In this document: in pieces, positions 1-64,000 of the stretch
Layout: each line of letters opens with the position of its first letter
Position numbering within the stretch: the first letter of the stretch is position 1
Source of the DNA: a virus
DNA: 64,000 nt
IMG/VR virus record: IMGVR_UViG_3300021963_007958
Strand: one strand, 5' to 3'
Notes under the pieces: generated by a model
Seen by the model: only the letters and a program-made list of their open reading frames with translations
Database searches by the model: none
What the model was told of the DNA's origin: nothing
Position numbers and translations under genes: made by a program

Positions 1-371
1 CCAGGAACCCATTTTAAAGATTTAAGTGAATTTACATCGTTGGTCGTTTTCCCCCAGATATCGTGGTTTCCCACAATAACATAAACTCCGTCTTTAAATA
101 CATTAGATAGTTCTTCAGCAACGTCAACCCCAAGATTTAGAACTTTAAGGTTAACGCTCTGCCTAGAATCATACCAGTCTCCCAAATGAACTAGAACATC
201 ACCAGGTCTATAATTCTCTTTGACCAAAGGGATGAACCAGTCAAAGAAGTAATCTCTCATGATTTCAATCCACTCGTTAGACGAATTTCTAACCCCAAAG
301 TGAGTGTCGGTAATAAACCAAACTCTCTTTGCTTCGGGATTTAAATTTCTTTTACTTCCCAATCCTGCCAT
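1..371 (-). CDS. T4 gp47-like / SbcD-Mre11 recombination nuclease subunit (runs off window edge)
   Basis: Manual translation MAGLGSKRNLNPEAKRVWFITDTHFG...HLGDWYD...IVGNHD shows metallophosphoesterase motifs DxH, GDxxD, GNHD; next to helicase/UvsX. Confidence 0.88.
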   Translation of the reverse strand, partial: MAGLGSKRNLNPEAKRVWFITDTHFGVRNSSNEWIEIMRDYFFDWFIPLVKENYRPGDVLVHLGDWYDSRQSVNLKVLNLGVDVAEELSNVFKDGVYVIVGNHDIWGKTTNDVNSLKSLKWVP

Positions 372-374
372 AAT

Positions 375-869
375 TTAAAATAATCTTTTAATTCTTCTTT
401 TAGATAAAACGCTAAACTTTGTCTCTAACTCGTTGATGATTACCTCTTTGTATTTTACAGGTATCAACTCATATGCCTTTAAATAAGGAATGGAAACAAA
501 GTCACAAATAACTACGAATTTTTCAGAAAATGAAAATTCTGTTCCTTCTAGCTTTTCCAGAACATCTTGGAAAAGATGAGGGACCAGATCCTTTGGAATT
601 TTTTTCTTATACGAAAGAGGATACCATCTAGAAGATTGAAATGCTTCATAAACAGTTTCTTCTAGCTTCTTTCTGTGTAGATACTCTTCTTCGTCGTAGC
701 TGTCTTCTAAAAGTCTGTGTCCAGAATCCATGTCGAAGCTTTCCCTAAAGTCGTTAGAGGTAGCTGAGTTATTGTGGGCGCCAAAGATCTTATCTCCGAG
801 CTGCACCTTCTTTGGATCTGCCGAGTTTTCCTCAACTTCCTCCGGTTCTTCTTTCTTATTATTCCACAT
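375..869 (-). CDS. hypothetical phage protein
   Basis: 164-aa ORF tightly packed between helicase and nuclease genes. Confidence 0.75.
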   Translation of the reverse strand: MWNNKKEEPEEVEENSADPKKVQLGDKIFGAHNNSATSNDFRESFDMDSGHRLLEDSYDEEEYLHRKKLEETVYEAFQSSRWYPLSYKKKIPKDLVPHLFQDVLEKLEGTEFSFSEKFVVICDFVSIPYLKAYELIPVKYKEVIINELETKFSVLSKRRIKRLF

Positions 870-2157
870 GAATCGGATCGCTGTTTTCTACTATTCTCAT
901 GTAATTGTAATCGACGTTGAACATCTTGTGAGAGTTCTTATATCCGTCATCACGGTTAGCTATCAATTTCAGTTTATATTCTCTGTTTGCATACATGATA
1001 GGATCTTGGATAATTCCAAAGAGTCCGTCTACAGTTGCAACTAGTCCAGAGGATTCTGCTGCTGAAGTTATTGTTAAGTCTGTTGAATCGAAATCCCCTT
1101 GTTTGGTCTGAGTAGCAGTTAAAATTGCCCACTCGTTCGCCATTGCAATACCTCTTAAATCCTCAGCAATCTGCTTGATCTTCATGTAGGTGTTTTCGGA
1201 GTTTGGATTTCTCCAGTTTTTTAAAATGTTAATATAGTCGATCACCACAACCTTGAATTTGATTCCATGATGTTCTTCGACCTTCTTTAAATATCTCTCA
1301 ATATCCAAAACTGAAGCCTGTGAGGTTGGAAATTCCTTAATCCAAATCTTTCCAGGAACCTGAAGATTATCAAACTGAACGTTTGCAATTTTCTTCTTTA
1401 GAAGCTGGGTGTCGTTTGCAGCATTGTTATAATCTCCAATTGGAATGCTCAACATATTAGAACCAATTCTCTTGGCATATTTCCTGTCGTTCATCTCGAG
1501 GGTGATAATTGCCACATTGTTTCCCATCTTAGATGCTTGGATAGCCAAATTACCCAGCCACAGTGACTTTCCGACTTTGGGCATTCCCATGAAGACGTAC
1601 AGAGACTTTGCTGAAAATCCTCCACCCAGTACAGTGTCAATGAACGGGAAACCCGATTTGAACGTGTTGTGACTTAACTGTTTATGGCTTTCTGGATTGA
1701 AGAAATCTAGTCCTTCGTCAAAGGAGAAATCTAAATTATTTCTCTCTACGACAATATTCTTAAAGGTGTTAATCACCTCTTTAATATTCTCGGCTGTGAC
1801 TGGGGTTTTTTGGATATACTGAACTGCATCAACTGCAGATTTAGTTAGGTTTTTATACTCGATGAAACACTCGGTAGTTTCTGTTAGCCAGTCTTCTTGA
1901 TAGGATGTAAGTTCGATATTGTAGATTGCATCGATCTCTGACAATTCCACTTTATCTGTTACTCCTTCTAGCTTTGCAGATTCTTTCATCTGCTCTCTCG
2001 AGGGGATCTCATTGTACTTGTCCCAGAACTTCTTAGCTAGTTTATGAATCTCTCCAAAAGAATTATTTTTGAAGAATTCGGGTCTAGCATTCTCCAAATA
2101 TATTGGATTGCTTAGAATGTTTCTGAGAATGATATTTTCTGAATAGGATAATTCCAT
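859..2157 (-). CDS. DnaB-like replicative helicase (T4 gp41-like)
   Basis: Walker A GMPKVGKS, ITLEM, VIDYINIL, TATQT motifs. Confidence 0.93.
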   Translation of the reverse strand: MELSYSENIILRNILSNPIYLENARPEFFKNNSFGEIHKLAKKFWDKYNEIPSREQMKESAKLEGVTDKVELSEIDAIYNIELTSYQEDWLTETTECFIEYKNLTKSAVDAVQYIQKTPVTAENIKEVINTFKNIVVERNNLDFSFDEGLDFFNPESHKQLSHNTFKSGFPFIDTVLGGGFSAKSLYVFMGMPKVGKSLWLGNLAIQASKMGNNVAIITLEMNDRKYAKRIGSNMLSIPIGDYNNAANDTQLLKKKIANVQFDNLQVPGKIWIKEFPTSQASVLDIERYLKKVEEHHGIKFKVVVIDYINILKNWRNPNSENTYMKIKQIAEDLRGIAMANEWAILTATQTKQGDFDSTDLTITSAAESSGLVATVDGLFGIIQDPIMYANREYKLKLIANRDDGYKNSHKMFNVDYNYMRIVENSDPIHVE

Positions 2158-2456
2158 TAATTATAATAGGGGTTATTTTTGATTTTGTACCACACCTTTG
2201 GAGAAACTTTTTTAGTGTCAACTTCAAATTCTCCGGTTTCGATCATTTCGTCAACAATCTGTTTAAATTTAGTCTCCTCCCAATTTGGTCCAAAAGGTGC
2301 TTTTAAGGTCTGAAGTGAAAAACTTCCATTGGGTCTACCGTCCTTCATTAGATAGACGTTCAGTTCATAGATAACGTCTTCTTTTGTGGGGTAGTCTGGC
2401 ATAGTTCGCCAGAGATTCATTAAATATTTAAACTTGATCTTATTCTTGTTCATCAC
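2157..2456 (-). CDS. hypothetical protein (possible winged helix)
   Basis: 99 aa, translationally coupled between UvsX and helicase. Confidence 0.7.
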   Translation of the reverse strand: MMNKNKIKFKYLMNLWRTMPDYPTKEDVIYELNVYLMKDGRPNGSFSLQTLKAPFGPNWEETKFKQIVDEMIETGEFEVDTKKVSPKVWYKIKNNPYYN

Positions 2457-3624
2457 CGTCTTCTAAGTCTCCACCCATTTCTGCTTCTAAAGCTCTTGTA
2501 ATGTCTTCATTAGTTCCCATTGCAGGAAGGATGAAGTGAGGTTTGATGACTCTTTCATCTAGCTGTTGTAGTACGTCCTGAGTGAAAATTTCAGGCGTAA
2601 ATAGCTGAGATGATGTTACGGTTTTACCCAAGTGTTTGATTGCCCATCTGGTTGATGAGGCATTCGGAGTGAAGACTAACTCTTTAACCCCGTCTTTATT
2701 TTTAACTTCTTCCAGTTTTCCTCTTTCGATTCCACAAGCTTCCCAAGTAACAAAGTCCTGAAGACCAACGTATGGGTTCATACCGTTTGCAAAAGAGATG
2801 TGAAATTTAACAGGCTCTGGAATTGTAAATCTGCTCTTCTTAAGATTTGAGGTAACTATAATACCAGTTTTAGTTGTGCTATTTCCTTCTTTTAGCTGTG
2901 CTTTAGACAGGAAAGAAATAACTGACATAGCGAAGATTGGACCATCTCCACCAGAAGATTCTTTGGTCGGGAAGAATCCGCCACCAGCATAAACGTGGTT
3001 TGTGCAAATAAGAGGAATTCTAGCTGCAGTTAGATCAAGAGTGATAACACGAAATAACTTTCTAAGTTCTTTTGCCTTTGCTCCCATATCTGCTGCATTC
3101 TTACCAGTCATTGCATCGTTCAATTCTTTATCAGTGCTTAACATACCTAAAGAATCCACGATTAAAAGAATCTTTGGACTTGCTCCAGCATCTTTTGCCT
3201 TCTTAACAAGAGAGATAAGATTACTCACGAAAGTTTGAAACTCTGTAACAGTCTTGATCGGCTGATATCTAACTTTGTTAGGATCGATGCCAAACTTAAT
3301 AGCAGAAGATTTATCGATAGCGCCCTCTGTATCGCAGTAGACTACATCATAACCCTTCTTCTGGGCTTCTCTCGCTACGTTCAAACAAACGAAAGACTTA
3401 CCTGTTCCAGGATCCCCCATCAGACCCAAGGATCTGGTGTTTGGGATACCTCCAAATAGTGAACCTGATAACTGAGCATTGAGTAGGTAGTTTCCGGTTG
3501 GGATCCATTCATCCACTTCGCTGAATGTATTTTCGGCTAGAATTGATCCGGTCTCGAATCCGGCGATCTTGGAAAGCTCTTTATCCAAGTCTAAAAATGA
3601 AAATTCTGATTTTTGTTTAGCCAT
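2440..3624 (-). CDS. uvsX: RecA/UvsX-like recombinase
   Basis: IPTG..LLN..LSG, Walker A GDPGTGKS, DTEGA, IVDSLG, TNHVY, SGG, KSRF. Confidence 0.93.
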   Translation of the reverse strand: MAKQKSEFSFLDLDKELSKIAGFETGSILAENTFSEVDEWIPTGNYLLNAQLSGSLFGGIPNTRSLGLMGDPGTGKSFVCLNVAREAQKKGYDVVYCDTEGAIDKSSAIKFGIDPNKVRYQPIKTVTEFQTFVSNLISLVKKAKDAGASPKILLIVDSLGMLSTDKELNDAMTGKNAADMGAKAKELRKLFRVITLDLTAARIPLICTNHVYAGGGFFPTKESSGGDGPIFAMSVISFLSKAQLKEGNSTTKTGIIVTSNLKKSRFTIPEPVKFHISFANGMNPYVGLQDFVTWEACGIERGKLEEVKNKDGVKELVFTPNASSTRWAIKHLGKTVTSSQLFTPEIFTQDVLQQLDERVIKPHFILPAMGTNEDITRALEAEMGGDLEDGDEQE

Positions 3625-3685
3625 AAACGTTTTTATTATTTTTGTAATGATTATACACTAGATTCTTTGTTTTGTTTCTTTGCAG

Positions 3686-3693
3686 GATATATA
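3686..3693 (+). promoter_or_regulatory. putative late promoter GATATATA
   Basis: One of ~16 intergenic, gene-oriented [GA]ATATATA sites. Confidence 0.6.
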
Positions 3694-3714
3694 GGACAAA
3701 CTAACAAAAATCAA

Positions 3715-5076
3715 ATGAACAATAAATTTGTACTGGAATCTTTTCGAGCTTATCTTGAATTTACAGGGGAAAAAATCACAGAGGGTAAAAGCGATTTTGC
3801 TCTAGATCTAAATTTTGTTAAAGGATATGTCGATAAGATACTCGAAAAACAAAAGGAGTTGACCTCGAAATCCTCAATATTCTCCAAATACGCAGATTCA
3901 CCAAATCCATACGAATCCTGGATTAAAGAATGGAAAGGAAGAAAATCGAATGCAGGTAAAGATTGGCCAGATAAAAAATCTCCTACTGCATTACACGTCT
4001 ATGGATCATTTGCAGCTCCATATCTATGGGATAAATTAACTCCTGAGCAGAAAGACGAAACTTATAAAGACCTAATGGGTCTTATGAAGGGAAGCGGATA
4101 CTCAACAGAAAAAGAATTTAATAAACTTCTAAAGGATAAAGATCAGGTTGGAGCAAAACCTTATGTTGCTGTTATCCCATCTTTTGTAGAAATACCACCA
4201 ACAGAAATTTCTGTTCCTGGTAAAATTACAATAAATGGTATTGATGAAGGCATAGAGAATAAAGTTTTCAAAGATAATAGATGGGGTTCGGGTGACGATT
4301 CAGCAGGTGGAAAAGTAAATCCAGATGCCTTTCAAGATCCAGCAGTTCTAGCAGATATTAAATCCGAGATTGACAATTTTATGAAAAGTTTTTCCTCAGG
4401 AGAAATAAGTAAAATTATCTCTCTTAGAATAGAATCGTCTGCTTCGAGATACAGAAATACCAGTGATAACGGAGGAAAAGCAGAGAAATTATCTTGGGGC
4501 GAACTTGCTTATAACAGAGCAATAACTATTTTAAACTTATTTAGTGAGGCAGCAGACACCTATAATCTTTCAGAGGAGAAAAGAAAAGAACTAAAAGAAA
4601 AAGTTTTAATAGATTCCAAGGGGTCTAATGGGGACGGAACTAGTGGTCCTAATCCTCCAACTCCTTTAAAATTTGGTTACTACGACGAAAAATCAACATT
4701 TGTTTTGGATAACGGAACATTTGGAAAGGGAAAATCACCAGAAGAAAATAGAAAAACAGTAGTAAAGGCAGTATTGGGAGAAGGAGGAAAACCTACTGGA
4801 AAGTATACAACTGCATCTATTGATCCAGAAGCTACAGCAGAAAGCTATGGTAAATTTAGATATGTTAACTTTGTCATTGAAGCAGAAACAATGTCCAAAG
4901 AACCAGATTTAATAGTTAAAGTACCGGGAGCAAAAGAAGCAAAATACACTCCGAAGGTTGGATTTCCTAAAACTACTTCAGGACCACCAATAAAGAGGAA
5001 GAAAAGAATAAGGAGAATTATAGGAATTCCCGGAACAGGGACAAGTCCATTCTCGTGTCCAGGAGATCAATTCTAA
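3715..5076 (+). CDS. putative virion protein with OmpA-C-like domain (start revised to ATG 3715)
   Basis: ATG follows GATATATA; SLRIESSASR...ELAYNRAITI...RYVNFVIE resembles the OmpA_C fold; CTS-like N-terminus. Confidence 0.55.
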   Translation: MNNKFVLESFRAYLEFTGEKITEGKSDFALDLNFVKGYVDKILEKQKELTSKSSIFSKYADSPNPYESWIKEWKGRKSNAGKDWPDKKSPTALHVYGSFAAPYLWDKLTPEQKDETYKDLMGLMKGSGYSTEKEFNKLLKDKDQVGAKPYVAVIPSFVEIPPTEISVPGKITINGIDEGIENKVFKDNRWGSGDDSAGGKVNPDAFQDPAVLADIKSEIDNFMKSFSSGEISKIISLRIESSASRYRNTSDNGGKAEKLSWGELAYNRAITILNLFSEAADTYNLSEEKRKELKEKVLIDSKGSNGDGTSGPNPPTPLKFGYYDEKSTFVLDNGTFGKGKSPEENRKTVVKAVLGEGGKPTGKYTTASIDPEATAESYGKFRYVNFVIEAETMSKEPDLIVKVPGAKEAKYTPKVGFPKTTSGPPIKRKKRIRRIIGIPGTGTSPFSCPGDQF

Positions 5077-5093
5077 TCCAAGGAATCATATAC

Positions 5094-5123
5094 AAAAAAA
5101 CCCGACTAAAAATCGGGTTTTTT
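5094..5123. terminator. bidirectional intrinsic terminator
   Basis: A7-CCCGA-loop-TCGGG-T6 between convergent genes. Confidence 0.85.
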
Positions 5124-5138
5124 GTTTGGAAATAAATT

Positions 5139-5678
5139 TTAGATTCCGAAAGTAATAACGCAGAAGTACCTTATTCCTGGTTCTCCTTCGAAGATGTAGT
5201 TTTGATCCTTTACAATTTTAATCCCAACTTTATGAGCATCTTTATGAATCATTGCTTCGTTGTGTCCGGGGCTAAGTTTAAAAGACTCTATTATTTTTTT
5301 GGCAAGGTCTTTATTGAAATAGTTAAATCCTTTTAAAGATCCCTTTCCGCCTAAAGTAATTTCTTGTCTACCAAATGGGCAATCCAAACCAGAGAAGTGT
5401 TTAATTCTTTCATCTGGATCTGAGATTTCATCAAATCCAGGGAAGTCTTGAAATTCAAAGTGAGTTACACTATCAGATAAAAGTTCATATTTTACTTGAT
5501 GTTCAGCAGCTTTACAAAGACCTTTGTCGATCACTAATGGGCTTAGACCTTTAGAAACTCTATATTCGTTCAAATATTTAATAGTCTTTAATTCAGAAGA
5601 GTCTTGAGCTAAAGCTAAGATTGGAATTAAGAAGGAGATTAGAGCTAATTTTTTCATGATCTTTGATGTTTGGTTCAT
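5139..5678 (-). CDS. CAP/SCP-domain secreted protein (start 5678 or 5657)
   Basis: Signal peptide MKKLALISFLIPILALAQ; LNEYR..GL.PL..D..L..AA..H; SPGH..AM. Confidence 0.8.
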   Translation of the reverse strand: MNQTSKIMKKLALISFLIPILALAQDSSELKTIKYLNEYRVSKGLSPLVIDKGLCKAAEHQVKYELLSDSVTHFEFQDFPGFDEISDPDERIKHFSGLDCPFGRQEITLGGKGSLKGFNYFNKDLAKKIIESFKLSPGHNEAMIHKDAHKVGIKIVKDQNYIFEGEPGIRYFCVITFGI

Positions 5679-5706
5679 ATAAATATACGAACCTCGGGAC
5701 AAATAA

Positions 5707-6987
5707 TCAGGAATAAATTGGAAATCTTTGCATTAAATTTCTAGCTCTTTCTTTTGTTGTTATCAGAACTTGTGGGTTGTTGTGATTCCGAAGTGCTGTG
5801 TCAATTAAATCTGCAATTATCGCCATCTCCTTCTCTTTCAATCCCCGCGTAGTAACGGCAGCAGTTCCGATTCTAATCCCGGAGGTGACAAAAGGGCTTC
5901 TAGTCTCGAACGGAACCGTGTTTTTATTCACCGTGATGTCACACTTAACGAGAGTGTCCTCAGCCATCTTGCCGGTTAAACTATTAAACTTGGACCTCAG
6001 ATCTATCAGCATCAGATGATTATCGGTTCCTCCTGAGATAATAGAATATCCCATCTCGGCTAAATGTCCTGCAAGCGTCCTAGAGTTCTTTATTACCTGT
6101 TCACAGTATTCTCTAAAGTCATCACTAAGTGCTTCTTTAAACGCTGCTGCTTTAGCTCCTATAATGTGTTCTAAAGGTCCTCCCTGAGTTCCAGGAAAAA
6201 CTGCTCCATCTAAAATTGAACTCATCATCTTGATATCTCCCTTTAGAGTCTTTTCACCAAATGGATTTGCGAAGTCTTTTCCCATCATAATAACTCCTCC
6301 TCTTGGACCTCTTAGAGTCTTATGAGTTGTCGTGGTTAAAATATGACAGTGAGGGACCGGATCGTTTAATAGTCCACTTGCAATCAAACCTGCAGGATGA
6401 GAAATATCTCCCATCAAAATTGCTCCAACCGAGTCTGCAATAGATCTAAATCTTTCATAATCCCAGTCTCTAGAATATGAGCTAGCCCCGCAAATGATTA
6501 ATTTGGGTCTTTCCCTCTTTGCTATCTCCTCTATCTTGTCGTAGTTTAGTAGACCAGTCTCCTCATCAACTCCATAAAAAGATGGGGTGTAGTTCTTGCC
6601 CGAAAAATTAACAGGGGATCCGTGAGTCAAGTGCCCTCCGTGACTGAGATCAAATCCTAAGATTTTATCGCCCGGTCTCAGAACTGCTAGCATCACAGCT
6701 GCATTTGCTTGGGATCCTGAATGTGGCTGAACATTAGCCCATTCCACACCAAATAGCTTCTTTAATCTGTCGATAGCTAGCTGTTCAACCTTATCAACAA
6801 TCTGACATCCTCCGTAATATCTACGGCTGGGAAGTCCTTCGGCATATTTATTGGTTAGAATACTACCTGCAATGTCCATTATTTGCTGGCTGACAAAATT
6901 CTCCGAAGCGATCAGTTCAATCCCTTCTTGTTGTCTCTTGAGTTCCTGATCGATCAGATCAAAAATCTCTTCATCTTTAGAGTGCAT
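5707..6987 (-). CDS. glyA: serine hydroxymethyltransferase
   Basis: [37 protein letters not shown]-lysine motif. Confidence 0.98.
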
Positions 6988-7018
6988 TAATTTATAGAGT
7001 TCGTTACCCTATATATTA

Positions 7019-7249
7019 TCAGCTAAAAAGAGGTCCAGGATTAATGTCTGTTAGATTTGGGTTCTTTCCCTTAGACTTTAGATATTCAATAGCTGCCTGT
7101 CCTGCCCAATCCATAGGGTCCGACATTTTAGGTTCCCCATAAACTCCCCCTTGTTGAACTTGTCTGTTGGTTGGGTCTACACCTGCTACTTTATTCATTG
7201 AATCTAGCTTTCTTTTAATAGAATCTAGATATTCCTGGTTTGGCATCAT
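7019..7249 (-). CDS. hypothetical protein
   Basis: 76-aa ORF, co-directional with neighbours. Confidence 0.6.
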   Translation of the reverse strand: MMPNQEYLDSIKRKLDSMNKVAGVDPTNRQVQQGGVYGEPKMSDPMDWAGQAAIEYLKSKGKNPNLTDINPGPLFS

Positions 7250-7430
7250 ATCTTATTTATCCTTTGAATTTGGCATTTTAGTTCGGGGGCTGGTTTAGAT
7301 CTCCCCTAAGATACTGAGTTTGGGTTCGTGTCTTAGATGCTCTAAGATAATATTCTTCCCCTGGGAATCTAAGTAATTCTTTTACTAGTGTTCCTGAGAA
7401 AAAGTTTCCCGGACTTAAAAAATTTTTGAA

Positions 7431-8585
7431 TTATTTTCTAAGAGTGTATTTCTTAGCTAGAAAATCGGAAAGATCGTCGATGTTTTTCTTCTTCTGAGCT
7501 ACCTTTTTAGCAGCTTCCTCTTCAGCAGATTTAACTTGAGCATCCCCGGAATACCTCAGATCGTTTATATCCGTTGTTCCTGCAATCACGTCAGTGGATT
7601 TCTTTCTTCTGACATTTGTTTCTGCCTGTTTAAGTATTCCTTCCCTAACCTTGTCGATTATATCTTGTGCGGAATTTTCAAACTCTGAAGCTGCTGAAAT
7701 TGGCTGATATGTGGAAACTAATTTTTGTCTTAGCGCATCAGCTTTTGGGTTCAATGCAGTTATCTCAGCATCGAACTTTTGAAGCTTTTTATAGTAGCCC
7801 TCTGCTGCTCTTTCTCCGATATTAGGGATATCATTCTGCATGATATTCTTAACCTTGTTGACATTGGGAACTATGTAAGTATCCTGAAAAGAAATAACTT
7901 CATTTTTTGAGTCCGGATAAGCAACTGCCAGATTATCTAGCATGTCATACATATTTAGAAGTTTTGCCCCTGTTGAGTCTGCTAATCTTAGAAGATCCTG
8001 AGGTGTAGGGGGTACAAATTCTTGACCTTCAGAGACGAAAGAGAGATTCTCTTGGAGAGCAAGAGGTTTCATTGCCTTAAGGATCTCATCCATGATAGAC
8101 ATTGACTTTGTTTTCTCTTCCGGGGTAAAGTTTTTAAGGGCTGCATTTGAAGCGGACCTTAAAAACTCAGTAGCTTGAGGAAGATTCTCAGTTTCCTGCC
8201 CATAGTCATATTGCCCTCTTGCTCCAAATTCCCCTGGCTTAACCGGAAGATCCGAAAGAGAAGCAACTTTTCCTTGTAGAAATTTGGACATTTTAACAAT
8301 CATGTCCCATCTTGCTGTTGGATCTTTTACTTTGATAATCTGGTCCATCAACTTTGGCCAGTTGTTAGGATCAAAAAATCCAGGTTTTTGGGCAAAGAAG
8401 AATCCGTAAAGACCAAAGATCTCGGAAAGCTTATAAGCGATGCTTCTGTAAGAGTCCTCTTTCCCTTTTTTGTCCGGACCTAAAGTTGAATCCTCATTAA
8501 CAGAAAAAGTCCCACTTAAGGGACTTGTTTCTGTTTCCGATAGGCGGAAAGATTTAAAATTTTGTATGTTTGAAAGTCTTCTCAT
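7431..8585 (-). CDS. helical putative internal virion protein
   Basis: CTS-like N-terminus MRRLSNIQNFKSFRLSE; downstream of two related large genes. Confidence 0.55.
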   Translation of the reverse strand: MRRLSNIQNFKSFRLSETETSPLSGTFSVNEDSTLGPDKKGKEDSYRSIAYKLSEIFGLYGFFFAQKPGFFDPNNWPKLMDQIIKVKDPTARWDMIVKMSKFLQGKVASLSDLPVKPGEFGARGQYDYGQETENLPQATEFLRSASNAALKNFTPEEKTKSMSIMDEILKAMKPLALQENLSFVSEGQEFVPPTPQDLLRLADSTGAKLLNMYDMLDNLAVAYPDSKNEVISFQDTYIVPNVNKVKNIMQNDIPNIGERAAEGYYKKLQKFDAEITALNPKADALRQKLVSTYQPISAASEFENSAQDIIDKVREGILKQAETNVRRKKSTDVIAGTTDINDLRYSGDAQVKSAEEEAAKKVAQKKKNIDDLSDFLAKKYTLRK

Positions 8586-8603
8586 TAAAGAGAATTTCTT
8601 ACT

Positions 8604-10721
8604 TTATTTTAGAAGTTTAAGAATTTCTTCTTTCATGGTATCTCCTTTAACGGACATAGTCTTGGTTCCTACACTTTTAACCTCTCCCGCTAGGGTTTCA
8701 GCTCCACCAATCCAAGGTTTTTCGTCCAGTTCATAAAGTTCCTGGAATCTTTTGATTGCTGGTTTTCCGTCTTTCATCTTTTTACCGCTTAGAGCTTTAA
8801 GAATAGTCAAAACGTAAGCAAGATCCGATTCTTTTACATATCCATCGAGAGCATCTACTACTCCTTTAACTCCGTTTCTTCTGTCCTTAAGAAGATCAAT
8901 AGCAGTTGCTGCTACTGCACCACCAAGAGGAAATCCAAGGAATGCTGCATACTTAGCTGCTGGAAGAATGGTATTGATAAAAGAAGATAGACCTGAAGTT
9001 TCTCCTAGAATGTCATCATCAGTAAGAGTTCCTTCTGTTTCATTCGCTTTTGCAGTATATTTTTCTTTCAGAAGATCAGCTAGAATTTTATAAGCCCACT
9101 GTCCTCTAGGAGCTTTTGGATCGTTTAATTTATTTGGAGTTTCAGCTCCATTTCTTGTATCGTAAAGACCTCTTAGAGTATCTTCTCCTGCAAGACCATC
9201 TACGTGTTTACCGTTAAGCTTTTGGAATGATTTAACTCTTTCTACCGTATCGTCTGTGTAATTCTTCTCATCTGCAGTTTGTCCTACGATTCTATTGATT
9301 GCAACCACTACGTTTCCGGTGTCCCCCTTCTTATAAAGGAGTTTTACCTTTGCTGGTCCTGCTTCTTTAGAAGGATCGTATTTGGATTTTTTAGCAGCCT
9401 GATTTGATGAAGAAGCCTTAGAAGCCTTAACTGCTGCTTGGACATCAAAAGCTTCAGAAATCCCCGAATAAGCATCAAAGCTAAGAATTCTAGATTCTTT
9501 AATAGCTTCATCTTTCTTCAATTCTGCATAAAGTTCATTTGTGATATCAGGAGACGATGGATTTTCAAGACCGTATCCAGACTTCATAACTTTTACGATT
9601 TCTGCCGTACTACGACCAAATTTACCGTCTGTTCCCATTGATTTAAACTCAGGAAGATTTGCGACCGACTTTACGTTTTTGAATTTATTCATTACCAACT
9701 CCTGGAATTCTTTAACTTTTCCGTTCTCTTCGTTAGATTTTTCTGGGTTGTATTCTACAACTGTTGCCTTTAAACCTGCTTTTTTAGTTGCTTCTTCCCC
9801 TTCTTTATTTTGAAGGTAGGTGATCTCTTTATCTTTTGCATCCTGAACTAGAGCTAAAGCCTGAACTAGAATTGCTGCTGCTTCTTTGTTAGTAGCATCT
9901 TGCTTAAGCATTTTTTCTGCAATTTTATCAGCTTCGGTTGGGATTTCCGCAAGTCTTGTAGCTGCTTTTTTAATCTCGTCTTTGCTGATCTCGTTATTCT
10001 TCTTGTCTAAAAGATCTCCCATCTTTGCAGCAATCTGGTTTACTTCAGTTTGGAGTTTTTGTACGTCTGCTGCCATTCCTGGAGTCTGAGCTAGAGAAGC
10101 AAGTTTTGCAGTGACAAGAGTTACCTGTTTGGATACATCTTCGATCATTCCCTTTTTACCTTGAAGAATTCCTTCGAAAATTTCCTCATCATCTCCGTGG
10201 TAAAAAGAATCATTCACCACTTTTGCTAGATCTGTCTTAAGATCATTGGACTTGGCAGAGTCTTGAATTCCTTTTAGATAAGAATCTATCTTAGCGTTGA
10301 TAAAGTCGTTAATGTGCTTAAGTTCTTCTGGTTGATCTTTGTATTGGTTGATCAAAGCTCCAAGAGCGTCTGCTGCTTTAGTTCCGGCAGCAACCCAAGC
10401 ATCGATAGCCTCTGGTGCTCCCTTTGTTGTGTTTTCTGCGGAAGCCTGCTTAACTTTGCCCATAATTTTAATAAGGGCTGCTGGCTTATCTGCTACGGGA
10501 GCAGATTTTATAGAAGCCATGTCAGCATCTATGTTCGCATCGTAGGATTTAGCAGGGAAAGTCAATTCTGAGCTGTATGAATTTAAAGCAGTAGTCAAAA
10601 TAAGACCTAAAGTTTGATCATAAAGCTTGCTAGCTTCTGTCGGCTTAGCAAGAAGCCCTGGCCCTGCTGCGTCTGCTTCATAAAGAGCGCTAAAGCTGGA
10701 GAAGTCGTGTATTTTTCTCAT
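8604..10721 (-). CDS. large putative virion/ejection protein with peptidoglycan-binding domains
   Basis: VKEFQ...DGKFG..T and KKGDTG..V...VKSFQ..NG..VDGLAG..T PG_binding_1-like motifs; hydrophobic Gly-rich segment; paralog of 10771-12411. Confidence 0.65.
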   Translation of the reverse strand: MRKIHDFSSFSALYEADAAGPGLLAKPTEASKLYDQTLGLILTTALNSYSSELTFPAKSYDANIDADMASIKSAPVADKPAALIKIMGKVKQASAENTTKGAPEAIDAWVAAGTKAADALGALINQYKDQPEELKHINDFINAKIDSYLKGIQDSAKSNDLKTDLAKVVNDSFYHGDDEEIFEGILQGKKGMIEDVSKQVTLVTAKLASLAQTPGMAADVQKLQTEVNQIAAKMGDLLDKKNNEISKDEIKKAATRLAEIPTEADKIAEKMLKQDATNKEAAAILVQALALVQDAKDKEITYLQNKEGEEATKKAGLKATVVEYNPEKSNEENGKVKEFQELVMNKFKNVKSVANLPEFKSMGTDGKFGRSTAEIVKVMKSGYGLENPSSPDITNELYAELKKDEAIKESRILSFDAYSGISEAFDVQAAVKASKASSSNQAAKKSKYDPSKEAGPAKVKLLYKKGDTGNVVVAINRIVGQTADEKNYTDDTVERVKSFQKLNGKHVDGLAGEDTLRGLYDTRNGAETPNKLNDPKAPRGQWAYKILADLLKEKYTAKANETEGTLTDDDILGETSGLSSFINTILPAAKYAAFLGFPLGGAVAATAIDLLKDRRNGVKGVVDALDGYVKESDLAYVLTILKALSGKKMKDGKPAIKRFQELYELDEKPWIGGAETLAGEVKSVGTKTMSVKGDTMKEEILKLLK

Positions 10722-10770
10722 ATTGAATTTATTTTTAATTTTCTTATATATCTTTTTTTTTGAAGATTTT

Positions 10771-12411
10771 TTATTTCTTTTCCCCTTCTTTTTTGAGATA
10801 GATGTCCAATAAGTCTTTATCTATCCCCTTCTTAACTCCAGTTGTTGGAATGATGGTAGATTTAAGTCCCATTGCAACGGTATTTTTCTTCTGAGTCTCG
10901 TTGTACTTTGAAAAATTATCCCAGCTAGTTCTAAAGATAGTTCTAAATAGCTTCTTACCTTCTTCGCTCGGTTCAAAGTCTTTACCTAGGATATAGTCAA
11001 TCCCCTCTTTGTTGTCTGAATAAACCTCGTCTACTGTCTTCTTGAGTTCATCTAGAAGTTCTCCCGGGGTTGGAAGATCTTTCTTCTTCTCTTCCGCTTT
11101 CTTTTCTCCTGTTGCTTCTAAGAACTTATTAACGTCAAATTTAACTTTTGCTTCATTAATCTCTTCAAAATCAGTGAAGGATTTAAATCTTCCAAAAGAA
11201 AAGGATTCATTTTGCTTAGTAGATCCTGAATAGGAAAATACCTTATTCAGGAATTCATCGGTGATATCGGAAGTCTTGTCGTCCATGCCAAATCCAGCCT
11301 TAAGTCCTTTAATGATCTTTGCTGTATTGTCTCCAAAATAACCATCCCCTGCAAATTTTCCTTCTGCAAACTTTTTAAAGTCTTCAGACCCTTTAATTAT
11401 GTCTTTGAACTTTCTGATTACTTCTTCTTGGAAAGATTTTACCACTTGATTTTTCTTTCCTTTTACATCATCTTGTTTGACAGTTCCTTTGAACCCTATT
11501 GCATCTTTTGCAGATTTGTTCCAGTTATCTTCGGTCTCTTTTTCTTCTTTTGCCTTCTCTACGAATTTTTTATCATTCTCAGTAGCAGCTTCTAGAGACT
11601 TGAGTGCATCAACAAAAAGAGCTGCTGCCTCTTTATTTGTTTCGTCCTCTTTTGCTAAAGATTCGGACTTCTTAGATAGAAGAGTAGGGATTTCTGAAAT
11701 TTTAGCTGCAATTTCTTCTAGTCTATCCCCGTCGATATCTTTCCTTTTCATATCCACCATCTTACCAACCTCTGCGCTTAGTTGGGTGACTTCATCCTGA
11801 TATTTCTTAACATCTGCCTGCATTCCTGGGATGGCAGACATATCTTTAAGGATTGACATCACTACAGTTATTTCTTTTGAAATGTCTTTAATCTTTCCTT
11901 TCTTACCACTGAAAACACCTTCATTGAGATATTCAAAGCTTTCGTTCTTTTTAGATAAAGCTTGTTCTACTTCCTTTTTGAGATCATTTTCTTTAGAAGA
12001 AGATTGGAGATTTTGTTTTTGGGTATTGATAAAATCTGTGATGGATTTTTCGATCTCCTCTTTATTATCAGGGAGTTTTTCGATAATTTTACCAAGAGCA
12101 GCAATAAATTTTTCTCCTGCTGCTGTCCAGGATTCTCCTGCTGCTTTTGCTTCTGCACTGTCTTTATCGACTGCAGCTTTAACGTTTGCTAGGATTTTCT
12201 TATATGAATCAACTCCTGGAGCTTTTGCAACTGAATCCAAGTCTGCAATAATCTTAGCATCATAGGGATCTTCAGTTAGCTTCAACTGAGACATATATGA
12301 AGTATTAATATAGGACAGGATTTGTTTTAGAAGACCCAGATAGGGTTTTTCTTTGTTTTCCTCTGCTTCGTAAATTTTTGAGAAGGAGGAGAAATCATAA
12401 ATTCTTTTCAT
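10771..12411 (-). CDS. large putative virion protein with PG-binding-like domain, paralog of 8604-10721
   Basis: Shared N-terminus DFSSFSxxYEA, shared GKKGxIxDxSK block, VKSFQ...DGYFG.NT. Confidence 0.65.
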   Translation of the reverse strand: MKRIYDFSSFSKIYEAEENKEKPYLGLLKQILSYINTSYMSQLKLTEDPYDAKIIADLDSVAKAPGVDSYKKILANVKAAVDKDSAEAKAAGESWTAAGEKFIAALGKIIEKLPDNKEEIEKSITDFINTQKQNLQSSSKENDLKKEVEQALSKKNESFEYLNEGVFSGKKGKIKDISKEITVVMSILKDMSAIPGMQADVKKYQDEVTQLSAEVGKMVDMKRKDIDGDRLEEIAAKISEIPTLLSKKSESLAKEDETNKEAAALFVDALKSLEAATENDKKFVEKAKEEKETEDNWNKSAKDAIGFKGTVKQDDVKGKKNQVVKSFQEEVIRKFKDIIKGSEDFKKFAEGKFAGDGYFGDNTAKIIKGLKAGFGMDDKTSDITDEFLNKVFSYSGSTKQNESFSFGRFKSFTDFEEINEAKVKFDVNKFLEATGEKKAEEKKKDLPTPGELLDELKKTVDEVYSDNKEGIDYILGKDFEPSEEGKKLFRTIFRTSWDNFSKYNETQKKNTVAMGLKSTIIPTTGVKKGIDKDLLDIYLKKEGEKK

Positions 12412-12457
12412 TGGACATCTTTTATTTATGTCCTATATATCTCGGAGTAAGATGCTT

Positions 12458-12835
12458 TTAATAAGCCTGATACGACTTTTCTTCCACTAGGGAAGATCCA
12501 GAGGCAAGATTTATCTCTTTCTTTACCCTGGCTCTTTCGTCGTTAGTAAAGTAGACCTCTCTAGCTAGAGAAATAAATTCTTGACCAAAGTCCTTTCTTC
12601 TCTCGCACTCTCTGATGTCATCTTCAACATTCCATAGTTTTTGATTGATGGACTTTAATTCCGAATAAAGCGAGCTAATAGAAGAATTCCTAAGAAGATC
12701 TGTGCAGTCATTAGTTAACTCTCTGTATTCATTTTCGATATTAACTAGCTTAGATGGGTCTGTGATGTTTCCCATTTTAATTTCTAGAATTGAAAATTTA
12801 TCTAAAAGTTCTCCGTTGGAAATTTCTACTTTCAT
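12458..12835 (-). CDS. DUF6165-like protein
   Basis: VEIS.GEL.DK.SILEIK...N..LW..ED.IR..E...AR.VY..ND.R...K..IN...S.L.EEKSY. Confidence 0.75.
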   Translation of the reverse strand: MKVEISNGELLDKFSILEIKMGNITDPSKLVNIENEYRELTNDCTDLLRNSSISSLYSELKSINQKLWNVEDDIRECERRKDFGQEFISLAREVYFTNDERARVKKEINLASGSSLVEEKSYQAY

Positions 12836-12846
12836 AATTAAATTAG

Positions 12847-12936
12847 TGGCGGAGGCTTAGGGATTCGAACCCCAGGATGCCTTTCAACATCTTCAGTTTT
12901 CAAGACTGACGCAATCGACCGCTCTGCCAAACCTCC
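12847..12936 (-). tRNA. tRNA-Ser (anticodon UGA), CCA encoded
   Basis: GGAGGTT acceptor, TGGCAGAGCGG D-arm, TCAGT-CTTGAAA-ACTGA anticodon arm, long variable arm, GGTTCGAATCC, GCCA end. Confidence 0.97.
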
Positions 12937-12977
12937 GTATTTAATATATTATATCTGTCTAAAATAGATTTGTTTCG

Positions 12978-13685
12978 TCAGTTTCTAAAGAAGTCGTGTC
13001 CTCCTCTGACAGACTTATCCAAAAAAAGAACTTTAGATCCATCTTTAATTGGGGTCATGTTTTCTGCAACCGCAAAGGGATGATCCAAAACTAAAGCAGG
13101 GGGATTGTCGTAGAAATATCTGTTTAGATGAGACTCGTCGTGCCAAACTGCAATAATCCCCCTAGATAGATCGTCTTGAATATTCTCAAAGATCAACTCT
13201 GACATTTTAACAAACTCTTTAGAAGATCCCCCGAAAAATCCTCCGCAAAAGTATCTACTATCCGACCCGGTTGGAATACATGCCTTGCTCTCTGAATTTC
13301 TTTCTGGAGACCCTGGACCAACGAAAAGACACGGATGAATAGTTCCAAACATCCCCGGCTTGAGGATATCTGTCGATATTTCTTTGATGAACAAAGAGTC
13401 AACATCAACATAAAAACAGTAATCCGATTTCAATAGCTCATTACTTGCGGAAAGAAAATAATCAAATCTTTTTAGAGTTGTAAAAGGCCAAGGCTCATGC
13501 TGTATTTCATTCTTAATAAATTTAATTCTCTTATATGAATTAAGGCTGATAGGAAGATCTAGATTAGTGTGAACTATCACAGTAATCTCTGCCTCGGGGA
13601 AGAAAAATTCATCTATTGATGGGCAGACGATATCCAAAAAAGAGATATACTTGTTTGTTGCAATTAAATTTAAAGCTATTTTCAT
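12978..13685 (-). CDS. family 6 glycosyltransferase (ABO-type alpha-1,3-Gal/GalNAc transferase), DXD type
   Basis: IATNKY, DVD, YFCGGFFGG, AVWHDESHLNRY. Confidence 0.9.
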   Translation of the reverse strand: MKIALNLIATNKYISFLDIVCPSIDEFFFPEAEITVIVHTNLDLPISLNSYKRIKFIKNEIQHEPWPFTTLKRFDYFLSASNELLKSDYCFYVDVDSLFIKEISTDILKPGMFGTIHPCLFVGPGSPERNSESKACIPTGSDSRYFCGGFFGGSSKEFVKMSELIFENIQDDLSRGIIAVWHDESHLNRYFYDNPPALVLDHPFAVAENMTPIKDGSKVLFLDKSVRGGHDFFRN

Positions 13686-14407
13686 TTTAAAGATGTTGGA
13701 CTTACTTGTGGTTTTGGTACAACCTCAGTCTTTCTGAGGGTAGCAGCTCCATTTGAGTTGTCCCCTGTAATCTGAGAAGAGTGAAGTCTATAATTTAAAA
13801 GATAATCATCAACGATGAACATTTTAAATCCACCCTCAGAAGCTCTCTTCCAAAGAAGAAAATCCTCCTGAGGGATTTCGGATGGGATGTATCTATTATG
13901 CTCCCAAAAATTCTTAGAAAAAGCAACAGAAGGATGTGCTATTACATTGTGTCCCCCTGAAAGATTTTTTTCTATCTGTCCCATGTCAGCTAAGTTAATG
14001 TATTTAAGTGTGGTATCGGTTCCGTTTCTCTCCTCGAAATAACACATGTTGCTGGAAACTAAATCCATTCCGTTCTTCAGCTCCACCATCTGCTTTTCGA
14101 TTCTATTTGGATTGTAAAAATCGTCCAGATTTGTATTAAACACAAAATCGCAACCGTCAGAAAATGCACGATCTATAATAAAGTTCATTGCTTCCGCGTG
14201 ATTTGAGAATTTTTTACTGTGGAATTCTCTTTCTTGGTCATGTGAAATTCCTTCAAAGATAGAATAGTCATCTCCTCCATAATTAATCTCGTAGATCTTG
14301 AAGTCATTATCTCTTTGAAATATCATAGAATTGATACATCTATCCACCCACCTTTTCGGGTAGATCATTTGGATTTCCTTATGGAAAAAAATAACTCCTT
14401 TTTTCAT
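13682..14407 (-). CDS. GT2-like glycosyltransferase
   Basis: NLDD...RIEKQ, HPSV, EDF.LW.R, YRLHSSQIT. Confidence 0.8.
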   Translation of the reverse strand: MKKGVIFFHKEIQMIYPKRWVDRCINSMIFQRDNDFKIYEINYGGDDYSIFEGISHDQEREFHSKKFSNHAEAMNFIIDRAFSDGCDFVFNTNLDDFYNPNRIEKQMVELKNGMDLVSSNMCYFEERNGTDTTLKYINLADMGQIEKNLSGGHNVIAHPSVAFSKNFWEHNRYIPSEIPQEDFLLWKRASEGGFKMFIVDDYLLNYRLHSSQITGDNSNGAATLRKTEVVPKPQVSPTSLK

Positions 14408-14931
14408 GATCGGATGTATGCAACGAGAATATCTTGATCTTGATGACCGTTCAGAAATTCAAATTTATACTCTGGATTTATCTCTTCTAGCTTTTTATAG
14501 ATGTCGTCTTTAAAAAATCCATGAACCGGATTTGGCTCCTCCCAGCATCTCATATCGTCTATCATGATGGTATGATCTTTGATTGGATGATCTTTAATTG
14601 CATCTAACTCTTGCATAAGAGGGGTCCAATAATCTCCAAGAGCTGTGTCCCCACAAGAGTGATGGCCATCTAGCCAGAATGTGATTTTTTTGTCTATCCC
14701 TCTAATAACATCCGGAAGAACTTTATATGAGTCCCCGTGGACAATTTTCACTCTAGGATTTGATTCGAATCTTTTTCTGGTCTCCTCAAAATATTTATCG
14801 GATAGCTCGATGGAGATAACTTCAGGGAATCCTGCTTCTAGAGCCTGTTGAACCCCGTCTCCGATTAGAGATCCGGTTTCGATGAAGATCTCATTTTTAT
14901 GTCTTCTAAAATTTTCTGTATTTGATGGCAT
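14404..14931 (-). CDS. class I SAM-dependent methyltransferase-like protein
   Basis: FIETGS..G, SIEL, GDS, FWLDGH, IDD. Confidence 0.7.
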   Translation of the reverse strand: MPSNTENFRRHKNEIFIETGSLIGDGVQQALEAGFPEVISIELSDKYFEETRKRFESNPRVKIVHGDSYKVLPDVIRGIDKKITFWLDGHHSCGDTALGDYWTPLMQELDAIKDHPIKDHTIMIDDMRCWEEPNPVHGFFKDDIYKKLEEINPEYKFEFLNGHQDQDILVAYIRS

Positions 14932-14939
14932 GATATATC

Positions 14940-15602
14940 TTAAATTTCCATTCCCATACTTTTGATTGTTTCAAAAAGAAATTGGTTTTTTTCTTCTAGT
15001 GTGTTTTGTGAGGTTGGCATCCAGCAAGATCCATTGAGATAGTGTACTGCAAGATCCGAAATCTTAATAATAACTTTGGAATTTTGAAGAAACCCCGTGG
15101 TTGGATTCCCTAGATATTCTTCTTGGACCCACTTTACTCTATTTCCTGCATCAACCAGAATGTGAGTTCCTCCCCCAGTGTCAAATCCTGAATGTGGAGA
15201 AAAATCTACATGGGAAACAGAAATTCCCCTTCTGCCAACTATAAATCCTGGCCAGAGATAGGATTTTCCGTTATTGATCTGTTGAATAGAAATAAGATCG
15301 AAATCACTTAGATCTATATTTTTACATATGAAGATGTCGTGGTCTGTTATACACCAGTCTTCAGATTGATCTATGATACCTCTTAAAAAATTTAAAGCAG
15401 ATCCGTGGGACATTGAAGAACTCATCCCTACTGGGTGTGTGTGATTGTGACATTCAACCCCTAGCTCTCTGCACTTGGATTCGATTGCTGGACTTGCCTG
15501 ATTGTTAATAACAACTAGCTTATATCCTTCTAATTTATCTAGACACTTCTTTTGTATTTCAACAAAGTCTGGTCTATTAAAGTGAACTGAATAAACTTTC
15601 AT
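14940..15602 (-). CDS. putative GT-A fold glycosyltransferase
   Basis: NRPDF...Q, HG.ALN, DHD DxD-like motif, DTGG. Confidence 0.55.
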   Translation of the reverse strand: MKVYSVHFNRPDFVEIQKKCLDKLEGYKLVVINNQASPAIESKCRELGVECHNHTHPVGMSSSMSHGSALNFLRGIIDQSEDWCITDHDIFICKNIDLSDFDLISIQQINNGKSYLWPGFIVGRRGISVSHVDFSPHSGFDTGGGTHILVDAGNRVKWVQEEYLGNPTTGFLQNSKVIIKISDLAVHYLNGSCWMPTSQNTLEEKNQFLFETIKSMGMEI

Positions 15603-15641
15603 GATTTAAGTTATAGTTTTATTTACAGGGCAAGTTTCTTT

Positions 15642-16742
15642 TTATCCCAATTCTTTCTTTGATTTTGAGAGGGCGGATGCAATTACCTGATGCATATCAT
15701 AGTACTTATACTCGGCAAGTCTACCTCCAAAAATGAAATTACTTAATTTCTCAGACTCTTTTTTGTAGAGGGAATATATTTTATTATTCTTCCCGTCATT
15801 AATTGGATAATAAGGAATATCTCCTCTTGAATATTCTTTTGGGTATTCTCGGGTTATCCAGGTAACATCAGACTTTGACCCTTCAAAGTGCTTGTGTTCT
15901 GTTATTCTGGTATGAGAAATTTCTTTCTCTGTATAATTAACTATTGAGCATCCCTGATAGTCCTCAGTCTCCACTCTCTCATTTTGAAAATCCAGAGATC
16001 TATATTCAAGCTCTCCGAATTTGTAATTAAAAAATCTATCTATTTTTCCGGTAAAGATGATCTTATCTGATATTGAATTATAGTATTTAGAATCCGAAAA
16101 ATAGTCCACCCCAGTTTTAACCTCAATCCCATCTAGAATATTTTGGATCATTTGAGTATATCCTCCCACAGGAATTCCTTGATATTGATCAAAGAAATAA
16201 TTATCATCGAAAGTAAAACGAATAGGAATTCTTTTTATTATGGAAACAGGAAGATTTTTTGGATCTCTTCCCCACTGCTTAAAAGTGTATCCTTTAATAA
16301 AAATTTCATAGATCTCCTCTCCAACCTGGCTCAAAGCCCATTCTTCTAGATTCTTTGGATTTTTAATAGGAACTGCTTTTTCTTTAATTTTATCTATGGC
16401 TTCTTGGGGAGTTTTAGTTCCCCAGACCTGATGGAGAGTTAGAAGATTAATCGGGAAAGAGTAAATTTTATCTCGGTAACTTACTCTAGGGGAGTGTTTA
16501 TACGCACGAAATTCAGAAAACCTATTGACATAATCCCAGATCCTTTTATCGTCCGTATGGAAGATGTGAGGACCATATACGTGGATGTTTATCCCATCTT
16601 TTTGTTCAGTATAACAGTTTCCAGCAATGTGGTTTCTTTCTTCTATAAGAAGGCACTTTTTCCCCTTGTCGGTAGCTTCTCTAGCAAAAACGGATCCAAA
16701 TAATCCAGATCCTACTATTAGATAATCATACTTTTTTGTCAT
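15642..16742 (-). CDS. glf: UDP-galactopyranose mutase
   Basis: GSGLFG, HIAGNCY, YGPHIFHT, GYT.KQWG, GRLAEYKYYDM. Confidence 0.97.
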   Translation of the reverse strand: MTKKYDYLIVGSGLFGSVFAREATDKGKKCLLIEERNHIAGNCYTEQKDGINIHVYGPHIFHTDDKRIWDYVNRFSEFRAYKHSPRVSYRDKIYSFPINLLTLHQVWGTKTPQEAIDKIKEKAVPIKNPKNLEEWALSQVGEEIYEIFIKGYTFKQWGRDPKNLPVSIIKRIPIRFTFDDNYFFDQYQGIPVGGYTQMIQNILDGIEVKTGVDYFSDSKYYNSISDKIIFTGKIDRFFNYKFGELEYRSLDFQNERVETEDYQGCSIVNYTEKEISHTRITEHKHFEGSKSDVTWITREYPKEYSRGDIPYYPINDGKNNKIYSLYKKESEKLSNFIFGGRLAEYKYYDMHQVIASALSKSKKELG

Positions 16743-17383
16743 TAATTAAATATCAAATACCAAGACCTTTCAAATGCATGTCCTTCTGACGGATTAGTGA
16801 CATCAGAACTTTTATCTAATATTTCGAGACATCGGGTGTAAAATTCTTTTGAATTTTTGTTTATTAAATCTTTAGACACACCAAAAATTGCTCCAGTTCC
16901 AAATATCCATTTCTTAGATCTGATATCTGGAATAATTTCAAGAGGGACAGTTAAACAACAAGAATTAAGAGAGTGCTTATTTCTCCAAAAAGATCCGTTT
17001 AGATTTCCACTTTCCTCTACTCCATCATCCACAATTTTCATTTCTAACACGTTTTTGGAGAAATATTTAAATCCGATTTCCGAATCCAAGAATTTATGAA
17101 TCTCGGATTTAAAATTCTCCGATACATGGTCATCTGGGTGAGCTTGGGTAAAAATAATTCTTTCGGGGAGACTATCAAAAAATTTTACAATGTGATAGAG
17201 ATATGTTTGAGATTCCCTCCCAATATTCTCCATATTAATTATGGACACTCCCGGTCCAAAATCAATTTCGATTTTTTGACCTTTATTATAGATGAAAACT
17301 TGAGTGTCTTCTCCGGAGATGTCTTTTACCCAAGACAAGTCTTCATTATATCTAGCAACTACTATGTGATTTTTTTGACTCAT
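16742..17383 (-). CDS. DUF3431-like protein
   Basis: VVARYNEDLSW, N.GRES.TYL.HI, F.Q..P.DH, GAIF.VS, FERSW. Confidence 0.8.
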   Translation of the reverse strand: MSQKNHIVVARYNEDLSWVKDISGEDTQVFIYNKGQKIEIDFGPGVSIINMENIGRESQTYLYHIVKFFDSLPERIIFTQAHPDDHVSENFKSEIHKFLDSEIGFKYFSKNVLEMKIVDDGVEESGNLNGSFWRNKHSLNSCCLTVPLEIIPDIRSKKWIFGTGAIFGVSKDLINKNSKEFYTRCLEILDKSSDVTNPSEGHAFERSWYLIFN

Positions 17384-17970
17384 TATTCCTTAATTGCCCA
17401 CCAAACGTGACCATCTGCTTCAACTATGCTAAGACCATTTTGTTCCGCAAATCTATTTACTGCATCAGAAACCCCAGGAAAATTAGAATGATTATAGTCG
17501 TGACCCGAAATCATCCCACCTTTCCTTATTTTTGGGAACCAGTGATTAAGATCCTCTGTTACCCCTTCGTCAGTATGAAGAGCATCGATAAAAACAAAAT
17601 CTAATTCCTCTTGAACGTCCGAAGAAGCATCCGTAGTTGACTTTCTAATTAAAGTAAATCTATCTCCAAACTGGGACATTCTATTTAGAGTAAACTCATA
17701 TAGATCATCATAATTTTTCTGTTGATAAGAAATCCCATCCCAGAAAAAAGCATCCGTTGTATTTCCATAGTTTTGATATAAGTCAACACCATACAATTTT
17801 TCGATCTGGGTATTTTCTAAAATTTGTTCAGAGTGACCTCCAAAAGCAACACCAAGTTCAGCTCCCTTTTTATACCCTCTATCGTTAATGATTGCCGGAA
17901 TTACATGATAATATAAATCCCCCCAGCTTTTGTCTGCTTGGTCTGCGTGTAAATGTGAAATATTTTCCAT
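17383..17970 (-). CDS. class I SAM methyltransferase (Methyltransf_24-like)
   Basis: ELGVAFG, DFVFIDALH, GG.ISGHDY. Confidence 0.85.
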   Translation of the reverse strand: MENISHLHADQADKSWGDLYYHVIPAIINDRGYKKGAELGVAFGGHSEQILENTQIEKLYGVDLYQNYGNTTDAFFWDGISYQQKNYDDLYEFTLNRMSQFGDRFTLIRKSTTDASSDVQEELDFVFIDALHTDEGVTEDLNHWFPKIRKGGMISGHDYNHSNFPGVSDAVNRFAEQNGLSIVEADGHVWWAIKE

Positions 17971-18734
17971 TAGATTGTTTCAGATTTAAATTTTTGTAAA
18001 ATTCTGGAATTATAAATCCCGGAGAGGTTCGAGGTGTTTGTCCAGTGGCTTCCCGGGTGCATTCTATGATAGTATTCTGCTTTATTCAGAACCTTAATTT
18101 TTCCTCCTGATTTCATCCAGTAGTAATTAAATGCAATTGCATCGCATCCGTATGGTTCCCTCATAGAATGATCTTCCTCTTCAAAAATCAGAGGAGCTCT
18201 TTCTAGATAAAATTTTCTATAAGAAAAGAAATTTCCCGCATTCAAAAGTCCATCAAATCCATAGTCTTTATCGTGAATCGGTTTGACCTCATTGAATCCA
18301 ATAGGGTCATTTCCAAATCTTCCGTGGTCCCAGCATCCCTCACATCTTCCCCAAGGTTCTACATTTCCATTTGCTAGCATCATATCTGCATAATATGAAA
18401 CGTTGGAGTCCCATGGAAATTCCGAATATAGACTATCCAGATAACTTTTGTAAAGATAGTTATCAGAATCTAAAAGGATTACCCAATCTAGTGTGCAATT
18501 TTTAATTGTCTCCAGTTTATTCTTATAAGCTCCAAGGTTAGATGAATTTCTAAAAACCTTAATTTTCTCACTCCTATCTTTCAATTTTAAAACATTCTGA
18601 AAATCTGATTCTGGAGAGAAATCATCATTGATTACAATTTCTCCTATTCGGTCATCGTGGAGAATATTATTAAGACACTCTTCAAGAAGAGCTGATCGAT
18701 TATAATGAGGGATTCCTACTGCTATTTTTTCCAT
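17970..18734 (-). CDS. GT2 glycosyltransferase
   Basis: IPHYNR, DD.S, NLG...N, LLDSDN, Y.HR.H. Confidence 0.85.
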   Translation of the reverse strand: MEKIAVGIPHYNRSALLEECLNNILHDDRIGEIVINDDFSPESDFQNVLKLKDRSEKIKVFRNSSNLGAYKNKLETIKNCTLDWVILLDSDNYLYKSYLDSLYSEFPWDSNVSYYADMMLANGNVEPWGRCEGCWDHGRFGNDPIGFNEVKPIHDKDYGFDGLLNAGNFFSYRKFYLERAPLIFEEEDHSMREPYGCDAIAFNYYWMKSGGKIKVLNKAEYYHRMHPGSHWTNTSNLSGIYNSRILQKFKSETI

Positions 18735-18735
18735 T

Positions 18736-19587
18736 TTATTTAAATTCCTTTACTGTTTGTGTTATAGAAGAAGAACATCCTTCCATAGTGAAAAACTTGG
18801 GATAAATTTCGTTGATGTATTTTCTTCTTTCCTCAATTTCTTCCTTGGATATAGAGTCAATAATTTCCGGGATCTTTTCTATATCTTTCTCCTTTAAAAG
18901 AACAGCTAGTTTATTCCAATCCACTTTATCCGAGAAAGGAAGCCAGTGGTCCACATCATCCTCAACAATATAAATCGGAATTGCTCCAACTTCTAAAGTT
19001 TCATATAGTCTAAATGAACTTACTCCATATCCTCTTGGACAAAGGGAGAAAGTAGACTGTTGAAGATGATCTAAGAATAAAGTAACATCATCCCCAGAAT
19101 CTTTCAAATAAAATCCGGGAAGTCCAGTAAGGACCTCGAACATTTTGGGTCTAACCCTGCTCCCTATCCTTCCAATAAAAGAAGCCTTATAGGTGTCATT
19201 CTCCCATTTTGCTCCGTGGGGATCGCATAGAAGGGGAATTGGAAAATCCTTCATGACCGTAGAGCTATTTCCACAGCAGGAAAAAGTGATTAGATTCGGC
19301 ATAGACACCCTTACTCCATCGTCATATTGAACAACGGTAAAATAAGTTTTATCTTTAGGAAGAGAATCACAGAATGCTTGAAGTTCTTGATATGAATTTC
19401 CCCAGTTATGACTGACATGATATGAAGTCCAAAAAATAGGAAGATAACAAAGATCTGTTTCAATGTGATCTTTATTTCTTAGAGCATACTGATAGAAGTA
19501 TTCCTCTATTAAAAGTCCAGATTGATGGACCGGATAATTGAAGGGCATCCTTTCCCTAAATCTATCAGGGGTTTGTACTATTTCCAT
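18736..19587 (-). CDS. exostosin-family (GT47) glycosyltransferase
   Basis: STFSLCPRGYG.SSFRLYE.L..GAIP...LPF...DW. Confidence 0.85.
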   Translation of the reverse strand: MEIVQTPDRFRERMPFNYPVHQSGLLIEEYFYQYALRNKDHIETDLCYLPIFWTSYHVSHNWGNSYQELQAFCDSLPKDKTYFTVVQYDDGVRVSMPNLITFSCCGNSSTVMKDFPIPLLCDPHGAKWENDTYKASFIGRIGSRVRPKMFEVLTGLPGFYLKDSGDDVTLFLDHLQQSTFSLCPRGYGVSSFRLYETLEVGAIPIYIVEDDVDHWLPFSDKVDWNKLAVLLKEKDIEKIPEIIDSISKEEIEERRKYINEIYPKFFTMEGCSSSITQTVKEFK

Positions 19588-20129
19588 TATATGATAGAGA
19601 ATTTTTTCTTCACACCATCTGGAGTTGCATGAACACTCTCTAGAGTTAAAATAGGTCTTCCAGTTCTTTCTGAAATAACCTCTGCTTTTCTATAGTGAAA
19701 CTTATCATGAGTATCATCAACCAATACGGTTTTACTGAGATCAAAAAGATCTAAATAACTAAGCAATCCTCCTCTATATCCCTTAGGACCATCTACCAAT
19801 ATTAAGTCGTAATTCCCAACATTTTTCATCTCTTCTTTTAGAACTTCAGGGTCGTACCAGTGAGAGTCCTCTTGGAAAAAATCCCACATGAAAGGAAATT
19901 TCTCTTTAGAATATGGAATCAATGGAACCGAAAGATATTGAGAGTCATATTTCCCGATAAAGTTGGGATCATCTTCAATAGAGATCATTTTATATTCTCT
20001 AGAAAGAACCTCAGTTCCTGATCCGCTTCCAAGTTCTAGAATAGTGCTTCCTTTGGGAAGTATTTTCTGGATTTCCAAGAAAGTCTCGGGACAAAGTCCC
20101 CATCCGTCGTAATTGTAATTTTCTATCAT
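19587..20129 (-). CDS. class I SAM methyltransferase-like
   Basis: ILELGSGSGT, DLILVDGP, DD. Confidence 0.75.
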   Translation of the reverse strand: MIENYNYDGWGLCPETFLEIQKILPKGSTILELGSGSGTEVLSREYKMISIEDDPNFIGKYDSQYLSVPLIPYSKEKFPFMWDFFQEDSHWYDPEVLKEEMKNVGNYDLILVDGPKGYRGGLLSYLDLFDLSKTVLVDDTHDKFHYRKAEVISERTGRPILTLESVHATPDGVKKKFSII

Positions 20130-20131
20130 TA

Positions 20132-20998
20132 TTATTTTAAAATTATTTCATTTCTTCCTGCTGTGTCTAGATAATCGATTCTATCTATTCCTGAATAGTC
20201 ATATCCATCTAGAATAAAATTAGTCCATTCACCAAAGTAAGGTCTTTCTAGGGAGGTTGTTCCTGCTAGTGCAGAAATCCCACATCCAACATCGATAAAA
20301 ACAGAATTTTTATAGTTTTTAAACTTATGGGCAACTGCTAACTTTGCTATTCCAATTCCGAAAATAAAAACATCTGCTTTAGATTTAGAAAGGCCCTCAC
20401 CAATTATTCTCTCAAGATTTTCCGGGTCATCACAAGAAAATCTCTCCGGAACTTCGATGTAATCTACAAATTCTTCAACTCCTAGATATTTTCTATATTC
20501 CTCCCTCTTCATCATCTCTTTGATGAGATGGATTTTTTCAGACCCTCCTATTATCCCAATGCTAGATGGGAATTGTTTAAATATCCATCTGCTTGAAATT
20601 ACAGAATAGGCAAATTCCATAGGAAAATCTATTTTTCTAAAATCTATTACCCTATTAAAATCTTCCGTCCATTCTGTATATAGTTGGGTCATTAAATAAT
20701 CTGACTCTTTAATTCCATCCCAAAAAACAGATAAGTCGATAGAGTTTATATTTTTACTGAGATGTCTTCTAGGAATATTAGTTCCATCTACTCTCTTTTC
20801 CAAAAATCTAAATTCCCCATCTGCAACCCTCAGAAAAAGATTTGGTGTTTTATTTTTGACGGAATCTAAAATTATCTCCTTGAATCTCGAAAAGTCCTCC
20901 TTAAAAGAAGGCCAAGTAGACTCCATATTATAGCAAGGATGATCTATATCATAAGAACAGATATTCCCAGTCCCCTCTATCTTATACAGATCAATCAT
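20132..20998 (-). CDS. putative GT-D fold-like glycosyltransferase
   Basis: R..DGE, G.G..K, IDVG motifs. Confidence 0.55.
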   Translation of the reverse strand: MIDLYKIEGTGNICSYDIDHPCYNMESTWPSFKEDFSRFKEIILDSVKNKTPNLFLRVADGEFRFLEKRVDGTNIPRRHLSKNINSIDLSVFWDGIKESDYLMTQLYTEWTEDFNRVIDFRKIDFPMEFAYSVISSRWIFKQFPSSIGIIGGSEKIHLIKEMMKREEYRKYLGVEEFVDYIEVPERFSCDDPENLERIIGEGLSKSKADVFIFGIGIAKLAVAHKFKNYKNSVFIDVGCGISALAGTTSLERPYFGEWTNFILDGYDYSGIDRIDYLDTAGRNEIILK

Positions 20999-21675
20999 TA
21001 TTTCTTAAAGATGTCAAAATACTCCCCGAGTTTAATCTTGGTCCCCATTGTAATAGTTTCCTTGATTTCCTCTTCACTATATTTAGAATATGGAAGAACC
21101 CTAAAATCTATACTGATTCTGGTTTTCCCCGTATCGTTGATTTGGTTACCGTGGCTTAGATTTGCACCGTTCCAGATATAATATTCTCCGTAGTGTGCAT
21201 CCATAGGGGAAAAATCCCCGAGGTCTTCTTTACTTTCGGCCCAGATCGTATTATTCCCAATTGCATCTGTCAGTGGAAGGAAGACGTTAATTTCGTCCGT
21301 TCCGTGACTGTAGTCCTTGTCTTTATGGAATGCAGCAACGCCTAGATTATTGGGAACCTGAATTCTAAAAGTTGGTATTTTCTGATATAAAACATCTTCA
21401 TCAAATCTGGGAAAGATCTCTTCCTTTAAAAATTCCAGATATAGGTCAAAAAAGTTAGTCTCCCAAATCTTTTCATAGAATCTCTTATGAAGGTGAGTTC
21501 CTTGATCTGTTTCGATGGTTAAAATTCCAAAATTGCAGTCTTGGGATAAATGTATTTGTGAAAGGTCCTCTTCCGAAAAAACCTCAGTTAAGCATTCCCT
21601 TAACTTAATTTTAGTTAAATCAAAATTAAATTTTATTCTTCCTGCCTCTTTTATTTGCTCTGATAGATTATTCAT
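20998..21675 (-). CDS. 2OG-Fe(II) dioxygenase (StrG-like)
   Basis: PTFR, H.D...H, N..LPLT, HGN..N.TG.TR.S.DFR. Confidence 0.75.
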   Translation of the reverse strand: MNNLSEQIKEAGRIKFNFDLTKIKLRECLTEVFSEEDLSQIHLSQDCNFGILTIETDQGTHLHKRFYEKIWETNFFDLYLEFLKEEIFPRFDEDVLYQKIPTFRIQVPNNLGVAAFHKDKDYSHGTDEINVFLPLTDAIGNNTIWAESKEDLGDFSPMDAHYGEYYIWNGANLSHGNQINDTGKTRISIDFRVLPYSKYSEEEIKETITMGTKIKLGEYFDIFKK

Positions 21676-21678
21676 TTC

Positions 21679-22875
21679 TTACCATCCTTTCTTGATACAT
21701 TCAACAATATATTCTCTCTGTTCTGGAGTTACCCACCATCCACACGGGATGCAAATCATCTCATCTACCAATTTTTCCAAATCGGGTAATAGAGTTTTAT
21801 ATTCTGAAACACAAGAATGTTTATCGTTTCTTTCATGAACCCGGCTTACCATAATGTTGCAATCCCTCATATGATCCATGAATCTGTCTCTATTCTTAAC
21901 TTTGATAGTATAAATCCAATATGTAGACTGTCTATCTTCTTTACATTCCATCAGTTCCACCCCTTCTACTCCCCGTAGATTTTCATTATAGAAATTGGCA
22001 TTTTCTATGTTTTTTTCTAATAATTTTTCCGTCACTGTATGGAAGTTATTGATCCCAATCGTTGCATTAATGTCGTTCATGTGGAATTTAAATCCCCATT
22101 CTTTTATGTCATCTTCACATCTAAAATCTTTACTATTGGTCTCCCTATCAATACCATACCATCTCATTAGTTTCCCCCTGTCATATAGATCTTTATGAGG
22201 AACAACTAAAGCTCCCCCGTCCCCGGTAGTTAAATGTTTAATAGCCTGGAAACTAAATGTACATATGTTTCCGTGATTTCCAATTTTTTTTCCTTTATAA
22301 GTACTGCCGAATGCGTGAGCACAGTCTTCTATTATAGCAGGTTTAAATCCTATGATTTTGGAAGCTTGATATTGAATGTTTGATAATCTATCCAAGTCTA
22401 CTGGATATCCTCCCCAATGAACTACCATAATAGCCTTCGTTTTTGGAGTTATTTTTCTAGCCAAATCATCCAGATCCATATTACAAGTGTTTGGATCTAC
22501 ATCTACCCATTTTATTTTAAATCCATTAGCAAGAATTGGCCAGTTGGTAGCAGTACAAGTTAGAGGAGTCGTTAAAATTTCATCCCCGGGGTTTATCCCA
22601 GGCCAGTAGGAAGAATATGAAGCAACCCCATCTATAACAGAATTACTAGACAGAGGATTTTTTAGTAAATGTAGAGCTAAATGTTCTGCTGAAGTTGCGG
22701 CATTCGTCGTTAAAACTAAATAATTTCTAAAATAATTCTTCAGGAGAGTTTCAAACTCTTCTACTTTAGCTCCTTGGCCGATAAATCCAGAATATAAAAT
22801 TTTATTAACTTCTTCTCCTACTTTATCATCAACAAAGACTTTGAATAAAGGTATAATTTCTTTTGGCTTTTTCAT
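21679..22875 (-). CDS. DegT/DnrJ/EryC1/StrS sugar aminotransferase
   Basis: VHWGG, EDCAHAFG, FSFQAIKHLTTGDGG. Confidence 0.93.
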   Translation of the reverse strand: MKKPKEIIPLFKVFVDDKVGEEVNKILYSGFIGQGAKVEEFETLLKNYFRNYLVLTTNAATSAEHLALHLLKNPLSSNSVIDGVASYSSYWPGINPGDEILTTPLTCTATNWPILANGFKIKWVDVDPNTCNMDLDDLARKITPKTKAIMVVHWGGYPVDLDRLSNIQYQASKIIGFKPAIIEDCAHAFGSTYKGKKIGNHGNICTFSFQAIKHLTTGDGGALVVPHKDLYDRGKLMRWYGIDRETNSKDFRCEDDIKEWGFKFHMNDINATIGINNFHTVTEKLLEKNIENANFYNENLRGVEGVELMECKEDRQSTYWIYTIKVKNRDRFMDHMRDCNIMVSRVHERNDKHSCVSEYKTLLPDLEKLVDEMICIPCGWWVTPEQREYIVECIKKGW

Positions 22876-22876
22876 A

Positions 22877-23470
22877 TTATTTATTTTTAATGAGAGTCAT
22901 CGAAGGGAATTCAGAGAAAACTTTTATGTTTAAACCGGATTCATATTTAAAAAGAACCTCCCTAATCTTGGGTTTACTATACTTGATCATCCATTCACAA
23001 TTATCTCTTTCCTCGCTTCCTCCTTCCATGATTAAAATTCCATCTTTGCTTAGTAGAGGAAGAAGATTATTTATGCAGAATTCATATACCTTTCCGTCGT
23101 TTGCAACATCGACGTGAATGATATCAATTTCATTCCCAATAAAATCTGGAGAATTAAAAATATCTCCTTTATTAATTTTTAATCTGTTCGTAGGGACATT
23201 TGAATATTTATTGGAGATGTTTCCAAAATTTGCTGCATTGTAAGGAAAGTCCTCGAATAAGTCATAAGCTTCTATTAGACAATCTTCTGAGGTTGAATCC
23301 AGAAAACAATCTAATGAGTATCCGTCCAATATACCAAATTCTACTATCCTTTTGGGATCTTGGGCAAAACAAAGTGCTTTAAAAACTTTGGAGAATTTTT
23401 CTTGGTGGTAGGAACTCCTTCCTGAGAATTCTTTATCAGAATTCAATAAATCTATCTTGGTGAGCATCAT
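22877..23470 (-). CDS. class I SAM methyltransferase-like
   Basis: IVEFGILDGYS, YDLF, DIIHVD. Confidence 0.7.
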   Translation of the reverse strand: MMLTKIDLLNSDKEFSGRSSYHQEKFSKVFKALCFAQDPKRIVEFGILDGYSLDCFLDSTSEDCLIEAYDLFEDFPYNAANFGNISNKYSNVPTNRLKINKGDIFNSPDFIGNEIDIIHVDVANDGKVYEFCINNLLPLLSKDGILIMEGGSEERDNCEWMIKYSKPKIREVLFKYESGLNIKVFSEFPSMTLIKNK

Positions 23471-24110
23471 GCCATAAAATGTTTAACTTGTGAGGGTAGT
23501 CTTGATATGTATCGAAATAATTTAAGTCCATAAATTTTTTAAACTCATATTCGATAGATTCTTTTTCTTTGACCATCCGATCAAGATCTACAGATTCTAT
23601 GTATTTTTTTAGTTCTGTAGTTCCGATCATAAAAATTCCGGTGTAAAAATGATTATTTGGTTGATCTGGATAAAAAACCTTAAAAAGATTCCTAGGTGAT
23701 TCTAGACAATTTTCTAAGAAGTCCGAGGATTGAAGTAGAGTTCTAGGTTCAAAGTGAAAAAACCATTTAAATTTTTTTATTGTATCAAAGTGCTCCCTCC
23801 AGAGATCTATATCTCCTGCTCCTTTATTTTTTGATCCGTAGTAGTTCTTGTTATTAATCAAAATCTCCACATCGTTAGATAATAAAATTTCTAAAATGTG
23901 AGGGGGTAAATCCTCTTTCTTCTCGACTGTATTGTCTACAAAGAAAACCGAAGCTCTATTTTTAAAAGAAGACGAATCTAAATGTTCAAAAAATTTAATA
24001 AGACCCTTTGATATTTGATCTATCCTACCTTGACCTCTGTTCACAGCAATAGATACATCCCCTGGAGGATAAATAGCCGATCTTAGTTCGATAAAGATTT
24101 CTTTATTCAC
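23436..24110 (-). CDS. hypothetical glycan-island protein
   Basis: 224 aa within glycosylation cluster; DNT, NKG.G motifs. Confidence 0.6.
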   Translation of the reverse strand: MNKEIFIELRSAIYPPGDVSIAVNRGQGRIDQISKGLIKFFEHLDSSSFKNRASVFFVDNTVEKKEDLPPHILEILLSNDVEILINNKNYYGSKNKGAGDIDLWREHFDTIKKFKWFFHFEPRTLLQSSDFLENCLESPRNLFKVFYPDQPNNHFYTGIFMIGTTELKKYIESVDLDRMVKEKESIEYEFKKFMDLNYFDTYQDYPHKLNILWHDAHQDRFIEF

Positions 24111-24927
24111 CTAGTGTTCTTATCCATCTCTTTATACAAGCCTGAGGAGATAGAGTTTCGAGAATAAATTCTCGGGGTGAATATAAATTTAAGTTATTCA
24201 GAAAATTCAAAAAATCTGATGAATATACATCGGGTGAAGAAATCATCCCACACCTTTCATCGAAATAGGAAGCTGAAGTACATGGGAGTTCTTTACCGGG
24301 AAAAAGGCTATCCCAAGGACCTCCTTGTTCGTCCCTCAGGTCTTTAGCTTCTATAACAAAAACGGGAGTATTACAACTTAGGGTTTCTTGTAGTGCAAAT
24401 CCTTGACTTTCGTGAGTTCCGATCCAGATACAATAAGGAGCTCTAGAAATTGAGTGAAGGAAATTCTCCTCCTTATACTTCTGGGTATAGTCGAAAAAAT
24501 CAAAATCGATTGCAGAAAAAGAAGATCTAAATCCATCTAAAATTCCTCGATCTCTCCTCTTGAAGTAAATAACAGGTTTTCCTATCTTCTCTTGTGGACA
24601 GAATTTTCCTATGTCTACGGGGAAAGGCAGGGAGACAAATTTTTTATCTCCAAATAGCTGCTTAGTTAAATCTACTAACCAGGGACTAAGAGAATTAAAG
24701 TAGTAATTTTCTCCGGTCGGAAAAGAGGAAAGTCTTTCTAAACTAACGTGGGGACCGTAAATAATTTTCCTTTTTCCGCCCAATGGAGGACTAAAGGAGT
24801 CAGTGAACATGATCCAATCGTTTTCTGGGTCTTCAACACTCCACGAAAAATCTATTCCGTTCCCATTCATCAGATCTACCCCTATTTGATTTTTATGGTG
24901 GAGTCCCCCTCTAATTCCTATCCTCAT
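24103..24927 (-). CDS. putative GT-B glycosyltransferase
   Basis: ESQGFALQE.LSCN.P resembles the GT-B EX7E motif. Confidence 0.6.
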   Translation of the reverse strand: MRIGIRGGLHHKNQIGVDLMNGNGIDFSWSVEDPENDWIMFTDSFSPPLGGKRKIIYGPHVSLERLSSFPTGENYYFNSLSPWLVDLTKQLFGDKKFVSLPFPVDIGKFCPQEKIGKPVIYFKRRDRGILDGFRSSFSAIDFDFFDYTQKYKEENFLHSISRAPYCIWIGTHESQGFALQETLSCNTPVFVIEAKDLRDEQGGPWDSLFPGKELPCTSASYFDERCGMISSPDVYSSDFLNFLNNLNLYSPREFILETLSPQACIKRWIRTLGE

Positions 24928-24928
24928 A

Positions 24929-25549
24929 TTATCTTATATAGAAAGCATCCCCCCATTCGAAAGGAGTCATTTCGGTTTCAACTCTTTTAAATCCCAATTC
25001 TCCAAGAAAAGAATCTAAATCCTCTATAGAATCGTTGTTTTTATAGACCTCTCCCGAATTAATCTCCGTATAGATGTATTTGATATTTTCTAGGTATTTT
25101 CCAAATCCCTTGAGAGCTTGAAGTTCTACTCCTTGAATATCCAGATTTACGAAATCAAAATCTTCTGGATTTATTTCATTTTTTTCTAGAAGAGAATCTA
25201 CTCTTGTGGTTTTCATTTTTCTAGATTCAACAAAGTCCACATGTGGGTGATATTCCCGATGTTTACCAAATTCTAGAATAGACGAGGACTGGAGATTATT
25301 TGTGATGTTGAAATCAACCTCCTTTCCATCTTCAGAGTAAACAAGTCCAAAGAAGAGCTTTTGAGATTCCCCATCTACTCTATGGAGATTTCTGGAGACT
25401 AAATCCGGATTTCCTTCAACCCAAACTATTTTTGAAACCCCTCGGGAAAGATATTGTCCCATTTCTTCCAGTTCGTGGGCTCCTATGTGAATTATACCTT
25501 TTGGGATAAATTGATATTTTTGACAGAGGTGAGAAAATTCTATTAACAT
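24929..25549 (-). CDS. FkbM-family methyltransferase
   Basis: HIGAH, SSSIL, LDIQG.EL..LKG, TE.N....Y, WGDA.Y. Confidence 0.9.
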   Translation of the reverse strand: MLIEFSHLCQKYQFIPKGIIHIGAHELEEMGQYLSRGVSKIVWVEGNPDLVSRNLHRVDGESQKLFFGLVYSEDGKEVDFNITNNLQSSSILEFGKHREYHPHVDFVESRKMKTTRVDSLLEKNEINPEDFDFVNLDIQGVELQALKGFGKYLENIKYIYTEINSGEVYKNNDSIEDLDSFLGELGFKRVETEMTPFEWGDAFYIR

Positions 25550-26241
25550 TGTGCTTGTTTATTTCTAATTAAAATGTCCATGGGGGTAAGAGGTAATCTT
25601 TTTGCATTGAAGTTACTGGACGAATGAATTCTATGGTAAGTTAGACCCTCTTGTATATTATAAAAAGTCTTTCCTTTGTGAACCATCTTAACCCAAACGT
25701 CATAATCTTCTAGTCCTTCTACAGCTGGATCCCATCCTCCAACTTCTCTAAAACAATCCGTTTTGACAAAGCATGAAGAATTTATGATCTGATTGTGTCC
25801 TTCTAACATCAGATGGGAGATAACTTCATTAGTTTCATATAAACTTATTCTATGACCCGGACGATTGTCTTCATCTATGTAAGTTGTTAGAGTTCCAATC
25901 ACATCCGCTTCTTCTAATCTTTTTACCTGTCTTCTAAGTTTATCCGAGTGCCACATATCATCTCCATCGATTAAACAGGTTATTTCAGTCTGAACTTCGC
26001 TTAACATCTTATTTAAAGTGATGGATTTACCAGATTCCATCCCATAGTCAAGATCAGAAAATCTAGAATCATTACCAACAAGATCTTTGAATATGTCTTT
26101 GCTTCTATCCTTTGTCCCGTTAAATCCAACCAGACATTTAAATTTTGAATATGATTGGTTCTTTAAGCTTTCTAAACAGTGGCTCAAATATCTCTCGTCA
26201 TTATGAACCGGTAATAATATAGTTATTAGATCTTTTCCCAT
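25543..26241 (-). CDS. GT2 glycosyltransferase
   Basis: LPVHN, DGDD.W...KL..Q, EDYD.W, HRIH. Confidence 0.88.
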   Translation of the reverse strand: MGKDLITILLPVHNDERYLSHCLESLKNQSYSKFKCLVGFNGTKDRSKDIFKDLVGNDSRFSDLDYGMESGKSITLNKMLSEVQTEITCLIDGDDMWHSDKLRRQVKRLEEADVIGTLTTYIDEDNRPGHRISLYETNEVISHLMLEGHNQIINSSCFVKTDCFREVGGWDPAVEGLEDYDVWVKMVHKGKTFYNIQEGLTYHRIHSSSNFNAKRLPLTPMDILIRNKQAQC

Positions 26242-27062
26242 CCCTCACAGTAAATTTCGCTTGCGTCTTTATTAATTGCTGGACCAAACCATCTAGATGG
26301 AGCAATTACTTTTTTATCGATTTTAGTATTTAACCAAGCTCCCCACCAGCTATAAGAAGAATTTGCAATAATGTGATGGTCACACAAAGTCATAATTCTT
26401 AGATCTGAATAAGGGCTTCCACTATTCACAAAGATAAATTGATCCCCTTTGAATTCCTCCCTGCACCAGTCAACATCATCAGAAAAAACCAAAAATCTAA
26501 TTTTATCGGATCCAAATTTTCCCATAGAAGACTGGTAATAGTCTTTTGAACATACCGGGTGGTGGTCTGGATATAGTGTATAATCACCTCTTCGGATATG
26601 AAGAGAGACTTTTTGATATTTGGGATCTATTTTAGAAATAAATTCCTGAGCAATACTTTCATATTCCTCCTTGAATTTTAGGATGGAAAGAAGAAGATCC
26701 CTGTCCTCTTTGAAATATCTTTCGTCCTGGAAATACCCATAAAGATCCGTGTTTGGAGGAAGAGCTAAAACTTCAGGATTAAATTTAAAATCTCTTTCTT
26801 GATAAATCGCCGAAGGTTTAATTTCTTCCATCGATTTAAAATACCCCGATGGGATATCAAAGCAGTCCAATAAGTCACACTTCACGTTCATCATCTGACC
26901 AGTCTTTGGATCTATTGGCCCATTTGACATAAATCTAGAGCAGTTTTCTATTGGAAAAGATACTTCATATCCTCTTTTCTTAGATATACCAACTGCTGAA
27001 GAAAATTGAAATAACTGATTTCCTAGTCTTCCAAGATAACCTATGCTTCTGAAATAAATCAT
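26226..27062 (-). CDS. alpha-1,2-fucosyltransferase (GT11)
   Basis: GRLGNQLFQ, GYFQ, HIRRGDY, FSDD..WC, NSSYSWWGAWL. Confidence 0.95.
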   Translation of the reverse strand: MIYFRSIGYLGRLGNQLFQFSSAVGISKKRGYEVSFPIENCSRFMSNGPIDPKTGQMMNVKCDLLDCFDIPSGYFKSMEEIKPSAIYQERDFKFNPEVLALPPNTDLYGYFQDERYFKEDRDLLLSILKFKEEYESIAQEFISKIDPKYQKVSLHIRRGDYTLYPDHHPVCSKDYYQSSMGKFGSDKIRFLVFSDDVDWCREEFKGDQFIFVNSGSPYSDLRIMTLCDHHIIANSSYSWWGAWLNTKIDKKVIAPSRWFGPAINKDASEIYCEGWEKI

Positions 27063-27132
27063 CTTAGTCCTATAGAAGAAATATAGACCATTGTTTCGAA
27101 ACTATGACGAGTAATTATCTATAATATTAGAA

Positions 27133-27804
27133 ATGAGTGAAAAATTAGCTATCGTAGTTCCGTATAGAGACAGAGAAGAACATCTAAAAAAGTTTCTACC
27201 TGCCATGAAGAGGTGCGATTTTCTTGACGGAATAGATTACGAGATTCTAATAGTAGAACAAGAAGAGGGTAAACCATTTAATAGAGGTAAGCTTTTAAAT
27301 ATCGGAGCAATACAGTCACACACGGCAAGCTACTATTGCTTTCACGATGTCGATATGCTTCCTATGGTTTCGGACTATTCATACGTTTCTACCCCAACAC
27401 ATCTGGCTGCAGAAGCAGAGCAGTTTGGATTTAAACTTCCGTATCAAGGATATTTTGGTGGTGTTACTTTGTTCGATAAACACTCTTTTATTAAAGTGAA
27501 CGGATACTCTAACGACTATTGGGGATGGGGAGCAGAAGATGATGATGTAATGTTTAGATGCCTAGTGAATGACGTTAAACCATCTCGGAAGAACGGAAAA
27601 TACAGATCTTTAGATCACAAAAGAATTATTCTACAGGATCTCTACGAAGAGAATCTTAAAAAATATTTCGAGTTTAAAAATGCCCCAAACAGGGAGAAAA
27701 TTATAGAGGACATTAAGTCGGATGGATTGACAACTCTTGAATATGAAGTTTTAGAGGAAAGAGATTTAGAAGATAAAGTGAAACTCATAAAAGTAAGAAT
27801 TTAA
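27133..27804 (+). CDS. beta-1,4-galactosyltransferase-like (GT7)
   Basis: IVVPYRDR..HL, FNRG.LLN.G, FHDVD, YFGGV, NGYSN.YWGWG.EDDD. Confidence 0.92.
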   Translation: MSEKLAIVVPYRDREEHLKKFLPAMKRCDFLDGIDYEILIVEQEEGKPFNRGKLLNIGAIQSHTASYYCFHDVDMLPMVSDYSYVSTPTHLAAEAEQFGFKLPYQGYFGGVTLFDKHSFIKVNGYSNDYWGWGAEDDDVMFRCLVNDVKPSRKNGKYRSLDHKRIILQDLYEENLKKYFEFKNAPNREKIIEDIKSDGLTTLEYEVLEERDLEDKVKLIKVRI

Positions 27805-27837
27805 GATATATAGGACTTTAAAAGAAGTCCAAAGAAA

Positions 27838-28395
27838 GTGCTATCAATTAAAGGAGTAGATACCGGAAACAGGCTAGTTATTTTTGATCTAGATGATACA
27901 TTGGTTACCACTGATGCAAAGATTAAAATAGTAGACAGAAAAACTGGAAAAATCATCAAAGAGATGACTCCCCAAGAGTTTAACACATTCGAGTCTAAGT
28001 CCAGGAGACACATTCTAAACTTTGAAGATTTCTTAAGTCCCGAGATTTTAAGACAGGGAAAATTCATTCATGAAATTTTTAACAAGCTCAAGAGTTACTA
28101 CAAAAGAGGAATTCCAGTTTCGATTGTTACTGCTAGAAGCTCTTCTGACTTGGTCAGAGACTTCTTTCTGGACCAGGGAATAGATATACATCCTCAGCTA
28201 GTAATAGCAATCAACGATCCCCAGTATGAATACAAGGGAAGTGTTGCTGAAAGAAAACAAGAAGCAATTAGGGACTTGATAGACCTTGGATTTAAACATC
28301 TAACTTTCTTCGACGATAGCGAAGATAATCTTAGACTAGCCAAAGAAATTGAAGGATATAAAGGGTCAACTATTAAATTAATTAAAGTAGACTAG
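27838..28395 (+). CDS. HAD-superfamily phosphatase
   Basis: FDLDDTL, VTAR, K, FFDDSEDN; GTG start behind GATATATA (27805-27812). Confidence 0.8.
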   Translation: MLSIKGVDTGNRLVIFDLDDTLVTTDAKIKIVDRKTGKIIKEMTPQEFNTFESKSRRHILNFEDFLSPEILRQGKFIHEIFNKLKSYYKRGIPVSIVTARSSSDLVRDFFLDQGIDIHPQLVIAINDPQYEYKGSVAERKQEAIRDLIDLGFKHLTFFDDSEDNLRLAKEIEGYKGSTIKLIKVD

Positions 28396-28613
28396 AGTCC
28401 ACTTCTTAGATCATCTAGAGATCTAGGAATTGTAAGTCTTAGGTGTTCTAAATTTTTATCTAGAATTTCAGGGCTCACCTGCCTGGTTAATATCTGAACA
28501 GTTTCTAGAACTCCAAGAGCAAATCCCAATTTACCTTTTAAAAGAGCATTCTCCTCTAAAAGTTTAATTTCTCTATCGGAGAGATTTTCTCCTGTGGATT
28601 TATTTTTTGTCAT
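28392..28613 (-). CDS. hypothetical protein
   Basis: 73-aa ORF. Confidence 0.55.
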   Translation of the reverse strand: MTKNKSTGENLSDREIKLLEENALLKGKLGFALGVLETVQILTRQVSPEILDKNLEHLRLTIPRSLDDLRSGL

Positions 28614-28662
28614 AGTGAATATAAATTATCTATTCAAGAGACAAAAAATTCAAAAATTTTAA

Positions 28663-28986
28663 TCAGAATAGGGACTTAACGTGTCTTGCAGCAACATCAA
28701 AAACAGAATTCTTTGCATCTGTCTTCGGCCAATTACCGGCAAAAGCTAACATTTGTGCAGCTTTAGCCTGAATATCCTTCTTTGGAACTACATTCTTTCT
28801 TTCAAGAGCATGAACTAGATCTTCGGCTAGTTTTCTTCCACTCTTATAAACGTCTGAAATTTTCTTATCTTCTGGTATATCTAGAAGTTCGTGCATCAGA
28901 TTCTTTCTGATACCGGACGTGTCGATGTCTTTTTTTGACTCGTTCAAATCTTGAACAAAGTCCCCATAAGATGATAAGTTTTTCAT
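28663..28986 (-). CDS. small putative internal head protein
   Basis: CTS-like MKNLSSYGDFVQDLNES; directly downstream of bS21. Confidence 0.55.
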   Translation of the reverse strand: MKNLSSYGDFVQDLNESKKDIDTSGIRKNLMHELLDIPEDKKISDVYKSGRKLAEDLVHALERKNVVPKKDIQAKAAQMLAFAGNWPKTDAKNSVFDVAARHVKSLF

Positions 28987-28989
28987 TGA

Positions 28990-29190
28990 TTAGTTATTTT
29001 TTTCTTCCTGGTCCCTGCGGAACTGCTGGTATTTTGCCTTTCTAATCTCCTCTCTTCTAACTACAGATTTTTTTACAAATTCTTGTTTTTCAAAGAGTTG
29101 CTCTCTAGTTTTATTCTTGGTGAATTTATACTTCAATTTCTTGAGAGCAGAGTCTAGTGACTTTTCTTTCTTTAGGTCAATTATAATCAT
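28990..29190 (-). CDS. rpsU: ribosomal protein bS21 (Bacteroidota-type)
   Basis: MIII..K...LD.ALK..K.KF......L.....F.K.SV.RR.EI.KA.Y.Q pattern, 66 aa. Confidence 0.88.
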   Translation of the reverse strand: MIIIDLKKEKSLDSALKKLKYKFTKNKTREQLFEKQEFVKKSVVRREEIRKAKYQQFRRDQEEKNN

Positions 29191-29207
29191 GGTTTTATAT
29201 ATCCAAT

Positions 29208-31316
29208 TTATTCTTCTGATTTAGGATTAACTATTTTTACCTTTACCGGGGGTTCAGATTCTTCGTCTTTCTTCGGGTCGAATGATAGTGTGATCTTAGA
29301 TCCAATTTCTACTTTTTTAGATACAACCAGTTCTGCAATAGTGTCTTCCACATATTTCTGGAGAAGCCTACGGAGAGGTCTAGCCCCAAATTTGGGATCA
29401 TATCCCTTTTCTGCAATCTTCTCTTTTAAATCCTTAGTAATTGTTAATTTGTATCCAATCTCCTCGAATCTAGGGGTCATCTTCTTAATTTCTACGTCGA
29501 TGATTTTAATTAGATCTTCCTGCGTTAGAGAATTGAAGTAGATAATCTCATCCAATCTGTTAATAAATTCCGGCGGGAACATCTTTTCGAGTTCTTTTCT
29601 AATTGTGTTCTTAGTTTCCTTTTCCCTCACATCCTCTCTCTGTGCACCAAATCCAACTCCTCCTCCAAATTCTGCAGCCTTCCTTTGACCTACGTTTGAA
29701 GTGAGAATAATTAGACAATTCTTAAAGTTAATTTTTCTTCCTAGACCATCTGTTATGGTTCCTTCGTCTAGAATTTGAAGGAGTGTATTAAAAATATCAG
29801 GATGTGCTTTTTCAATCTCGTCAAATAAAACAACCGAATATGGTTTTCTTCTGACTTTTTCTGTTAACTGTCCTCCTTCTTCGTGTCCAACATACCCCGG
29901 AGGAGCTCCGATCAATTTAGTTGAGTTAAATTTTTCCATGTATTCTGACATGTCAACTCTAATCATTGCATCAGCATCTCCAAAAATTAATTTAGCAAGT
30001 TCTTTAGCAAGCTGAGTTTTACCAACCCCAGTAGGACCCAAGAAAACAAAAGAACCGATTGGTCGGTTTGGGTCCTTAAGACCGATCCTATTTCTAAGAA
30101 TTGCTTTAGTTATTTTTTCAACTGCTTCGTTTTGACCAATGACTCTAGATTTTAGAGTGTCAGCCATTACTGCAAGTTTATCGTTTTCATTCTGACTGAT
30201 CTTCTGCAAAGGAATTCCGGTCATCATAGAAACTACCTCTGCAACTTTTTCTCCGTCTACAATCTTTCTTTTCTCCTTGATCTTCTTCTCCCAGACTTCC
30301 GTTTCCATTTCAATTGAGACTTTAATTTTTCTCTCAAGGTCTCTAAATTTAGCAGCTCCTTCATAGTCCTGTCTAGCAACACAGTCTTTCTTATCTGCAG
30401 TTGTTTTTTCTAAACTCTTCTCTAGGGCAATTAGAGCATCTGGAACTTTAACCTGAGTAAGCTGAGATCTGCTGCCTGCTTCGTCTAGGGCATCCAAAGC
30501 CTTGTCCGGAAAGTTTCTGTCTGTGATATACCTTTCTGTTAGTTTAACACAGTTTATGATCGCATCCTCTGTGTATTCAACATTGTGGTGTTCCTCATAT
30601 TTAGACTTGATATTGTTCAGGATTGTGATCGTCTCTTCCGTGGTAGGTGGTTCGATTAGAACTTTCTGAAATCTTCTTTCCAAAGCACCATCTTTCTCAA
30701 TGTATTGTCTATATTCATTCAGAGTTGTTGCACCAACACATTGAAATTCCCCCCTTGCAAGAGCAGGTTTAACCATGTTTGAAGCATCCAATGATCCGGA
30801 TGATCCTCCAGCTCCGACCAAGGTGTGGAGCTCGTCGATGAATACAATTACATCCGGGTTCTTTTTAAGTTCCTCTATAATTGCTTTCATTCTCTCCTCA
30901 AACTGACCTCTATATTTAGTTCCTGCCACGATCGAACCCATGTCTAAACTAACTACTCTTTTGTTGAGTAGGTTTCTAGAAACCTTTCTCTGAACGATCC
31001 TAAGGGCTAGCCCTTCTGCGATAGCAGATTTACCAACTCCAGGATCTCCGATTAGAACAGGATTGTTCTTCTTTCTCCTTGCTAAGATCTGAGAAACTCT
31101 TTCGATCTCAGAATCTCTTCCCACAATAGGATCTAATTTTCCTCCTGCTGCAAGAGTTGTTAAATCTCGGCTGAAGGAATCCAGTGCGGGTGTGTTAGAT
31201 GAGGTTGGGTTTGATCTGTAGATTGGGGTGTCGTCTCTGTCATCGTCGTCATCGTCCATTCCCATTGCTCCGTTGAGGATTTTAGGAAAAATTTCTATTG
31301 GGTTCTCTCTCTTCAT
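29208..31316 (-). CDS. clpC: ClpC-type AAA+ unfoldase lacking the N-terminal Clp repeat domain
   Basis: [18 protein letters not shown] motif ([11 protein letters not shown]), [12 protein letters not shown] ClpP-docking loop, GARPLRR. Confidence 0.9.
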
Positions 31317-31363
31317 AATATTCTTTTATTATAGATAAAATTCCCAAAAAGTATTCGTTCAGT

Positions 31364-31624
31364 CTAGGAACTAACCCATTTATTAATCTCGTCTGGGCTG
31401 GGATATCCAATCTCTAACTGACATTCGTCGCAAACTTTGCGCAGAGAGAAAGTGTTATCAGATCCAGATGGACAATTTTTAAGGGAATACTTTGGATGTG
31501 AGCAAGAACTTTGTATTCCTCCTAGTTCTTTTTCCAATGCCTTTATTTCACTGACTATCTTCTGAGTAGTACTAGAAATTTCCTGAGGCTGACTCTGTGA
31601 CGAGTCGCTTTCATTTGCTTCCAT
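31364..31624 (-). CDS. small Zn-ribbon-like protein
   Basis: C.H...C..C; preceded by AATATATA site. Confidence 0.55.
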   Translation of the reverse strand: MEANESDSSQSQPQEISSTTQKIVSEIKALEKELGGIQSSCSHPKYSLKNCPSGSDNTFSLRKVCDECQLEIGYPSPDEINKWVSS

Positions 31625-31672
31625 AATTGGCCAATAAAATTTAGGCTATATATTACCTGTAAATCTAACTCG

Positions 31673-32293
31673 TTAGAATTTTCCGTACGGATTAACTTTA
31701 TAATCCCAAGCCCACTGAAGGAGACCCTGACAGGTTTTTTGATATTTGTACTCTGCTTGATCTAGAGGGACATTTGCTTTTTCACAGTATCCATTTAGCA
31801 TCCCCCAGTGTCTTTTAACGAAAGCTCTAAATCTGTTAATCTGTCTAAAATCATCTTTATGTCTTCTTCCGTAGTAGAATCTAATATACCAATTAAACCA
31901 TCCATATGGATCGTCCGAGTGAATCCACTTATTTTCTAACCAAGCAGTGTGATCTAGCCCAGCCCTTATTCCATACCGATTCAGAGAAAATTTTTGTGGG
32001 TATAAAAGAATCTTCAACCTCATTTCCTCGTTCAATTGCTCAGAAAAAATTGGAACCAGATTTAAAATCTTTCTGAACTCGCTCTCGTCAACGTCTTTAA
32101 TTCCAAAATATCCGTGACCAAATATCCCAAGTTCTATCATCCGTAGTGGTGAATAACAGGTAGAAAAATTCTTGTTATCTTTAAATGAGATGACTCCGTT
32201 TTCGGCTACAACTAGACTCGGAACTCTCTCATTAGGATAAAAATTTCTATCGGGTTCAACCGGGTTACCGGGAAATAAAATAGAGCTCTTCAT
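31673..32293 (-). CDS. conserved hypothetical protein (DPYGWF.WY.RFY.GRR family)
   Basis: P..M.ELG.FG..YF, N.YG..AG, WI...DPYGWF.WY, Q.LLQWA. Confidence 0.7.
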   Translation of the reverse strand: MKSSILFPGNPVEPDRNFYPNERVPSLVVAENGVISFKDNKNFSTCYSPLRMIELGIFGHGYFGIKDVDESEFRKILNLVPIFSEQLNEEMRLKILLYPQKFSLNRYGIRAGLDHTAWLENKWIHSDDPYGWFNWYIRFYYGRRHKDDFRQINRFRAFVKRHWGMLNGYCEKANVPLDQAEYKYQKTCQGLLQWAWDYKVNPYGKF

Positions 32294-32757
32294 TATCTAC
32301 AAATAGAGTCAGCAATTGAAATAGCCCAAGGAGACTTAGATTTCCATCTAGCTGAAATCCCCATGGACTCAACCATTCCGACTGCAGATGAAAGCAGTGT
32401 ATTTGATTGGTACTTAGGATCTGGATTCAAATCAATATCAATAAAGTCTGGTTTACCAAATCCCCAACTCTCTAAAAGATGAGCTGCAGAAACACTCAGT
32501 TCAACTTCTTTCCAAAGTCTTTCAAATCTAGATCTAATCCTATCTTCCGACTGTCTACTGTAGATTACGTGTCCCCCTTTGCTCTCTTTATGAAGAACTA
32601 TCACGGTGGCAAAAGTCGTCTTATCACCTAAGTTGCTAGAGTCGCAACCGATGTAAATTTTACAACCCGGATTACTGTCGATCCAGTCAGATAGATGAGA
32701 TACCGGATTGATTATCCTCCGGTCACTTAGACTTCTCCATTCATTTAACATTTCCAT
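32293..32757 (-). CDS. RNase H-like YkuK-family protein
   Basis: IYIGCDS, RLWKEV..S, IDID.N, AD. Confidence 0.85.
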   Translation of the reverse strand: MEMLNEWRSLSDRRIINPVSHLSDWIDSNPGCKIYIGCDSSNLGDKTTFATVIVLHKESKGGHVIYSRQSEDRIRSRFERLWKEVELSVSAAHLLESWGFGKPDFIDIDLNPDPKYQSNTLLSSAVGMVESMGISARWKSKSPWAISIADSICR

Positions 32758-32834
32758 GATATTATAATATACGTATTGGAACTAAAAATTTCCTATGCCT
32801 TATGATATATACTTAAAAATAATATTTACCAGTA

Positions 32835-33443
32835 ATGCCGCAAGACAACGTGCTTAGTTTAAACGCCTTTGGAGAACTGATTGAACCAAGGGGTAAAAGA
32901 GAATATAAACAGGAAGAGCCGGTTGCTCCAGCTCCAGTCCCTAATCCGATGAACAAAGAGATCATCCCTTTGACCAGGGTAACCAAAGACGAAAAACCTG
33001 TTCTTCTTCCTGATTCACCAAAAGAAGGAGGTAGAAACTCAAGAGGAAGCAGTCAAGCAAATCAGGTTGCAGGGAAAGTTTTGATGCACATGGCTCAAAC
33101 TAAACTTCTACATTGGCAAACTAAGTCTAGAGCAGAGCACGAAGCTCTTGACGTTCTATTTGAGGATCTTGTAAAAATCGGAGACCAGCTGGTTGAATCG
33201 GTAATGGGTAAATACGGAAGACCCGAATTAACCCCAGAAGAAGCCAACTTCACTTTATCAAACTACGAAAATCCAGAAAATCCAGATGGACTACCTATAT
33301 TTATAAGCAGCATTGACAACTGTTTTAGAAATGAGTGTTCTTCTTTATTTTCTCCCGAAAAAGATCCGGAAATTCACAATATTATCCAAGAAATTTTGGG
33401 AGTAATCGATAACGTTTCTTACCTTCTAACCCTACAAAAGTAA
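32835..33443 (+). CDS. ferritin/Dps-like (DUF5856-like) protein with N-terminal extension
   Basis: LLHWQT.S.AEH.AL...D..VE...GKYG...YLL.L. Confidence 0.75.
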   Translation: MPQDNVLSLNAFGELIEPRGKREYKQEEPVAPAPVPNPMNKEIIPLTRVTKDEKPVLLPDSPKEGGRNSRGSSQANQVAGKVLMHMAQTKLLHWQTKSRAEHEALDVLFEDLVKIGDQLVESVMGKYGRPELTPEEANFTLSNYENPENPDGLPIFISSIDNCFRNECSSLFSPEKDPEIHNIIQEILGVIDNVSYLLTLQK

Positions 33444-33458
33444 TCAACTAAAAACAAT

Positions 33459-34256
33459 ATGAAAAGAATTTTATCTTTCGAAGACTATTCAAATAGAGCC
33501 AACGAGGCAGACATGTTTGGAGTAACAACCTCTTCCATGGGAAACTTACCTGCTGGATATGACGACTCAGATTCAGAAGAAGTAGAAGACACTAGAGGAA
33601 TAGATCCTTCTAAACACGCTATAAAACTAATTGCAACTGACTATAGTGATTTTGCAGTTCTAGAAGACAAGAACGGTAAGAAATACATTTTCTATATAGA
33701 TACGGAATCTCCTAATTTTGATTCCGACTATAGAGTTTATGATGAATATAGGGACGAATATTTAGATTTAGATGATCTTGGTGTCGAAGCAGCAGCCAAC
33801 GATGTTCCAGAAATGGAAATTGGATACGGAGCTGATGACTGGACAAAAGGGGAAAAAAAGCTAGTAGAACTAGACGAGGAACTAGCAGACGATCTAGTTG
33901 AAGATTTCAAGAGTATCGTCAATAAAGGATCAGATCCAAAATACAGAAGAGACACTCAGAATGTGATGGATGTTCTAAAAGAGATCGCAGAAGAACTTAA
34001 GTCTTCTAACGAGAGTGTAGATTACGAAGAATCTGAAACCGATGGAAAACCAGGAGACGAAGAATCTGAAACCGACGAAACAACTGAAGTTATGGAGTCC
34101 GAAGGAATTCACCCAGCAATCAGACAAAAACTAATGGATTATCTAAAAGATAATCCGGATGCAACATATGCAGAAGCTAAAAAATTCATCGGTGAAAAAA
34201 TTGCAGGGTGGAAACTAACTTCCGAAGACTTTGAAGAAGCTCAAAAATCAATGTAA
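33459..34256 (+). CDS. acidic putative internal head protein
   Basis: CTS-like MKRILSFEDYSNRANEA; internal SNES/VMES sites. Confidence 0.55.
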   Translation: MKRILSFEDYSNRANEADMFGVTTSSMGNLPAGYDDSDSEEVEDTRGIDPSKHAIKLIATDYSDFAVLEDKNGKKYIFYIDTESPNFDSDYRVYDEYRDEYLDLDDLGVEAAANDVPEMEIGYGADDWTKGEKKLVELDEELADDLVEDFKSIVNKGSDPKYRRDTQNVMDVLKEIAEELKSSNESVDYEESETDGKPGDEESETDETTEVMESEGIHPAIRQKLMDYLKDNPDATYAEAKKFIGEKIAGWKLTSEDFEEAQKSM

Positions 34257-34258
34257 TT

Positions 34259-34639
34259 ATGACTACACACGTTCAAGAATATGATTCATTTCTAAATGAA
34301 TCAATGAATCCAAAATCTGCAACTGCAAACATTATCGAAGTTGTTACCAATGGAATGGGATGGATTGATCCAGACTATGCAATAGAGATGTTTATGGATC
34401 TAACTGGCCTTCCTGGTGATAACCAAGAAGTTGATTCTATGTTAGCTGCACTTTCGGATCTAGATCTTCTTTATTATGAGGATGATTCTGTTTCAAATCA
34501 TAAAGGAAAAAGAGTAGAGTTTGGACAGATTACAATGAAAGAAATGCCTCACAAAGCTCCGATGGACTCTCATAAAATGGGACCATCAACTATGGAATCA
34601 CAAAAATATAGGCTGAAGAGATTCGATGAGTTTAATTAA
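34259..34639 (+). CDS. putative internal head protein
   Basis: CTS-like at both ends (HVQEYDSFLNES; RLKRFDEFN*). Confidence 0.55.
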   Translation: MTTHVQEYDSFLNESMNPKSATANIIEVVTNGMGWIDPDYAIEMFMDLTGLPGDNQEVDSMLAALSDLDLLYYEDDSVSNHKGKRVEFGQITMKEMPHKAPMDSHKMGPSTMESQKYRLKRFDEFN

Positions 34640-35363
34640 GGGATTTGACGAATTTCTTTTAGAAGGATCCTACGATAAACTAACGGGGGAGATTGCTTCT
34701 GCCGTAATGAGAAAAATTAAAGAGACTAACACCGGAGAAGAAGAATTCGACGGTATAAAAATCATTTATGGTCCAGGAGACGATGTTCCAAGTTTTTATG
34801 AAATGATTGAAAACGAGGAATATCTAGACATTGATCACTTCATAGATACTGTTTCCGGGATAGACGTTAGAGTTTGTATTGCAATAGTTAGAGACGAATC
34901 TCCAGAATACCAAGGGGAATTTATTTTAGATGGGGAGACTGACGATCAAAATTCTATCATTTACCTCTATCTGTATTTAACCCCAGGCACAGAACCTAGA
35001 GTTTACCCTGAAATTGCAATAGATCTAAGAAATCTTATTAGACACGAGGTTGAGCATCTAACTCAAAGAGGATGGGGAGAAAAAGAAGGAAAGAGAATGA
35101 GAAGAAATGAAGGAGTTAGAAAAAGAATTACAAGTAATCCTGAACTGTATTACAAATACTACACTCTGAAGGATGAAATTCCTGCAAATCTTCAAGGCCT
35201 TTATTCCGAAGCAAAAACTAGAAAACTACCATTTAAAGAGGTAGTTCATAATTATCTAGATAAAAAAGTTGAGCAAGGGGTTATTCCACCTATAGAGAAG
35301 ATGAGAATCTATCGTCTTTGGAAGGCTGCTGCTCAGAAGATTGGTGGACTTCCTCCACTTTAA
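34626..35363 (+). CDS. putative zinc metallopeptidase-like protein
   Basis: HEVEH..Q HEXXH plus downstream E..A; CTS-like MSLIKGFDEFLLEG. Confidence 0.6.
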   Translation: MSLIKGFDEFLLEGSYDKLTGEIASAVMRKIKETNTGEEEFDGIKIIYGPGDDVPSFYEMIENEEYLDIDHFIDTVSGIDVRVCIAIVRDESPEYQGEFILDGETDDQNSIIYLYLYLTPGTEPRVYPEIAIDLRNLIRHEVEHLTQRGWGEKEGKRMRRNEGVRKRITSNPELYYKYYTLKDEIPANLQGLYSEAKTRKLPFKEVVHNYLDKKVEQGVIPPIEKMRIYRLWKAAAQKIGGLPPL

Positions 35364-35562
35364 GCTTAATTTTTACTGGGAGAATATTTCCTATTTCTCC
35401 GCAGATATAATTAACATAAACCTTCTTTTCTAAGTTATAGATAGAAACCATCACATATCCAAGTTCTGTGATGTAAATGTCCTCTATTCTATTTGATCCT
35501 GTATCCCCCTCTACTTCTACGGGGAATTTACAAACGTTTTTTCTTATTGATTTGTGTTCCAT
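35290..35562 (-). CDS. hypothetical protein
   Basis: 90-aa ORF filling the gap, overlapping both neighbours. Confidence 0.4.
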   Translation of the reverse strand: MEHKSIRKNVCKFPVEVEGDTGSNRIEDIYITELGYVMVSIYNLEKKVYVNYICGEIGNILPVKIKLKVEEVHQSSEQQPSKDDRFSSSL

Positions 35563-36437
35563 TTTAATTTAGAAATGTAGTCGCTAAAACTTGAGACCTG
35601 CACACTTCTAAACTTCTGAACTGAAGACTCCTTAACTAGTCCTCCTTCTTCCTTTATAGTCTCTTCTTTATTAGGGATTTCTGCTCCCCAGGATTGTTCA
35701 AAGGCATTGGGAGCCTCTTGATACGATTTTTGTTCCTCATCTAGGGTATCTCTAGTAAACTGCCATCCCATAAATAACTCTTGGGGAGTTTCGAACCCAA
35801 AGAAATTCAAAACGTGATATTGTACTTCTAAAGATTCCTGAACTCTCCAGTTCTGACCGAGAAGAATCATTCCTGCTTTTTTCCCCTTAATGGTATTGGG
35901 TCCTTCGTAGGTTGTATGTGAACTTTCGATCCAATCTAATCTTTCAATTAACTTCTGATAGATTGCGTTAGGATTTCCCCATCTATTAGAAGCAAAGAAA
36001 ACAATGGCATCCGCTGTGTATATCTCATTCGCTATCTTCCAAAGCTCGTCGTCTTTGTAGTCTAAAGAAGCCCAGCACTTTAAATGTCCATGAGGGTTTT
36101 TCTTTTCATCCTTAAGCTTAGCCTCTGGAGACCCACACATATTACCTTTTAATTCGCTGACGCACCCAAGACAGTTGTGGATCTTCAGTTTTGCTGCATC
36201 CATCAGAACAACCTCAACCCCTCTTTCTTCGAGAAGTTCTTTGAAGTGCTCTGCTAATCTGGTTGATTTTGGTTTTTCTCCTTTGTCGGAGATGTATTCG
36301 CCTCTGTTGCTGGTGGTAACAAAAAGAACCCTTTTCTCGGCAGATAATGTGCTAAGAAAAGGGTAAATATTTTCCATTTCTGGTCCATATTTAACCTGGA
36401 TATTTATATCCGATAATAAATTATTAGGACCTGGCAT
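35544..36437 (-). CDS. flavodoxin-like NAD(P)H-dependent FMN reductase / iron-sulfur flavoprotein
   Basis: TTS.R...KS..LA, IHNCLGC...C...C, ADAIVF, ERL, GK.AG. Confidence 0.75.
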   Translation of the reverse strand: MPGPNNLLSDINIQVKYGPEMENIYPFLSTLSAEKRVLFVTTSNRGEYISDKGEKPKSTRLAEHFKELLEERGVEVVLMDAAKLKIHNCLGCVSELKGNMCGSPEAKLKDEKKNPHGHLKCWASLDYKDDELWKIANEIYTADAIVFFASNRWGNPNAIYQKLIERLDWIESSHTTYEGPNTIKGKKAGMILLGQNWRVQESLEVQYHVLNFFGFETPQELFMGWQFTRDTLDEEQKSYQEAPNAFEQSWGAEIPNKEETIKEEGGLVKESSVQKFRSVQVSSFSDYISKLKWNTNQ

Positions 36438-36442
36438 GTTGA

Positions 36443-36892
36443 TTACTCGTCGTCTTCGTCTTCTTCGTCGTCTGACTTGCTCGACGTGTCTAGCATTCCG
36501 GATTTAACCAATGCCTTCGCAACAGCATCTTTTCCGCCCATTAGGGCATTGAATCCTTCTGCATCATCAGAATCTTCCATTTCCCCACCTCCGTGTTGCT
36601 CCTCGTCTCCGTGATATCCCATTTCGATGCTATTAGCCATGAAATGATAAACCTCTTCTACATCATCAACGGAAGTTGCAATGTGATCCAAAGCCCACCC
36701 GTGACCATTAGTCAGGATTTCATCAACTTCGTGTGGATCTAGCTCTAGAAGTTCGTCAATTGCATTTTTAAGTGTGTGAAGATTCTGGAAGAACATATAG
36801 TTATTTAGTTCATGCCCCTCGTGATTTTCGTGGATTTCTCCTTGTGAAAAATCGTTAGATTCGAACTCTTCAAAAAATTTGATGTTTTTCAT
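36443..36892 (-). CDS. acidic putative internal head protein
   Basis: CTS-like MKNIKFFEEFES; His/Glu-rich. Confidence 0.55.
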   Translation of the reverse strand: MKNIKFFEEFESNDFSQGEIHENHEGHELNNYMFFQNLHTLKNAIDELLELDPHEVDEILTNGHGWALDHIATSVDDVEEVYHFMANSIEMGYHGDEEQHGGGEMEDSDDAEGFNALMGGKDAVAKALVKSGMLDTSSKSDDEEDEDDE

Positions 36893-36909
36893 ATTTAGAT
36901 TTATTTGTA

Positions 36910-36921
36910 GGATATATATCC
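36910..36921. promoter_or_regulatory. palindromic divergent late promoter GGATATATATCC
   Basis: GATATATA on both strands between divergent CTS-bearing genes. Confidence 0.65.
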
Positions 36922-36953
36922 GGAAGTAAAACTAAAAAATCAATAAAAAAATA

Positions 36954-38534
36954 ATGGGAAAAAGAGTATTAGATTTTGACGGATATGTCCAAAATCACAC
37001 TAGAACAAACGAATCGAAATTTGGAGACTTCATCTCTAAGGTTGGTTCTGCTATATCTTCAGGTGTAGCTAGATTTGCAAAGTTTGTTAAAGAAGGAATT
37101 ATCAAGATGATTCCAGCAGGTCCAAAAAAAGGAACCCCGGCAGCAAACTACTTTTCTGAAGAAAATGGAAGTATTCTAGATCAAGTAAATGCACTTTACG
37201 CAGGAACTGAATTTGCTAAGATGAACCCAGTAGGTGTAAATGAGTCAGAGTCTTACGATGACGTAGACGAAGCAAGAGTTCCTCTTGAATATACCGGAGA
37301 AGATCAAACAGTTAGAAACGTTGGTCCGGATGAACTTAAAGACATGTTAGGTAAACTCTACAGATCAAAAGAAAGAGGAGGAAGAGCAAAACCTATCTTT
37401 ATCTACGGAGCACCCGGTATCGGTAAAACCCAAATCGTTGCTCAAGCAGCAGATGCAGCTGGAGTTGATATGATTAACTTAGACCTTCAATTCATGGCGC
37501 CAGAAGACTTTATGGGAATTCCTAAAGTTGTTGATATCGAAGAGCCAGAGTATGAGGAAGGAAGACTAAAGTCTGTTGGTAAAGGGGTAACGAGATCTAA
37601 CCCTCCTGCAGTTCTTCCCGTTGATAACGGGCCAGATAATAAAGGTGGATTTATCTTTATGGACGAAATGAACAGAGCAAACAAGAGAGTTCTAAACTCT
37701 ATGATGCAGTTCGTTCAAATGGGTAGAATTGGTCAATATCAACTTCCTGATAAATGGGTAATCGTTGCAGCTGGTAACAGACCAGAAGACGTATCTGGAG
37801 CAGGGGAAGTTGCAGAATTCGACTTTGCGATGGCGGACAGATTTAACATTATCAACTTCGTTCCGGATCCTAAGAAATGGGCAGAGTGGGCTAAAGGTAA
37901 AGGATCTTTCGAACCAGAAATTGTTGGATTTGTTGAAAGAAACCCAGAACTTTTCCACTACTTGGATAACGAAAAGAATGCTCTTAAATTCCCAACCCCA
38001 CGTTCTTGGACCGATGCAGCAATGGCACTTAAAGACGAGCTGATCGACACAGGAGCTAAAGATTGGAGAGATCTTCCAACAGATAGAATCTTCGACATCT
38101 ACTCAGATGCGATCGGACCATCAGCAGCAGGAAAATTAAAAGCTTACTTGGACATCATCAAGAGAATTCCAGAAAGAGATCTTGAGATGATCGTTACAAA
38201 TCCAGATAAGGCTACTCCAATTTCTAAAGGACCTGAATTCTCTAGCGTTTGCTACGGTCTATATGAAATGGCACTCAGAAAGGCAGAAGAGATGAACAAC
38301 GGTAAAGCTACTGTTGAGAACCTATACAACATCATGAAGTACTATCAGATGCTAGACAACCTTGAAATTCTTTCATGGGTTTATGCTAGAATCAAAGAGA
38401 AGTACCCAGAATTTGCTCTTACCGAAGACACCCTAAAAGAAAAAGATACCCCAGAAGGCAAGATGAAAATCGAAGCTGCAATGATGGTTAAGAAGGGAAT
38501 GGAAGGTAAGGGTCTAGTTACTCCTAAAAAATAA
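36954..38534 (+). CDS. MoxR-like AAA+ ATPase
   Basis: GAPGIGKT, FMDEMNRA, VAAGNR, A..DRF, FPTPRSW. Confidence 0.9.
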   Translation: MGKRVLDFDGYVQNHTRTNESKFGDFISKVGSAISSGVARFAKFVKEGIIKMIPAGPKKGTPAANYFSEENGSILDQVNALYAGTEFAKMNPVGVNESESYDDVDEARVPLEYTGEDQTVRNVGPDELKDMLGKLYRSKERGGRAKPIFIYGAPGIGKTQIVAQAADAAGVDMINLDLQFMAPEDFMGIPKVVDIEEPEYEEGRLKSVGKGVTRSNPPAVLPVDNGPDNKGGFIFMDEMNRANKRVLNSMMQFVQMGRIGQYQLPDKWVIVAAGNRPEDVSGAGEVAEFDFAMADRFNIINFVPDPKKWAEWAKGKGSFEPEIVGFVERNPELFHYLDNEKNALKFPTPRSWTDAAMALKDELIDTGAKDWRDLPTDRIFDIYSDAIGPSAAGKLKAYLDIIKRIPERDLEMIVTNPDKATPISKGPEFSSVCYGLYEMALRKAEEMNNGKATVENLYNIMKYYQMLDNLEILSWVYARIKEKYPEFALTEDTLKEKDTPEGKMKIEAAMMVKKGMEGKGLVTPKK

Positions 38535-38552
38535 AACAAAGTCCAAGAGACA

Positions 38553-39488
38553 ATGAAGTTTAGTAAAATCCATGTCGATATAGTGGACACCTTTGAGAAA
38601 TTTCAAGGGGAAAGGGTCAAGAGTTTTTCACAATTTGTTGTTGAAAATTTAGGCCCAACTCTTAATGAATCTGACTATCAGAAGGAAATTGATGCAAGGG
38701 TGAAAGTTCATAGAAATCTTCTGTGGATTAATGCAAGGAAGGGATTCTTTGCTCAGCTACTTTCTAAATTAAATATCTACGGAGTTTCTGATCCTAGATA
38801 TCAGACAATGTGTACTAACGGATTTAATATCCAGTACCACCCAGATTTTGTTCTAGGCCAGTCTGATGCAGCAATTAGATTTGTTCTCTGCCACGAGATT
38901 CTTCACTGTGTGGGAGACCACATGTCCAGAAGGGGAAGCAGAGATCCTTTGCTTTGGAACTATGCCTGTGATTATGCGATCAATCCTATTCTAAATGTTG
39001 AAGTTGTTGGGGGAGCATTTGAATGGCCATCCAATTTGGACGGAAGCAGAATGGGTCTCTATGAAGAGAAATACGAGGGAATGAAAGCGGAAGACATCTA
39101 CGATCTTTTAGTAGAAGATAAACAGCAACAGGAAAAAGCAGACGAAGCGTTCAAGGACGATCCTCAAAAAGGAATGCACGTAATCGATGCAGACGAAGAT
39201 CTTGGGGAACCTAATGAAGAGTCCGTAGTTCAGGAAGTTGGCGACGAAGAAGGTGAAGAAGGTGAAGGACAAAAACCAGGAATGCCAAAACCAGGAGAAG
39301 AGCAGGGAGAAGGCGAGCCACAAAAAGGACAGGGTAAACCAGGAGAAGAAGAGGGAGATGGTAAAGAGGAAGGTGGATCCGGGCAGGATCTGGTTGGAAG
39401 AAGAGTTAGAATTACCGCAGGACCAAATGCGGGACAAATGGGAACAATTAAACAGGTTCTATCTAACGGAGATATTATAATCGAATAA
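38553..39488 (+). CDS. DUF2201_N-like putative metallopeptidase with C-terminal KOW-like motif
   Basis: TMCTNG..I.Y.P.F, HEILH, WN.ACDYAIN; acidic G/E linker; GRRVRITAGPNAGQMG. Confidence 0.85.
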   Translation: MKFSKIHVDIVDTFEKFQGERVKSFSQFVVENLGPTLNESDYQKEIDARVKVHRNLLWINARKGFFAQLLSKLNIYGVSDPRYQTMCTNGFNIQYHPDFVLGQSDAAIRFVLCHEILHCVGDHMSRRGSRDPLLWNYACDYAINPILNVEVVGGAFEWPSNLDGSRMGLYEEKYEGMKAEDIYDLLVEDKQQQEKADEAFKDDPQKGMHVIDADEDLGEPNEESVVQEVGDEEGEEGEGQKPGMPKPGEEQGEGEPQKGQGKPGEEEGDGKEEGGSGQDLVGRRVRITAGPNAGQMGTIKQVLSNGDIIIE

Positions 39489-39489
39489 C

Positions 39490-40491
39490 ATGCAAGTTAA
39501 AAAAGGAGATTTCGTAATCGTAGACGTAGATACCGTAGAGCCAGGAGGAAAACCTGCCGGCCAGGATAAACCACAATCTAAAGACCAATCAAGTTCCCCA
39601 CAGGAACTAGAAAGAGCCCCAGATCAGGTAGAAAAGCCAGGACTGGATATAGGAGGAAAATCTGGTGCCGGATACGAGAGATCAGGAAACATCCAAAAAG
39701 GAGGTTCGTCTAAAAAGTATTCGTCCCAAAAAGCTCTAGGGCAAGGAGGGACTAAAGCTGAAGCATCTGCTAAATGGGAGAATGCTCTTAGAGATGCTAT
39801 TTCTAGAGCTGGATCTACACTATCAGATAAAGCAAGAAGATTATTAGCAGAACTAAAATCATCTAAACCTAAAGTTGACTGGAAGAAGGAACTTAAAAAG
39901 TTCATGGACTCTGCAATGACTAAGTTTGAAGACGTTCTACCAAATAAGAGATTTTTAGGAAGTGGTGATGTTCTATATGGAACTGAACTAGCAGGAAAAG
40001 ACACTTTGAAGACATTGGTTCTTCCTGTGGACACTTCTGGATCTATTTCGAAGGATCAGATTGGAGCATTTTTAACCGAGGTATTTTCACTAGCTACTAA
40101 GTTTGATATTGATGTAACTTACATAGTTTACACTTCGGATTCTATCGACTCGATAGATGTAGTTCCCAAAGGTAAGAAACCAGACCTTAGTATGATCAGA
40201 TCTACTGGTGGTAACAGAGAAGGATTCTTCCCTCCATTTAGATTCATCAAAGAACCTAAGAAATATCAAGGGAAAGCAAACGCTCCACTACCAAAGTCTA
40301 TTAACCCATCAACAGTAATTTACTTCACGGATACTTTTGCTGAATATCCAACCAAAAATGATTTTGGGATTGCTAAGTATGCAAATAGAGTATTCTGGTT
40401 TATCTGCTTAAGCAAAGACCAGAACTTTAATAAACCACCATTTGGAAAGTACATTCACGTTCCAATCGATAGCAAAGGTAATTTTACCTAA
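39490..40491 (+). CDS. DUF2201-like VWA domain protein
   Basis: VDW...L..F, MIDAS DTSGS, GG, YFTD. Confidence 0.85.
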   Translation: MQVKKGDFVIVDVDTVEPGGKPAGQDKPQSKDQSSSPQELERAPDQVEKPGLDIGGKSGAGYERSGNIQKGGSSKKYSSQKALGQGGTKAEASAKWENALRDAISRAGSTLSDKARRLLAELKSSKPKVDWKKELKKFMDSAMTKFEDVLPNKRFLGSGDVLYGTELAGKDTLKTLVLPVDTSGSISKDQIGAFLTEVFSLATKFDIDVTYIVYTSDSIDSIDVVPKGKKPDLSMIRSTGGNREGFFPPFRFIKEPKKYQGKANAPLPKSINPSTVIYFTDTFAEYPTKNDFGIAKYANRVFWFICLSKDQNFNKPPFGKYIHVPIDSKGNFT

Positions 40492-40846
40492 AAATTTTAA
40501 CTTTCCCAGATTCTTTGAGAATTTGATCTTCATCAATCTCAACATACAAAGGACCTTCTAGGTCCTTTTCTTTGAGGATATAATCTAGATCTAGATCTTC
40601 CTCTGTTGCAACCACTTTTCTGGGATTGACCAACTTACTTCCATCTTTTAAGTAATAGATGTATGCATCAAATGGGTCTTTTTCGTCAATGGATTCAACT
40701 CTAGTTAGTCCATATAATCCAATAACTGGGTCACCTACTTTTAACTTTCCTCCTCTGGGTAAGGCTAACACATATGTTTCCTCGTTCGACTTTAGATAAG
40801 CCGACCCCTCTTTCTTTATTTTAAGTAATTCAACTCTTGATTTCAT
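40484..40846 (-). CDS. hypothetical protein
   Basis: 120-aa ORF. Confidence 0.6.
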   Translation of the reverse strand: MKSRVELLKIKKEGSAYLKSNEETYVLALPRGGKLKVGDPVIGLYGLTRVESIDEKDPFDAYIYYLKDGSKLVNPRKVVATEEDLDLDYILKEKDLEGPLYVEIDEDQILKESGKVKIFR

Positions 40847-40852
40847 GATACT

Positions 40853-41341
40853 CTATGAAATTTGTTTTCTGATCTCTTCTGCTACTGTTTTACCGACGCC
40901 GTAAGACATATCATAGTCGTTATCAGTAAAGACTGAGAATTTAATCCCCATAAAGTTTGGAATTTTCTTTGGCGTAAGTCTAATTAAAATGGAATATTCA
41001 TCATCGTCGATGTGAGGATCTGCTTGAATTTCATATCCTATTTCTATCTTCTTGTCCTCAGCTAGTCCAACATCTGATAGATCTGAGATAAGGTCATCTA
41101 GATCGGACGGATTTGGCTTTTGTAAATAGATCTCTATAATTCCCTTTCCAGAGTCTCCCCCAACTGCAGTTGAATATTCGCTGCTAACTGGATTTACTAC
41201 TTCAACCGACTTCAACTCATATCCATTTTTCAAAGATGATTTAGAGGCAAGTGCAATTGTAACCCATCTCTGGATTTGTTCTCCCCATTTTAAATGGTCA
41301 GAAGACTGGTGTTGATCATATTCAAGTAGATGCTTCATCAT
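40853..41341 (-). CDS. hypothetical protein with CTS-like leader and internal acidic tag
   Basis: MKHLLEYD; DLDDLISDLSDVGL. Confidence 0.65.
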   Translation of the reverse strand: MMKHLLEYDQHQSSDHLKWGEQIQRWVTIALASKSSLKNGYELKSVEVVNPVSSEYSTAVGGDSGKGIIEIYLQKPNPSDLDDLISDLSDVGLAEDKKIEIGYEIQADPHIDDDEYSILIRLTPKKIPNFMGIKFSVFTDNDYDMSYGVGKTVAEEIRKQIS

Positions 41342-42528
41342 AGTCCAATGTCATCTAGAGCGGAAAGCATCTCTGCATCTGCTTTTGTATCTTCAGGAAT
41401 TTCAATCTCTCTCAGAATTTTCTTAACCCTAAAGTCGTTCCAGATAGATTTGAGTCCAACTACGAATCTCTCCCCGTTTTGTTCTATTTCTTTCTTGATG
41501 TTATCAGGAGCTAATTTTTCCCTGATTGGATCTTTTGGTGCTTTTCCGGTCTTGATAAAATCAGGATCGGTGAACATGCTCAGGTAAGCAACTATCCAAC
41601 TCTTAGTTTCCTTTGCTACATTCAGAGCTCTTCTTAGAACCACGGGCTTAAGACCATTTTTTTCCAGATTGACATAATAATCTTTATCTAGAGGAAGTCC
41701 TTCTAGACTGTATAGATTCTCACATAAGTTAAATGAATAGGTAGGGGTTCTAGGATTACCGGTAATCAAAATTGGAGCTCCTTCTAGAGAAGAAAGGGAA
41801 TGACAGTAACTGGCAGAAAAAGAAGCATAAGGATTATTTATTTCTACCGGGGCTCCTTTTAAGCTCCTTATCCGAGTTGAATTACATTCATAGTTTCCAG
41901 TTCTTTTTGGTCCACCTTCTAGAGACGTAAGATTGTAGCAATCTGTAATATTGAATGCCTCTCCTACTTCTTCCGGTGATCCTTCTAAGCTATTTAATTT
42001 TTGATTAGAACTCAAATTGCAAGATTTTCCGACTTTCTTTGGACCTCCAACTAAATTTTCGAATTTATTATTTGAAGCATTAAAATTTCCTGTTACCTCT
42101 TCAGGGAATCCTTCCATCGAGGTTAGCATACAGGCATTAATCCAAAAATCTCCGTCCACCTTTCCAAATTTAAGCCCCAGGAGACTTCCTTCTTTAAAAT
42201 CTTGGACTGATGGTCCATTAAATCTTCCTACAACATCAATTAGTCCAGTCTCTGGATTTATACTCCAGGATGAATCTGGATCACTGCCCCATCTCTTCTC
42301 GACTGCTTTGTCTAGAGCTTTAATCTGTCTAGGAGTTAATTTACCAGACCATCCTGGTTCTTCTATTTCCAGCTCCTTACAAATCTTACCATAATCTTTA
42401 CCGGAAGAGTCACAATACCTTCTAAGAGTTAGAAGGAAATCCTTCATCTCCTTTGGATCAAGTTGATCCATATTTTGTAGCTCTTCGTAAAGAGCAAATG
42501 GTAATAAAGTCTTAATTTTCTTGTTCAT
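41338..42528 (-). CDS. phage LRR protein (~7 degenerate repeats) with C-terminal tag
   Basis: W.INPETGL.DV.G cap, LxSLEGxPxxV repeats, ends SALDDIGL. Confidence 0.75.
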   Translation of the reverse strand: MNKKIKTLLPFALYEELQNMDQLDPKEMKDFLLTLRRYCDSSGKDYGKICKELEIEEPGWSGKLTPRQIKALDKAVEKRWGSDPDSSWSINPETGLIDVVGRFNGPSVQDFKEGSLLGLKFGKVDGDFWINACMLTSMEGFPEEVTGNFNASNNKFENLVGGPKKVGKSCNLSSNQKLNSLEGSPEEVGEAFNITDCYNLTSLEGGPKRTGNYECNSTRIRSLKGAPVEINNPYASFSASYCHSLSSLEGAPILITGNPRTPTYSFNLCENLYSLEGLPLDKDYYVNLEKNGLKPVVLRRALNVAKETKSWIVAYLSMFTDPDFIKTGKAPKDPIREKLAPDNIKKEIEQNGERFVVGLKSIWNDFRVKKILREIEIPEDTKADAEMLSALDDIGL

Positions 42529-42566
42529 CCAGGACGATTCTTATTTCTGTCCTGTATATATCCAAA

Positions 42567-43526
42567 TTAGAATATTGCTTTGCAGATCTCTGCTGTAGCT
42601 TTAGATCTGGACATCGTGTAAAAGTGCAGAACGGGTGCCCCACCCTTAATTAAATCTTTACATTGTTCGATCGACCATCTGATACCTACCTCGGAAACTT
42701 CTTGGTTATTTTCACACCCCTCTATCTCTTTAGCGAGATCTTTGGGAATATCTAGACCAAAGACTCTAGGAAGAGTCCAGAGCTGACCCTTAGTAGTAAT
42801 TGGTTTCAGCCCAGGGATGATTGGAACATCGATTCCGTTTTTTCTGCACTTGTCAACAAAAGACCAGTATGCACCATTATCGAAGAACATCTGTGTAACG
42901 AAGAACTCTGCTCCCAGATTTCTTTTGAACTTCATCCACTCCATGTCCATGTCCATATTGGGGGATTCTAAATACTTTTCGGGATAGCATGCTCCTCCAT
43001 AACAGAAATCAGACGCTCCACCCTGAAGGTCCTCGTCTAGATAAATCCCATTGTTCATGTTTTGGATTTGAGACATTAGATCCGTCGAATTTCTATTTCC
43101 GGTGGGTTCTGGAACAAACGAGGATTCTCCTTTTCTTGGATCCCCTCTTAAAGCCAGAATATTGTCAATTCCTAAAAAATTAAGGTCAATCAAGGCGTTC
43201 TCTGTGTCCTCCTTGGTAAATCCCCCGCAGACTAAATGGGGAACTGCGTCAATTCCATATTTGTTCTGGATGGCGGAGCAGATTGCAACTGTTCCGGGTC
43301 TTTTTCGGGTGCTATATTTTTTAAGTGTTCCCTCCTGGGTCTCCTTAAACACATAGTCTTCTCTATGGTAAGTTACATCAATGAAAGAAGGATTGAATTC
43401 TAGAAGTTCGTCTATCGTCTGATAGATAGAGTTTATCTGTTGTCCTTTCATGGGAGGAAGAATTTCGAAAGAAAATAAAGTCTTTCCCTTCTCCTTTGCT
43501 TGAATAATATGATCTTTAATCTTCAC
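42567..43526 (-). CDS. metF: methylenetetrahydrofolate reductase
   Basis: FSFE..PP.KG, DVTYH, PHL.C, LALRGD, TQMFFD, LHFYT. Confidence 0.96.
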   Translation of the reverse strand: MKIKDHIIQAKEKGKTLFSFEILPPMKGQQINSIYQTIDELLEFNPSFIDVTYHREDYVFKETQEGTLKKYSTRKRPGTVAICSAIQNKYGIDAVPHLVCGGFTKEDTENALIDLNFLGIDNILALRGDPRKGESSFVPEPTGNRNSTDLMSQIQNMNNGIYLDEDLQGGASDFCYGGACYPEKYLESPNMDMDMEWMKFKRNLGAEFFVTQMFFDNGAYWSFVDKCRKNGIDVPIIPGLKPITTKGQLWTLPRVFGLDIPKDLAKEIEGCENNQEVSEVGIRWSIEQCKDLIKGGAPVLHFYTMSRSKATAEICKAIF

Positions 43527-43532
43527 TTATTT

Positions 43533-44435
43533 TTATACTGAGAGGAGTGGAGAACGTTTCATATTAATAAGACTTTGGTATTTGCCGGAATCGTCACAGA
43601 GAAAAGTAACTGCTCTTTGATCCGGTTCTGTGGATCTTTCCGCCGCCAGGATGTTTGCTGCTGCAGAAATTCCTGCAGAAATTCCAGCCTCTGCCAGATC
43701 TTTAACCTTCTGAATTGCTTCTTCTGTGCTGATTAAAACTATCTCGTCAACTAGATCCAATTCGACTAAATATTTACTTCCGTCACCTATTCCCTGGATA
43801 CCGTGAACTTTAGATGCGGGGAGATTGGTTCCGTAGAATGAGTTATACATAATTGGACACTCTTTAGGTTCAACAGCAATTATTCGAATGGAAGAGTTTA
43901 GTTTTTTAAGTTCTCCTCCGACCCCCATAATAGTTCCCCCCGTTCCCGTTCCGGCAACCAAGACGTCGACTTTCATATTCATCTGATACCAGATCTCGAC
44001 AGCGGTCGTCTTAGCATGACATTCTATATTCTGAAGATTCTCAAACTGCATAGGGGACCAATATCCCTCCTCGACCATCTGATTTCTAAGTTTAATTGCC
44101 CCTTCAAAATCTCCAGGATCTGTTTCAATTAGAGTTGCTCCATAGGACTTAACGAGGTCTTTTCTCTCCTGAGACATATTACTCGGCATGATAACCGTCA
44201 TATCATATCCTCTTTCGGAGCAGAGATAAGAAAATGAAATTGCAGTGTTTCCCGAGGATGCTTCTACTACCTTCTTTCCCTTGTGTAAAATCCCGTCTTC
44301 TTCGGCCCTGTCGAGAATCCAAACTGCTATTCTATCCTTGATGGATCCTGTCGGATTTAAATACTCTGCTTTTGCAAAAATTTGATCTTTAATTTTAACT
44401 AGTGGTGTTGAACCAACGGAATTCTTTTCTTTCAT
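43533..44435 (-). CDS. cysK: PLP-dependent cysteine synthase family protein
   Basis: G.TPLV, K.E..NPTGSIKDR, EASSGNT, GTGTGGT, IQGIG. Confidence 0.88.
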   Translation of the reverse strand: MKEKNSVGSTPLVKIKDQIFAKAEYLNPTGSIKDRIAVWILDRAEEDGILHKGKKVVEASSGNTAISFSYLCSERGYDMTVIMPSNMSQERKDLVKSYGATLIETDPGDFEGAIKLRNQMVEEGYWSPMQFENLQNIECHAKTTAVEIWYQMNMKVDVLVAGTGTGGTIMGVGGELKKLNSSIRIIAVEPKECPIMYNSFYGTNLPASKVHGIQGIGDGSKYLVELDLVDEIVLISTEEAIQKVKDLAEAGISAGISAAANILAAERSTEPDQRAVTFLCDDSGKYQSLINMKRSPLLSV

Positions 44436-44466
44436 GTGAGGGGATTAGAATTTATATATCAAAGAA

Positions 44467-44494
44467 AAACCCAGACTGGTTAAGGTCTGGGTTT
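44467..44494 (-). terminator. intrinsic terminator
   Basis: AAACCCAGAC/GTCTGGGTTT stem; U-tract on minus strand. Confidence 0.75.
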
Positions 44495-44499
44495 CTATA

Positions 44500-44799
44500 T
44501 TAAATCAGTTCGCAGATGGGTACTTTTACATACCCGGATTCAACGAACCGGTGGGGTTCTTTGACGATTTCGTTTTGAACCAGAAATTCTAATATTCCTT
44601 CATTTTCTGACCAGTCCTTAATAGCTACTTCTCCCTGTTCCAGTTTTTCTTCTATTCTTGTGGTAGCTGTTGCATAGGGGGTTCCGTCATTGGAATCATA
44701 AAGCTGGATTCTAATTCCTCCGTCCTTATAAGTTTCTGTTCTGACGAACAGAAGATATCTTTCGCCAAATGGGGAGTTATAAGAAAAGATGGTCGGCAT
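44500..44799 (-). CDS. DUF4313-like protein
   Basis: Y..G...IQL...G.PY..AT...IKD.SENEG...L...SGYV..P. Confidence 0.6.
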   Translation of the reverse strand: MPTIFSYNSPFGERYLLFVRTETYKDGGIRIQLYDSNDGTPYATATTRIEEKLEQGEVAIKDWSENEGILEFLVQNEIVKEPHRFVESGYVKVPICELI

Positions 44800-45743
44800 T
44801 ATTTTTTTCTAAGAACGATTCCAGCCTGATAAGAAGGAACGGGAACACCCGGATACATCTTAGGGTAAGTTCTCATAAACATCGTTTCGGGAACGTGCCT
44901 GTGAAGATAAAGACCATGATATTCAACATCAGGATTATTTTCAAGAACTTCGTTTGCAATCATGCTGCTCAGAAGGTATGGCTTTTTATTCTGGATCATA
45001 TCTTTAATTAGAATAACAAAGTATCCTCCCGGCTTTAAGAACTCAATTGCTTGGCTATACATGGAATTAACAAGATCCCAATATTCAGTTCCTTTAGTTA
45101 GTCCAATATTGTTTGGATTTTGATAGTCAAACGTAAGGTCCTTTTCAACTTCCATCTTCTCTTCTCCATCTTCTACTTTTTTAGTTAGCTTCTTTCTTTC
45201 TGGGGCATCCGAAGATTTTCCACTTAATTTTGGATACGGAGTTCCGTTGATAACTAAGCTTAGTTGACCTCTTTTAATTCCCGCAGACTCTAAATTTTGA
45301 GCTGTGTTTCTAGCATCTCCTTGCATCAGGATAGCTTCTACCGAAGGATTTGGAGTCTGAGCATCAATGTTAGTTCTAGCAATTTTTGGAAATTCCAATT
45401 CAACCCCAACTGAATTTCTTCCGTTGTTGTAAGATTCAACTAAGGTAGTTCCTGTCCCACAGGTTGGATCAAATACCCAATCCCCAGGTTCTGTGAAATT
45501 TTGAATTGCCCATCTATATCCTTGCCAGTGTCCCGGACAAAGGTGCTTATCTTCCTGCTTAGGGTAGTATTTATATCTAGCAGTTTGACTGTAATATTTT
45601 CCCACACTTGTGTCAAAAATCTCTCCCAGAAAATTTTCGGTGAAGTCTTCTGTGTGATAATCTGCTGGGATCCCGGGTCTAGTAGATAGAGTTTCCGTCG
45701 GTGTAATTTCGTTCTGGTAAACAGTTTCTGGTTTCTTTGCCAT
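44799..45743 (-). CDS. DNA amino-methyltransferase-like protein
   Basis: VFDPTCGTGTT motif I, GVELE, GDAR, atypical motif IV NGTPY, LKPGG. Confidence 0.7.
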   Translation of the reverse strand: MAKKPETVYQNEITPTETLSTRPGIPADYHTEDFTENFLGEIFDTSVGKYYSQTARYKYYPKQEDKHLCPGHWQGYRWAIQNFTEPGDWVFDPTCGTGTTLVESYNNGRNSVGVELEFPKIARTNIDAQTPNPSVEAILMQGDARNTAQNLESAGIKRGQLSLVINGTPYPKLSGKSSDAPERKKLTKKVEDGEEKMEVEKDLTFDYQNPNNIGLTKGTEYWDLVNSMYSQAIEFLKPGGYFVILIKDMIQNKKPYLLSSMIANEVLENNPDVEYHGLYLHRHVPETMFMRTYPKMYPGVPVPSYQAGIVLRKK

Positions 45744-45810
45744 TTCTAATTTTAAGTTTATATTGTAGTTTATTTAAAAAGTTCCTTTTTTTATATTAAA
45801 AATATTGGAT

Positions 45811-46563
45811 TTATCCTGCTACAGGTAAAGACTTAGATTCTTCTTTATTTTTTTCTGCTTCTCTGAACCATCTGATATTTCCGTCCCAAAGTGCATCTCC
45901 GTGGTTGATTTGACCCAGGTCCCTAGCTTCTTCCAGATGTTCTTCGTCGAGGTCTTCTGTATCACGAAGACCTTTATATCGAGATCTTTCGTAGTATTCT
46001 TTCCACCACTTCCATTGGTTTTTCTTTCCCTTGAATTCTCCTATGTAGTCAGGGACAATTCTAATTTCTCCGGGGTGATAGTCAGATGAGATTATCGTTG
46101 CTGGAAGATTATAATACCAGATTCTTCTCCCGTTCTCTTTTTCTGGATCAAAAAAGTTATATGGGTGCTCGGAGATTAAAGTGACATAGTACTGGGCTTT
46201 AGACATTGCAAATCCCAAATCCGAAGCACCGAAAGAATAAATCTCTCTACCGTTTGCTTTGATGATACACCTTCCGCTGCTTCTGATGTCAGTTGATCCC
46301 CACTTGTTCTTAGTGTAGTTTGACTGTTTAAAGTTTATCTCCCAGCAGATTCTATGAACTCCCCTACAGATAAAAGGATCTAATGTTCCACCCTCCATCT
46401 CTATCCAATAGGTTGGAGTTTCATTGTTCCACTTTCCATAGTCGTGCTCATATCCATCAATATCCCAGACCTGGTGCTCAGTGTCTCCAATTAAAATCTT
46501 ATAAACTTCTCGGCACCTGGAGAATTTATTTTTTGCTTCTTCTATTGTTATCTGTTTTTCCAT
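45811..46563 (-). CDS. hypothetical protein (start probably MEKQ at 46563)
   Basis: Upstream extension overlaps 46526-46849. Confidence 0.6.
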   Translation of the reverse strand: MEKQITIEEAKNKFSRCREVYKILIGDTEHQVWDIDGYEHDYGKWNNETPTYWIEMEGGTLDPFICRGVHRICWEINFKQSNYTKNKWGSTDIRSSGRCIIKANGREIYSFGASDLGFAMSKAQYYVTLISEHPYNFFDPEKENGRRIWYYNLPATIISSDYHPGEIRIVPDYIGEFKGKKNQWKWWKEYYERSRYKGLRDTEDLDEEHLEEARDLGQINHGDALWDGNIRWFREAEKNKEESKSLPVAG

Positions 46564-46849
46564 TTTTCCGACTGTATTTGAACTTAGTGTAAATTCTACC
46601 GTAAGAACTCCACTTAAAAAGCAGGAATCCAACTTTTGTTTTATTGTGGATTTCTCCATATAAAAAATAGGTTCTTCTAAATTCAAAAGGTGAGGTCAGC
46701 TCAACCGAGAGCGAGTTCACTTTCAAAGCATCTGCAATCCAAACGTTGTACTTGTGTTTAACACTACAAAGAGTTATTCCCCATTTAAAGAATATCCTCA
46801 GCTTCTTTGGTTTTAGATTTTTTTGTATTTCTGGGTAGAGTATTTGCAT
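46526..46849 (-). CDS. hypothetical protein
   Basis: Start coupled to upstream stop codon. Confidence 0.5.
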   Translation of the reverse strand: MQILYPEIQKNLKPKKLRIFFKWGITLCSVKHKYNVWIADALKVNSLSVELTSPFEFRRTYFLYGEIHNKTKVGFLLFKWSSYGRIYTKFKYSRKNGKTDNNRRSKK

Positions 46850-47427
46850 TAGTCTCCGTAGTTTAAATCGATAACATCTTTGGATAGTTTATCTAGTGCC
46901 TGAGCGTAATACTTCTCGTTAAAGCCACGTTTGTTCCGTGGGGATGGTAACACATGGACAAAGTGATTGCGTTGATTATACAACATGTCAGAGTCATCGT
47001 CGATGATGATATAGTTCTCCACTCCAGTCTTCCCCATGTATTCCCTCTGTATGTCTTTGTCCCAGTTGATGTGGCTGAATTTTAAATCCTCCTTAAGGTA
47101 ATAGTCGATCTCCACACCTCTTGGAATGTTAAATCCCTTTATTCTCATGCTAGGAGTTATTCCTATAATCTCCCCTTCCATTTCCTCCATCTCCCAGACC
47201 TTCTTCATAAAATCTATTCCACTATGTCTCCAAGTGGATGAAATTACTATCTTTGCTCCTGTTTCTCTGATTAGTTTGTTCATTAGATCTTTAGACCAAG
47301 AACAAAATCTCTGATAGTGGTCTTTCCTTCCATCTTCCCAAACCCATTCTTGATACTGGCACTCTCCGGATCTATATGCTTCTTCGCAATTTAGAACACC
47401 GTCGATATCGAGGAATATAATTTTCAT
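46849..47427 (-). CDS. HAD-domain protein (RNA-repair-associated 'Swiss Army Knife' type)
   Basis: IIFLDIDGVLN, IVISSTWR, RG.EI, IIDDDSD. Confidence 0.82.
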   Translation of the reverse strand: MKIIFLDIDGVLNCEEAYRSGECQYQEWVWEDGRKDHYQRFCSWSKDLMNKLIRETGAKIVISSTWRHSGIDFMKKVWEMEEMEGEIIGITPSMRIKGFNIPRGVEIDYYLKEDLKFSHINWDKDIQREYMGKTGVENYIIIDDDSDMLYNQRNHFVHVLPSPRNKRGFNEKYYAQALDKLSKDVIDLNYGD

Positions 47428-47428
47428 T

Positions 47429-48667
47429 TTATGAATATACGTTCTTTTCCAGAAGTTCGTCGATAGCTTTAACAGCTTCCCGTGAATTTAATTTGTTCTC
47501 TAGACAGATATTTTGAACGTCGACCATTGGAAGGAGTCCTTTGGTAAAAATCTCAATCTTTTCCCCGTAGAATCTAGAAAGATAATCTGAAATTTCTTTT
47601 TCCGAAGAGTATCCAATTTCAATTTTCAAATCCATTCTTCCTGCCCTGAGAAGAGCTGGGTCCATCTTCTCCACGTGATTAGTTGTGATAATAACTAAAA
47701 CCCCATTAAGCTCAACAATTCCGTCCAGAGCATTTAAAAATCCAGAAAAGGTAACTCCCTTAGTTCCAATCCTTTTTCTCTTATCAAACGTAGAGTCTAT
47801 ATCTTCAAAAAGAAGAATCGATCCAGGCTCAATATCCCTTAGTAGATAGAGAAGATCATCGTCCTCTGTCTTCTTTAGATTGAGATTGTAAATATTAAAT
47901 CCATACTCTTTTGCGAGGGCTTTTACAATCGTGGTCTTTCCCGTTCCCGGAGGTCCATAGTAACAGTGTCCTCTTTTATATGGAATTCCTTTTCTAATGT
48001 ACTCGCTCTTAGAAGATCTCCACTCCTCTATGTCTTTTATAATTTTTGACTTGGTCTCGTCTTTAAGAATAACTTCAGAAATTTTCTTCCCTCCAACTTT
48101 GGAGATCCTCTGGAAATAGTGGTGCTCCGACTGATAAACATGCTGAGATTTTGCTTTCTTGCTATATTCATCATTTATTTTTTCCATCAGATTACGAATT
48201 GCCTTGGATGCAAAAATCCCTCTGAAAGTGTAATTTTTAAGATAAGCAGACTTTAGAGACGAAGCATTTTCTAACTTCTCTTTTCCATAGCTTATTCTTA
48301 CCAACCTCCAGTCAATCCACTTATAAAAATAATCATCAACGGGGGTTTCTATCAGATCAGTACTATCGCTATCTACTGCAGGAAATTCTTCTCCTCTCGG
48401 AGGACCAGAAGAAAACTCTACATTTCTAACTTTGACTTTATGGTTTTCGTTAAACCACTGAGTTAGATGATAATAAAGCCCTTCCGTTTGGTAGACAGTA
48501 GCCTTATAGGTTGTGATTCTAATAATTCGTTCCCAGATGGATTTTGGAACTCCCTTGAGGGACATTAAAACTGCAGTTAAAACCGAAGCAAAAGCTGCAG
48601 CACTAAAAAATTGATTAGTGCTGAGCTGCGTCTTGACGTATTCTAAAATCTCGTTCCAGGATGGCAT
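47429..48667 (-). CDS. BCS1-like membrane-anchored AAA ATPase
   Basis: N-terminal TM, GIPYKRG...GPPGTGKT, EDID, TFSGFLNALDG, TTNH...DPAL.R.GRMD. Confidence 0.88.
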   Translation of the reverse strand: MPSWNEILEYVKTQLSTNQFFSAAAFASVLTAVLMSLKGVPKSIWERIIRITTYKATVYQTEGLYYHLTQWFNENHKVKVRNVEFSSGPPRGEEFPAVDSDSTDLIETPVDDYFYKWIDWRLVRISYGKEKLENASSLKSAYLKNYTFRGIFASKAIRNLMEKINDEYSKKAKSQHVYQSEHHYFQRISKVGGKKISEVILKDETKSKIIKDIEEWRSSKSEYIRKGIPYKRGHCYYGPPGTGKTTIVKALAKEYGFNIYNLNLKKTEDDDLLYLLRDIEPGSILLFEDIDSTFDKRKRIGTKGVTFSGFLNALDGIVELNGVLVIITTNHVEKMDPALLRAGRMDLKIEIGYSSEKEISDYLSRFYGEKIEIFTKGLLPMVDVQNICLENKLNSREAVKAIDELLEKNVYS

Positions 48668-49347
48668 TAATATTGAGTTCTAAGGAGTTGAACAACATCC
48701 CATGCATCTTCAAGAGCATCATGAGTAACTATTCCGTCTACCTTTGCTCTCTCTTTACACTTTCCTAAACCTGGCATAGACTCGTCATTCTTCCAGTCTA
48801 CGAAGAGAACTGAAGGGTCTATATGGCGGTTTCTAATCCTAAAGATCTGTTTCCATCTTGGAAGTCTTTCTATATAGGTTTGATCTCCAGAGTGAAAGTT
48901 CTTTCCGGCAACGTTTAGATGAAACGGCTTCATCTTCGTAGTTAGAGCTGGATATGTCTTCATGTTGACAACCTCCACGGTCTTCGTATAATCAAATTCT
49001 GGAGTGATTGCACCTGCATCAATCAAGAAGTGAAAAAAAGATTTGGCAACTTCTTCTTCCCTTAGAAATTTCATTCCAGTCATTTGAACTAGATCGTTCT
49101 TTTCATCTTGGTTTTTAGCTGTTGAATAGTAGGTGATTTTTTCAATCAGATCCTTGTTCATATTCAGAGCATAAAGTTCACCCTGTAATATGTCTCTTTC
49201 CCCTCTCAAAATAGCACAATGAAATTTTGGAATTTCCTCGAAAGGCAATTTCTTCTCTGTGTCCTCAACTATTGCTCCAATGGAGAGTAGCTGACAGGTC
49301 TCGGGGTTTAACCCTGTTGTCTCTGTATCTATGCTGATGTAAATCAT
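48667..49347 (-). CDS. DEDDh 3'-5' exonuclease
   Basis: SIDTETTGL, GKN...D, HDALEDA. Confidence 0.85.
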   Translation of the reverse strand: MIYISIDTETTGLNPETCQLLSIGAIVEDTEKKLPFEEIPKFHCAILRGERDILQGELYALNMNKDLIEKITYYSTAKNQDEKNDLVQMTGMKFLREEEVAKSFFHFLIDAGAITPEFDYTKTVEVVNMKTYPALTTKMKPFHLNVAGKNFHSGDQTYIERLPRWKQIFRIRNRHIDPSVLFVDWKNDESMPGLGKCKERAKVDGIVTHDALEDAWDVVQLLRTQY

Positions 49348-49350
49348 ATT

Positions 49351-49749
49351 TTATTTTATTTTATCGATTGCAATAATAGATCCCTGACCATCCATAATCT
49401 GAATGACATAGGATCCTAATTTATAAATTGACCGGGTGAACATGTTGGCATAAAGATCGACTTCTTCATCCGTGCATTCTTCACCATGGGTTTCAGCTAC
49501 TCCAAAGAGAACCCAAAGAAGTTCCTCTCTGGGTTGGAATCCCATCCCATATTCTCTGTCCCTATATTTGTCGGACTCATACCATTTAAGCATGTGATCA
49601 ATAGATCCGTCGAGGTCTTCCTTAATTCTCCCCCACATTCTTTCAATCCATCGATCCTTGTGAGCTAGATCTTTTGCTAGCTTTTCCACATATTTTTCCA
49701 TGTCTTTCCGACCTTCCTCGGAGTCTAGATATTCTGATAAGTCTCTCAT
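49351..49749 (-). CDS. hypothetical protein
   Basis: 132-aa coupled ORF. Confidence 0.65.
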   Translation of the reverse strand: MRDLSEYLDSEEGRKDMEKYVEKLAKDLAHKDRWIERMWGRIKEDLDGSIDHMLKWYESDKYRDREYGMGFQPREELLWVLFGVAETHGEECTDEEVDLYANMFTRSIYKLGSYVIQIMDGQGSIIAIDKIK

Positions 49750-50490
49750 TTATTTTTCCATTGTTGGTTTAAGCCAAAGTGAGTTGTCTCTGAAAATGTA
49801 GTTTCTAAGTGCAGGAAACTCGTGGAGATATTTTAAAGTTCTGATTGTATTATGCTTAAAACACTTAAAAAGTTCTTCCCTGATTCTTTCGGTTGAAACC
49901 ACACCCATTTTAGTTTCATAGTCGTAATCTTGGATAACCCCGTCCATGTAAACTCCCATGTAGAATCCTTTGGTGATACAAAAACGAACAGCTCTTAAAA
50001 TTCTAAGCGGGTCGTCGTCAAAGGTAACTTTACAGTCCAAGGGGGTAATTAGCTGCCCAATCTTTAAGTGTCTCTGTCCTTCGAAGAAGTCGATGATTTT
50101 TCCATCTTCATCTTTAGCCAAAGCATTAAGTGTAAAGTCTCTTCTCTGAAGATCATCGAAGAGTGTTCCTGGAACTACGATTGGGGTCCTAGTTCCAGGG
50201 ACGTATCCAACTTCTTTCCTTGCCATGACAAAGTCTGCAACACCTTGGTGTTTGTGTCCGGCTGGAAATTTAGCTCTGATGGTAAAGCAGTCGGGGGTTA
50301 CTAAAAATACCTCAAATCCTTCTGATCTCAAATAACCTTCAAGGATTCCAAACATCGTATGAGCCGAGGAAATATCTTTCAAAAGATCTTCGGTTGGAAC
50401 CGCAACATAATCAATGTCCTTAGATTCTAAACCTAAGATCTCATCTCTAACTCTTCCTCCGACTTCATAAAATGTAAAATCCTTTTTCAT
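49750..50490 (-). CDS. class II tRNA nucleotidyltransferase / poly(A) polymerase
   Basis: VGG.VRD..LG...DIDY, RRDFT.NALA, DDPLRILRA.RF, ERI..E. Confidence 0.92.
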   Translation of the reverse strand: MKKDFTFYEVGGRVRDEILGLESKDIDYVAVPTEDLLKDISSAHTMFGILEGYLRSEGFEVFLVTPDCFTIRAKFPAGHKHQGVADFVMARKEVGYVPGTRTPIVVPGTLFDDLQRRDFTLNALAKDEDGKIIDFFEGQRHLKIGQLITPLDCKVTFDDDPLRILRAVRFCITKGFYMGVYMDGVIQDYDYETKMGVVSTERIREELFKCFKHNTIRTLKYLHEFPALRNYIFRDNSLWLKPTMEK

Positions 50491-50507
50491 TACTGAAATA
50501 TACGGAC

Positions 50508-50828
50508 TTATCTTTCTAGTGGTGTAAAATATCTAAGGTACCCAATATGAGAAGATGTTGTATCTTTCCATTTTCCAGTGGTTTGTTCATAACGAACATA
50601 TCCTCTCTTTACTTCTATAATTTTTACGAAAAGAGTATCGTGTTTCTCAAATGGATTTCCTTCATGACTAACGAGAAACATTTCTCGACCGGGCTCAATC
50701 GGATTTCTATAGTTTTGATACTTTTCGTGTCCCCAAGAAATTGTTTCGACCACAGTCCAAGCTAACATTCCTGAAAATAGGACGATGCCTAGAGTTTTAA
50801 ATAACGGATATAATTTATTTTCTTTCAT
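50508..50828 (-). CDS. hypothetical membrane protein
   Basis: N-terminal hydrophobic helix. Confidence 0.6.
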   Translation of the reverse strand: MKENKLYPLFKTLGIVLFSGMLAWTVVETISWGHEKYQNYRNPIEPGREMFLVSHEGNPFEKHDTLFVKIIEVKRGYVRYEQTTGKWKDTTSSHIGYLRYFTPLER

Positions 50829-50838
50829 AATCTTATTA

Positions 50839-51435
50839 TTAGTCCCACCATTTTTCTATGTTTCGTTCCATGAGGGAGAATAGTATCTTTCTCGCCCTAT
50901 TGTGGTTGTAGTGTGACATCCACATAGCTAGAGTTTGATCCGAAACTTCACTATAGTGCCATTTTTCCCTGGTCATTGAAGATTTTAAAGCTCTTCTGTA
51001 GGTATTAGGGTGCTTGGAAAAATAGTCAGATAAATTTTGGGAAATGGTTTCTATATTAAGTTTCGACAGATCTGAATCTTCTATTTTCTCGAAGGAGAAT
51101 TCTTGCTCCATGTAGTCGGTGTGTTCCAAATCATAGAACTGATCCTGGATTTTTTCTATTAATCCGACACAGGTCATCATGATCTGGACATCTCTTTCAC
51201 ACCCAATGTACCTGTCGTTCTTTCTGATATACTTGGCAGTATTTTCGATTTTGAATTTTAGAGCTTCGAAGATGAAGTGGTCGTCCCAGTCTCTGTCTTT
51301 CCAAACTAGGCGAAACCATTTGCAGAGGTTTCTAAATCCCTGTGCAAGATCCCTATGAGCATGTTTAGCATCCCATTTAATCCATCTATAGATTCTCCAA
51401 TGCCACCTATTATGTTCTTTCATTCTCTCATTCAT
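50839..51435 (-). CDS. hypothetical phage protein
   Basis: WKDRDWD...WWD Trp-rich pattern. Confidence 0.65.
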   Translation of the reverse strand: MNERMKEHNRWHWRIYRWIKWDAKHAHRDLAQGFRNLCKWFRLVWKDRDWDDHFIFEALKFKIENTAKYIRKNDRYIGCERDVQIMMTCVGLIEKIQDQFYDLEHTDYMEQEFSFEKIEDSDLSKLNIETISQNLSDYFSKHPNTYRRALKSSMTREKWHYSEVSDQTLAMWMSHYNHNRARKILFSLMERNIEKWWD

Positions 51436-51437
51436 AC

Positions 51438-51713
51438 TTATCTGTCGGCTTCTAAAAGTCTTTCAATTTTATCGACCTCCACCTCTTTATCGAAGTCGTC
51501 GTGGGTTAGATCCATCAAAAGATCCGTTTCTCTTTCCCTCATTTCTATCTGTTCTTCTAGAATTAAAATTTCGTTGCTCAGAGAGTCTACAATTTTTTCT
51601 TTAGTCTTAACTTCTCTTTCCGCTAATCTCAATTCAGAGAGCATAGCAAACCCAAAGGCAAATCCAGTGAACACTAGAATCCAAGCCCAGTTGATATCTT
51701 TTATCTTCTTCAT
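51438..51713 (-). CDS. hypothetical membrane-anchored coiled-coil protein
   Basis: N-terminal TM then heptad-rich tail. Confidence 0.6.
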   Translation of the reverse strand: MKKIKDINWAWILVFTGFAFGFAMLSELRLAEREVKTKEKIVDSLSNEILILEEQIEMRERETDLLMDLTHDDFDKEVEVDKIERLLEADR

Positions 51714-52186
51714 TTTAGTTTTTCTTCTGATACTTCTAGTATTTCGGAGTTGGGAAATTTCGTCTTAATTTCTTTCTTGAGCTTAATTATTCCTGAAGAG
51801 TTTCCCCAGATGGTAAAAGATGGAATTCCATTTTCCGAGGTGTCCAGATAAAAGTAGGAATCCCCCATGGATTTAATTCTTTCCCCGAAGTGTTCTATAA
51901 ACTGTCTTTTGAAATCCACAGTGTAAGTGTATTCATTTGTCTCGTGACCGGTGTATTCATAACTTGATCTATAGGATTTATTCCCGTCTGTGTAGTCATT
52001 ATAGCTAGAGTAATTTGATTCCCCCTCCGAAACTTCTGTGTAGATATAATGACCTTTGGGAATTATGGTATAGGATGTCCTATGCTCGTCCGGAACTTTA
52101 TGTCCTTCAACCTTGAATGCTTCCTGGGTTTCGAGACCAATGTCCTCCAAAGTCTCCATCAGATCTACAATTTCAAAATCTTCCAT
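51710..52186 (-). CDS. hypothetical protein with N-terminal acidic tag
   Basis: MEDFEIVDLMETLEDIGLE; preceded by CGTATATT. Confidence 0.65.
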   Translation of the reverse strand: MEDFEIVDLMETLEDIGLETQEAFKVEGHKVPDEHRTSYTIIPKGHYIYTEVSEGESNYSSYNDYTDGNKSYRSSYEYTGHETNEYTYTVDFKRQFIEHFGERIKSMGDSYFYLDTSENGIPSFTIWGNSSGIIKLKKEIKTKFPNSEILEVSEEKLK

Positions 52187-52219
52187 ATAACTAAATATAC
52201 GGACAGATACATAAGAGGA

Positions 52220-52327
52220 ATGAAAAATGTTCTAGTTTATGGATTTCTTGTACTGCACATTCTAGCAGTCTTTTTAGTCAAAGCCCCGTTAGGCCTCGTT
52301 AAGAGATTAAAGCCCAATATCCGATAG
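52220..52327 (+). CDS. 35-aa hydrophobic/basic peptide
   Basis: GATACATA-AGAGGA-ATG then MKNVLVYGFLVLHILAVFLVKAPLGLVKRLKPNIR. Confidence 0.4.
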   Translation: MKNVLVYGFLVLHILAVFLVKAPLGLVKRLKPNIR

Positions 52328-53188
52328 ACTTCCCTGAAGATCTGTAACTTCCTTCGCTTCTTCATCAAATCCTTTTGGCGGAACATATCCCTCTGACTTT
52401 AAATGATTATAAAAGTCTAAAACTTCATTTTTTGGATATAGTCTAGAGTTTCCAAATCCCTTTGCTGTTGAATCATCAGGAAGCTGACACTGGGAAAGAG
52501 CATATTGAATTGTGGCAGGATCTTTTTCTACTTTTTCGATAAATCTCTTTTTGATCTCGTCATAAATTCCATATGGTAGGCTAAGAATAAGATCCATAGT
52601 CGAATCATAGTGCCCACCGTAAGGATTGCAGTCTTTCTTCACCCCAATAATTCCTAGATCCCCATCTTTATAAAGTTCTTCTAGATCACGGGAGAATAGG
52701 TCCATGATATGACTTATGGATCTAAAGTCAGGGGTGGCAGGTCCTGAGAACATGGTAAAATATATGACCTTAAAGATCTGGTTCCACGACTCTTTATCGT
52801 TCAAATAAACAATAAATTCAGATTTATGAGTTAGTCTAGTGTCATTAACGTAAATTTGTGCAGTGTCATTAGAGAAGGAATATCTACTCGAAGGTCTATA
52901 GACTTCGAAGATTCGATTGAAAGTTCCTCTTCGTCCAGAAACAGGAACAGAAAAAAACCAATTGTATCCACCCTTCAGATCTTTTCTGATCCTATCTAAT
53001 TTGAAATCCGGAAATGCCTGCTTGATTGATTTATACCACGGAAGATCTTGAAAGTCTTCCTCTTTTGCGTCGTACAGTTGGTCATTCGAAGGAACCTCAT
53101 AGAAGTTGTCCAGAAGGTATTTCTTGTTCTTAGATTTATAATCGTTAGACTCGTTGACGTACTCGTCAAAATTTAGGACCTTTTTCAT
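52307..53188 (-). CDS. hypothetical protein with CTS-like leader and C-terminal tag
   Basis: MKKVLNFDEYVNES ... DLQGSLSDIGL*. Confidence 0.7.
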   Translation of the reverse strand: MKKVLNFDEYVNESNDYKSKNKKYLLDNFYEVPSNDQLYDAKEEDFQDLPWYKSIKQAFPDFKLDRIRKDLKGGYNWFFSVPVSGRRGTFNRIFEVYRPSSRYSFSNDTAQIYVNDTRLTHKSEFIVYLNDKESWNQIFKVIYFTMFSGPATPDFRSISHIMDLFSRDLEELYKDGDLGIIGVKKDCNPYGGHYDSTMDLILSLPYGIYDEIKKRFIEKVEKDPATIQYALSQCQLPDDSTAKGFGNSRLYPKNEVLDFYNHLKSEGYVPPKGFDEEAKEVTDLQGSLSDIGL

Positions 53189-53763
53189 TACTCTATCTTT
53201 CTAACTCTAATTTCTGCTTTTAGACTTTTGTCTATCGTCTCCTTCACTTTTTTTGGACTCGATCTCCATCCGGTGTCGTAGAACTCCTGAAGCTCGGAAT
53301 CGCTCATCGAGTCCAAGAGTTTACTGTGAATCTCCTCCCATTTTTCAATTAGGACTTGAACTATCTCCTTCTTTACTTCCTGCAGAAGTGCATAGAGAGT
53401 TGGAACTCCGGCTGCAATCTGCTGGACATTCTCTTTGGACACAATCTCTAGAACCTCCGGACCTACATTTTTAGAGACACGTGGGTCGTCAGTATCTAGA
53501 GTCTGCTCAAATTCTCCCCTTCTGATCTTCTGAAGAGCAAACTCCTTATTGGCGTTCTCCGATCCCCTATCCGGAAAAACCGTGATGGCAAAAACCTCCA
53601 TATATGCTGTCCACCAGGAAGGGTGTGTTAATTGCTGAGGGACACATCCGTCTACCCAGCAGGACACTTTTACCTCTTTAGCCTGTCCAATAGAAACCAA
53701 ATCCCCTAGAAGATCTTCTAGTTCTTTGTCTGTGTAGTCTTCGTAGAGTTTAATGTGTTTCAT
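53188..53763 (-). CDS. paralog family member (leader + tag + body)
   Basis: MKHIKLYEDY..ELEDLLGDLVSIGQ. Confidence 0.7.
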   Translation of the reverse strand: MKHIKLYEDYTDKELEDLLGDLVSIGQAKEVKVSCWVDGCVPQQLTHPSWWTAYMEVFAITVFPDRGSENANKEFALQKIRRGEFEQTLDTDDPRVSKNVGPEVLEIVSKENVQQIAAGVPTLYALLQEVKKEIVQVLIEKWEEIHSKLLDSMSDSELQEFYDTGWRSSPKKVKETIDKSLKAEIRVRKIE

Positions 53764-53773
53764 CTTCGTGGGA

Positions 53774-54313
53774 TTAGATCTTGGTGATTCTAACGTTGTA
53801 GCCGATGTTCTCGTTCAGATGTCTAAGTTCACCGTTAGATGGATTGGGGACTCTGGCTACCATTAGACTTTCTATTTCGTCTATCAGAATAAATTGAATG
53901 GTATAAAGACTTCCATTAACGTCCCGATCTATGTGATCTGCGGGAAGCTTCTGAACTCTCTTTGCAAGTTCGATCGTGTGCTCTTTGCTGAGTACTGGAA
54001 CCAGCTCCGGAGCAGACTCGAACATCTGATCTAAATAGGTATTATACTCAACTTTAAAGTCTCCGGCTAGAACCTTCTCGAATGCTTTTTCCTGTGCTAC
54101 TGCTTCATCGTCTATACAGACAACTTCAGTCTCAATATTTCTAAACGCCCACTCTGGCCAGTCAAAGGTGTGTTTCAGCTTGTCTGGAACCATCACAAAG
54201 ACGTTGCACTCGACCTTGAACTTTGACACCTGCCCAACGTCTGATAGTGTATCAACTAGATCCTGAAGATCTTCTGCGTCATAAAATTCGTTATACTCTT
54301 TAATGTGTCTCAT
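53774..54313 (-). CDS. paralog family member (leader + tag + body)
   Basis: MRHIKEYNEF..DLQDLVDTLSDVGQ. Confidence 0.7.
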   Translation of the reverse strand: MRHIKEYNEFYDAEDLQDLVDTLSDVGQVSKFKVECNVFVMVPDKLKHTFDWPEWAFRNIETEVVCIDDEAVAQEKAFEKVLAGDFKVEYNTYLDQMFESAPELVPVLSKEHTIELAKRVQKLPADHIDRDVNGSLYTIQFILIDEIESLMVARVPNPSNGELRHLNENIGYNVRITKI

Positions 54314-55116
54314 TATAGTCCAATATCGGATAGATCTGCAACCAGATCCTTGTCTTCTCTAAATCCAGGAGGAAGATCCCTAATTTGATCCAAAATGTCG
54401 TTCAGCATTTTTCTGTGATTTGAAGGAACCTTAGCTAACTCAATCGCCATCTTCTCAGGAGCCTTTCTGATCTCTTCACCAAGCACTTCTGGGCTCAGCT
54501 TATTTTTAAGAATCCATTCGATGGACCCATCGGGATCCTTCTTGATCACATAATCACCAACCACGATCGACAGGTAGATTCCAGTCCAAGTCTCCTGTCC
54601 ACTGAGGACATCTTCTAGATCGTCTCTCAAAAAACCAGCTCTTATCGGGTTTCTGTCGACCACTGAAAATTTCGGGGATGGATTAAATCCTCCAAGAAGT
54701 TCTTTTGTCATTCCCTCTAACGAAACAAGAAGATTGTTCTCAAGAGAGATGGTCTTCTTCACAAGGCCAATTCCTTCTAGGGTTCTAAATTTATTTCCTC
54801 CTGCATTAAGGTGTGTTCCAATCTCTCTAGGAAGTTCGGATGCAGATTCCAGTCCTGCTCCGTTAACATTAAAGAATCCACCAACCTTGCCAAATTTAAT
54901 TCCAAGAAGACCTTCTTTCCATCCGTCTTTCAGAATGAAGTTTCCTCCAACGTTCACTAGACCAGTTTCAGGGTCTACCCACCAGGCGTCCTGTGGGTGA
55001 ACTCCCTTGTTGTTCCTCTGATAGTACTTACAAGAAGCATTCAGAAGGTCCCTCTGTTCGGGTGTCACCCCTTCCTGAAGAGATTCAAACATTCTATAGG
55101 TCTTAAGGTAGATCAT
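54313..55116 (-). CDS. phage LRR protein (~3 repeats) with C-terminal tag
   Basis: WVDPETGLVNV.G cap, LEG repeats, ends DLVADLSDIGL. Confidence 0.7.
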   Translation of the reverse strand: MIYLKTYRMFESLQEGVTPEQRDLLNASCKYYQRNNKGVHPQDAWWVDPETGLVNVGGNFILKDGWKEGLLGIKFGKVGGFFNVNGAGLESASELPREIGTHLNAGGNKFRTLEGIGLVKKTISLENNLLVSLEGMTKELLGGFNPSPKFSVVDRNPIRAGFLRDDLEDVLSGQETWTGIYLSIVVGDYVIKKDPDGSIEWILKNKLSPEVLGEEIRKAPEKMAIELAKVPSNHRKMLNDILDQIRDLPPGFREDKDLVADLSDIGL

Positions 55117-55133
55117 TCACGTATATATTCACA

Positions 55134-55159
55134 AAAAAACCCGGCAGAAGCCGGGCTTT
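55134..55159 (-). terminator. intrinsic terminator downstream of ferritin gene
   Basis: CCCGGC-ttct-GCCGGG-T7 on minus strand. Confidence 0.8.
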
Positions 55160-55179
55160 CAAAAATTATAAAATTAGAA

Positions 55180-55800
55180 TTATCCAAAATATTTGTCTTC
55201 GAACATTAGAAGATCCAACTTGTTGTTGTAGTCAACCAGCATAAGAGCATTAAGAAGATCGGAGAAGACTCCAACGGAGTGGTTCTGAATGTCCACAAAC
55301 TCCTGAATGAAGTTGAAAGTTGCAGGGTGCATCCCATCAACTTCAACTTGAATCTGAGAGTAAGACTGAAGAAGATTGTATTCAAACACATAGGAAGCAT
55401 TGACACAGTCGATCAAAGACTTCATCGTGTTGGGCACAGTTGCTACTGGAATCTGAGGAAGAACATTCCACTGAACCATATAGTCCTGAAGCTTCTGAGC
55501 GTGAGTTAATTCGTCTGCTGCTTCCTCTTCGAAGAAAGCACCTGCTTTAACATACCCAACGTTCTTGCACCAGTTGGCTGCATTCTTATAGATGAGGTGT
55601 GCGGTATACTCGTCCTTTAGTCTTGCTTCTAGAGCAGAGACGATGGAAGCATCTAGAGTCTTAGGAGTCATAGGGGTTCCCGCTGTATTAGAAGCTACTG
55701 GAGCTGCAACTACTGTTACGGAGTCCATGTCCATAGTTGGAGCGTCGTCCCAGCTTTCTAGAACTTCTTTAAATGTTTTGGTTGGGTTTAGTTTTGACAT
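55180..55800 (-). CDS. ferritin with CTS-like N-terminal extension (start revised to 55800)
   Basis: E..A...Y...A.WC...GY..A..FF...A..E..HA..L..Y ferroxidase pattern; GATATATA at 55819-55826 precedes ATG 55800. Confidence 0.85.
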   Translation of the reverse strand: MSKLNPTKTFKEVLESWDDAPTMDMDSVTVVAAPVASNTAGTPMTPKTLDASIVSALEARLKDEYTAHLIYKNAANWCKNVGYVKAGAFFEEEAADELTHAQKLQDYMVQWNVLPQIPVATVPNTMKSLIDCVNASYVFEYNLLQSYSQIQVEVDGMHPATFNFIQEFVDIQNHSVGVFSDLLNALMLVDYNNKLDLLMFEDKYFG

Positions 55801-55828
55801 TCGTGATGTTATTTTGGCTATATATCCC

Positions 55829-56386
55829 TTACCTCGTCTTGTATTCAACGACGTTTATCGGCTTCCTAATTGTGTAGAACTCGCCCTTTCTGTGGCTTGG
55901 ATCCGACGGTGGGGCAATGTAAACTTTAAAGGTCGACTCCGCATCTTCTGAATAGCCATAAGGACCTCCGATCTCTTTCGAAAGAGCCAAGGATTCTGAA
56001 CCCAGATCATCTGCAAAAGCATCCAGAGCATTTCCCGATTTTCCCGCCTTCAGATAGATCTTCTTGTAGGAGTCTTTGTCTCTTAGATAGTCTTTTGCAA
56101 TCTCCTGAATTTCCTCTTTTGAATAGTAGAGTCTAGAATCTTCTATCGGAAAATATTCAAATTTTCCATCTGCAATCAGCTGCAGAGCTGCGAGAGCATC
56201 CTGATCTTCATCTCCGGTTGCATAGAACCTATCGGTCGTGAGAATCTTATTGGCGTCGTAGTACTCGTCCTTAGAAACATACTGCAACCAGATGCTCGCC
56301 TTCGCTGGGTTTGTCTGTCCAATTCCCTCCAGATCTCCCAAGAGTCCTTTAATGTCGTGTTCTTCGTATTCTAGAATGTGCTTCAT
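55829..56386 (-). CDS. paralog family member (leader + tag + body)
   Basis: MKHILEYEEHDIKGLLGDLEGIGQ. Confidence 0.7.
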   Translation of the reverse strand: MKHILEYEEHDIKGLLGDLEGIGQTNPAKASIWLQYVSKDEYYDANKILTTDRFYATGDEDQDALAALQLIADGKFEYFPIEDSRLYYSKEEIQEIAKDYLRDKDSYKKIYLKAGKSGNALDAFADDLGSESLALSKEIGGPYGYSEDAESTFKVYIAPPSDPSHRKGEFYTIRKPINVVEYKTR

Positions 56387-56423
56387 GCTATTTCTCCATT
56401 AAATCCCCAATACGGGGATCTTA

Positions 56424-57128
56424 TTAACTTAAAGTTATCGTAACGGTGGTTCTTTTATTAGTATAAATTGTGTTCCCGGAAGTGTCTACGACTTTCACTG
56501 GTGTAAATGGGGAAGGAGGGGATCCTCCAGTTTCTGAGTAAGAAGATGGATTATATGTAGTTCTTGTTGTTCCTGCTCCAACTCCGTCGGTATCAGATGC
56601 AGAAACTGAAAAATTGACGGTGTAGGTATTACCTGGAGGTGGAGGAGGAGAAAAAGTTATAGTCTGAACTGCAATTCTGTATCCACCAGACCCAACTATA
56701 CTTACGGTAAGAGGTCCATTTGCAGTCCCACTGCTGGAACCTCCTCCTCCCGCTAAATTCCCATTAAAAACCATCCCTATGGGACTATCGTTTGAGTCCC
56801 AAATCTGAACGTCCATTATTACTCCGTTTGCAGAGTTGTTGGTGACGGTGAAGGTGGTAACCATGTCTATGTCTCGGGTATAATTGTACCAGTTAGACAT
56901 CGTCATATTTTGATTTGAGTTGTATGGATCATAAATGGCGTTCTTAGCCGACGTCGCGTTGTTAGAAGCCATATTTAAATTGTGGTACATTAGTGCATTC
57001 CCGGGATATGAGTTTGCAGCAGAGGAGTAAAAGTCGTTCTTGAGCTCCAGATTCGATGCAGGATTGACAAAATCCAGCTCGGTGTTGATGTCGGACATCT
57101 TAATGTCTCCTGATGCAGGGGTTGTCAT
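56424..57128 (-). CDS. putative virion surface/decoration protein
   Basis: MT.P.SG.I.MSDINTEL N-terminus typical of phage structural appendages; S/T/G/N-rich beta body. Confidence 0.55.
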   Translation of the reverse strand: MTTPASGDIKMSDINTELDFVNPASNLELKNDFYSSAANSYPGNALMYHNLNMASNNATSAKNAIYDPYNSNQNMTMSNWYNYTRDIDMVTTFTVTNNSANGVIMDVQIWDSNDSPIGMVFNGNLAGGGGSSSGTANGPLTVSIVGSGGYRIAVQTITFSPPPPPGNTYTVNFSVSASDTDGVGAGTTRTTYNPSSYSETGGSPPSPFTPVKVVDTSGNTIYTNKRTTVTITLS

Positions 57129-57129
57129 A

Positions 57130-57357
57130 TTAGAACGATGATATTTTAGTTGATACGCCAGACAGAGAGAGTTGGTCTTTAATCCCCGACGTGAACAGGT
57201 GGGAGAATTTCAATGGCACATAAACCCAATACTCGTAGGTTGATCCCCCGTCGGACGTTAGTGCTGTAAAGCTATACTTTCCCACAGGAATTCCATTTTG
57301 AGAAAGAATCTCCCTCACTTCTGGAATTTTTGATAGCATTGCAGTCTCTGAATTCAT
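57130..57357 (-). CDS. hypothetical protein (start revised to 57357)
   Basis: ATG follows GATATATA 57376-57383; the longer track ORF runs through a terminator and a candidate ncRNA. Confidence 0.55.
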   Translation of the reverse strand: MNSETAMLSKIPEVREILSQNGIPVGKYSFTALTSDGGSTYEYWVYVPLKFSHLFTSGIKDQLSLSGVSTKISSF

Positions 57358-57393
57358 GATGTAATTTAGTTTATCTATATATCTCTCAAACCC

Positions 57394-57429
57394 AAAAAGA
57401 AAGACGGGAGTAGCGAATTCCCGTCTTTC
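57394..57429 (-). terminator. intrinsic terminator
   Basis: GAAAGACGGGA/TCCCGTCTTTC stem followed by TTTTT on minus strand. Confidence 0.8.
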
Positions 57430-57482
57430 AGTAGTCGTAACTACTCCGGTCCTAAAAGGGGACATAAAGTCCGCCGGATGTC
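57394..57482 (-). ncRNA. candidate small structured RNA
   Basis: GATATATA promoter 57484-57491, three-way junction + UACG hairpin, then intrinsic terminator. Confidence 0.55.
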
Positions 57483-57516
57483 TTATATATCTTTATTGTT
57501 TGGTCCTAAATCTTTC

Positions 57517-58392
57517 TTACAGACCAACGTCCGAAAGATCACCCAGGAGATCCATCTCTCCTTCGTATCCCTTCGGAAAGACCAACCTCTCTCGGGTCTC
57601 CCTAAAATCCGGATGGTTCCAGACTTCCTTCAGTCTCATCATCGTCCCTTCTGGGTCCTTCTGGATCTGTCGGTTCAGCGTCTCTGGAGCCAGGAAAGGT
57701 GTGATTAGCTTCTGAGCATCCGGACTTCCTGACCTAAGAATTTCCATCCAGCCTGCAGGATTCCATTTCCCTTTATCGAGATAAAATGCATCACAGTCGA
57801 AATCCCCTCCCACCTCCTGCGGCGCTCCTTCCAGAGTCTCCAGACGGTTGTTGTGGCAAGAGAAATCCCCTCCCACCTTCTTCGGAGCTCCTTCCAGGGA
57901 TGCCAGACTGTTAAAGGAGCAAGAGAAACCACCTCCCACCTCCTGCGGCGCTCCTTCCAGAGTCTCCAGACGGTTGTTGCCACAATAGAAATCTCCCCCC
58001 ACCTCCTGAGGTGCTCCTACCAGAGACTTCAGATTGTTATCTGAACAACGGAACACACCTCCGACCTTCTGGGGTGTTCCTTCCAGAGACTCCAGCCTGT
58101 TTTCGTCGCAATCGAAATATCCTCCCACCTCCTGGGGTGCTCCTTCCAGAGTCTCCAGACGGTTGGTGTGGCAACTGAAATTCCCTCCTATAACGCCAAA
58201 CCTAATTCCTTTCAGAGTCTCCAGCCCCATAGAGCTGCAATGGAAATCCCCATCAATGTCCACCAGCCCGGTCGACGGATCTAATTTCCATTGTCCTTGG
58301 GTGCACATGTTCAGAAATGCTTCTTGTTCTGAGGTTAATCCCTTCTCAGATTCAAATATCTGGTATGTCTTTAGATGTTTCATTCTTTTCAT
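57517..58392 (-). CDS. phage LRR protein (six 21-aa repeats) with leader and C-terminal tag (start 58392 or 58383)
   Basis: LxxLEGAPxxVGGxFxCxxN x6; MKHLKTYQIFES; ends DLLGDLSDVGL. Confidence 0.8.
   Translation of the reverse strand: MKRMKHLKTYQIFESEKGLTSEQEAFLNMCTQGQWKLDPSTGLVDIDGDFHCSSMGLETLKGIRFGVIGGNFSCHTNRLETLEGAPQEVGGYFDCDENRLESLEGTPQKVGGVFRCSDNNLKSLVGAPQEVGGDFYCGNNRLETLEGAPQEVGGGFSCSFNSLASLEGAPKKVGGDFSCHNNRLETLEGAPQEVGGDFDCDAFYLDKGKWNPAGWMEILRSGSPDAQKLITPFLAPETLNRQIQKDPEGTMMRLKEVWNHPDFRETRERLVFPKGYEGEMDLLGDLSDVGL
57790..58180. repeat. 63-bp coding tandem repeats (LRR units)
   Basis: 48-bp exact duplicate at 57806-57853 and 57932-57979 (126 bp apart). Confidence 0.9.
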
Positions 58393-58436
58393 GTTTTGTC
58401 GGACTCGAACAAGCTCCATTCTCTTAAATGCTTCAT
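58389..58436 (-). CDS. 15-aa leader-only mini-ORF MKHLREWSLFESDKT
   Basis: First ATG after AATATATA (58442-58449); its stop overlaps the LRR gene start (ATGA). Confidence 0.45.
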   Translation of the reverse strand: MKHLREWSLFESDKT

Positions 58437-58701
58437 GCTCTTATATATTCTTTTTAGACCGGGGTAATACCACCCACCATTCTCTCTGTTCTTCTCTGTT
58501 ATCTTAGACTCAAAGCGCCTGTAGAGGCATTTTGCTCGTCATTCATGTGCGCGTCTTGGGGCCCCTCGGGTTCCCCCACGAGACCCTAAAGTTTGGGCGG
58601 GTCTACCCCTAGGACTCCCCCTAAAGCTTGGGTTTGGGACTTCTGGGCCCATCTGGGCTAAGCTTGGGACCCCCCGCGGCGTCTAATCTAAGACGATTGA
58701 T

Positions 58702-59286
58702 TTATTGGATGTAGTTGATGCCAGACCCCTTCTGAAAGGGATTATCTAGATTGGCAGTGACGAGATACGGAGAGACCTGAGGACCAAGAAACCCATAGAC
58801 AAACACATCTGAAGCAGTCTCTTCGCTATAAGGGTATCTAGTCTTATTCAGTTGTCCCTGAAGAGCGTACTGCTGAGATCCGACCAAACCCTCCTTTATC
58901 TCCTGAAGGAGCTCGTCAATGGTGGAACAGGTCTTAGACAGAGACTGTACTCTCCTCTTCTCTATGAGATCAACAGCAACCTTGTTGCCGTTCTTGAGAC
59001 TTGCCCAGGATCTGGCATCTGGGTGGCTGGGTCTCACAAATTCTCCCTTCTGAATCTTCTCCAGCATAATTGTCTTGTCCTTGTTCTCATCACCGGTTCC
59101 GTAGAAGGGCTTGGTCTCTAGGAAGCACACGATCTCTGGGTTATAAGACCAGTAGTCGGACATGAGTCTGTAGGTGTTGAACCTTGCCCACAGTGTGCCC
59201 TTGTAAGACTTCATCTGACCAACAGAGTCTAGATTCCCCATGAGGTCTCTGAGGTCTGTTTCGTCGTATTCTAAGATGTACTTCAT
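58702..59286 (-). CDS. paralog family member (leader + tag + body)
   Basis: MKYILEYDETDLRDLMGNLDSVGQ. Confidence 0.7.
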   Translation of the reverse strand: MKYILEYDETDLRDLMGNLDSVGQMKSYKGTLWARFNTYRLMSDYWSYNPEIVCFLETKPFYGTGDENKDKTIMLEKIQKGEFVRPSHPDARSWASLKNGNKVAVDLIEKRRVQSLSKTCSTIDELLQEIKEGLVGSQQYALQGQLNKTRYPYSEETASDVFVYGFLGPQVSPYLVTANLDNPFQKGSGINYIQ

Positions 59287-59945
59287 AAATCCTTTAAGTA
59301 GATTCTTGGGTTTACAAGGTTTAACCCGTTAGTCAGATCCTCTAGGACAACCTTCTCAGAGTAGGCAGTCGCATGGTACAGAGAGGCATCTGGAGCAATC
59401 AGAAGATCTGGGTCTTGGTCTTCCCCGTAGACAAGAGCAACTCCGCCTCCTGGAGGTCGATAGTCAGCTGAGGAGTATCGGATGCTCATGAACTTCTCCC
59501 TCAGAGATTCTAGGGCTTCCCCTAAAGTCTTTCCCTCTTCCTCTTGGTCTTTAAAGAACTCCTGGAGGGAGGGCTTGTCTAGGAAAGCAACAGCCTTTCT
59601 AGAACTAACACGGTCCAAGTTGTGCTTGTCTTCTGGGTCAAAGGGATTATCAGAGACTAGGCTAGCCCAGTCTTGTCCTTGAATGGTTGGTCTGATGAAG
59701 TCCCCATTGGACAGAGAGTCTAAGATTATCTCCTGGTCTCCCAAGAGGGTTCCGGTAGACCAGAAGGGATCCCCTAGAGCAATGGGAACTCTCAGCTTGT
59801 TGGTGTAGCCTGCATAGTAGGTAAAGCTTGGGATCTCTACCCAGAGGGAATAGGTCCTCTTTGCAGACTGACCGACGGTCTCTAGGTCCCCCAAGAGATC
59901 TTGGATCTCGTGGTCCTCATATTCTAGGATGTGTCTAAGTCTCAT
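59283..59945 (-). CDS. paralog family member (leader + tag + body)
   Basis: MRLRHILEYEDHEIQDLLGDLETVGQ; GATATATA at 59982-59989. Confidence 0.7.
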   Translation of the reverse strand: MRLRHILEYEDHEIQDLLGDLETVGQSAKRTYSLWVEIPSFTYYAGYTNKLRVPIALGDPFWSTGTLLGDQEIILDSLSNGDFIRPTIQGQDWASLVSDNPFDPEDKHNLDRVSSRKAVAFLDKPSLQEFFKDQEEEGKTLGEALESLREKFMSIRYSSADYRPPGGGVALVYGEDQDPDLLIAPDASLYHATAYSEKVVLEDLTNGLNLVNPRIYLKDL

Positions 59946-60243
59946 GGTTGATAGGGTACGGAAACATTGAATGATCCTACCTATATATCCCTCGTGCGTA
60001 CGGGTGGGCAGACGGGTCCGAGTTTATTCTATAGTACAGAGTTGTACCGTGGGTACAACTGAAGGAACGGAAATAAACAAATGCGGATCACGGAGGGTGG
60101 GAATGTGGATCAAATACCCCTGAAAGTGAGCTTGAAATTGGGGTGGGATGAGCTTGAAAGTCTGGGAAGGCTGGAAGGACTTGGTGTCTGGGAAAGACTG
60201 GAATGGTCTGGGAGGAGGTTGGAAAGACTGTCCAGCCAGCTTT

Positions 60244-60307
60244 CCTTATAAAGTGTCAAGTAGAACCTTACTAATATGTCAAATGAAACCTTACTAATAT
60301 GTCAAGT
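60244..60307. repeat. three iteron-like direct repeats, 23-bp period
   Basis: TGTCAA at 60254, 60277, 60300; AACCTTACTAATATGTCAA exact at 60264-60282 and 60287-60305. Confidence 0.85.
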
Positions 60308-60465
60308 GGCGAGGAGAATTGCTTAGCGTAGCCATGGGCTTGTTTCTATGGCCCTACGTGAGGCCCCCTCAAAAGGCCCTCCCAGGGGTCCCCCAGCTTA
60401 GCGTATATCCACCCCTGATAGGGTCCCTATACGTGAGGGGCCCTTAACCCTCTAGGAGGGACCCT

Positions 60466-60499
60466 AAAAAAGGCCCCCTCCATCACCTGAAGGGGGCCT
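60466..60499 (-). terminator. intrinsic terminator ending the small-gene cluster
   Basis: AGGCCCCCT...AGGGGGCCT stem + T-run on minus strand. Confidence 0.75.
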
Positions 60500-60533
60500 A
60501 AGTTCTACCTAATGTTGCTTTCCTGGTTCTGTT

Positions 60534-60842
60534 CTAGATGTCCTTGAAGTAGATCACCTCTACGGGACCTTCTCTGAAGCCTTCCTTTTGGATGATGACC
60601 CCGTGGACTAGCTTCCTGTCTGCTGGGTCTATGTTCCGCCACTTGGCTATGTAGCCGTACTTGTCTGCTGGGGCAAAGCCGATGGGCTCTGACCCACACA
60701 TGCTGCCTAGGGTTTGTCCCTCTGCCTTGACGTGGGCTGAGGCTGCATAGTAGGAGCTGAAGGTTCCTTCTTCGTTGAAGGTGATTCGCTTGGCAACTGG
60801 TCTGCCTAAGTAGGTGTCTTGGGTTTGAAGTGTGTCTGTCAT
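60534..60842 (-). CDS. hypothetical phage protein
   Basis: GTF.S..AA...GSMC..EPIG...IAKWRN...FR.GPV; CGTATATT upstream. Confidence 0.7.
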   Translation of the reverse strand: MTDTLQTQDTYLGRPVAKRITFNEEGTFSSYYAASAHVKAEGQTLGSMCGSEPIGFAPADKYGYIAKWRNIDPADRKLVHGVIIQKEGFREGPVEVIYFKDI

Positions 60843-60860
60843 ACGTGTGAATATACGGTC

Positions 60861-61349
60861 TTAGTCTACTGATTCGAAATCGATTCTGCTTCTCTCGGTT
60901 GAGTCTCCCTCGTACATCAGTTCTTCAAAGGCTTCCCCGTTGACTCCGTTCTCGTCTAGGAATTCGTTGCCTTCCTCGTCCTCATCGTCATAGTCTATGC
61001 CTCCCCCGTACTCTTCTACATATGCATCATAGCCTACTTCGTGGAGACTGTCGGTGATGTCGTCGTAGAACTCTTGATAGGTGGATGCCTTCTTGGCGGC
61101 GGCCACGATCTGATCTTTCTCCAGTACGTCCCCGATGTAGGCACCGTTGTCCTCTTCGGAGATCTGAACCTCGAAGGTTCCTTCTCTGAGGGCTTGAAGA
61201 ACTTTAGTCTCCTTGTCTGCTGAATCGGAAACCTTCTCCGAGAATGGGATGACGATGGATCTAGTTGTGAGACCCCAGTAGCCGGAGTAGTCGTCTTCGT
61301 TGGGTAGAACTCCGATAAAGTTGATGGCTGCTTTCTCTACTGTCTTCAT
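60861..61349 (-). CDS. untagged member of the 53-60 kb paralog family
   Basis: DKE..VLQAL..G.F and L.K..I...A....T..E body motifs without leader or tag. Confidence 0.6.
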   Translation of the reverse strand: MKTVEKAAINFIGVLPNEDDYSGYWGLTTRSIVIPFSEKVSDSADKETKVLQALREGTFEVQISEEDNGAYIGDVLEKDQIVAAAKKASTYQEFYDDITDSLHEVGYDAYVEEYGGGIDYDDEDEEGNEFLDENGVNGEAFEELMYEGDSTERSRIDFESVD

Positions 61350-61353
61350 ATGC

Positions 61354-61581
61354 TTAGGCTTCTGTCATTTCGTAAACTTGTGCAAGGGCTCCATCGCAGA
61401 AGAGGATGGAAAGGTCTTTCTTGTCCTTGCCTTCAAAGATGATGTTGAACATGCCGTCGTTGGCGTCGCAGATGTTGTCTTGGTCTAGTACCTCGATCTG
61501 GTTTTCGAATGTTGCTTCGAAGGTCTTGGCGTCCATTGTCTCGAGAGACTTAAGGGCTTGGGCTGTGGTAAACTTTTTCAT
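61354..61581 (-). CDS. hypothetical protein
   Basis: 75-aa ORF. Confidence 0.6.
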   Translation of the reverse strand: MKKFTTAQALKSLETMDAKTFEATFENQIEVLDQDNICDANDGMFNIIFEGKDKKDLSILFCDGALAQVYEMTEA

Positions 61582-61591
61582 GTGGTTGTTA

Positions 61592-61786
61592 TTATGTGGT
61601 AGAATATATGGTCTTGATCTTCCTCATTTTTGAAGAGGCGATTGTAATAGTCTTCTGTTTCATCCTTTTGAGTTCTCTCTTTATCTCCATCTCTTTGAGG
61701 ATTCTTTCTATCTCACTCAGAGCTTTCTGCATTCTCGGTGACTTGAGGGCTTCTGCTTTCTGCTTGATTGACTCGTCGTTGTTCAT
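61592..61786 (-). CDS. hypothetical protein
   Basis: 64-aa basic helical ORF; CGTATATT upstream. Confidence 0.55.
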   Translation of the reverse strand: MNNDESIKQKAEALKSPRMQKALSEIERILKEMEIKRELKRMKQKTITIASSKMRKIKTIYSTT

Positions 61787-61811
61787 GATGTGTTTGGTAG
61801 AATATACGGTC

Positions 61812-62036
61812 TTAGATTGGGAGCCGGCGGATTCTGTCTGTGATGGCCTTGACCCTCCCCCTCGGGGTGGGAGGTGTCTTTAGCCATTTTGTTCCAGTGT
61901 AGATGTAGGTCTGGGCTTCCCAGTCGAATTTACTTTGATCTATGAATTTGAAGATCTGACCCACGATGGGAGACTTTGGAAACTCTATCTGGGATTTCCC
62001 GTTGATCCACTTTGGGTAAATTAGTTTTGGGTACAT
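61812..62036 (-). CDS. hypothetical protein
   Basis: FP.SP.VGQ.F...Y.Y.G.KW motif. Confidence 0.55.
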   Translation of the reverse strand: MYPKLIYPKWINGKSQIEFPKSPIVGQIFKFIDQSKFDWEAQTYIYTGTKWLKTPPTPRGRVKAITDRIRRLPI

Positions 62037-62404
62037 TAGACCAGTCCGATGTCGTCGAGTGAGTTTACTAGGTTTTCGTCCTCTGCTTCTACCTTGATTA
62101 GGAGTTCCGCCGAAGCCTTAAGCTTTCCCCTGAAGTCTGACTCTCCGACTGGGGTTAACAGAACATTCTTCTGCATGGTCTTGTCTACTCTCCAGAGTCC
62201 CTTGCGGTTGCATCTCTCGGGAAGGTAGACTATGTCTCCGACCTGTAGGGCCTTGATAGCCTCTTTGGCTCTCTTGTTGATGTCCTTGTTGTACAGCTCC
62301 ACCTGACGGTTGAACTCCAGCAGTCTGAACCCGTACATGCGGTTGGCCTTGTTGGCCTTGGTCATCAGCCATTTTCTCTCTTGTAGGATTTCGTCTTTGG
62401 TCAT
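62036..62404 (-). CDS. SH3-like small protein with C-terminal tag
   Basis: LQVGDIV...V.K...K.V; ends NLVNSLDDIGLV. Confidence 0.6.
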   Translation of the reverse strand: MTKDEILQERKWLMTKANKANRMYGFRLLEFNRQVELYNKDINKRAKEAIKALQVGDIVYLPERCNRKGLWRVDKTMQKNVLLTPVGESDFRGKLKASAELLIKVEAEDENLVNSLDDIGLV

Positions 62405-62418
62405 GCTAGAATATACGG

Positions 62419-62814
62419 TTAGAATCTGCTGGGTTTAGCGTTCTTGTAATCTTCGATGATCTTCTCGTTGATGTCGTTGAGTTTCTTGTATTCTTCGATA
62501 TGCCCCTCGAGTCCCGTGCTGTAGTCCTTCTGTGCTTGGTACAGCTCCTTCATAGAAACTACGTGATCGTCGGACAGGGTCTTGTATTCTTCTAGAGACT
62601 TGATATAGTTGTCCTTCACCTCGATCTCGACTTCTTGTCTTCTCAAGAGCAAAGACATCACGATGGTGTTCCCGATCCAGAGAACCCAGTTGAGGGAGTT
62701 GTGCATATCCCTGTATTGGCCTTTGATTCCATAGTCGACGGCCGAGATGACGCACATGACAATTAGACCAATGCAGAGACCGATAAAGATTTTATCTGCT
62801 AGTCCCTTTCTCAT
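62419..62814 (-). CDS. membrane protein with coiled-coil tail
   Basis: Two hydrophobic helices followed by heptads. Confidence 0.6.
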   Translation of the reverse strand: MRKGLADKIFIGLCIGLIVMCVISAVDYGIKGQYRDMHNSLNWVLWIGNTIVMSLLLRRQEVEIEVKDNYIKSLEEYKTLSDDHVVSMKELYQAQKDYSTGLEGHIEEYKKLNDINEKIIEDYKNAKPSRF

Positions 62815-63071
62815 GCTTCCCCTCCTTCTGAGTCTACTGGTGTATTGAGGAACTTTAATAGGTTCTCCTTCTCCTCTTGAAGGTTGTGAGCCTTGCCTTC
62901 AAACATTAGGGCTAGGAACATCCAGACGAATAGGGTGAACGCCGAAGAGGCTTGGGTCATCTGGCCTGCCTCCAGGAAGATGATGATGAGGGCTAACTGA
63001 ATTCCGATCATTGCGATAACTGTGGCTCTAGCGATGAACCTGACGTCGATTTGTTGTAGTAGTGATTTCAT
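62811..63071 (-). CDS. small 2-TM membrane protein
   Basis: Two hydrophobic segments. Confidence 0.6.
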   Translation of the reverse strand: MKSLLQQIDVRFIARATVIAMIGIQLALIIIFLEAGQMTQASSAFTLFVWMFLALMFEGKAHNLQEEKENLLKFLNTPVDSEGGEA

Positions 63072-63078
63072 AATATTA

Positions 63079-63354
63079 TTAAATTGATACGTGATTTAAG
63101 AGGATGATGTAGAAGGGGATAACCCTTTTGTTGACTGAGTCTGCTCGGTTGTATGTTCTGGTGAGGTCGTTGTCGACTACCGCCTGAACAAACGATCCGC
63201 CCTGGATTCCTCCGTCTCTCGTCTGGAGGACTGAAACACCAACGTTGATGACGTGGCTCATCTCTTCTTCCGTGAGGGTGACCGAGATCTGGTTTCCATA
63301 CCATTGGTCGAACTCCTGCTTGACTCTGTCTTTGTATGTTTGTATGTCTTTCAT
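63079..63354 (-). CDS. hypothetical protein
   Basis: GGSFVQAV..NDL.....RAD..N. Confidence 0.65.
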   Translation of the reverse strand: MKDIQTYKDRVKQEFDQWYGNQISVTLTEEEMSHVINVGVSVLQTRDGGIQGGSFVQAVVDNDLTRTYNRADSVNKRVIPFYIILLNHVSI

Positions 63355-63396
63355 TTAATATAATATACGCTGGGGTGGGTTAGTTTTCTCTGTTGC

Positions 63397-63819
63397 TTAC
63401 AACTTGTTAACAAGTGCTTTATACTTCTCGTACTCTGATATTAGCTCAGTTTCCGGTAGGGTGACAACGAACTGGGCTGAGAAGGCGGTGAATGTCATCT
63501 GAAGCTCCAGACCAAACTCTCTTGCCATCCTCGGGTAGATGGTCATGTTCTCACCACCTTCGTCTGCGGTCAGAAGCTCCTCGATGGCTTCTTTGAATCT
63601 GCCTGCTTCTGGAAAGTATTCCAGGTTGGCCAGATTTGTCTCACTGCCTTTGTTCTTCTTCGACATGGCAGATCCCTTCCATGCTTTAGGGTTCTCTGGA
63701 TCTACCCTCATGTAGCCTTTCTTCTCCGCCAGAAACTTGAGCATATCACGGACGGTCGGGGTGTAGTGCCCGACCGTCTCTAAGTCTTCTGTTAGTGATT
63801 TGAATTCCTCTTCGGTCAT
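63397..63819 (-). CDS. hypothetical protein with N-terminal tag (start ATG 63819)
   Basis: MTEEEFKSLTEDLETVGH; CCCGTATATTTG-AAC-ATG. Confidence 0.65.
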   Translation of the reverse strand: MTEEEFKSLTEDLETVGHYTPTVRDMLKFLAEKKGYMRVDPENPKAWKGSAMSKKNKGSETNLANLEYFPEAGRFKEAIEELLTADEGGENMTIYPRMAREFGLELQMTFTAFSAQFVVTLPETELISEYEKYKALVNKL

Positions 63820-63838
63820 GTTCAAATATACGGGAGGA

Positions 63839-64000
63839 TTAGAATGGTGATTTAACGATGTTCGCCATGTCGTACTCTTTGGTGAGCATTCTGCCTGCCT
63901 CGACCTGCATTCTGCGACGGTCTGTGTCGTCGATGCGGAAGCCGTTGTCGTGGGTGGAGAAGTGGGTTAGACCGTTGATGACGTCCCAGATTGGAGTGCC
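63839..64000 (-). CDS. C-terminus of DUF932-like protein (partial)
   Basis: ...WDVINGLTHFSTH...RMQVEAGRML...PF*. Confidence 0.5.
   Translation of the reverse strand, partial: GTPIWDVINGLTHFSTHDNGFRIDDTDRRRMQVEAGRMLTKEYDMANIVKSPF

Follow-up and report, generated by a model that had tools for sequence, protein, structure and literature searches.

The capsid-targeting sequence (CTS) of phage T4 is MKTYQEFIAE, in which residues 4 and 7 act in targeting and residues 8 and 10 in processing (PMC9026906, PMC8442874). This sequence, as given in the original prediction, was confirmed in T4 DNA. It is known on IPII and IPIII, with related propeptides on IPI and Alt, and is removed by gp21. The genes for the T4 core proteins gp22, gp67 and gp68 adjoin those for the protease and the capsid; their products are small, helical, expressed late and cleaved at h-x-E sites (h, hydrophobic). 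Long head or ejection propeptides are found in phiKZ, 201phi2-1 and SPN3US, where a gp21-related protease cuts them at [AS]-x-E. They are mostly 80–160 residues long without a short consensus, and these phages have no recognised scaffold protein. The heads of phiKZ/SPN3US hold about 50 proteins, many thought to be ejected, and the propeptides are thought to target the prohead (PMC5694885).

We analyzed a 64,000-nt stretch of DNA (the window) from an uncultured T4-type phage of very large size that infects lake bacteria. About 20 late genes in it start with a short tag closely resembling the T4 head-loading-and-removal signal in position, aromatic spacing and Glu-ending site, so that the particle probably holds dozens of packaged proteins, enzymes among them. 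The leaders are likely to be short N-terminal propeptides of the T4 CTS type, as the original prediction proposed; the function of the CTS was demonstrated in T4 and is predicted for the leaders here. All 20 N-termini quoted in that prediction were located, between 3715 and 59945, at an ORF start or a plausible internal Met start. However, this count includes paralogs. Independent carriers number roughly 13, because eight of the 20 proteins fall into two paralog families (BLAST) and the products of genes 8604 and 10771 (named here by first coordinate) are also paralogs, with 35.7% identity (BLAST). We found no paper on such leaders in this phage lineage.

The 88 ORFs of the window were scanned with the strict core pattern M-x-x-[ILVM]-x-x-[FYW]-x-x-[FYW]. 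The core [ILVM]xx[FYW]xx[FYW] began at residue 4 in 10 ORFs and at residues 4–7 in 13. When residues 2–16 of each ORF were shuffled, 0.2 ± 0.5 strict matches were obtained (maximum of 3 in 1000 shuffles), and the strict motif followed none of the 342 internal Met residues of the window. A hydrophobic-N-E site lay within 14 residues past the core in 36% of window leaders versus 3% of other N-termini, and in 27–36% versus 3% across leader sets; these sets, being defined by regular expression, are not free of false positives; for example, the ExoI motif of a DnaQ-like exonuclease satisfies the pattern. No h-x-E site was present within 20 residues in about a quarter of strict leaders. A Glu-ending site is present, but in this lineage it is more often h-N-E/[SA] (slash, predicted cut) than the [LI]-x-E that the original prediction gave for T4 gp21.

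The leader would comprise three parts. It would open with an amphipathic motif of two turns, basic-x-[ILV]-x-x-[FY]-x-x-[FY], and, after a spacer (0 to about 10 residues), end in a predicted protease site with a final Glu, mostly [LIV]-N-E before S, A, N or G. Its defining core is the aromatic pair at i and i+3, as at targeting positions 4 and 7 of T4. Leader length is 11–20 residues (39 in gene 38553), and the residue preferred before Glu is Asn, preceded by an aliphatic residue. In 13 window ORFs the core keeps to the extreme N-terminus (residues 4–7); one exception is 38553, where it starts at residue 22. The leader-like segment of this protein, RVKSFSQFVVENLGPTLNE/S, occupies residues 21–39 and not the very start, and its ortholog in the complete 434.5-kb relative G001 has the motif at the identical offset, 15–20 residues from the start in both. 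As with the T4 CTS, an N-terminal peptide of about 10–20 residues is found on otherwise unrelated late proteins, with two aromatics at a distance of three, followed by aliphatic-x-Glu. Unlike in the CTS, the aromatic pair comes after an additional hydrophobic residue, many leaders contain a spacer of variable length, and the site favoured is h-N-E/[SA]. A gp21-type protease with cutting after Glu (here predicted) is shared with the phiKZ group, but the short length, clear consensus and Asn before Glu led us to reject a phiKZ-type long propeptide.

Table 1 Leader-bearing genes and late promoters in the window. A slash marks the predicted cut; bit scores are from the leader profile.
Feature	Position	Strand	Leader or N-terminus	Context
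453-aa protein, late gene	3715..5076	+	MNNKFVLE/S (weak, short)	GATATATA at 3686-3693, 22 nt upstream
384-aa protein	7431..8585	-	MRRLSNIQNFKSFRLSE/T (8535-8585)	downstream in 10745 late operon
705-aa protein with peptidoglycan-binding domain	8604..10721	-	MRKIHDFSSFSALYE/A (10677-10721)	PF01471, E=1.6e-7
546-aa K/E-rich protein	10771..12411	-	MKRIYDFSSFSKIYE/A (12367-12411)	
107-aa protein	28663..28986	-	MKNLSSYGDFVQDLNE/S (28939-28986)	downstream of bS21 gene, behind 29196 promoter
265-aa protein	33459..34256	+	MKRILSFEDYSNRANE/A (33459-33506)	16.5 bits; operon of 32804 promoter
126-aa protein	34259..34639	+	MTTHVQEYDSFLNE/S (34259-34300)	15.0 bits
245-aa protein	34626..35363	+	MSLIKGFDEFLLE/G (34626-34664)	14.7 bits; T4 CTS spacing
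297-aa FMN-reductase-like protein	35544..36437	-	C-terminal, leader-like VSSFSDYISK	PF03358
149-aa protein	36443..36892	-	MKNIKFFEEFE/S (36860-36892)	profile match; promoter at 36913
526-aa MoxR-type AAA+ ATPase	36954..38534	+	MGKRVLDFDGYVQNHTRTNE/S (36954-37013)	PF07728/PF00004 from residue 148
311-aa DUF2201_N metallopeptidase-like protein with KOW motif	38553..39488	+	see text	PF13203, E=2e-23
162-aa protein	40853..41341	-	MMKHLLEYD (weak, one aromatic residue)	operon of 42555 promoter
396-aa protein, family C	41338..42528	-	MNKKIKTLLPFALYEE (atypical)	promoter at 42555
293-aa protein	52307..53188	-	MKKVLNFDEYVNE/S (53150-53188)	15.5 bits; T4-like spacing
191-aa protein, family B	53188..53763	-	MKHIKLYEDY	then DLLGDL..IGQ segment
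179-aa protein, family B	53774..54313	-	MRHIKEYNEF	
267-aa protein, family C	54313..55116	-	MIYLKTYRMFE/SLQE/G	
206-aa ferritin-like protein	55180..55800	-	MSKLNPTKTFKEVLE/S (55756-55800)	PF00210, E=1e-18, residues 55-186
185-aa protein, family B	55829..56386	-	MKHILEYEEHDIKGLLGDLEGIGQ	
Protein, family C	57517..58383	-	MKHLKTYQIFE/S, if translated from third Met of open frame	14.4 bits
194-aa protein, family B	58702..59286	-	MKYILEYDE	
220-aa protein, family B	59283..59945	-	MRLRHILEYED	promoter at 59982
Late promoter	10745..10752	-		before 8604-10721
Late promoter GATATATA	12434..12441	-		before 10771-12411
Late promoter	29196..29203	-		before bS21 gene and leader gene 28663
Late promoter	32804..32811	+		heads operon 32835, 33459, 34259, 34626
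Two overlapping divergent late promoters in palindrome GGATATATATCC	36911..36920	.		serve 36443 (-) and 36954 (+)
Late promoter	42555..42562	-		before 41338 and 40853
Late promoter	55819..55826	-		before ferritin gene and leader-gene run down to 52307
Late promoter	59982..59989	-		before 59283 and 58702

The carriers were expected to be diverse and to include enzymes, and this was confirmed: MoxR-type, DUF2201 metallopeptidase-like, ferritin-like and peptidoglycan-binding proteins are among them. The leader is portable, as the carriers have diverse Pfam domains and no other mutual similarity in an all-against-all BLAST. No Pfam family was found for the products of 3715 and 7431, and that of 8604 had weak matches to endolysin PHROGs. 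Pfam domains start well past the leader, at residues 148 (AAA), 55 (ferritin) and 486 (PG_binding). An S/D/E-rich linker follows the leader in the 33459 protein, and a low-complexity linker in the ferritin-like protein, whose gene start was set at 55800 because of the promoter at 55819. The MoxR ATPase (phrog_1297, E=2e-57) bears its leader on a 145-aa N-terminal extension, and its G001 ortholog (41% identity) begins MKKRIFNFQDYVNES. The G001 ortholog of the 36443 protein also keeps a leader, and that of the 28663 protein keeps a diverged one. T4 has three IPs and the T-even phages together about ten; here roughly 13 independent carriers fall in one 64-kb window and 37–56 carriers in a 434-kb genome (6–9% of ORFs), and, unlike in T4, they include sizeable enzymes.

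Fourteen copies of the late promoter GATATATA were found in the window, each 6–37 nt upstream of a correctly oriented start codon. The leader genes had been predicted to lie behind this promoter or in operons from it. This applied to 14 of 16 motif-defined leader genes versus 18 of 72 other genes (88% versus 25%, p=5e-6), and in G001 to 42% versus 7% (p=1e-13). Outside the window, the 8-mer also stands in front of the sheath gene, the neck gene and the operon for the protease-scaffold and capsid proteins. In silico, the assignment of the leader-carrying genes as late genes is supported. The phage also encodes its own bS21.

The head module was found by following the phage genome 57 kb beyond the window. 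The gp21-like protease sought elsewhere in the genome is a 690-aa protease-scaffold protein at L021:8102-10174, about 56 kb before the window. Its Peptidase_S77 domain (PF03420) scored 31 bits (cutoff 27; E=2.2e-7), and it shares 24% identity with T4 gp21 (E=6e-7). Residues matching T4 His85 and Ser140, which we take to be catalytic, are conserved; GELDHPE aligns to T4 GELNHPP, and SISSRAAG to GVSSRGLG. Its scaffold part, fused to the protease, contains the unit Y-S-E-Y-L-A-E 14 times (general form Y-x-x-Y-[LIV]-A-E), spaced as T4 Y-Q-E-F-I-A-E. This fusion is kept in 44 relatives, and scaffolds of the lineage carry 11–14 repeat copies. In the capsid protein, L-N-E/S, which also ends many leaders, is the only plausible maturation site: Glu is absent between E43 and about residue 150, and the segment KYCHYHSLNE/SAGAY is invariant in 54 relatives. 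The genome thus resembles T4 in its gp21-type protease, gp23-type capsid protein and scaffold rich in h-x-E sites. Conserved leader-bearing genes are immediate neighbours of the capsid and protease genes. They follow the capsid gene closely, in the position expected of T4-type core proteins; no sequence similarity to T4 gp22, gp67 or gp68 was detectable. Unlike in T4, the scaffold here forms one domain of the same polypeptide as the protease and is built of CTS-like repeats.

Strict leaders numbered 37 in G001 versus 1.6 ± 1.2 expected from shuffled N-termini, and 32 versus 1.9 ± 1.4 in the first 400 kb of the 462-kb huge phage LR756500. The aromatic leader was not enriched in the cultured phage PTm1 (2 versus 1.0 expected), whose scaffold is also protease-fused, with a different, Trp-rich repeat. 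Of 49 G001 leaders, 21 show the T4 spacing, with Glu six positions after the first aromatic (+6; control rate 5.5%). Canonical G001 leaders precede RNase_T, CHAP, OmpA, Tlde1/YkuD, SLT, RimK ATP-grasp and MoxR domains, and orthologs preserve the leader pattern though residues and spacer length vary. When trained on G001 N-termini only, a leader profile matched 11 of the 14 scaffold repeats, where 1.1 matches were expected, gave the T4 CTS 11.6 bits and, in the T4 genome, recovered IPII and IPIII.

Family B comprises 53188, 53774, 55829, 58702 and 59283, and family C comprises 41338, 54313 and 57517. The family B starts (for example MKHILEYEE) are weaker leader examples; in most of them, the second aromatic and a clear N-E site are missing. 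Conservation across the family alignment is highest in the first 24 residues, with Y7, L15 and G23 invariant. In the AlphaFold2 model of the 55829 protein, pLDDT is below 50 at residues 1–23, and residues 26–185 fold at about 80–94; the conserved first 23 residues are thus predicted to lie outside the fold. No PDB fold match was found for this model. In family C, G001 homologs of the 54313 protein begin MKNIKAYEIFES and MRRIKTFNELFEG.

Such features of the 53–60 kb block could mean that the shared start is an inherited N-terminal segment of two expanded families, of five and three genes by BLAST, and not a portable address; the conservation and the incomplete motif of family B fit this reading. 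It is nevertheless improbable, since in LR756500 many unrelated proteins have MKYILEYEE followed by F-L-L-E-A as their canonical leader, family C homologs in G001 have canonical leaders, the segment lies outside the predicted fold, and roughly 11 other unrelated carriers would be left unexplained. A further reading, that translation start in Bacteroidota hosts calls for A+T-rich 5′ coding regions of weak structure and that the resulting surplus of K, N, I, F and Y codons produces the whole pattern, is hardly conceivable. The codons of all leader residues are indeed A/T-rich, Shine-Dalgarno pairing is absent in the host group and the phage has its own bS21; however, N-terminal shuffling abolishes the signal in both G001 and the window, PTm1 lacks the enrichment despite 30% G+C and a Bacteroidota host, and the Glu site and variable spacing are not accounted for.

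The leader, cut or uncut, might also be a docking peptide for a late process other than entry into the head interior, with the phage's own AAA+ machines or tail/baseplate incorporation as candidates. The phage encodes ClpB/ClpA-like (29208-31316) and BCS1-like (47429-48667) ATPases, and phage BCS1 was speculated by Iyer et al. to move folded proteins into heads (PMC7824862). One carrier adjoins tail-tube genes, and a conserved yet unpacked N-terminal peptide, as in the AlphaFold2 model, suits any partner. We consider this reading unlikely, because the leader match is specific to the head scaffold repeats and the T4 CTS, the leader Glu site equals the predicted maturation site of the capsid protein, and conserved carriers directly adjoin the capsid and protease genes.

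Under the CTS-type reading, leader proteins would be made late, alongside the structural proteins, and their aromatic motif would dock them on the prohead core, a scaffold fused to the gp21-type protease with 11–14 near-identical units Y-S-E-Y-[LIV]-A-E. Each leader would be equivalent to a single, free repeat of the scaffold, although the likeness between the two could reflect only a shared protease site, without docking. After shell closure, the protease would cut after the leader Glu, and likewise cut the scaffold repeats and the capsid protein at L-N-E/S, and the mature proteins would stay in the head. Some may be core proteins destined for degradation, and others may be cargo delivered with the DNA, such as the cell-wall enzymes, the AAA+ ATPase with its partner and ferritin, to which relatives would add an exonuclease and an ATP-grasp ligase. 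At least 50 different head proteins would be plausible only by analogy with phiKZ/SPN3US (PMC5694885).

The internal and C-terminal leader copies quoted in the original prediction are all present in the window, but their interpretation as marks of polyproteins failed a chance test, with 1–2 internal profile matches versus 0.2–1.5 in shuffled window proteins. The VSSFSDYISK copy is probably not significant, because the G001 ortholog has no C-terminal extension. The polyprotein reading is not supported; it is left with one conserved internal copy, in the paralogs 8604 and 10771 (family A). This copy is at residue 411 of the 8604 protein and at residue 408 of the 10771 protein, after QNE/S. Both leader copies of the 10771 protein are kept in homologs of 48–96% identity, as is the remaining protein. 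The 34259 protein ends in a C-terminal copy, RLKRFDEFN.

All 20 N-terminal leaders quoted in the original prediction were found in the window. BLAST placed eight of the 20 carriers in two paralog families and two more in a third, so the predicted number of about 20 proteins is reduced to about 13 independent carriers. The strict core, [ILVM]-x-x-[FYW]-x-x-[FYW] starting at residue 4, was detected in 10 of the 88 window ORFs, against 0.2 ± 0.5 expected when residues 2–16 of each ORF were shuffled. Composition or translation-start bias was thus ruled out as the cause of the leaders by the shuffle test. The strict motif followed none of the 342 internal Met residues in the window. Enzymes were indeed among the carriers, with Pfam domains well downstream of the leader: a MoxR AAA+ ATPase with the leader on a 145-aa extension, a ferritin whose domain begins at residue 55, a DUF2201_N/KOW protein and a peptidoglycan-binding protein. 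The MoxR ATPase and the metallopeptidase-like DUF2201_N protein with KOW form a three-gene set with a DUF2201 VWA-like protein. Both bear leaders in the window and in G001 (IMGVR_UViG_3300032236_001850), a relative of this phage, and may be a head-addressed chaperone-like pair.

The leader was divided into three elements in ortholog-group alignments from 80 related loci. A conserved h-x-x-Ar-x-x-Ar motif (h, hydrophobic; Ar, aromatic) is followed by a spacer of 0–10 residues, the length of which is changed by insertions and deletions, and by a conserved [LIVT]-N-E (or h-x-E) directly before the conserved mature domain. An h-N-E site after the core was present in 27–36% of leaders vs. 3% of other N-termini, and low-complexity linkers come after several leaders. 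In 21 of 49 G001 leaders (control rate, 5.5%), a Glu follows the first aromatic residue at +6, exactly the spacing of the T4 capsid targeting sequence (CTS; Y4 to E10).

In the T4 CTS, MKTYQEFIAE, residues 4 and 7 serve targeting and residues 8 and 10 processing (PMC9026906, PMC8442874); two exact copies were found in T4 DNA. We trained an eight-column leader profile on G001 N-termini only, 56 of which scored at least 8 bits (5.9 expected). The T4 CTS scored 11.6 bits with this profile, and a scan of the T4 genome found the internal proteins IPII and IPIII, plus gp61.1. The latter is a 54-aa hypothetical protein beginning MKTFKEFIKE, and its score of 13.9 bits was higher than the 11.6 bits of the known CTS of IPII and IPIII.

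A gp21-like prohead protease, sought elsewhere in the genome, was located about 56 kb before the window. We walked the genome 57 kb past the window start through identical proteins on ENA, JGI and Logan contigs (six exact-protein look-ups), the genome being contained in assemblies JGI 3300021961 and ENA ERZ27296343/44; exact-DNA searches of phage, IMG/VR and JGI collections gave no match to the window. The first ~200 residues of the 690-aa product match Peptidase_S77 (31 bits, cutoff 27) and can be aligned to T4 gp21, whose His and Ser motifs they retain. Downstream of this domain, the same protein continues as a helical region in which a 14-residue unit (x-Y-S-E-Y-L-A-E-N-L-D-K-x-I), centred on Y-S-E-Y-[LIV]-A-E, is repeated 14 times in tandem. 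Each unit contains a likely cut site. The protease and scaffold are encoded by separate genes in T4, whereas they are fused here; the fusion, with 11–14 repeats, was present in all 44 relatives having the full ORF and also in the huge phages LR756500-504. The G001-trained profile matched 11 of the 14 scaffold repeats (1.1 expected). Because of these profile results, the leader, scaffold unit and T4 CTS can be described by one pattern, Ar-x-x-Ar-aliphatic-x-Glu.

Next to the protease-scaffold gene, on its 3' side, is that of a gp23-type capsid protein (PF07068, E = 8e-37). After E43, no further Glu occurs in the N-terminal region of this protein until about residue 150, and the maturation cut is therefore predicted at or before L-N-E43/S (slash, predicted cut). 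This site was deduced from the lack of other Glu and not from alignment to T4 gp23, as MAFFT did not reliably place the T4 cut site on the capsid N-terminus. The surrounding KYCHYHSLNESAGAY was invariant in 54 relatives. Four leader-bearing genes lie in the head module: one precedes the protease gene, and three directly follow that of the capsid protein.

Coordinates of the features. L021, L018 and L015 lie outside the window, L021 in the same phage; L172 is a T4 locus.
Feature	Locus	Position	Strand
gp61.1 of T4	L172 (AF158101)	18966-19130	-
Protease-scaffold gene	L021	8102-10174	
Tandem portal-like genes	L018	8372-9991; 10001-11599	
Tandem tail-tube-like genes	L015	9435-9986; 10001-10579	
SHMT, methylenetetrahydrofolate reductase (MTHFR), PLP-dependent cysteine-synthase-like enzyme	Window	5707-6987; 42567-43526; 43533-44435	
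Family A paralogs	Window	8604; 10771	
bS21 gene	Window	28990-29190	-
Leader gene at palindrome	Window	36443	-
Palindrome GGATATATATCC	Window	36911-36920	
Leader gene at palindrome	Window	36954	+
MoxR/DUF2201 three-gene set	Window	36954-40491	
Family C paralogs	Window	41338; 54313; 57517	
Family B paralogs	Window	53188; 53774; 55829; 58702; 59283	
Family B acidic segments	Window	53188-59945	
Looser copy of acidic segment, TEDLETVGH	Window	start of 63397-63825	
Looser copy of acidic segment, LEDIGLE	Window	51710-52186	
Block of higher G+C	Window	56000-64000	

There are 14 copies of the putative late promoter GATATATA in the window, each 6–37 nt upstream of a start codon and in the correct orientation. 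The same 8-mer is also located in front of structural genes, including the sheath gene, a neck gene and the protease-scaffold/capsid operon. As predicted, leader genes in the window were mostly located behind this promoter or in its operons (88% vs. 25%, p = 5e-6). In G001, no other 8-mer is as concentrated upstream of ORFs as GATATATA (66 of 92 copies), which directly precedes 42% of leader genes vs. 7% (p = 1e-13). The palindrome GGATATATATCC comprises two overlapping divergent late promoters, each serving a leader gene. The late promoter also precedes the gene of the PLP-dependent cysteine-synthase-like enzyme, one of the one-carbon/sulfur amino-acid genes in the window, and lies 6 nt before the start of the bS21 gene (PF01165, E = 4e-9), which has a leader gene just downstream. 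This arrangement fits the lake phages of Bacteroidota, in which phage bS21 was linked to late expression (PMC9723584), although the gene neighbourhood differs here. Other 8-mers concentrated upstream of G001 ORFs were TATATTTG/ATATTTGC, which resemble the Bacteroidota -7 element, and GTAATTAA; these may represent promoters of the early and middle classes.

The window (64 kb, 38% G+C) comes from a large phage of the T4 type and encodes UvsX/RecA, a DnaB-type helicase, SHMT, MTHFR, ClpB-like and BCS1-like ATPases, ribosomal protein bS21 and a long glycosyl- and methyl-transferase island. Identity to the metagenomic huge phages LR756500-504 and the Lak phages was 35–40% for UvsX and 38–45% for the capsid protein; cultured relatives (Tenacibaculum PTm1/pT24, Flavobacterium MaF61, Chryseobacterium MA9V and Sphingomonas PAU) were near 30%. 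IMG/VR contained 169 relatives with 69–89% capsid identity, on contigs of up to 434 kb. We compared leader numbers in the window, G001, LR756500 and PTm1; the Lak phages were left out, since they may use an alternative genetic code, which would make ORF calls unreliable.

Strict leaders in the window and in related phages.
Sequence	ORFs	Strict leaders	Shuffled
Window	88	10	0.2 ± 0.5
G001 (complete, 434,509 bp, terminal repeats)	615	37	1.6 ± 1.2
LR756500 (first 400 kb)	514	32	1.9 ± 1.4
PTm1 (cultured, 224.7 kb)	296	2	1.0 ± 1.0

The leader consensus of LR756500, MKYI[KL]EYEEF[IL][LN]E[AN], is even nearer to the T4 CTS. PTm1 was considered as a cultured model and set aside, as the aromatic leader set was not found there. 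Its protease and scaffold are fused as well, but the scaffold repeat is another one, rich in Trp; its capsid protein retains I-N-E/S-type sites, and its genome has two short leaders (MKLFETINES and MGLLDHVNEA). One negative and two positive lineages are suggestive only of the aromatic leader set going with the Y-x-x-Y scaffold repeat.

Internal copies of the leader had been taken to mark polyproteins. This was not borne out, as internal profile matches in the window were at chance level. A leader-like copy at the C-terminus of an FMN reductase was discarded, its G001 ortholog being without it. The sole convincing internal copy is the second motif near residue 410 of the family A paralogs, with Q-N-E/S before it and I-N-E/A at its end. 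It is kept in homologs of 48–96% identity, in which the rest of the protein is conserved equally; a related-locus search found no relative of the 546-aa protein in IMG/VR. In the five family B proteins, conservation is highest over a common N-terminal segment of 24 residues (MKHILEYEEH..DLLGDLE.IGQ), which mostly has neither the second aromatic residue nor an N-E site. In an AlphaFold2 model of one member, residues 1–23 are unpacked (pLDDT < 50) beside a confident globular domain, which would fit a docking peptide for an unspecified partner; a fold search gave no PDB match. The acidic segment after the leader-like start, D-[IL]-x-x-L-L-G-D-L-E-x-[IV]-G-Q, is conserved yet predicted to be outside the fold, and two looser copies occur nearby.

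We consider it probable from these comparisons that the leaders constitute a T4-type capsid-targeting propeptide system of unusually large scale, with a scaffold built of the same unit. More tentatively, a 340–460-kb Bacteroidota phage clade might address about 6–9% of its genes (37–56 proteins per genome) to the prohead by one short zip code, which would be a single repeat unit of the protease-fused scaffold in free form. In huge phages, hundreds of genes have no assigned role, and hardly any of these phages is in culture; if this reading were true, their virion-delivered proteins would be readable directly from sequence. A known family is absent for most leader carriers; the domains found behind canonical leaders in G001 are RNase_T exonuclease, CHAP, OmpA-type, Tlde1/YkuD-type, SLT, a RimK-type ATP-grasp enzyme and MoxR ATPase. 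Along with its DNA, such a phage would then inject a ready set of proteins, mostly enzymes: hydrolases of the cell wall, a pair of AAA+ chaperones, a nuclease, a ferritin and an ATP-grasp ligase. If the tag means head loading, this cargo would include the proteins that are already in the host cell as infection begins, for example chaperones, anti-defence factors and wall-cutting enzymes. Wall-acting enzymes with a predicted head-loading tag recall the ejection proteins of other phages, of which the transglycosylase domain of T7 gp16 is an example. We know of no structural explanation of how the T4 CTS finds the core, and the likeness of the tag to the scaffold repeat offers a concrete, testable model. 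Foreign proteins have already been loaded into T4 capsids, and the leader tags could serve this use in large capsids.

Leaders are an established mark of the internal proteins of T-even phages, about ten of which are known; Ip1-3 are injected and inhibit type IV restriction (PMC12373910, PMC3012670). The phiKZ-like phages have long propeptides (PMC5694885). In the literature, including a jumbo-phage genomics survey and the bS21 lake-phage paper, we came across no mention of short CTS-like leaders for this lineage of huge phages.

A leader protein encoded upstream of a gp55-like sigma factor was rejected as its paralog, since BLASTP gave no alignment and Sigma70_r2 was found only in the 118-aa gene. 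The block of higher G+C (0.47–0.48 vs. ~0.38 elsewhere in the window), in which small ORFs lie along with paralogs of families B and C, may differ in origin. Tandem genes were observed for portal-like proteins (539 and 532 aa, each beginning MAGFL; PF07230 is on record for the 532-aa protein) and for tail-tube-like proteins, each beginning MAGLPH.

What the first reader, a model, noticed from the sequence alone, without database searches (positions are those of the whole stretch)
40853..63819. Portable acidic helix tag D-L-h-x-x-L-[SED]-[DST]-[IV]-G-[LQH] on 13 proteins from several unrelated families: a candidate undescribed addressing/docking system
Seen at the extreme C-terminus: 41338 (EMLSALDDIGL*), 52307 (DLQGSLSDIGL*), 54313 (DLVADLSDIGL*), 57517 (DLLGDLSDVGL*), 62036 (NLVNSLDDIGLV*). 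Seen at the N-terminus: 51710 (DLMETLEDIGL), 53188 (DLLGDLVSIGQ), 53774 (DLVDTLSDVGQ), 55829 (GLLGDLEGIGQ), 58702 (DLMGNLDSVGQ), 59283 (DLLGDLETVGQ), 63397 (SLTEDLETVGH). Seen internally: 40853 (DLISDLSDVGL). The carriers are LRR proteins, an SH3-like protein, one paralog family and singletons. Codons differ synonymously (gat cta tcc gat att gga / gat ctt tcg gac gtt ggt / tca ctc gac gac atc gga), so conservation acts on the peptide rather than reflecting a DNA repeat. It occurs on late, leader-bearing proteins and on genes behind the early-type promoter. Inference: a position-independent short linear motif that docks many phage proteins onto one hub (a phage scaffold, ejection machine or AAA chaperone, or a host complex). 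Together with the capsid-targeting-like leader it forms a two-address code: package me, then dock me.
Basis: partly seen in the sequence, partly recalled or inferred. Interest (0 to 1): 0.9.

Follow-up and report, generated by a model that had tools for sequence, protein, structure and literature searches.

The report
Portable acidic helix tag, phage proteins
An uncultured T4-like jumbo phage, probably of freshwater Bacteroidota, puts the same conserved 11-residue acidic helix on 13 proteins from about seven unrelated contexts. It is most likely a docking peptide read by one partner, but that partner was not found.

Summary
The motif D-L-h-x-x-L-x-x-[IV]-G-[LQH] occurs 13 times, all in minus-strand genes at 40.8-63.8 kb, against 0.1 expected by chance. 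Scores fall into two separate groups, and the codons differ between copies.

The count of 13 overstates independence. Eight carriers belong to two paralogue families: three LRR proteins and five 'family B' proteins. That leaves about seven independent contexts.

New here:
- The tag is the ancestral C-terminus of a very large phage LRR family. Of the 120 best homologues, 93 end in a tag, and most of those end in G-F.
- Its presence on other proteins, at N-terminal, C-terminal and internal positions, was seen only in this phage lineage.
- It is more conserved than the rest of the protein in 11 of 11 orthologue groups.
- Outside the tag, the carriers share nothing detectable.
- In a divergent sister lineage, every tag seen on both families changed position 9 from I/V to L. 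This fits one shared reader, although gene conversion between tags would give the same pattern.

AlphaFold leaves the N-terminal tag of family B undocked (pLDDT 40-50). The LRR C-terminal tag helix scores 80-87. One carrier, 63397, may hold the motif as a fold element.

No partner was identified, and the 'two-address code' is untested. I class it as a new variant of a known principle (T4 CTS, encapsulin and microcompartment cargo peptides).

The parts
41063..41095 (-). Tag instance, internal (residues 83-93 of 162) in ORF 40853-41341. This protein has the family-B-type leader at residues 2-11, about 68 residues upstream of the tag.
   Evidence: (28.0 bits). The orthologue in L040 keeps the internal tag.
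41341..41373 (-). Tag instance at the extreme C-terminus of LRR paralogue ORF 41338-42528. It is the weakest match (E-M at positions 1-2).
   Evidence: 21.9 bits. Conserved in L040.
52133..52165 (-). Tag instance at the N-terminus (residues 8-18) of singleton ORF 51710-52186. No T4-CTS-like leader.
   Evidence: 28.3 bits; tag identity 0.88 against 0.74 for the rest.
52310..52342 (-). Tag instance at the extreme C-terminus of singleton ORF 52307-53188, which has a leader. It is preceded by P-K-G-F, as in the LRR family.
   Evidence: Of 120 homologues, 119 keep it.
53683..53715 (-). Tag instance just behind the leader of family B paralogue ORF 53188-53763.
54230..54262 (-). Tag instance just behind the leader of family B paralogue ORF 53774-54313.
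54316..54348 (-). Tag instance at the extreme C-terminus of LRR paralogue ORF 54313-55116. Its stop overlaps the start of the next family B gene.
56315..56347 (-). Tag instance just behind the leader of family B paralogue ORF 55829-56386.
   Evidence: tag identity 0.86 against 0.42 for the rest.
57520..57552 (-). Tag instance at the extreme C-terminus of LRR paralogue ORF 57517-58419. Orthologues suggest the true start is near 58374-58383.
   Evidence: (31.5 bits, best).
59215..59247 (-). Tag instance just behind the leader of family B paralogue ORF 58702-59286.
   Evidence: nearly all full-length orthologues of the 83 retrieved keep it; helix 9-22, pLDDT 40-50.
59868..59900 (-). Tag instance just behind the leader of family B paralogue ORF 59283-59945.
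   Evidence: tag identity 0.91 against 0.40 for the rest.
62042..62074 (-). Tag instance one residue from the C-terminus of singleton ORF 62036-62404. No leader. It lies in the GC-richer upstream transcription unit.
63766..63798 (-). Tag-like N-terminal helix of singleton ORF 63397-63825 (probable start 63819). This is the least certain instance. Distant homologues keep a degenerate version followed by a conserved Y-x-P-[TS]-V.
   Evidence: (22.9 bits).
60861..61349 (-). Distant family B paralogue with neither leader nor tag. It shows that the tag is separable from the domain.
   Evidence: HMM of the B domain without its N-terminus, E 8.6e-6.

Best explanation
The motif is a short linear docking peptide: an acidic amphipathic helix of 11-16 residues. 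Hydrophobic residues sit at motif positions 2, 3, 6 and 9, and also at -1 in N-terminal copies. An invariant Gly follows, then usually a hydrophobic residue or Gln/His, which looks like a Gly helix C-cap.

Its oldest home is the extreme C-terminus of a very large family of phage cysteine-ladder-type LRR proteins that also carry a T4-CTS-like N-terminal leader. In this lineage of T4-like jumbo phages the same peptide also sits on at least five further sequence-unrelated proteins, at either end or internally.

My reading is that one common partner reads it. That partner is probably phage-encoded and probably part of the set of head-internal or ejected proteins, so that differently built proteins are gathered onto the same site.

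Shown: non-randomness, peptide-level selection, orthologue conservation, restriction of similarity to the tag, separability from leader and domain, and lineage-wide concerted change.

Inferred: that it binds anything, that the partner is single, and what the partner is.
For: - Chance: 13 instances against 0.10 expected, with two clearly separated score groups.
- Codons: synonymous codons differ between copies.
- Conservation: the tag is more conserved than the rest of the protein in 11 of 11 orthologue groups from four contigs. Nearly all full-length orthologues of 58702 keep it, as do 119 of 120 homologues of 52307.
- LRR family: 3427 homologues were found. Of the 120 best, 93 end in a tag, most of the form W-P-K-G-Y-x-x-E-A-D-L-V-G-D-L-D-D-[VI]-G-F.
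- More distant phages (L030, L031) carry it only on tandem LRR paralogues within the 17-21 kb fetched.
- Carriers are unrelated outside the tag by BLAST and HMM.
- Separability: family B has an untagged member, and 40853 has leader and tag about 68 residues apart.
- Last residue: L, Q and H interchange between orthologues and between N- and C-terminal copies, so this is one motif class.
- Concerted change: in the divergent lineage L057/L041, all 7 (+4) tags on both families, N- and C-terminal, have L at position 9 and I/L/V at 11. Position 9 is I or V in all clear tags of the window and its close relatives.
- Structure: AlphaFold models the family B tag as a helix (residues 9-22) with pLDDT 40-50 beside a confident globular domain (27-175). 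It is therefore not modelled as a confident part of that fold.
Against: - No partner was found.
- The LRR tag helix has pLDDT 80-87, and the preceding W/F-P-x-G-[YF] segment travels with it. It may pack in cis on the C-terminal helical cap.
- The 63397 family keeps a degenerate version at 28-49% identity, as a structural helix would.
- Eight of 13 carriers are paralogues, so duplication explains most copies.
- Gene conversion between neighbouring tags could also produce the concerted change.
- Only 64 kb of a genome of perhaps 145-250 kb, plus about 20 kb of each relative, was examined.
Confidence: 0.5

Rival explanations
1. The motif is a structural element with no common partner: a stable acidic helix with a Gly cap. 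It recurs because of paralogy, short-patch recombination between neighbouring genes, and convergence. In each protein it packs on its own domain or simply caps it.
For: - Eight of 13 carriers are paralogues.
- The LRR tag helix is modelled at pLDDT 80-87.
- The 63397 family keeps a degenerate form in distant homologues.
- The genes are clustered within 23 kb, which favours gene conversion.
Against: - The family B tag is not modelled as docked (pLDDT 40-50).
- One B paralogue lacks it.
- The tag is more conserved than the domains in 11 of 11 groups.
- It works at N-terminal, C-terminal and internal positions.
- Position 9 changed together in both families in the sister lineage.
Confidence: 0.2
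2. The tags bind each other or the LRR proteins. Either N-terminal and C-terminal helices pair, or the tag of another protein replaces the LRR protein's own tail on its C-terminal helical cap. LRR and family B proteins would then form hetero-oligomers without an external hub.
For: - LRR and B(-like) genes alternate.
- Two junctions have overlapping stop and start codons (54313, 41338-41341).
- This order is kept in L021, L023, L025 and L057.
- Tags of both families change together.
Against: - In more distant phages the LRR proteins carry the tag with no family B gene within the 17-21 kb fetched.
- All tags are acidic, so pairing them would bring like charges together.
- No positive evidence of contact exists.
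Confidence: 0.12
3. The tag is a tethering peptide or degron for a protease or AAA+ machine. Candidates are the host ClpP, HslV or a PDZ protease, or the phage's own ClpC-like ATPase at 29208-31316. The LRR proteins would then act as adaptors that bring bound targets to that machine.
For: - The C-terminal copies end in [IV]-G-[FL]-COOH.
- From memory, this resembles the [LIV]-G-[FL] ClpP-docking tripeptide of ClpX/ClpA and the hydrophobic C-terminal tail of HslU. That is a lead, not a test.
- The window encodes a ClpC-like ATPase without the usual N-domain.
Against: - N-terminal copies end in Gln or His, and one orthologous C-terminal copy ends in Gln. This does not fit a hydrophobic pocket ligand.
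- The tripeptide sits at a helix end, not in a loop.
- Nothing here links the tag to any protease.
Confidence: 0.1
4. The motif is a recognition or cleavage site of the T4-type prohead protease.
For: Several copies contain L-E or L-x-[DE], and most carriers bear CTS-like leaders.
Against: There is no invariant acidic residue at a fixed position after the Leu: positions 7 and 8 vary among S, D, E, G, T and V. A site at the last 11 residues of a protein would release only a tiny peptide. The invariant residue is Gly, not Glu.
Confidence: 0.03

Closest known systems
Capsid targeting sequence (CTS) of phage T4 internal proteins IPI-III and Alt (reviewed in PMC3012670 and PMC9958956, both retrieved but not read here; CTS details are from my own knowledge)
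   Same: A short peptide shared by otherwise unrelated proteins of a T4-like phage. Most carriers here also bear a CTS-like leader, so they are plausible head cargo.
   Different: The CTS is strictly N-terminal, ends in a (L/I)-x-E protease site and is removed. This tag is position-independent, has an invariant Gly and no invariant Glu, sits behind or far from the leader, and also occurs on proteins without a leader.
Encapsulin cargo-loading peptides and bacterial microcompartment encapsulation peptides (own knowledge)
   Same: Short peptides at either terminus that are portable between unrelated cargo proteins and are read by one shell-side site. Microcompartment peptides are amphipathic helices, and encapsulin shells share the HK97 fold of phage capsids.
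   Different: The sequence consensus differs. No encapsulin or microcompartment shell gene was seen in the window. Binding to the capsid interior is untested. The tag is strongly acidic.
C-terminal tethering peptides of protease adaptors (SspB XB motif) and the ClpX/ClpA [LIV]-G-[FL] and HslU C-tail docking elements (own knowledge)
   Same: A variable binding domain plus a constant short terminal peptide. The C-terminal copies end in [IV]-G-[FL].
   Different: There is no evidence of any protease link. N-terminal copies end in Gln or His. The context is helical.
LRR effectors with 20-22-residue repeats (IpaH, SspH1, YopM) and the cysteine-ladder LRR of internalin J
   Same: The three LRR carriers have 21-residue repeats with a conserved Cys. 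The model gives weak Foldseek matches to these LRR proteins (probability about 0.97-1.0 but E >= 0.01).
   Different: These are phage proteins with a CTS-like leader, their own N-terminal cap, a C-terminal helical cap and the tag. They have no enzymatic domain.
Another portable acidic tag noted by this scan in a giant freshwater phage (e1-5467350)
   Same: An acidic short peptide grafted on many unrelated proteins of a huge phage.
   Different: The sequence differs (D-P-Y-G-E-E-x-W) and so does the phage. That note was not checked here.

Membership tests
T4 capsid targeting sequence (CTS) | Located at the extreme N-terminus of the precursor | tested here: not met
   Five copies are C-terminal and one is internal. 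The N-terminal copies lie behind a separate leader.
T4 capsid targeting sequence (CTS) | Ends in a prohead-protease site (L/I)-x-E and is cleaved off | tested here: not met
   There is no invariant Glu; the invariant residues are Leu 2, Leu 6 and Gly 10. Cleavage itself cannot be tested with these tools.
T4 capsid targeting sequence (CTS) | Necessary and sufficient for packaging into the head | not testable with these tools
   No virion proteome or culture exists for this uncultured phage.
Encapsulin cargo-loading peptide | Consensus rich in G-S-L-x-I-G-S-L-K type residues at a cargo terminus | tested here: not met
   The tag consensus is acidic: D-L-h-x-D-L-[SDE]-x-[IV]-G-h. Only the I-G-h piece resembles it.
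Encapsulin cargo-loading peptide | Binds the interior of an HK97-fold shell encoded nearby | not tested
   The head genes lie outside the window and could not be fetched.
Bacterial microcompartment encapsulation peptide | Amphipathic helix of about 18 residues at the N- or C-terminus of unrelated proteins | tested here: met
   Hydrophobic stripe at positions -1, 2, 3, 6 and 9. Predicted helices at residues 9-22 and 276-285. Carriers are unrelated.
Bacterial microcompartment encapsulation peptide | Microcompartment shell proteins (BMC-H/P) encoded in the same locus | tested here: not met
   No such Pfam family appeared among the 40 window proteins scanned. Not all ORFs were scanned.
ClpP-docking [LIV]-G-[FL] element | Tripeptide with a hydrophobic third residue, in a surface loop of an AAA+ unfoldase | tested here: not met
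   The carriers are not AAA+ proteins. The third residue is Gln or His in 44 of 52 distinct N-terminal copies. The context is helical.
Leucine-rich repeat proteins (carriers 41338, 54313, 57517) | Tandem 20-29-residue L-x-x-L-x-L-x-x-N repeats forming a solenoid | tested here: met
   21-residue repeats are visible in the alignment consensus. The model has pLDDT 93 with a regular strand ladder. Foldseek gives weak hits to IpaH, YopM and SspH1. Precomputed Pfam LRR_4 is present on several homologues.

The most novel reading that the evidence does not exclude
The tag is a true second address code of a widespread group of T4-like jumbo phages. It would be independent of the CTS leader, read by one dedicated receptor that co-evolves with it (I/V-type and L-type lineages), and used to assemble a modular set of LRR binders and small proteins into one complex that is packaged, ejected or recruited to a host machine.
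Probability: 0.3. Interest if true: 0.8.

Novelty: new variant of a known kind. Interest (0 to 1): 0.6.

Why it matters
Portable address peptides are rare and useful. The T4 CTS, encapsulin cargo peptides and microcompartment peptides each opened both mechanism and engineering.

Here a different, position-independent peptide is conserved on thousands of metagenomic phage LRR proteins, and in one lineage on several other proteins. If one receptor reads it, this would show how large phages organise many accessory, probably injected, proteins. It would also give a handle for finding what the hypervariable LRR binders are brought to, and a new short tag for loading or tethering proteins in phage-based tools.

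Tried and rejected
- Complex prediction: LRR protein (alignment A6) with a family B protein (A5) scored 0.15 and 0.00 against a mark of 0.32. The verdict was 'no answer', so it counts neither for nor against binding.
- Pfam and PHROGs on the carriers: no family apart from two weak PHROG hits of unknown function for 57517.
- Family B fold: Foldseek (PDB) and VIA-align wide gave no match (best Z 3.1). The fold is unassigned.
- ESM Atlas for 58702 and 52307: no usable lead.
- IMG/VR loci L001-L020, found with the LRR alignment: these more distant LRR proteins lack the C-terminal module and the tag. They were no help for the tag itself.
- IMG/VR scan with 58702: nothing.
- Cultured phages: only LRR-domain matches in two Vibrio phages and three huge uncultured phages.
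- Larger shared module: an HMM of the LRR C-terminal cap without the tag does not hit 52307, 62036 or any other carrier. The idea that 52307 shares the whole C-terminal domain, suggested by the alignment, is rejected. Only about 20-25 residues are shared.
- Whole-genome census: no genome is held for the window, and the metagenome records behind the loci cannot be searched.
- T4 late promoter T-A-T-A-A-A-T-A: 4 matches against 4.1 expected, so gene timing could not be assigned. Sigma-70-like sites are not enriched.
- 'SH3-like' nature of 62036: no support from Pfam or PDB sequence search.
- Protease cleavage-site reading: rejected, because no acidic residue is fixed.


Full report
**Context**

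The window is part of an uncultured T4-like jumbo phage. It encodes:
- a DnaB-like helicase and a RecA/UvsX-like protein;
- serine hydroxymethyltransferase, MTHFR and a PLP enzyme;
- a ClpC-like double AAA+ ATPase without the usual N-domain;
- a MoxR ATPase with split peptidase and vWA partners;
- a CCA/poly(A) polymerase-type enzyme.

No whole genome is held. Relatives occur on contigs of 41-246 kb from lake, brackish and other aquatic metagenomes. The phage SHMT is up to 75% identical to those of Flavobacteriales and Chitinophagaceae genomes. From this I infer a Bacteroidota host; it is only an inference.

**Observation**

A regular expression for the reported motif finds 12 instances, and a slightly relaxed one finds the thirteenth. 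All are in minus-strand ORFs between 40.8 and 63.8 kb. None lies in another frame or in the first 40 kb.

Shuffling residues within the 90 predicted proteins gives a mean of 0.10 matches and a maximum of 2. A position matrix built from the instances themselves scores the 13 at 21.9-31.5 bits. The next best site in the proteome scores 10.2 bits, which is what shuffled proteomes reach. The set is therefore discrete.

The 33-nt stretches are only 55% identical. Identical residues use the same codon in 37% of pairs.

**How many independent carriers**

All-against-all BLAST groups the carriers as follows:
- three LRR proteins (41338, 54313, 57517), tag at the extreme C-terminus;
- five 'family B' paralogues (53188, 53774, 55829, 58702, 59283), tag directly behind an M-K-H-I-L-E-Y-E type leader;
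- five singletons (40853, 51710, 52307, 62036, 63397).

Profile searches add three points:
- 60861-61349 is a distant family B member with neither leader nor tag (E 8.6e-6).
- 40853 carries the B-type leader at residues 2-11 but the tag at 79-93.
- A profile of the LRR C-terminal cap without its last 11 residues hits only the three LRR proteins. With the tag included, it picks up 40853, 52307 and 62036 only over the last 14-20 profile positions.

What the families share is therefore a peptide of about 14-25 residues, not a domain. In 52307 and the LRR family the shared piece extends upstream to a P-x-G-[FY] turn. The honest count is about seven independent contexts. Relatives add an eighth, a 109-residue protein.

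**Conservation**

- Of 83 relatives of 58702 (52-100% identity), nearly all full-length ones keep D-L-[ML]-G-[DN]-L-x-x-[VI]-G-[QH].
- Of 120 homologues of 52307, 119 keep the C-terminal tag.
- Across the window and three related contigs, the tag is more conserved than the rest of the protein in 11 of 11 orthologue groups. Examples are 0.86 against 0.42 and 0.91 against 0.40.
- The last residue varies among L, Q and H between orthologues. One C-terminal copy ends in Q, and several N-terminal copies end in L. N- and C-terminal copies therefore form one motif class.
- Unique instances from all loci give the extended patterns [ED]-[DE]-x-[DE]-[IL]-x-D-L-[LM]-G-D-L-[ED]-x-[VI]-G-[QH] (N-terminal) and G-[FY]-x-E-[DE]-x-D-L-[VL]-x-D-L-[DS]-D-[IV]-G-[LF]-end (C-terminal).
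- The hydrophobic positions -1, 2, 3, 6 and 9 form one face of a helix. The invariant Gly followed by a hydrophobic residue looks like a helix C-cap. That last point is my reading of the sequence.

**Origin**

The LRR family is very large: 3427 homologues at E <= 1e-5. Of the 120 best, 93 end in a tag. Most have the form W-P-K-G-Y-x-x-E-A-D-L-V-G-D-L-D-D-[VI]-G-F, so Phe is the commonest last residue.

In two more distant phages (contigs of 343 and 148 kb), four to six tandem LRR paralogues carry the tag. No other gene within the 17-21 kb fetched carries it, although other leader-bearing genes are present. Still more distant LRR proteins in IMG/VR and in two Vibrio phages lack the C-terminal module altogether.

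The tag is therefore ancestral to the tail of the LRR family. Its presence on family B and the singletons was seen only in the window's lineage.

**Concerted change**

In a divergent sister lineage (L057 and L041), every tag seen has Leu at motif position 9 and I, L or V at position 11. This covers seven tags on one contig and four on the other, on family B N-termini and LRR C-termini alike. In the window and its close relatives (L021, L023, L025, L040, L052 and others), every clear tag has I or V at position 9.

These tags sit in orthologous genes, so several separate lines changed the same way on one branch. That is what a change in a shared reader would produce. Gene conversion among clustered tags could also produce it. 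I take it as the best single argument for a common partner, but not as proof.

**Structure**

With a 58-sequence alignment, AlphaFold gives family B a confident globular domain (residues 27-175, pLDDT mostly 85-97). The leader and tag (residues 1-25) have pLDDT 40-50, and residues 9-22 form a helix. The tag is therefore not modelled as a confident part of that fold. The domain matches no solved fold.

The LRR protein is modelled at pLDDT 93. It has a disordered leader, a regular solenoid, a helical cap (209-265), a loop, and the tag helix at 276-285 with pLDDT 80-87. Foldseek gives only weak matches to LRR effectors.

Distant homologues of 63397 (28-49% identity) keep a degenerate helix-Gly-hydrophobic start followed by a conserved Y-x-P-[TS]-V. 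In that family the motif may be an ordinary first helix, so I regard this instance as the least secure.

**Mechanism**

I commit to a docking peptide read by one partner (confidence about 0.5). The partner is unknown.

Most carriers bear CTS-like leaders. They sit in a cluster with other leader-bearing genes, including a ferritin-like protein, so a role in gathering head-internal or ejected proteins is my preferred guess. However, 51710, 62036 and 63397 have no leader. The last two lie in a separate, GC-richer transcription unit that ends at a strong terminator. The tag is therefore not simply part of the packaging signal.

The main rivals are:
- a structural helix spread by paralogy and gene conversion;
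- direct tag-tag or tag-LRR-cap binding, suggested by the alternating and sometimes overlapping LRR and B genes;
- a tether or degron for a protease or AAA+ machine, suggested only by the [IV]-G-[FL] ending, which I recall from ClpX/ClpA loops.

A protease cleavage site is unlikely, because no acidic residue is fixed. The single complex prediction I could run (LRR with B) returned no verdict.

**Comparison and novelty**

The principle of a short portable address on unrelated proteins is known from the T4 CTS, encapsulin cargo peptides and microcompartment encapsulation peptides. The tag fails the defining features of the CTS (position, cleavage motif). It also fails the sequence consensus of encapsulin peptides. 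It shares only the amphipathic-helix-at-either-end feature with microcompartment peptides.

Three literature searches turned up no description of this motif or of the tagged LRR family. This scan has noted leader tags in many T4-like jumbo phages and one other acidic portable tag in a different giant phage. Notes on this same genome describe the B family and the tagged LRR paralogues; I confirmed both. I class the finding as a new variant of a known kind.

Noticed in passing
window 55180-55848 (-): A ferritin/Dps-like protein (Pfam Ferritin, E 1e-18) sits inside the tag gene cluster and is conserved there in relatives (L023, L027, L057). Its probable start, judged from relatives, gives an N-terminus with a CTS-like h-x-x-F-x-E-V-L-E pattern. 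It may therefore be a head-packaged ferritin-like protein.
   Followed up: partly
window 59946-60533: About 0.6 kb with no convincing ORF lies between two minus-strand gene blocks. At its upstream edge is a strong terminator-like hairpin (60499-60471, 12 pairs, 8 G-C, T-run). GC content rises from about 0.38-0.42 to 0.47-0.48 from about 56 kb to the window's end.
   Followed up: no
window 3715-59945, many ORF starts (e.g. 8604-10721, 10771-12411, 33459-34256, 36443-36892, 52307-53188): About 20 proteins begin with a T4-CTS-like leader (M-K-x-h-x-x-[FY]-x-x-[FY] ... h-x-E). LRR homologues in far more distant phages keep almost the same leader. This is the subject of other notes of this scan.
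   Followed up: partly
window 53188-59945 and 60861-61349: Family B (five tagged paralogues and one bare one) has a confidently predicted alpha/beta domain with no match in the PDB by Foldseek or VIA-align (best Z 3.1).
   Followed up: partly
window 29208-31316 (-): A ClpB/ClpC-like double AAA+ ATPase with a UVR motif. It has an Asp-rich N-terminus of about 80 residues in place of the usual Clp N-domain.
   Followed up: no
window 56424-57128 (-): A 234-residue Gly/Ser/Thr/Asn-rich protein with a poly-Pro stretch sits inside the cluster. It is conserved in L027, L028 and L057, and has no family match, leader or tag.
   Followed up: no
L030:8685-12593, L031:9317-15563: Distant jumbo phages carry 4-6 back-to-back LRR paralogues, each with leader and C-terminal tag, next to a sigma-70-like gene. 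The repeat number varies between paralogues (226-438 residues).
   Followed up: partly
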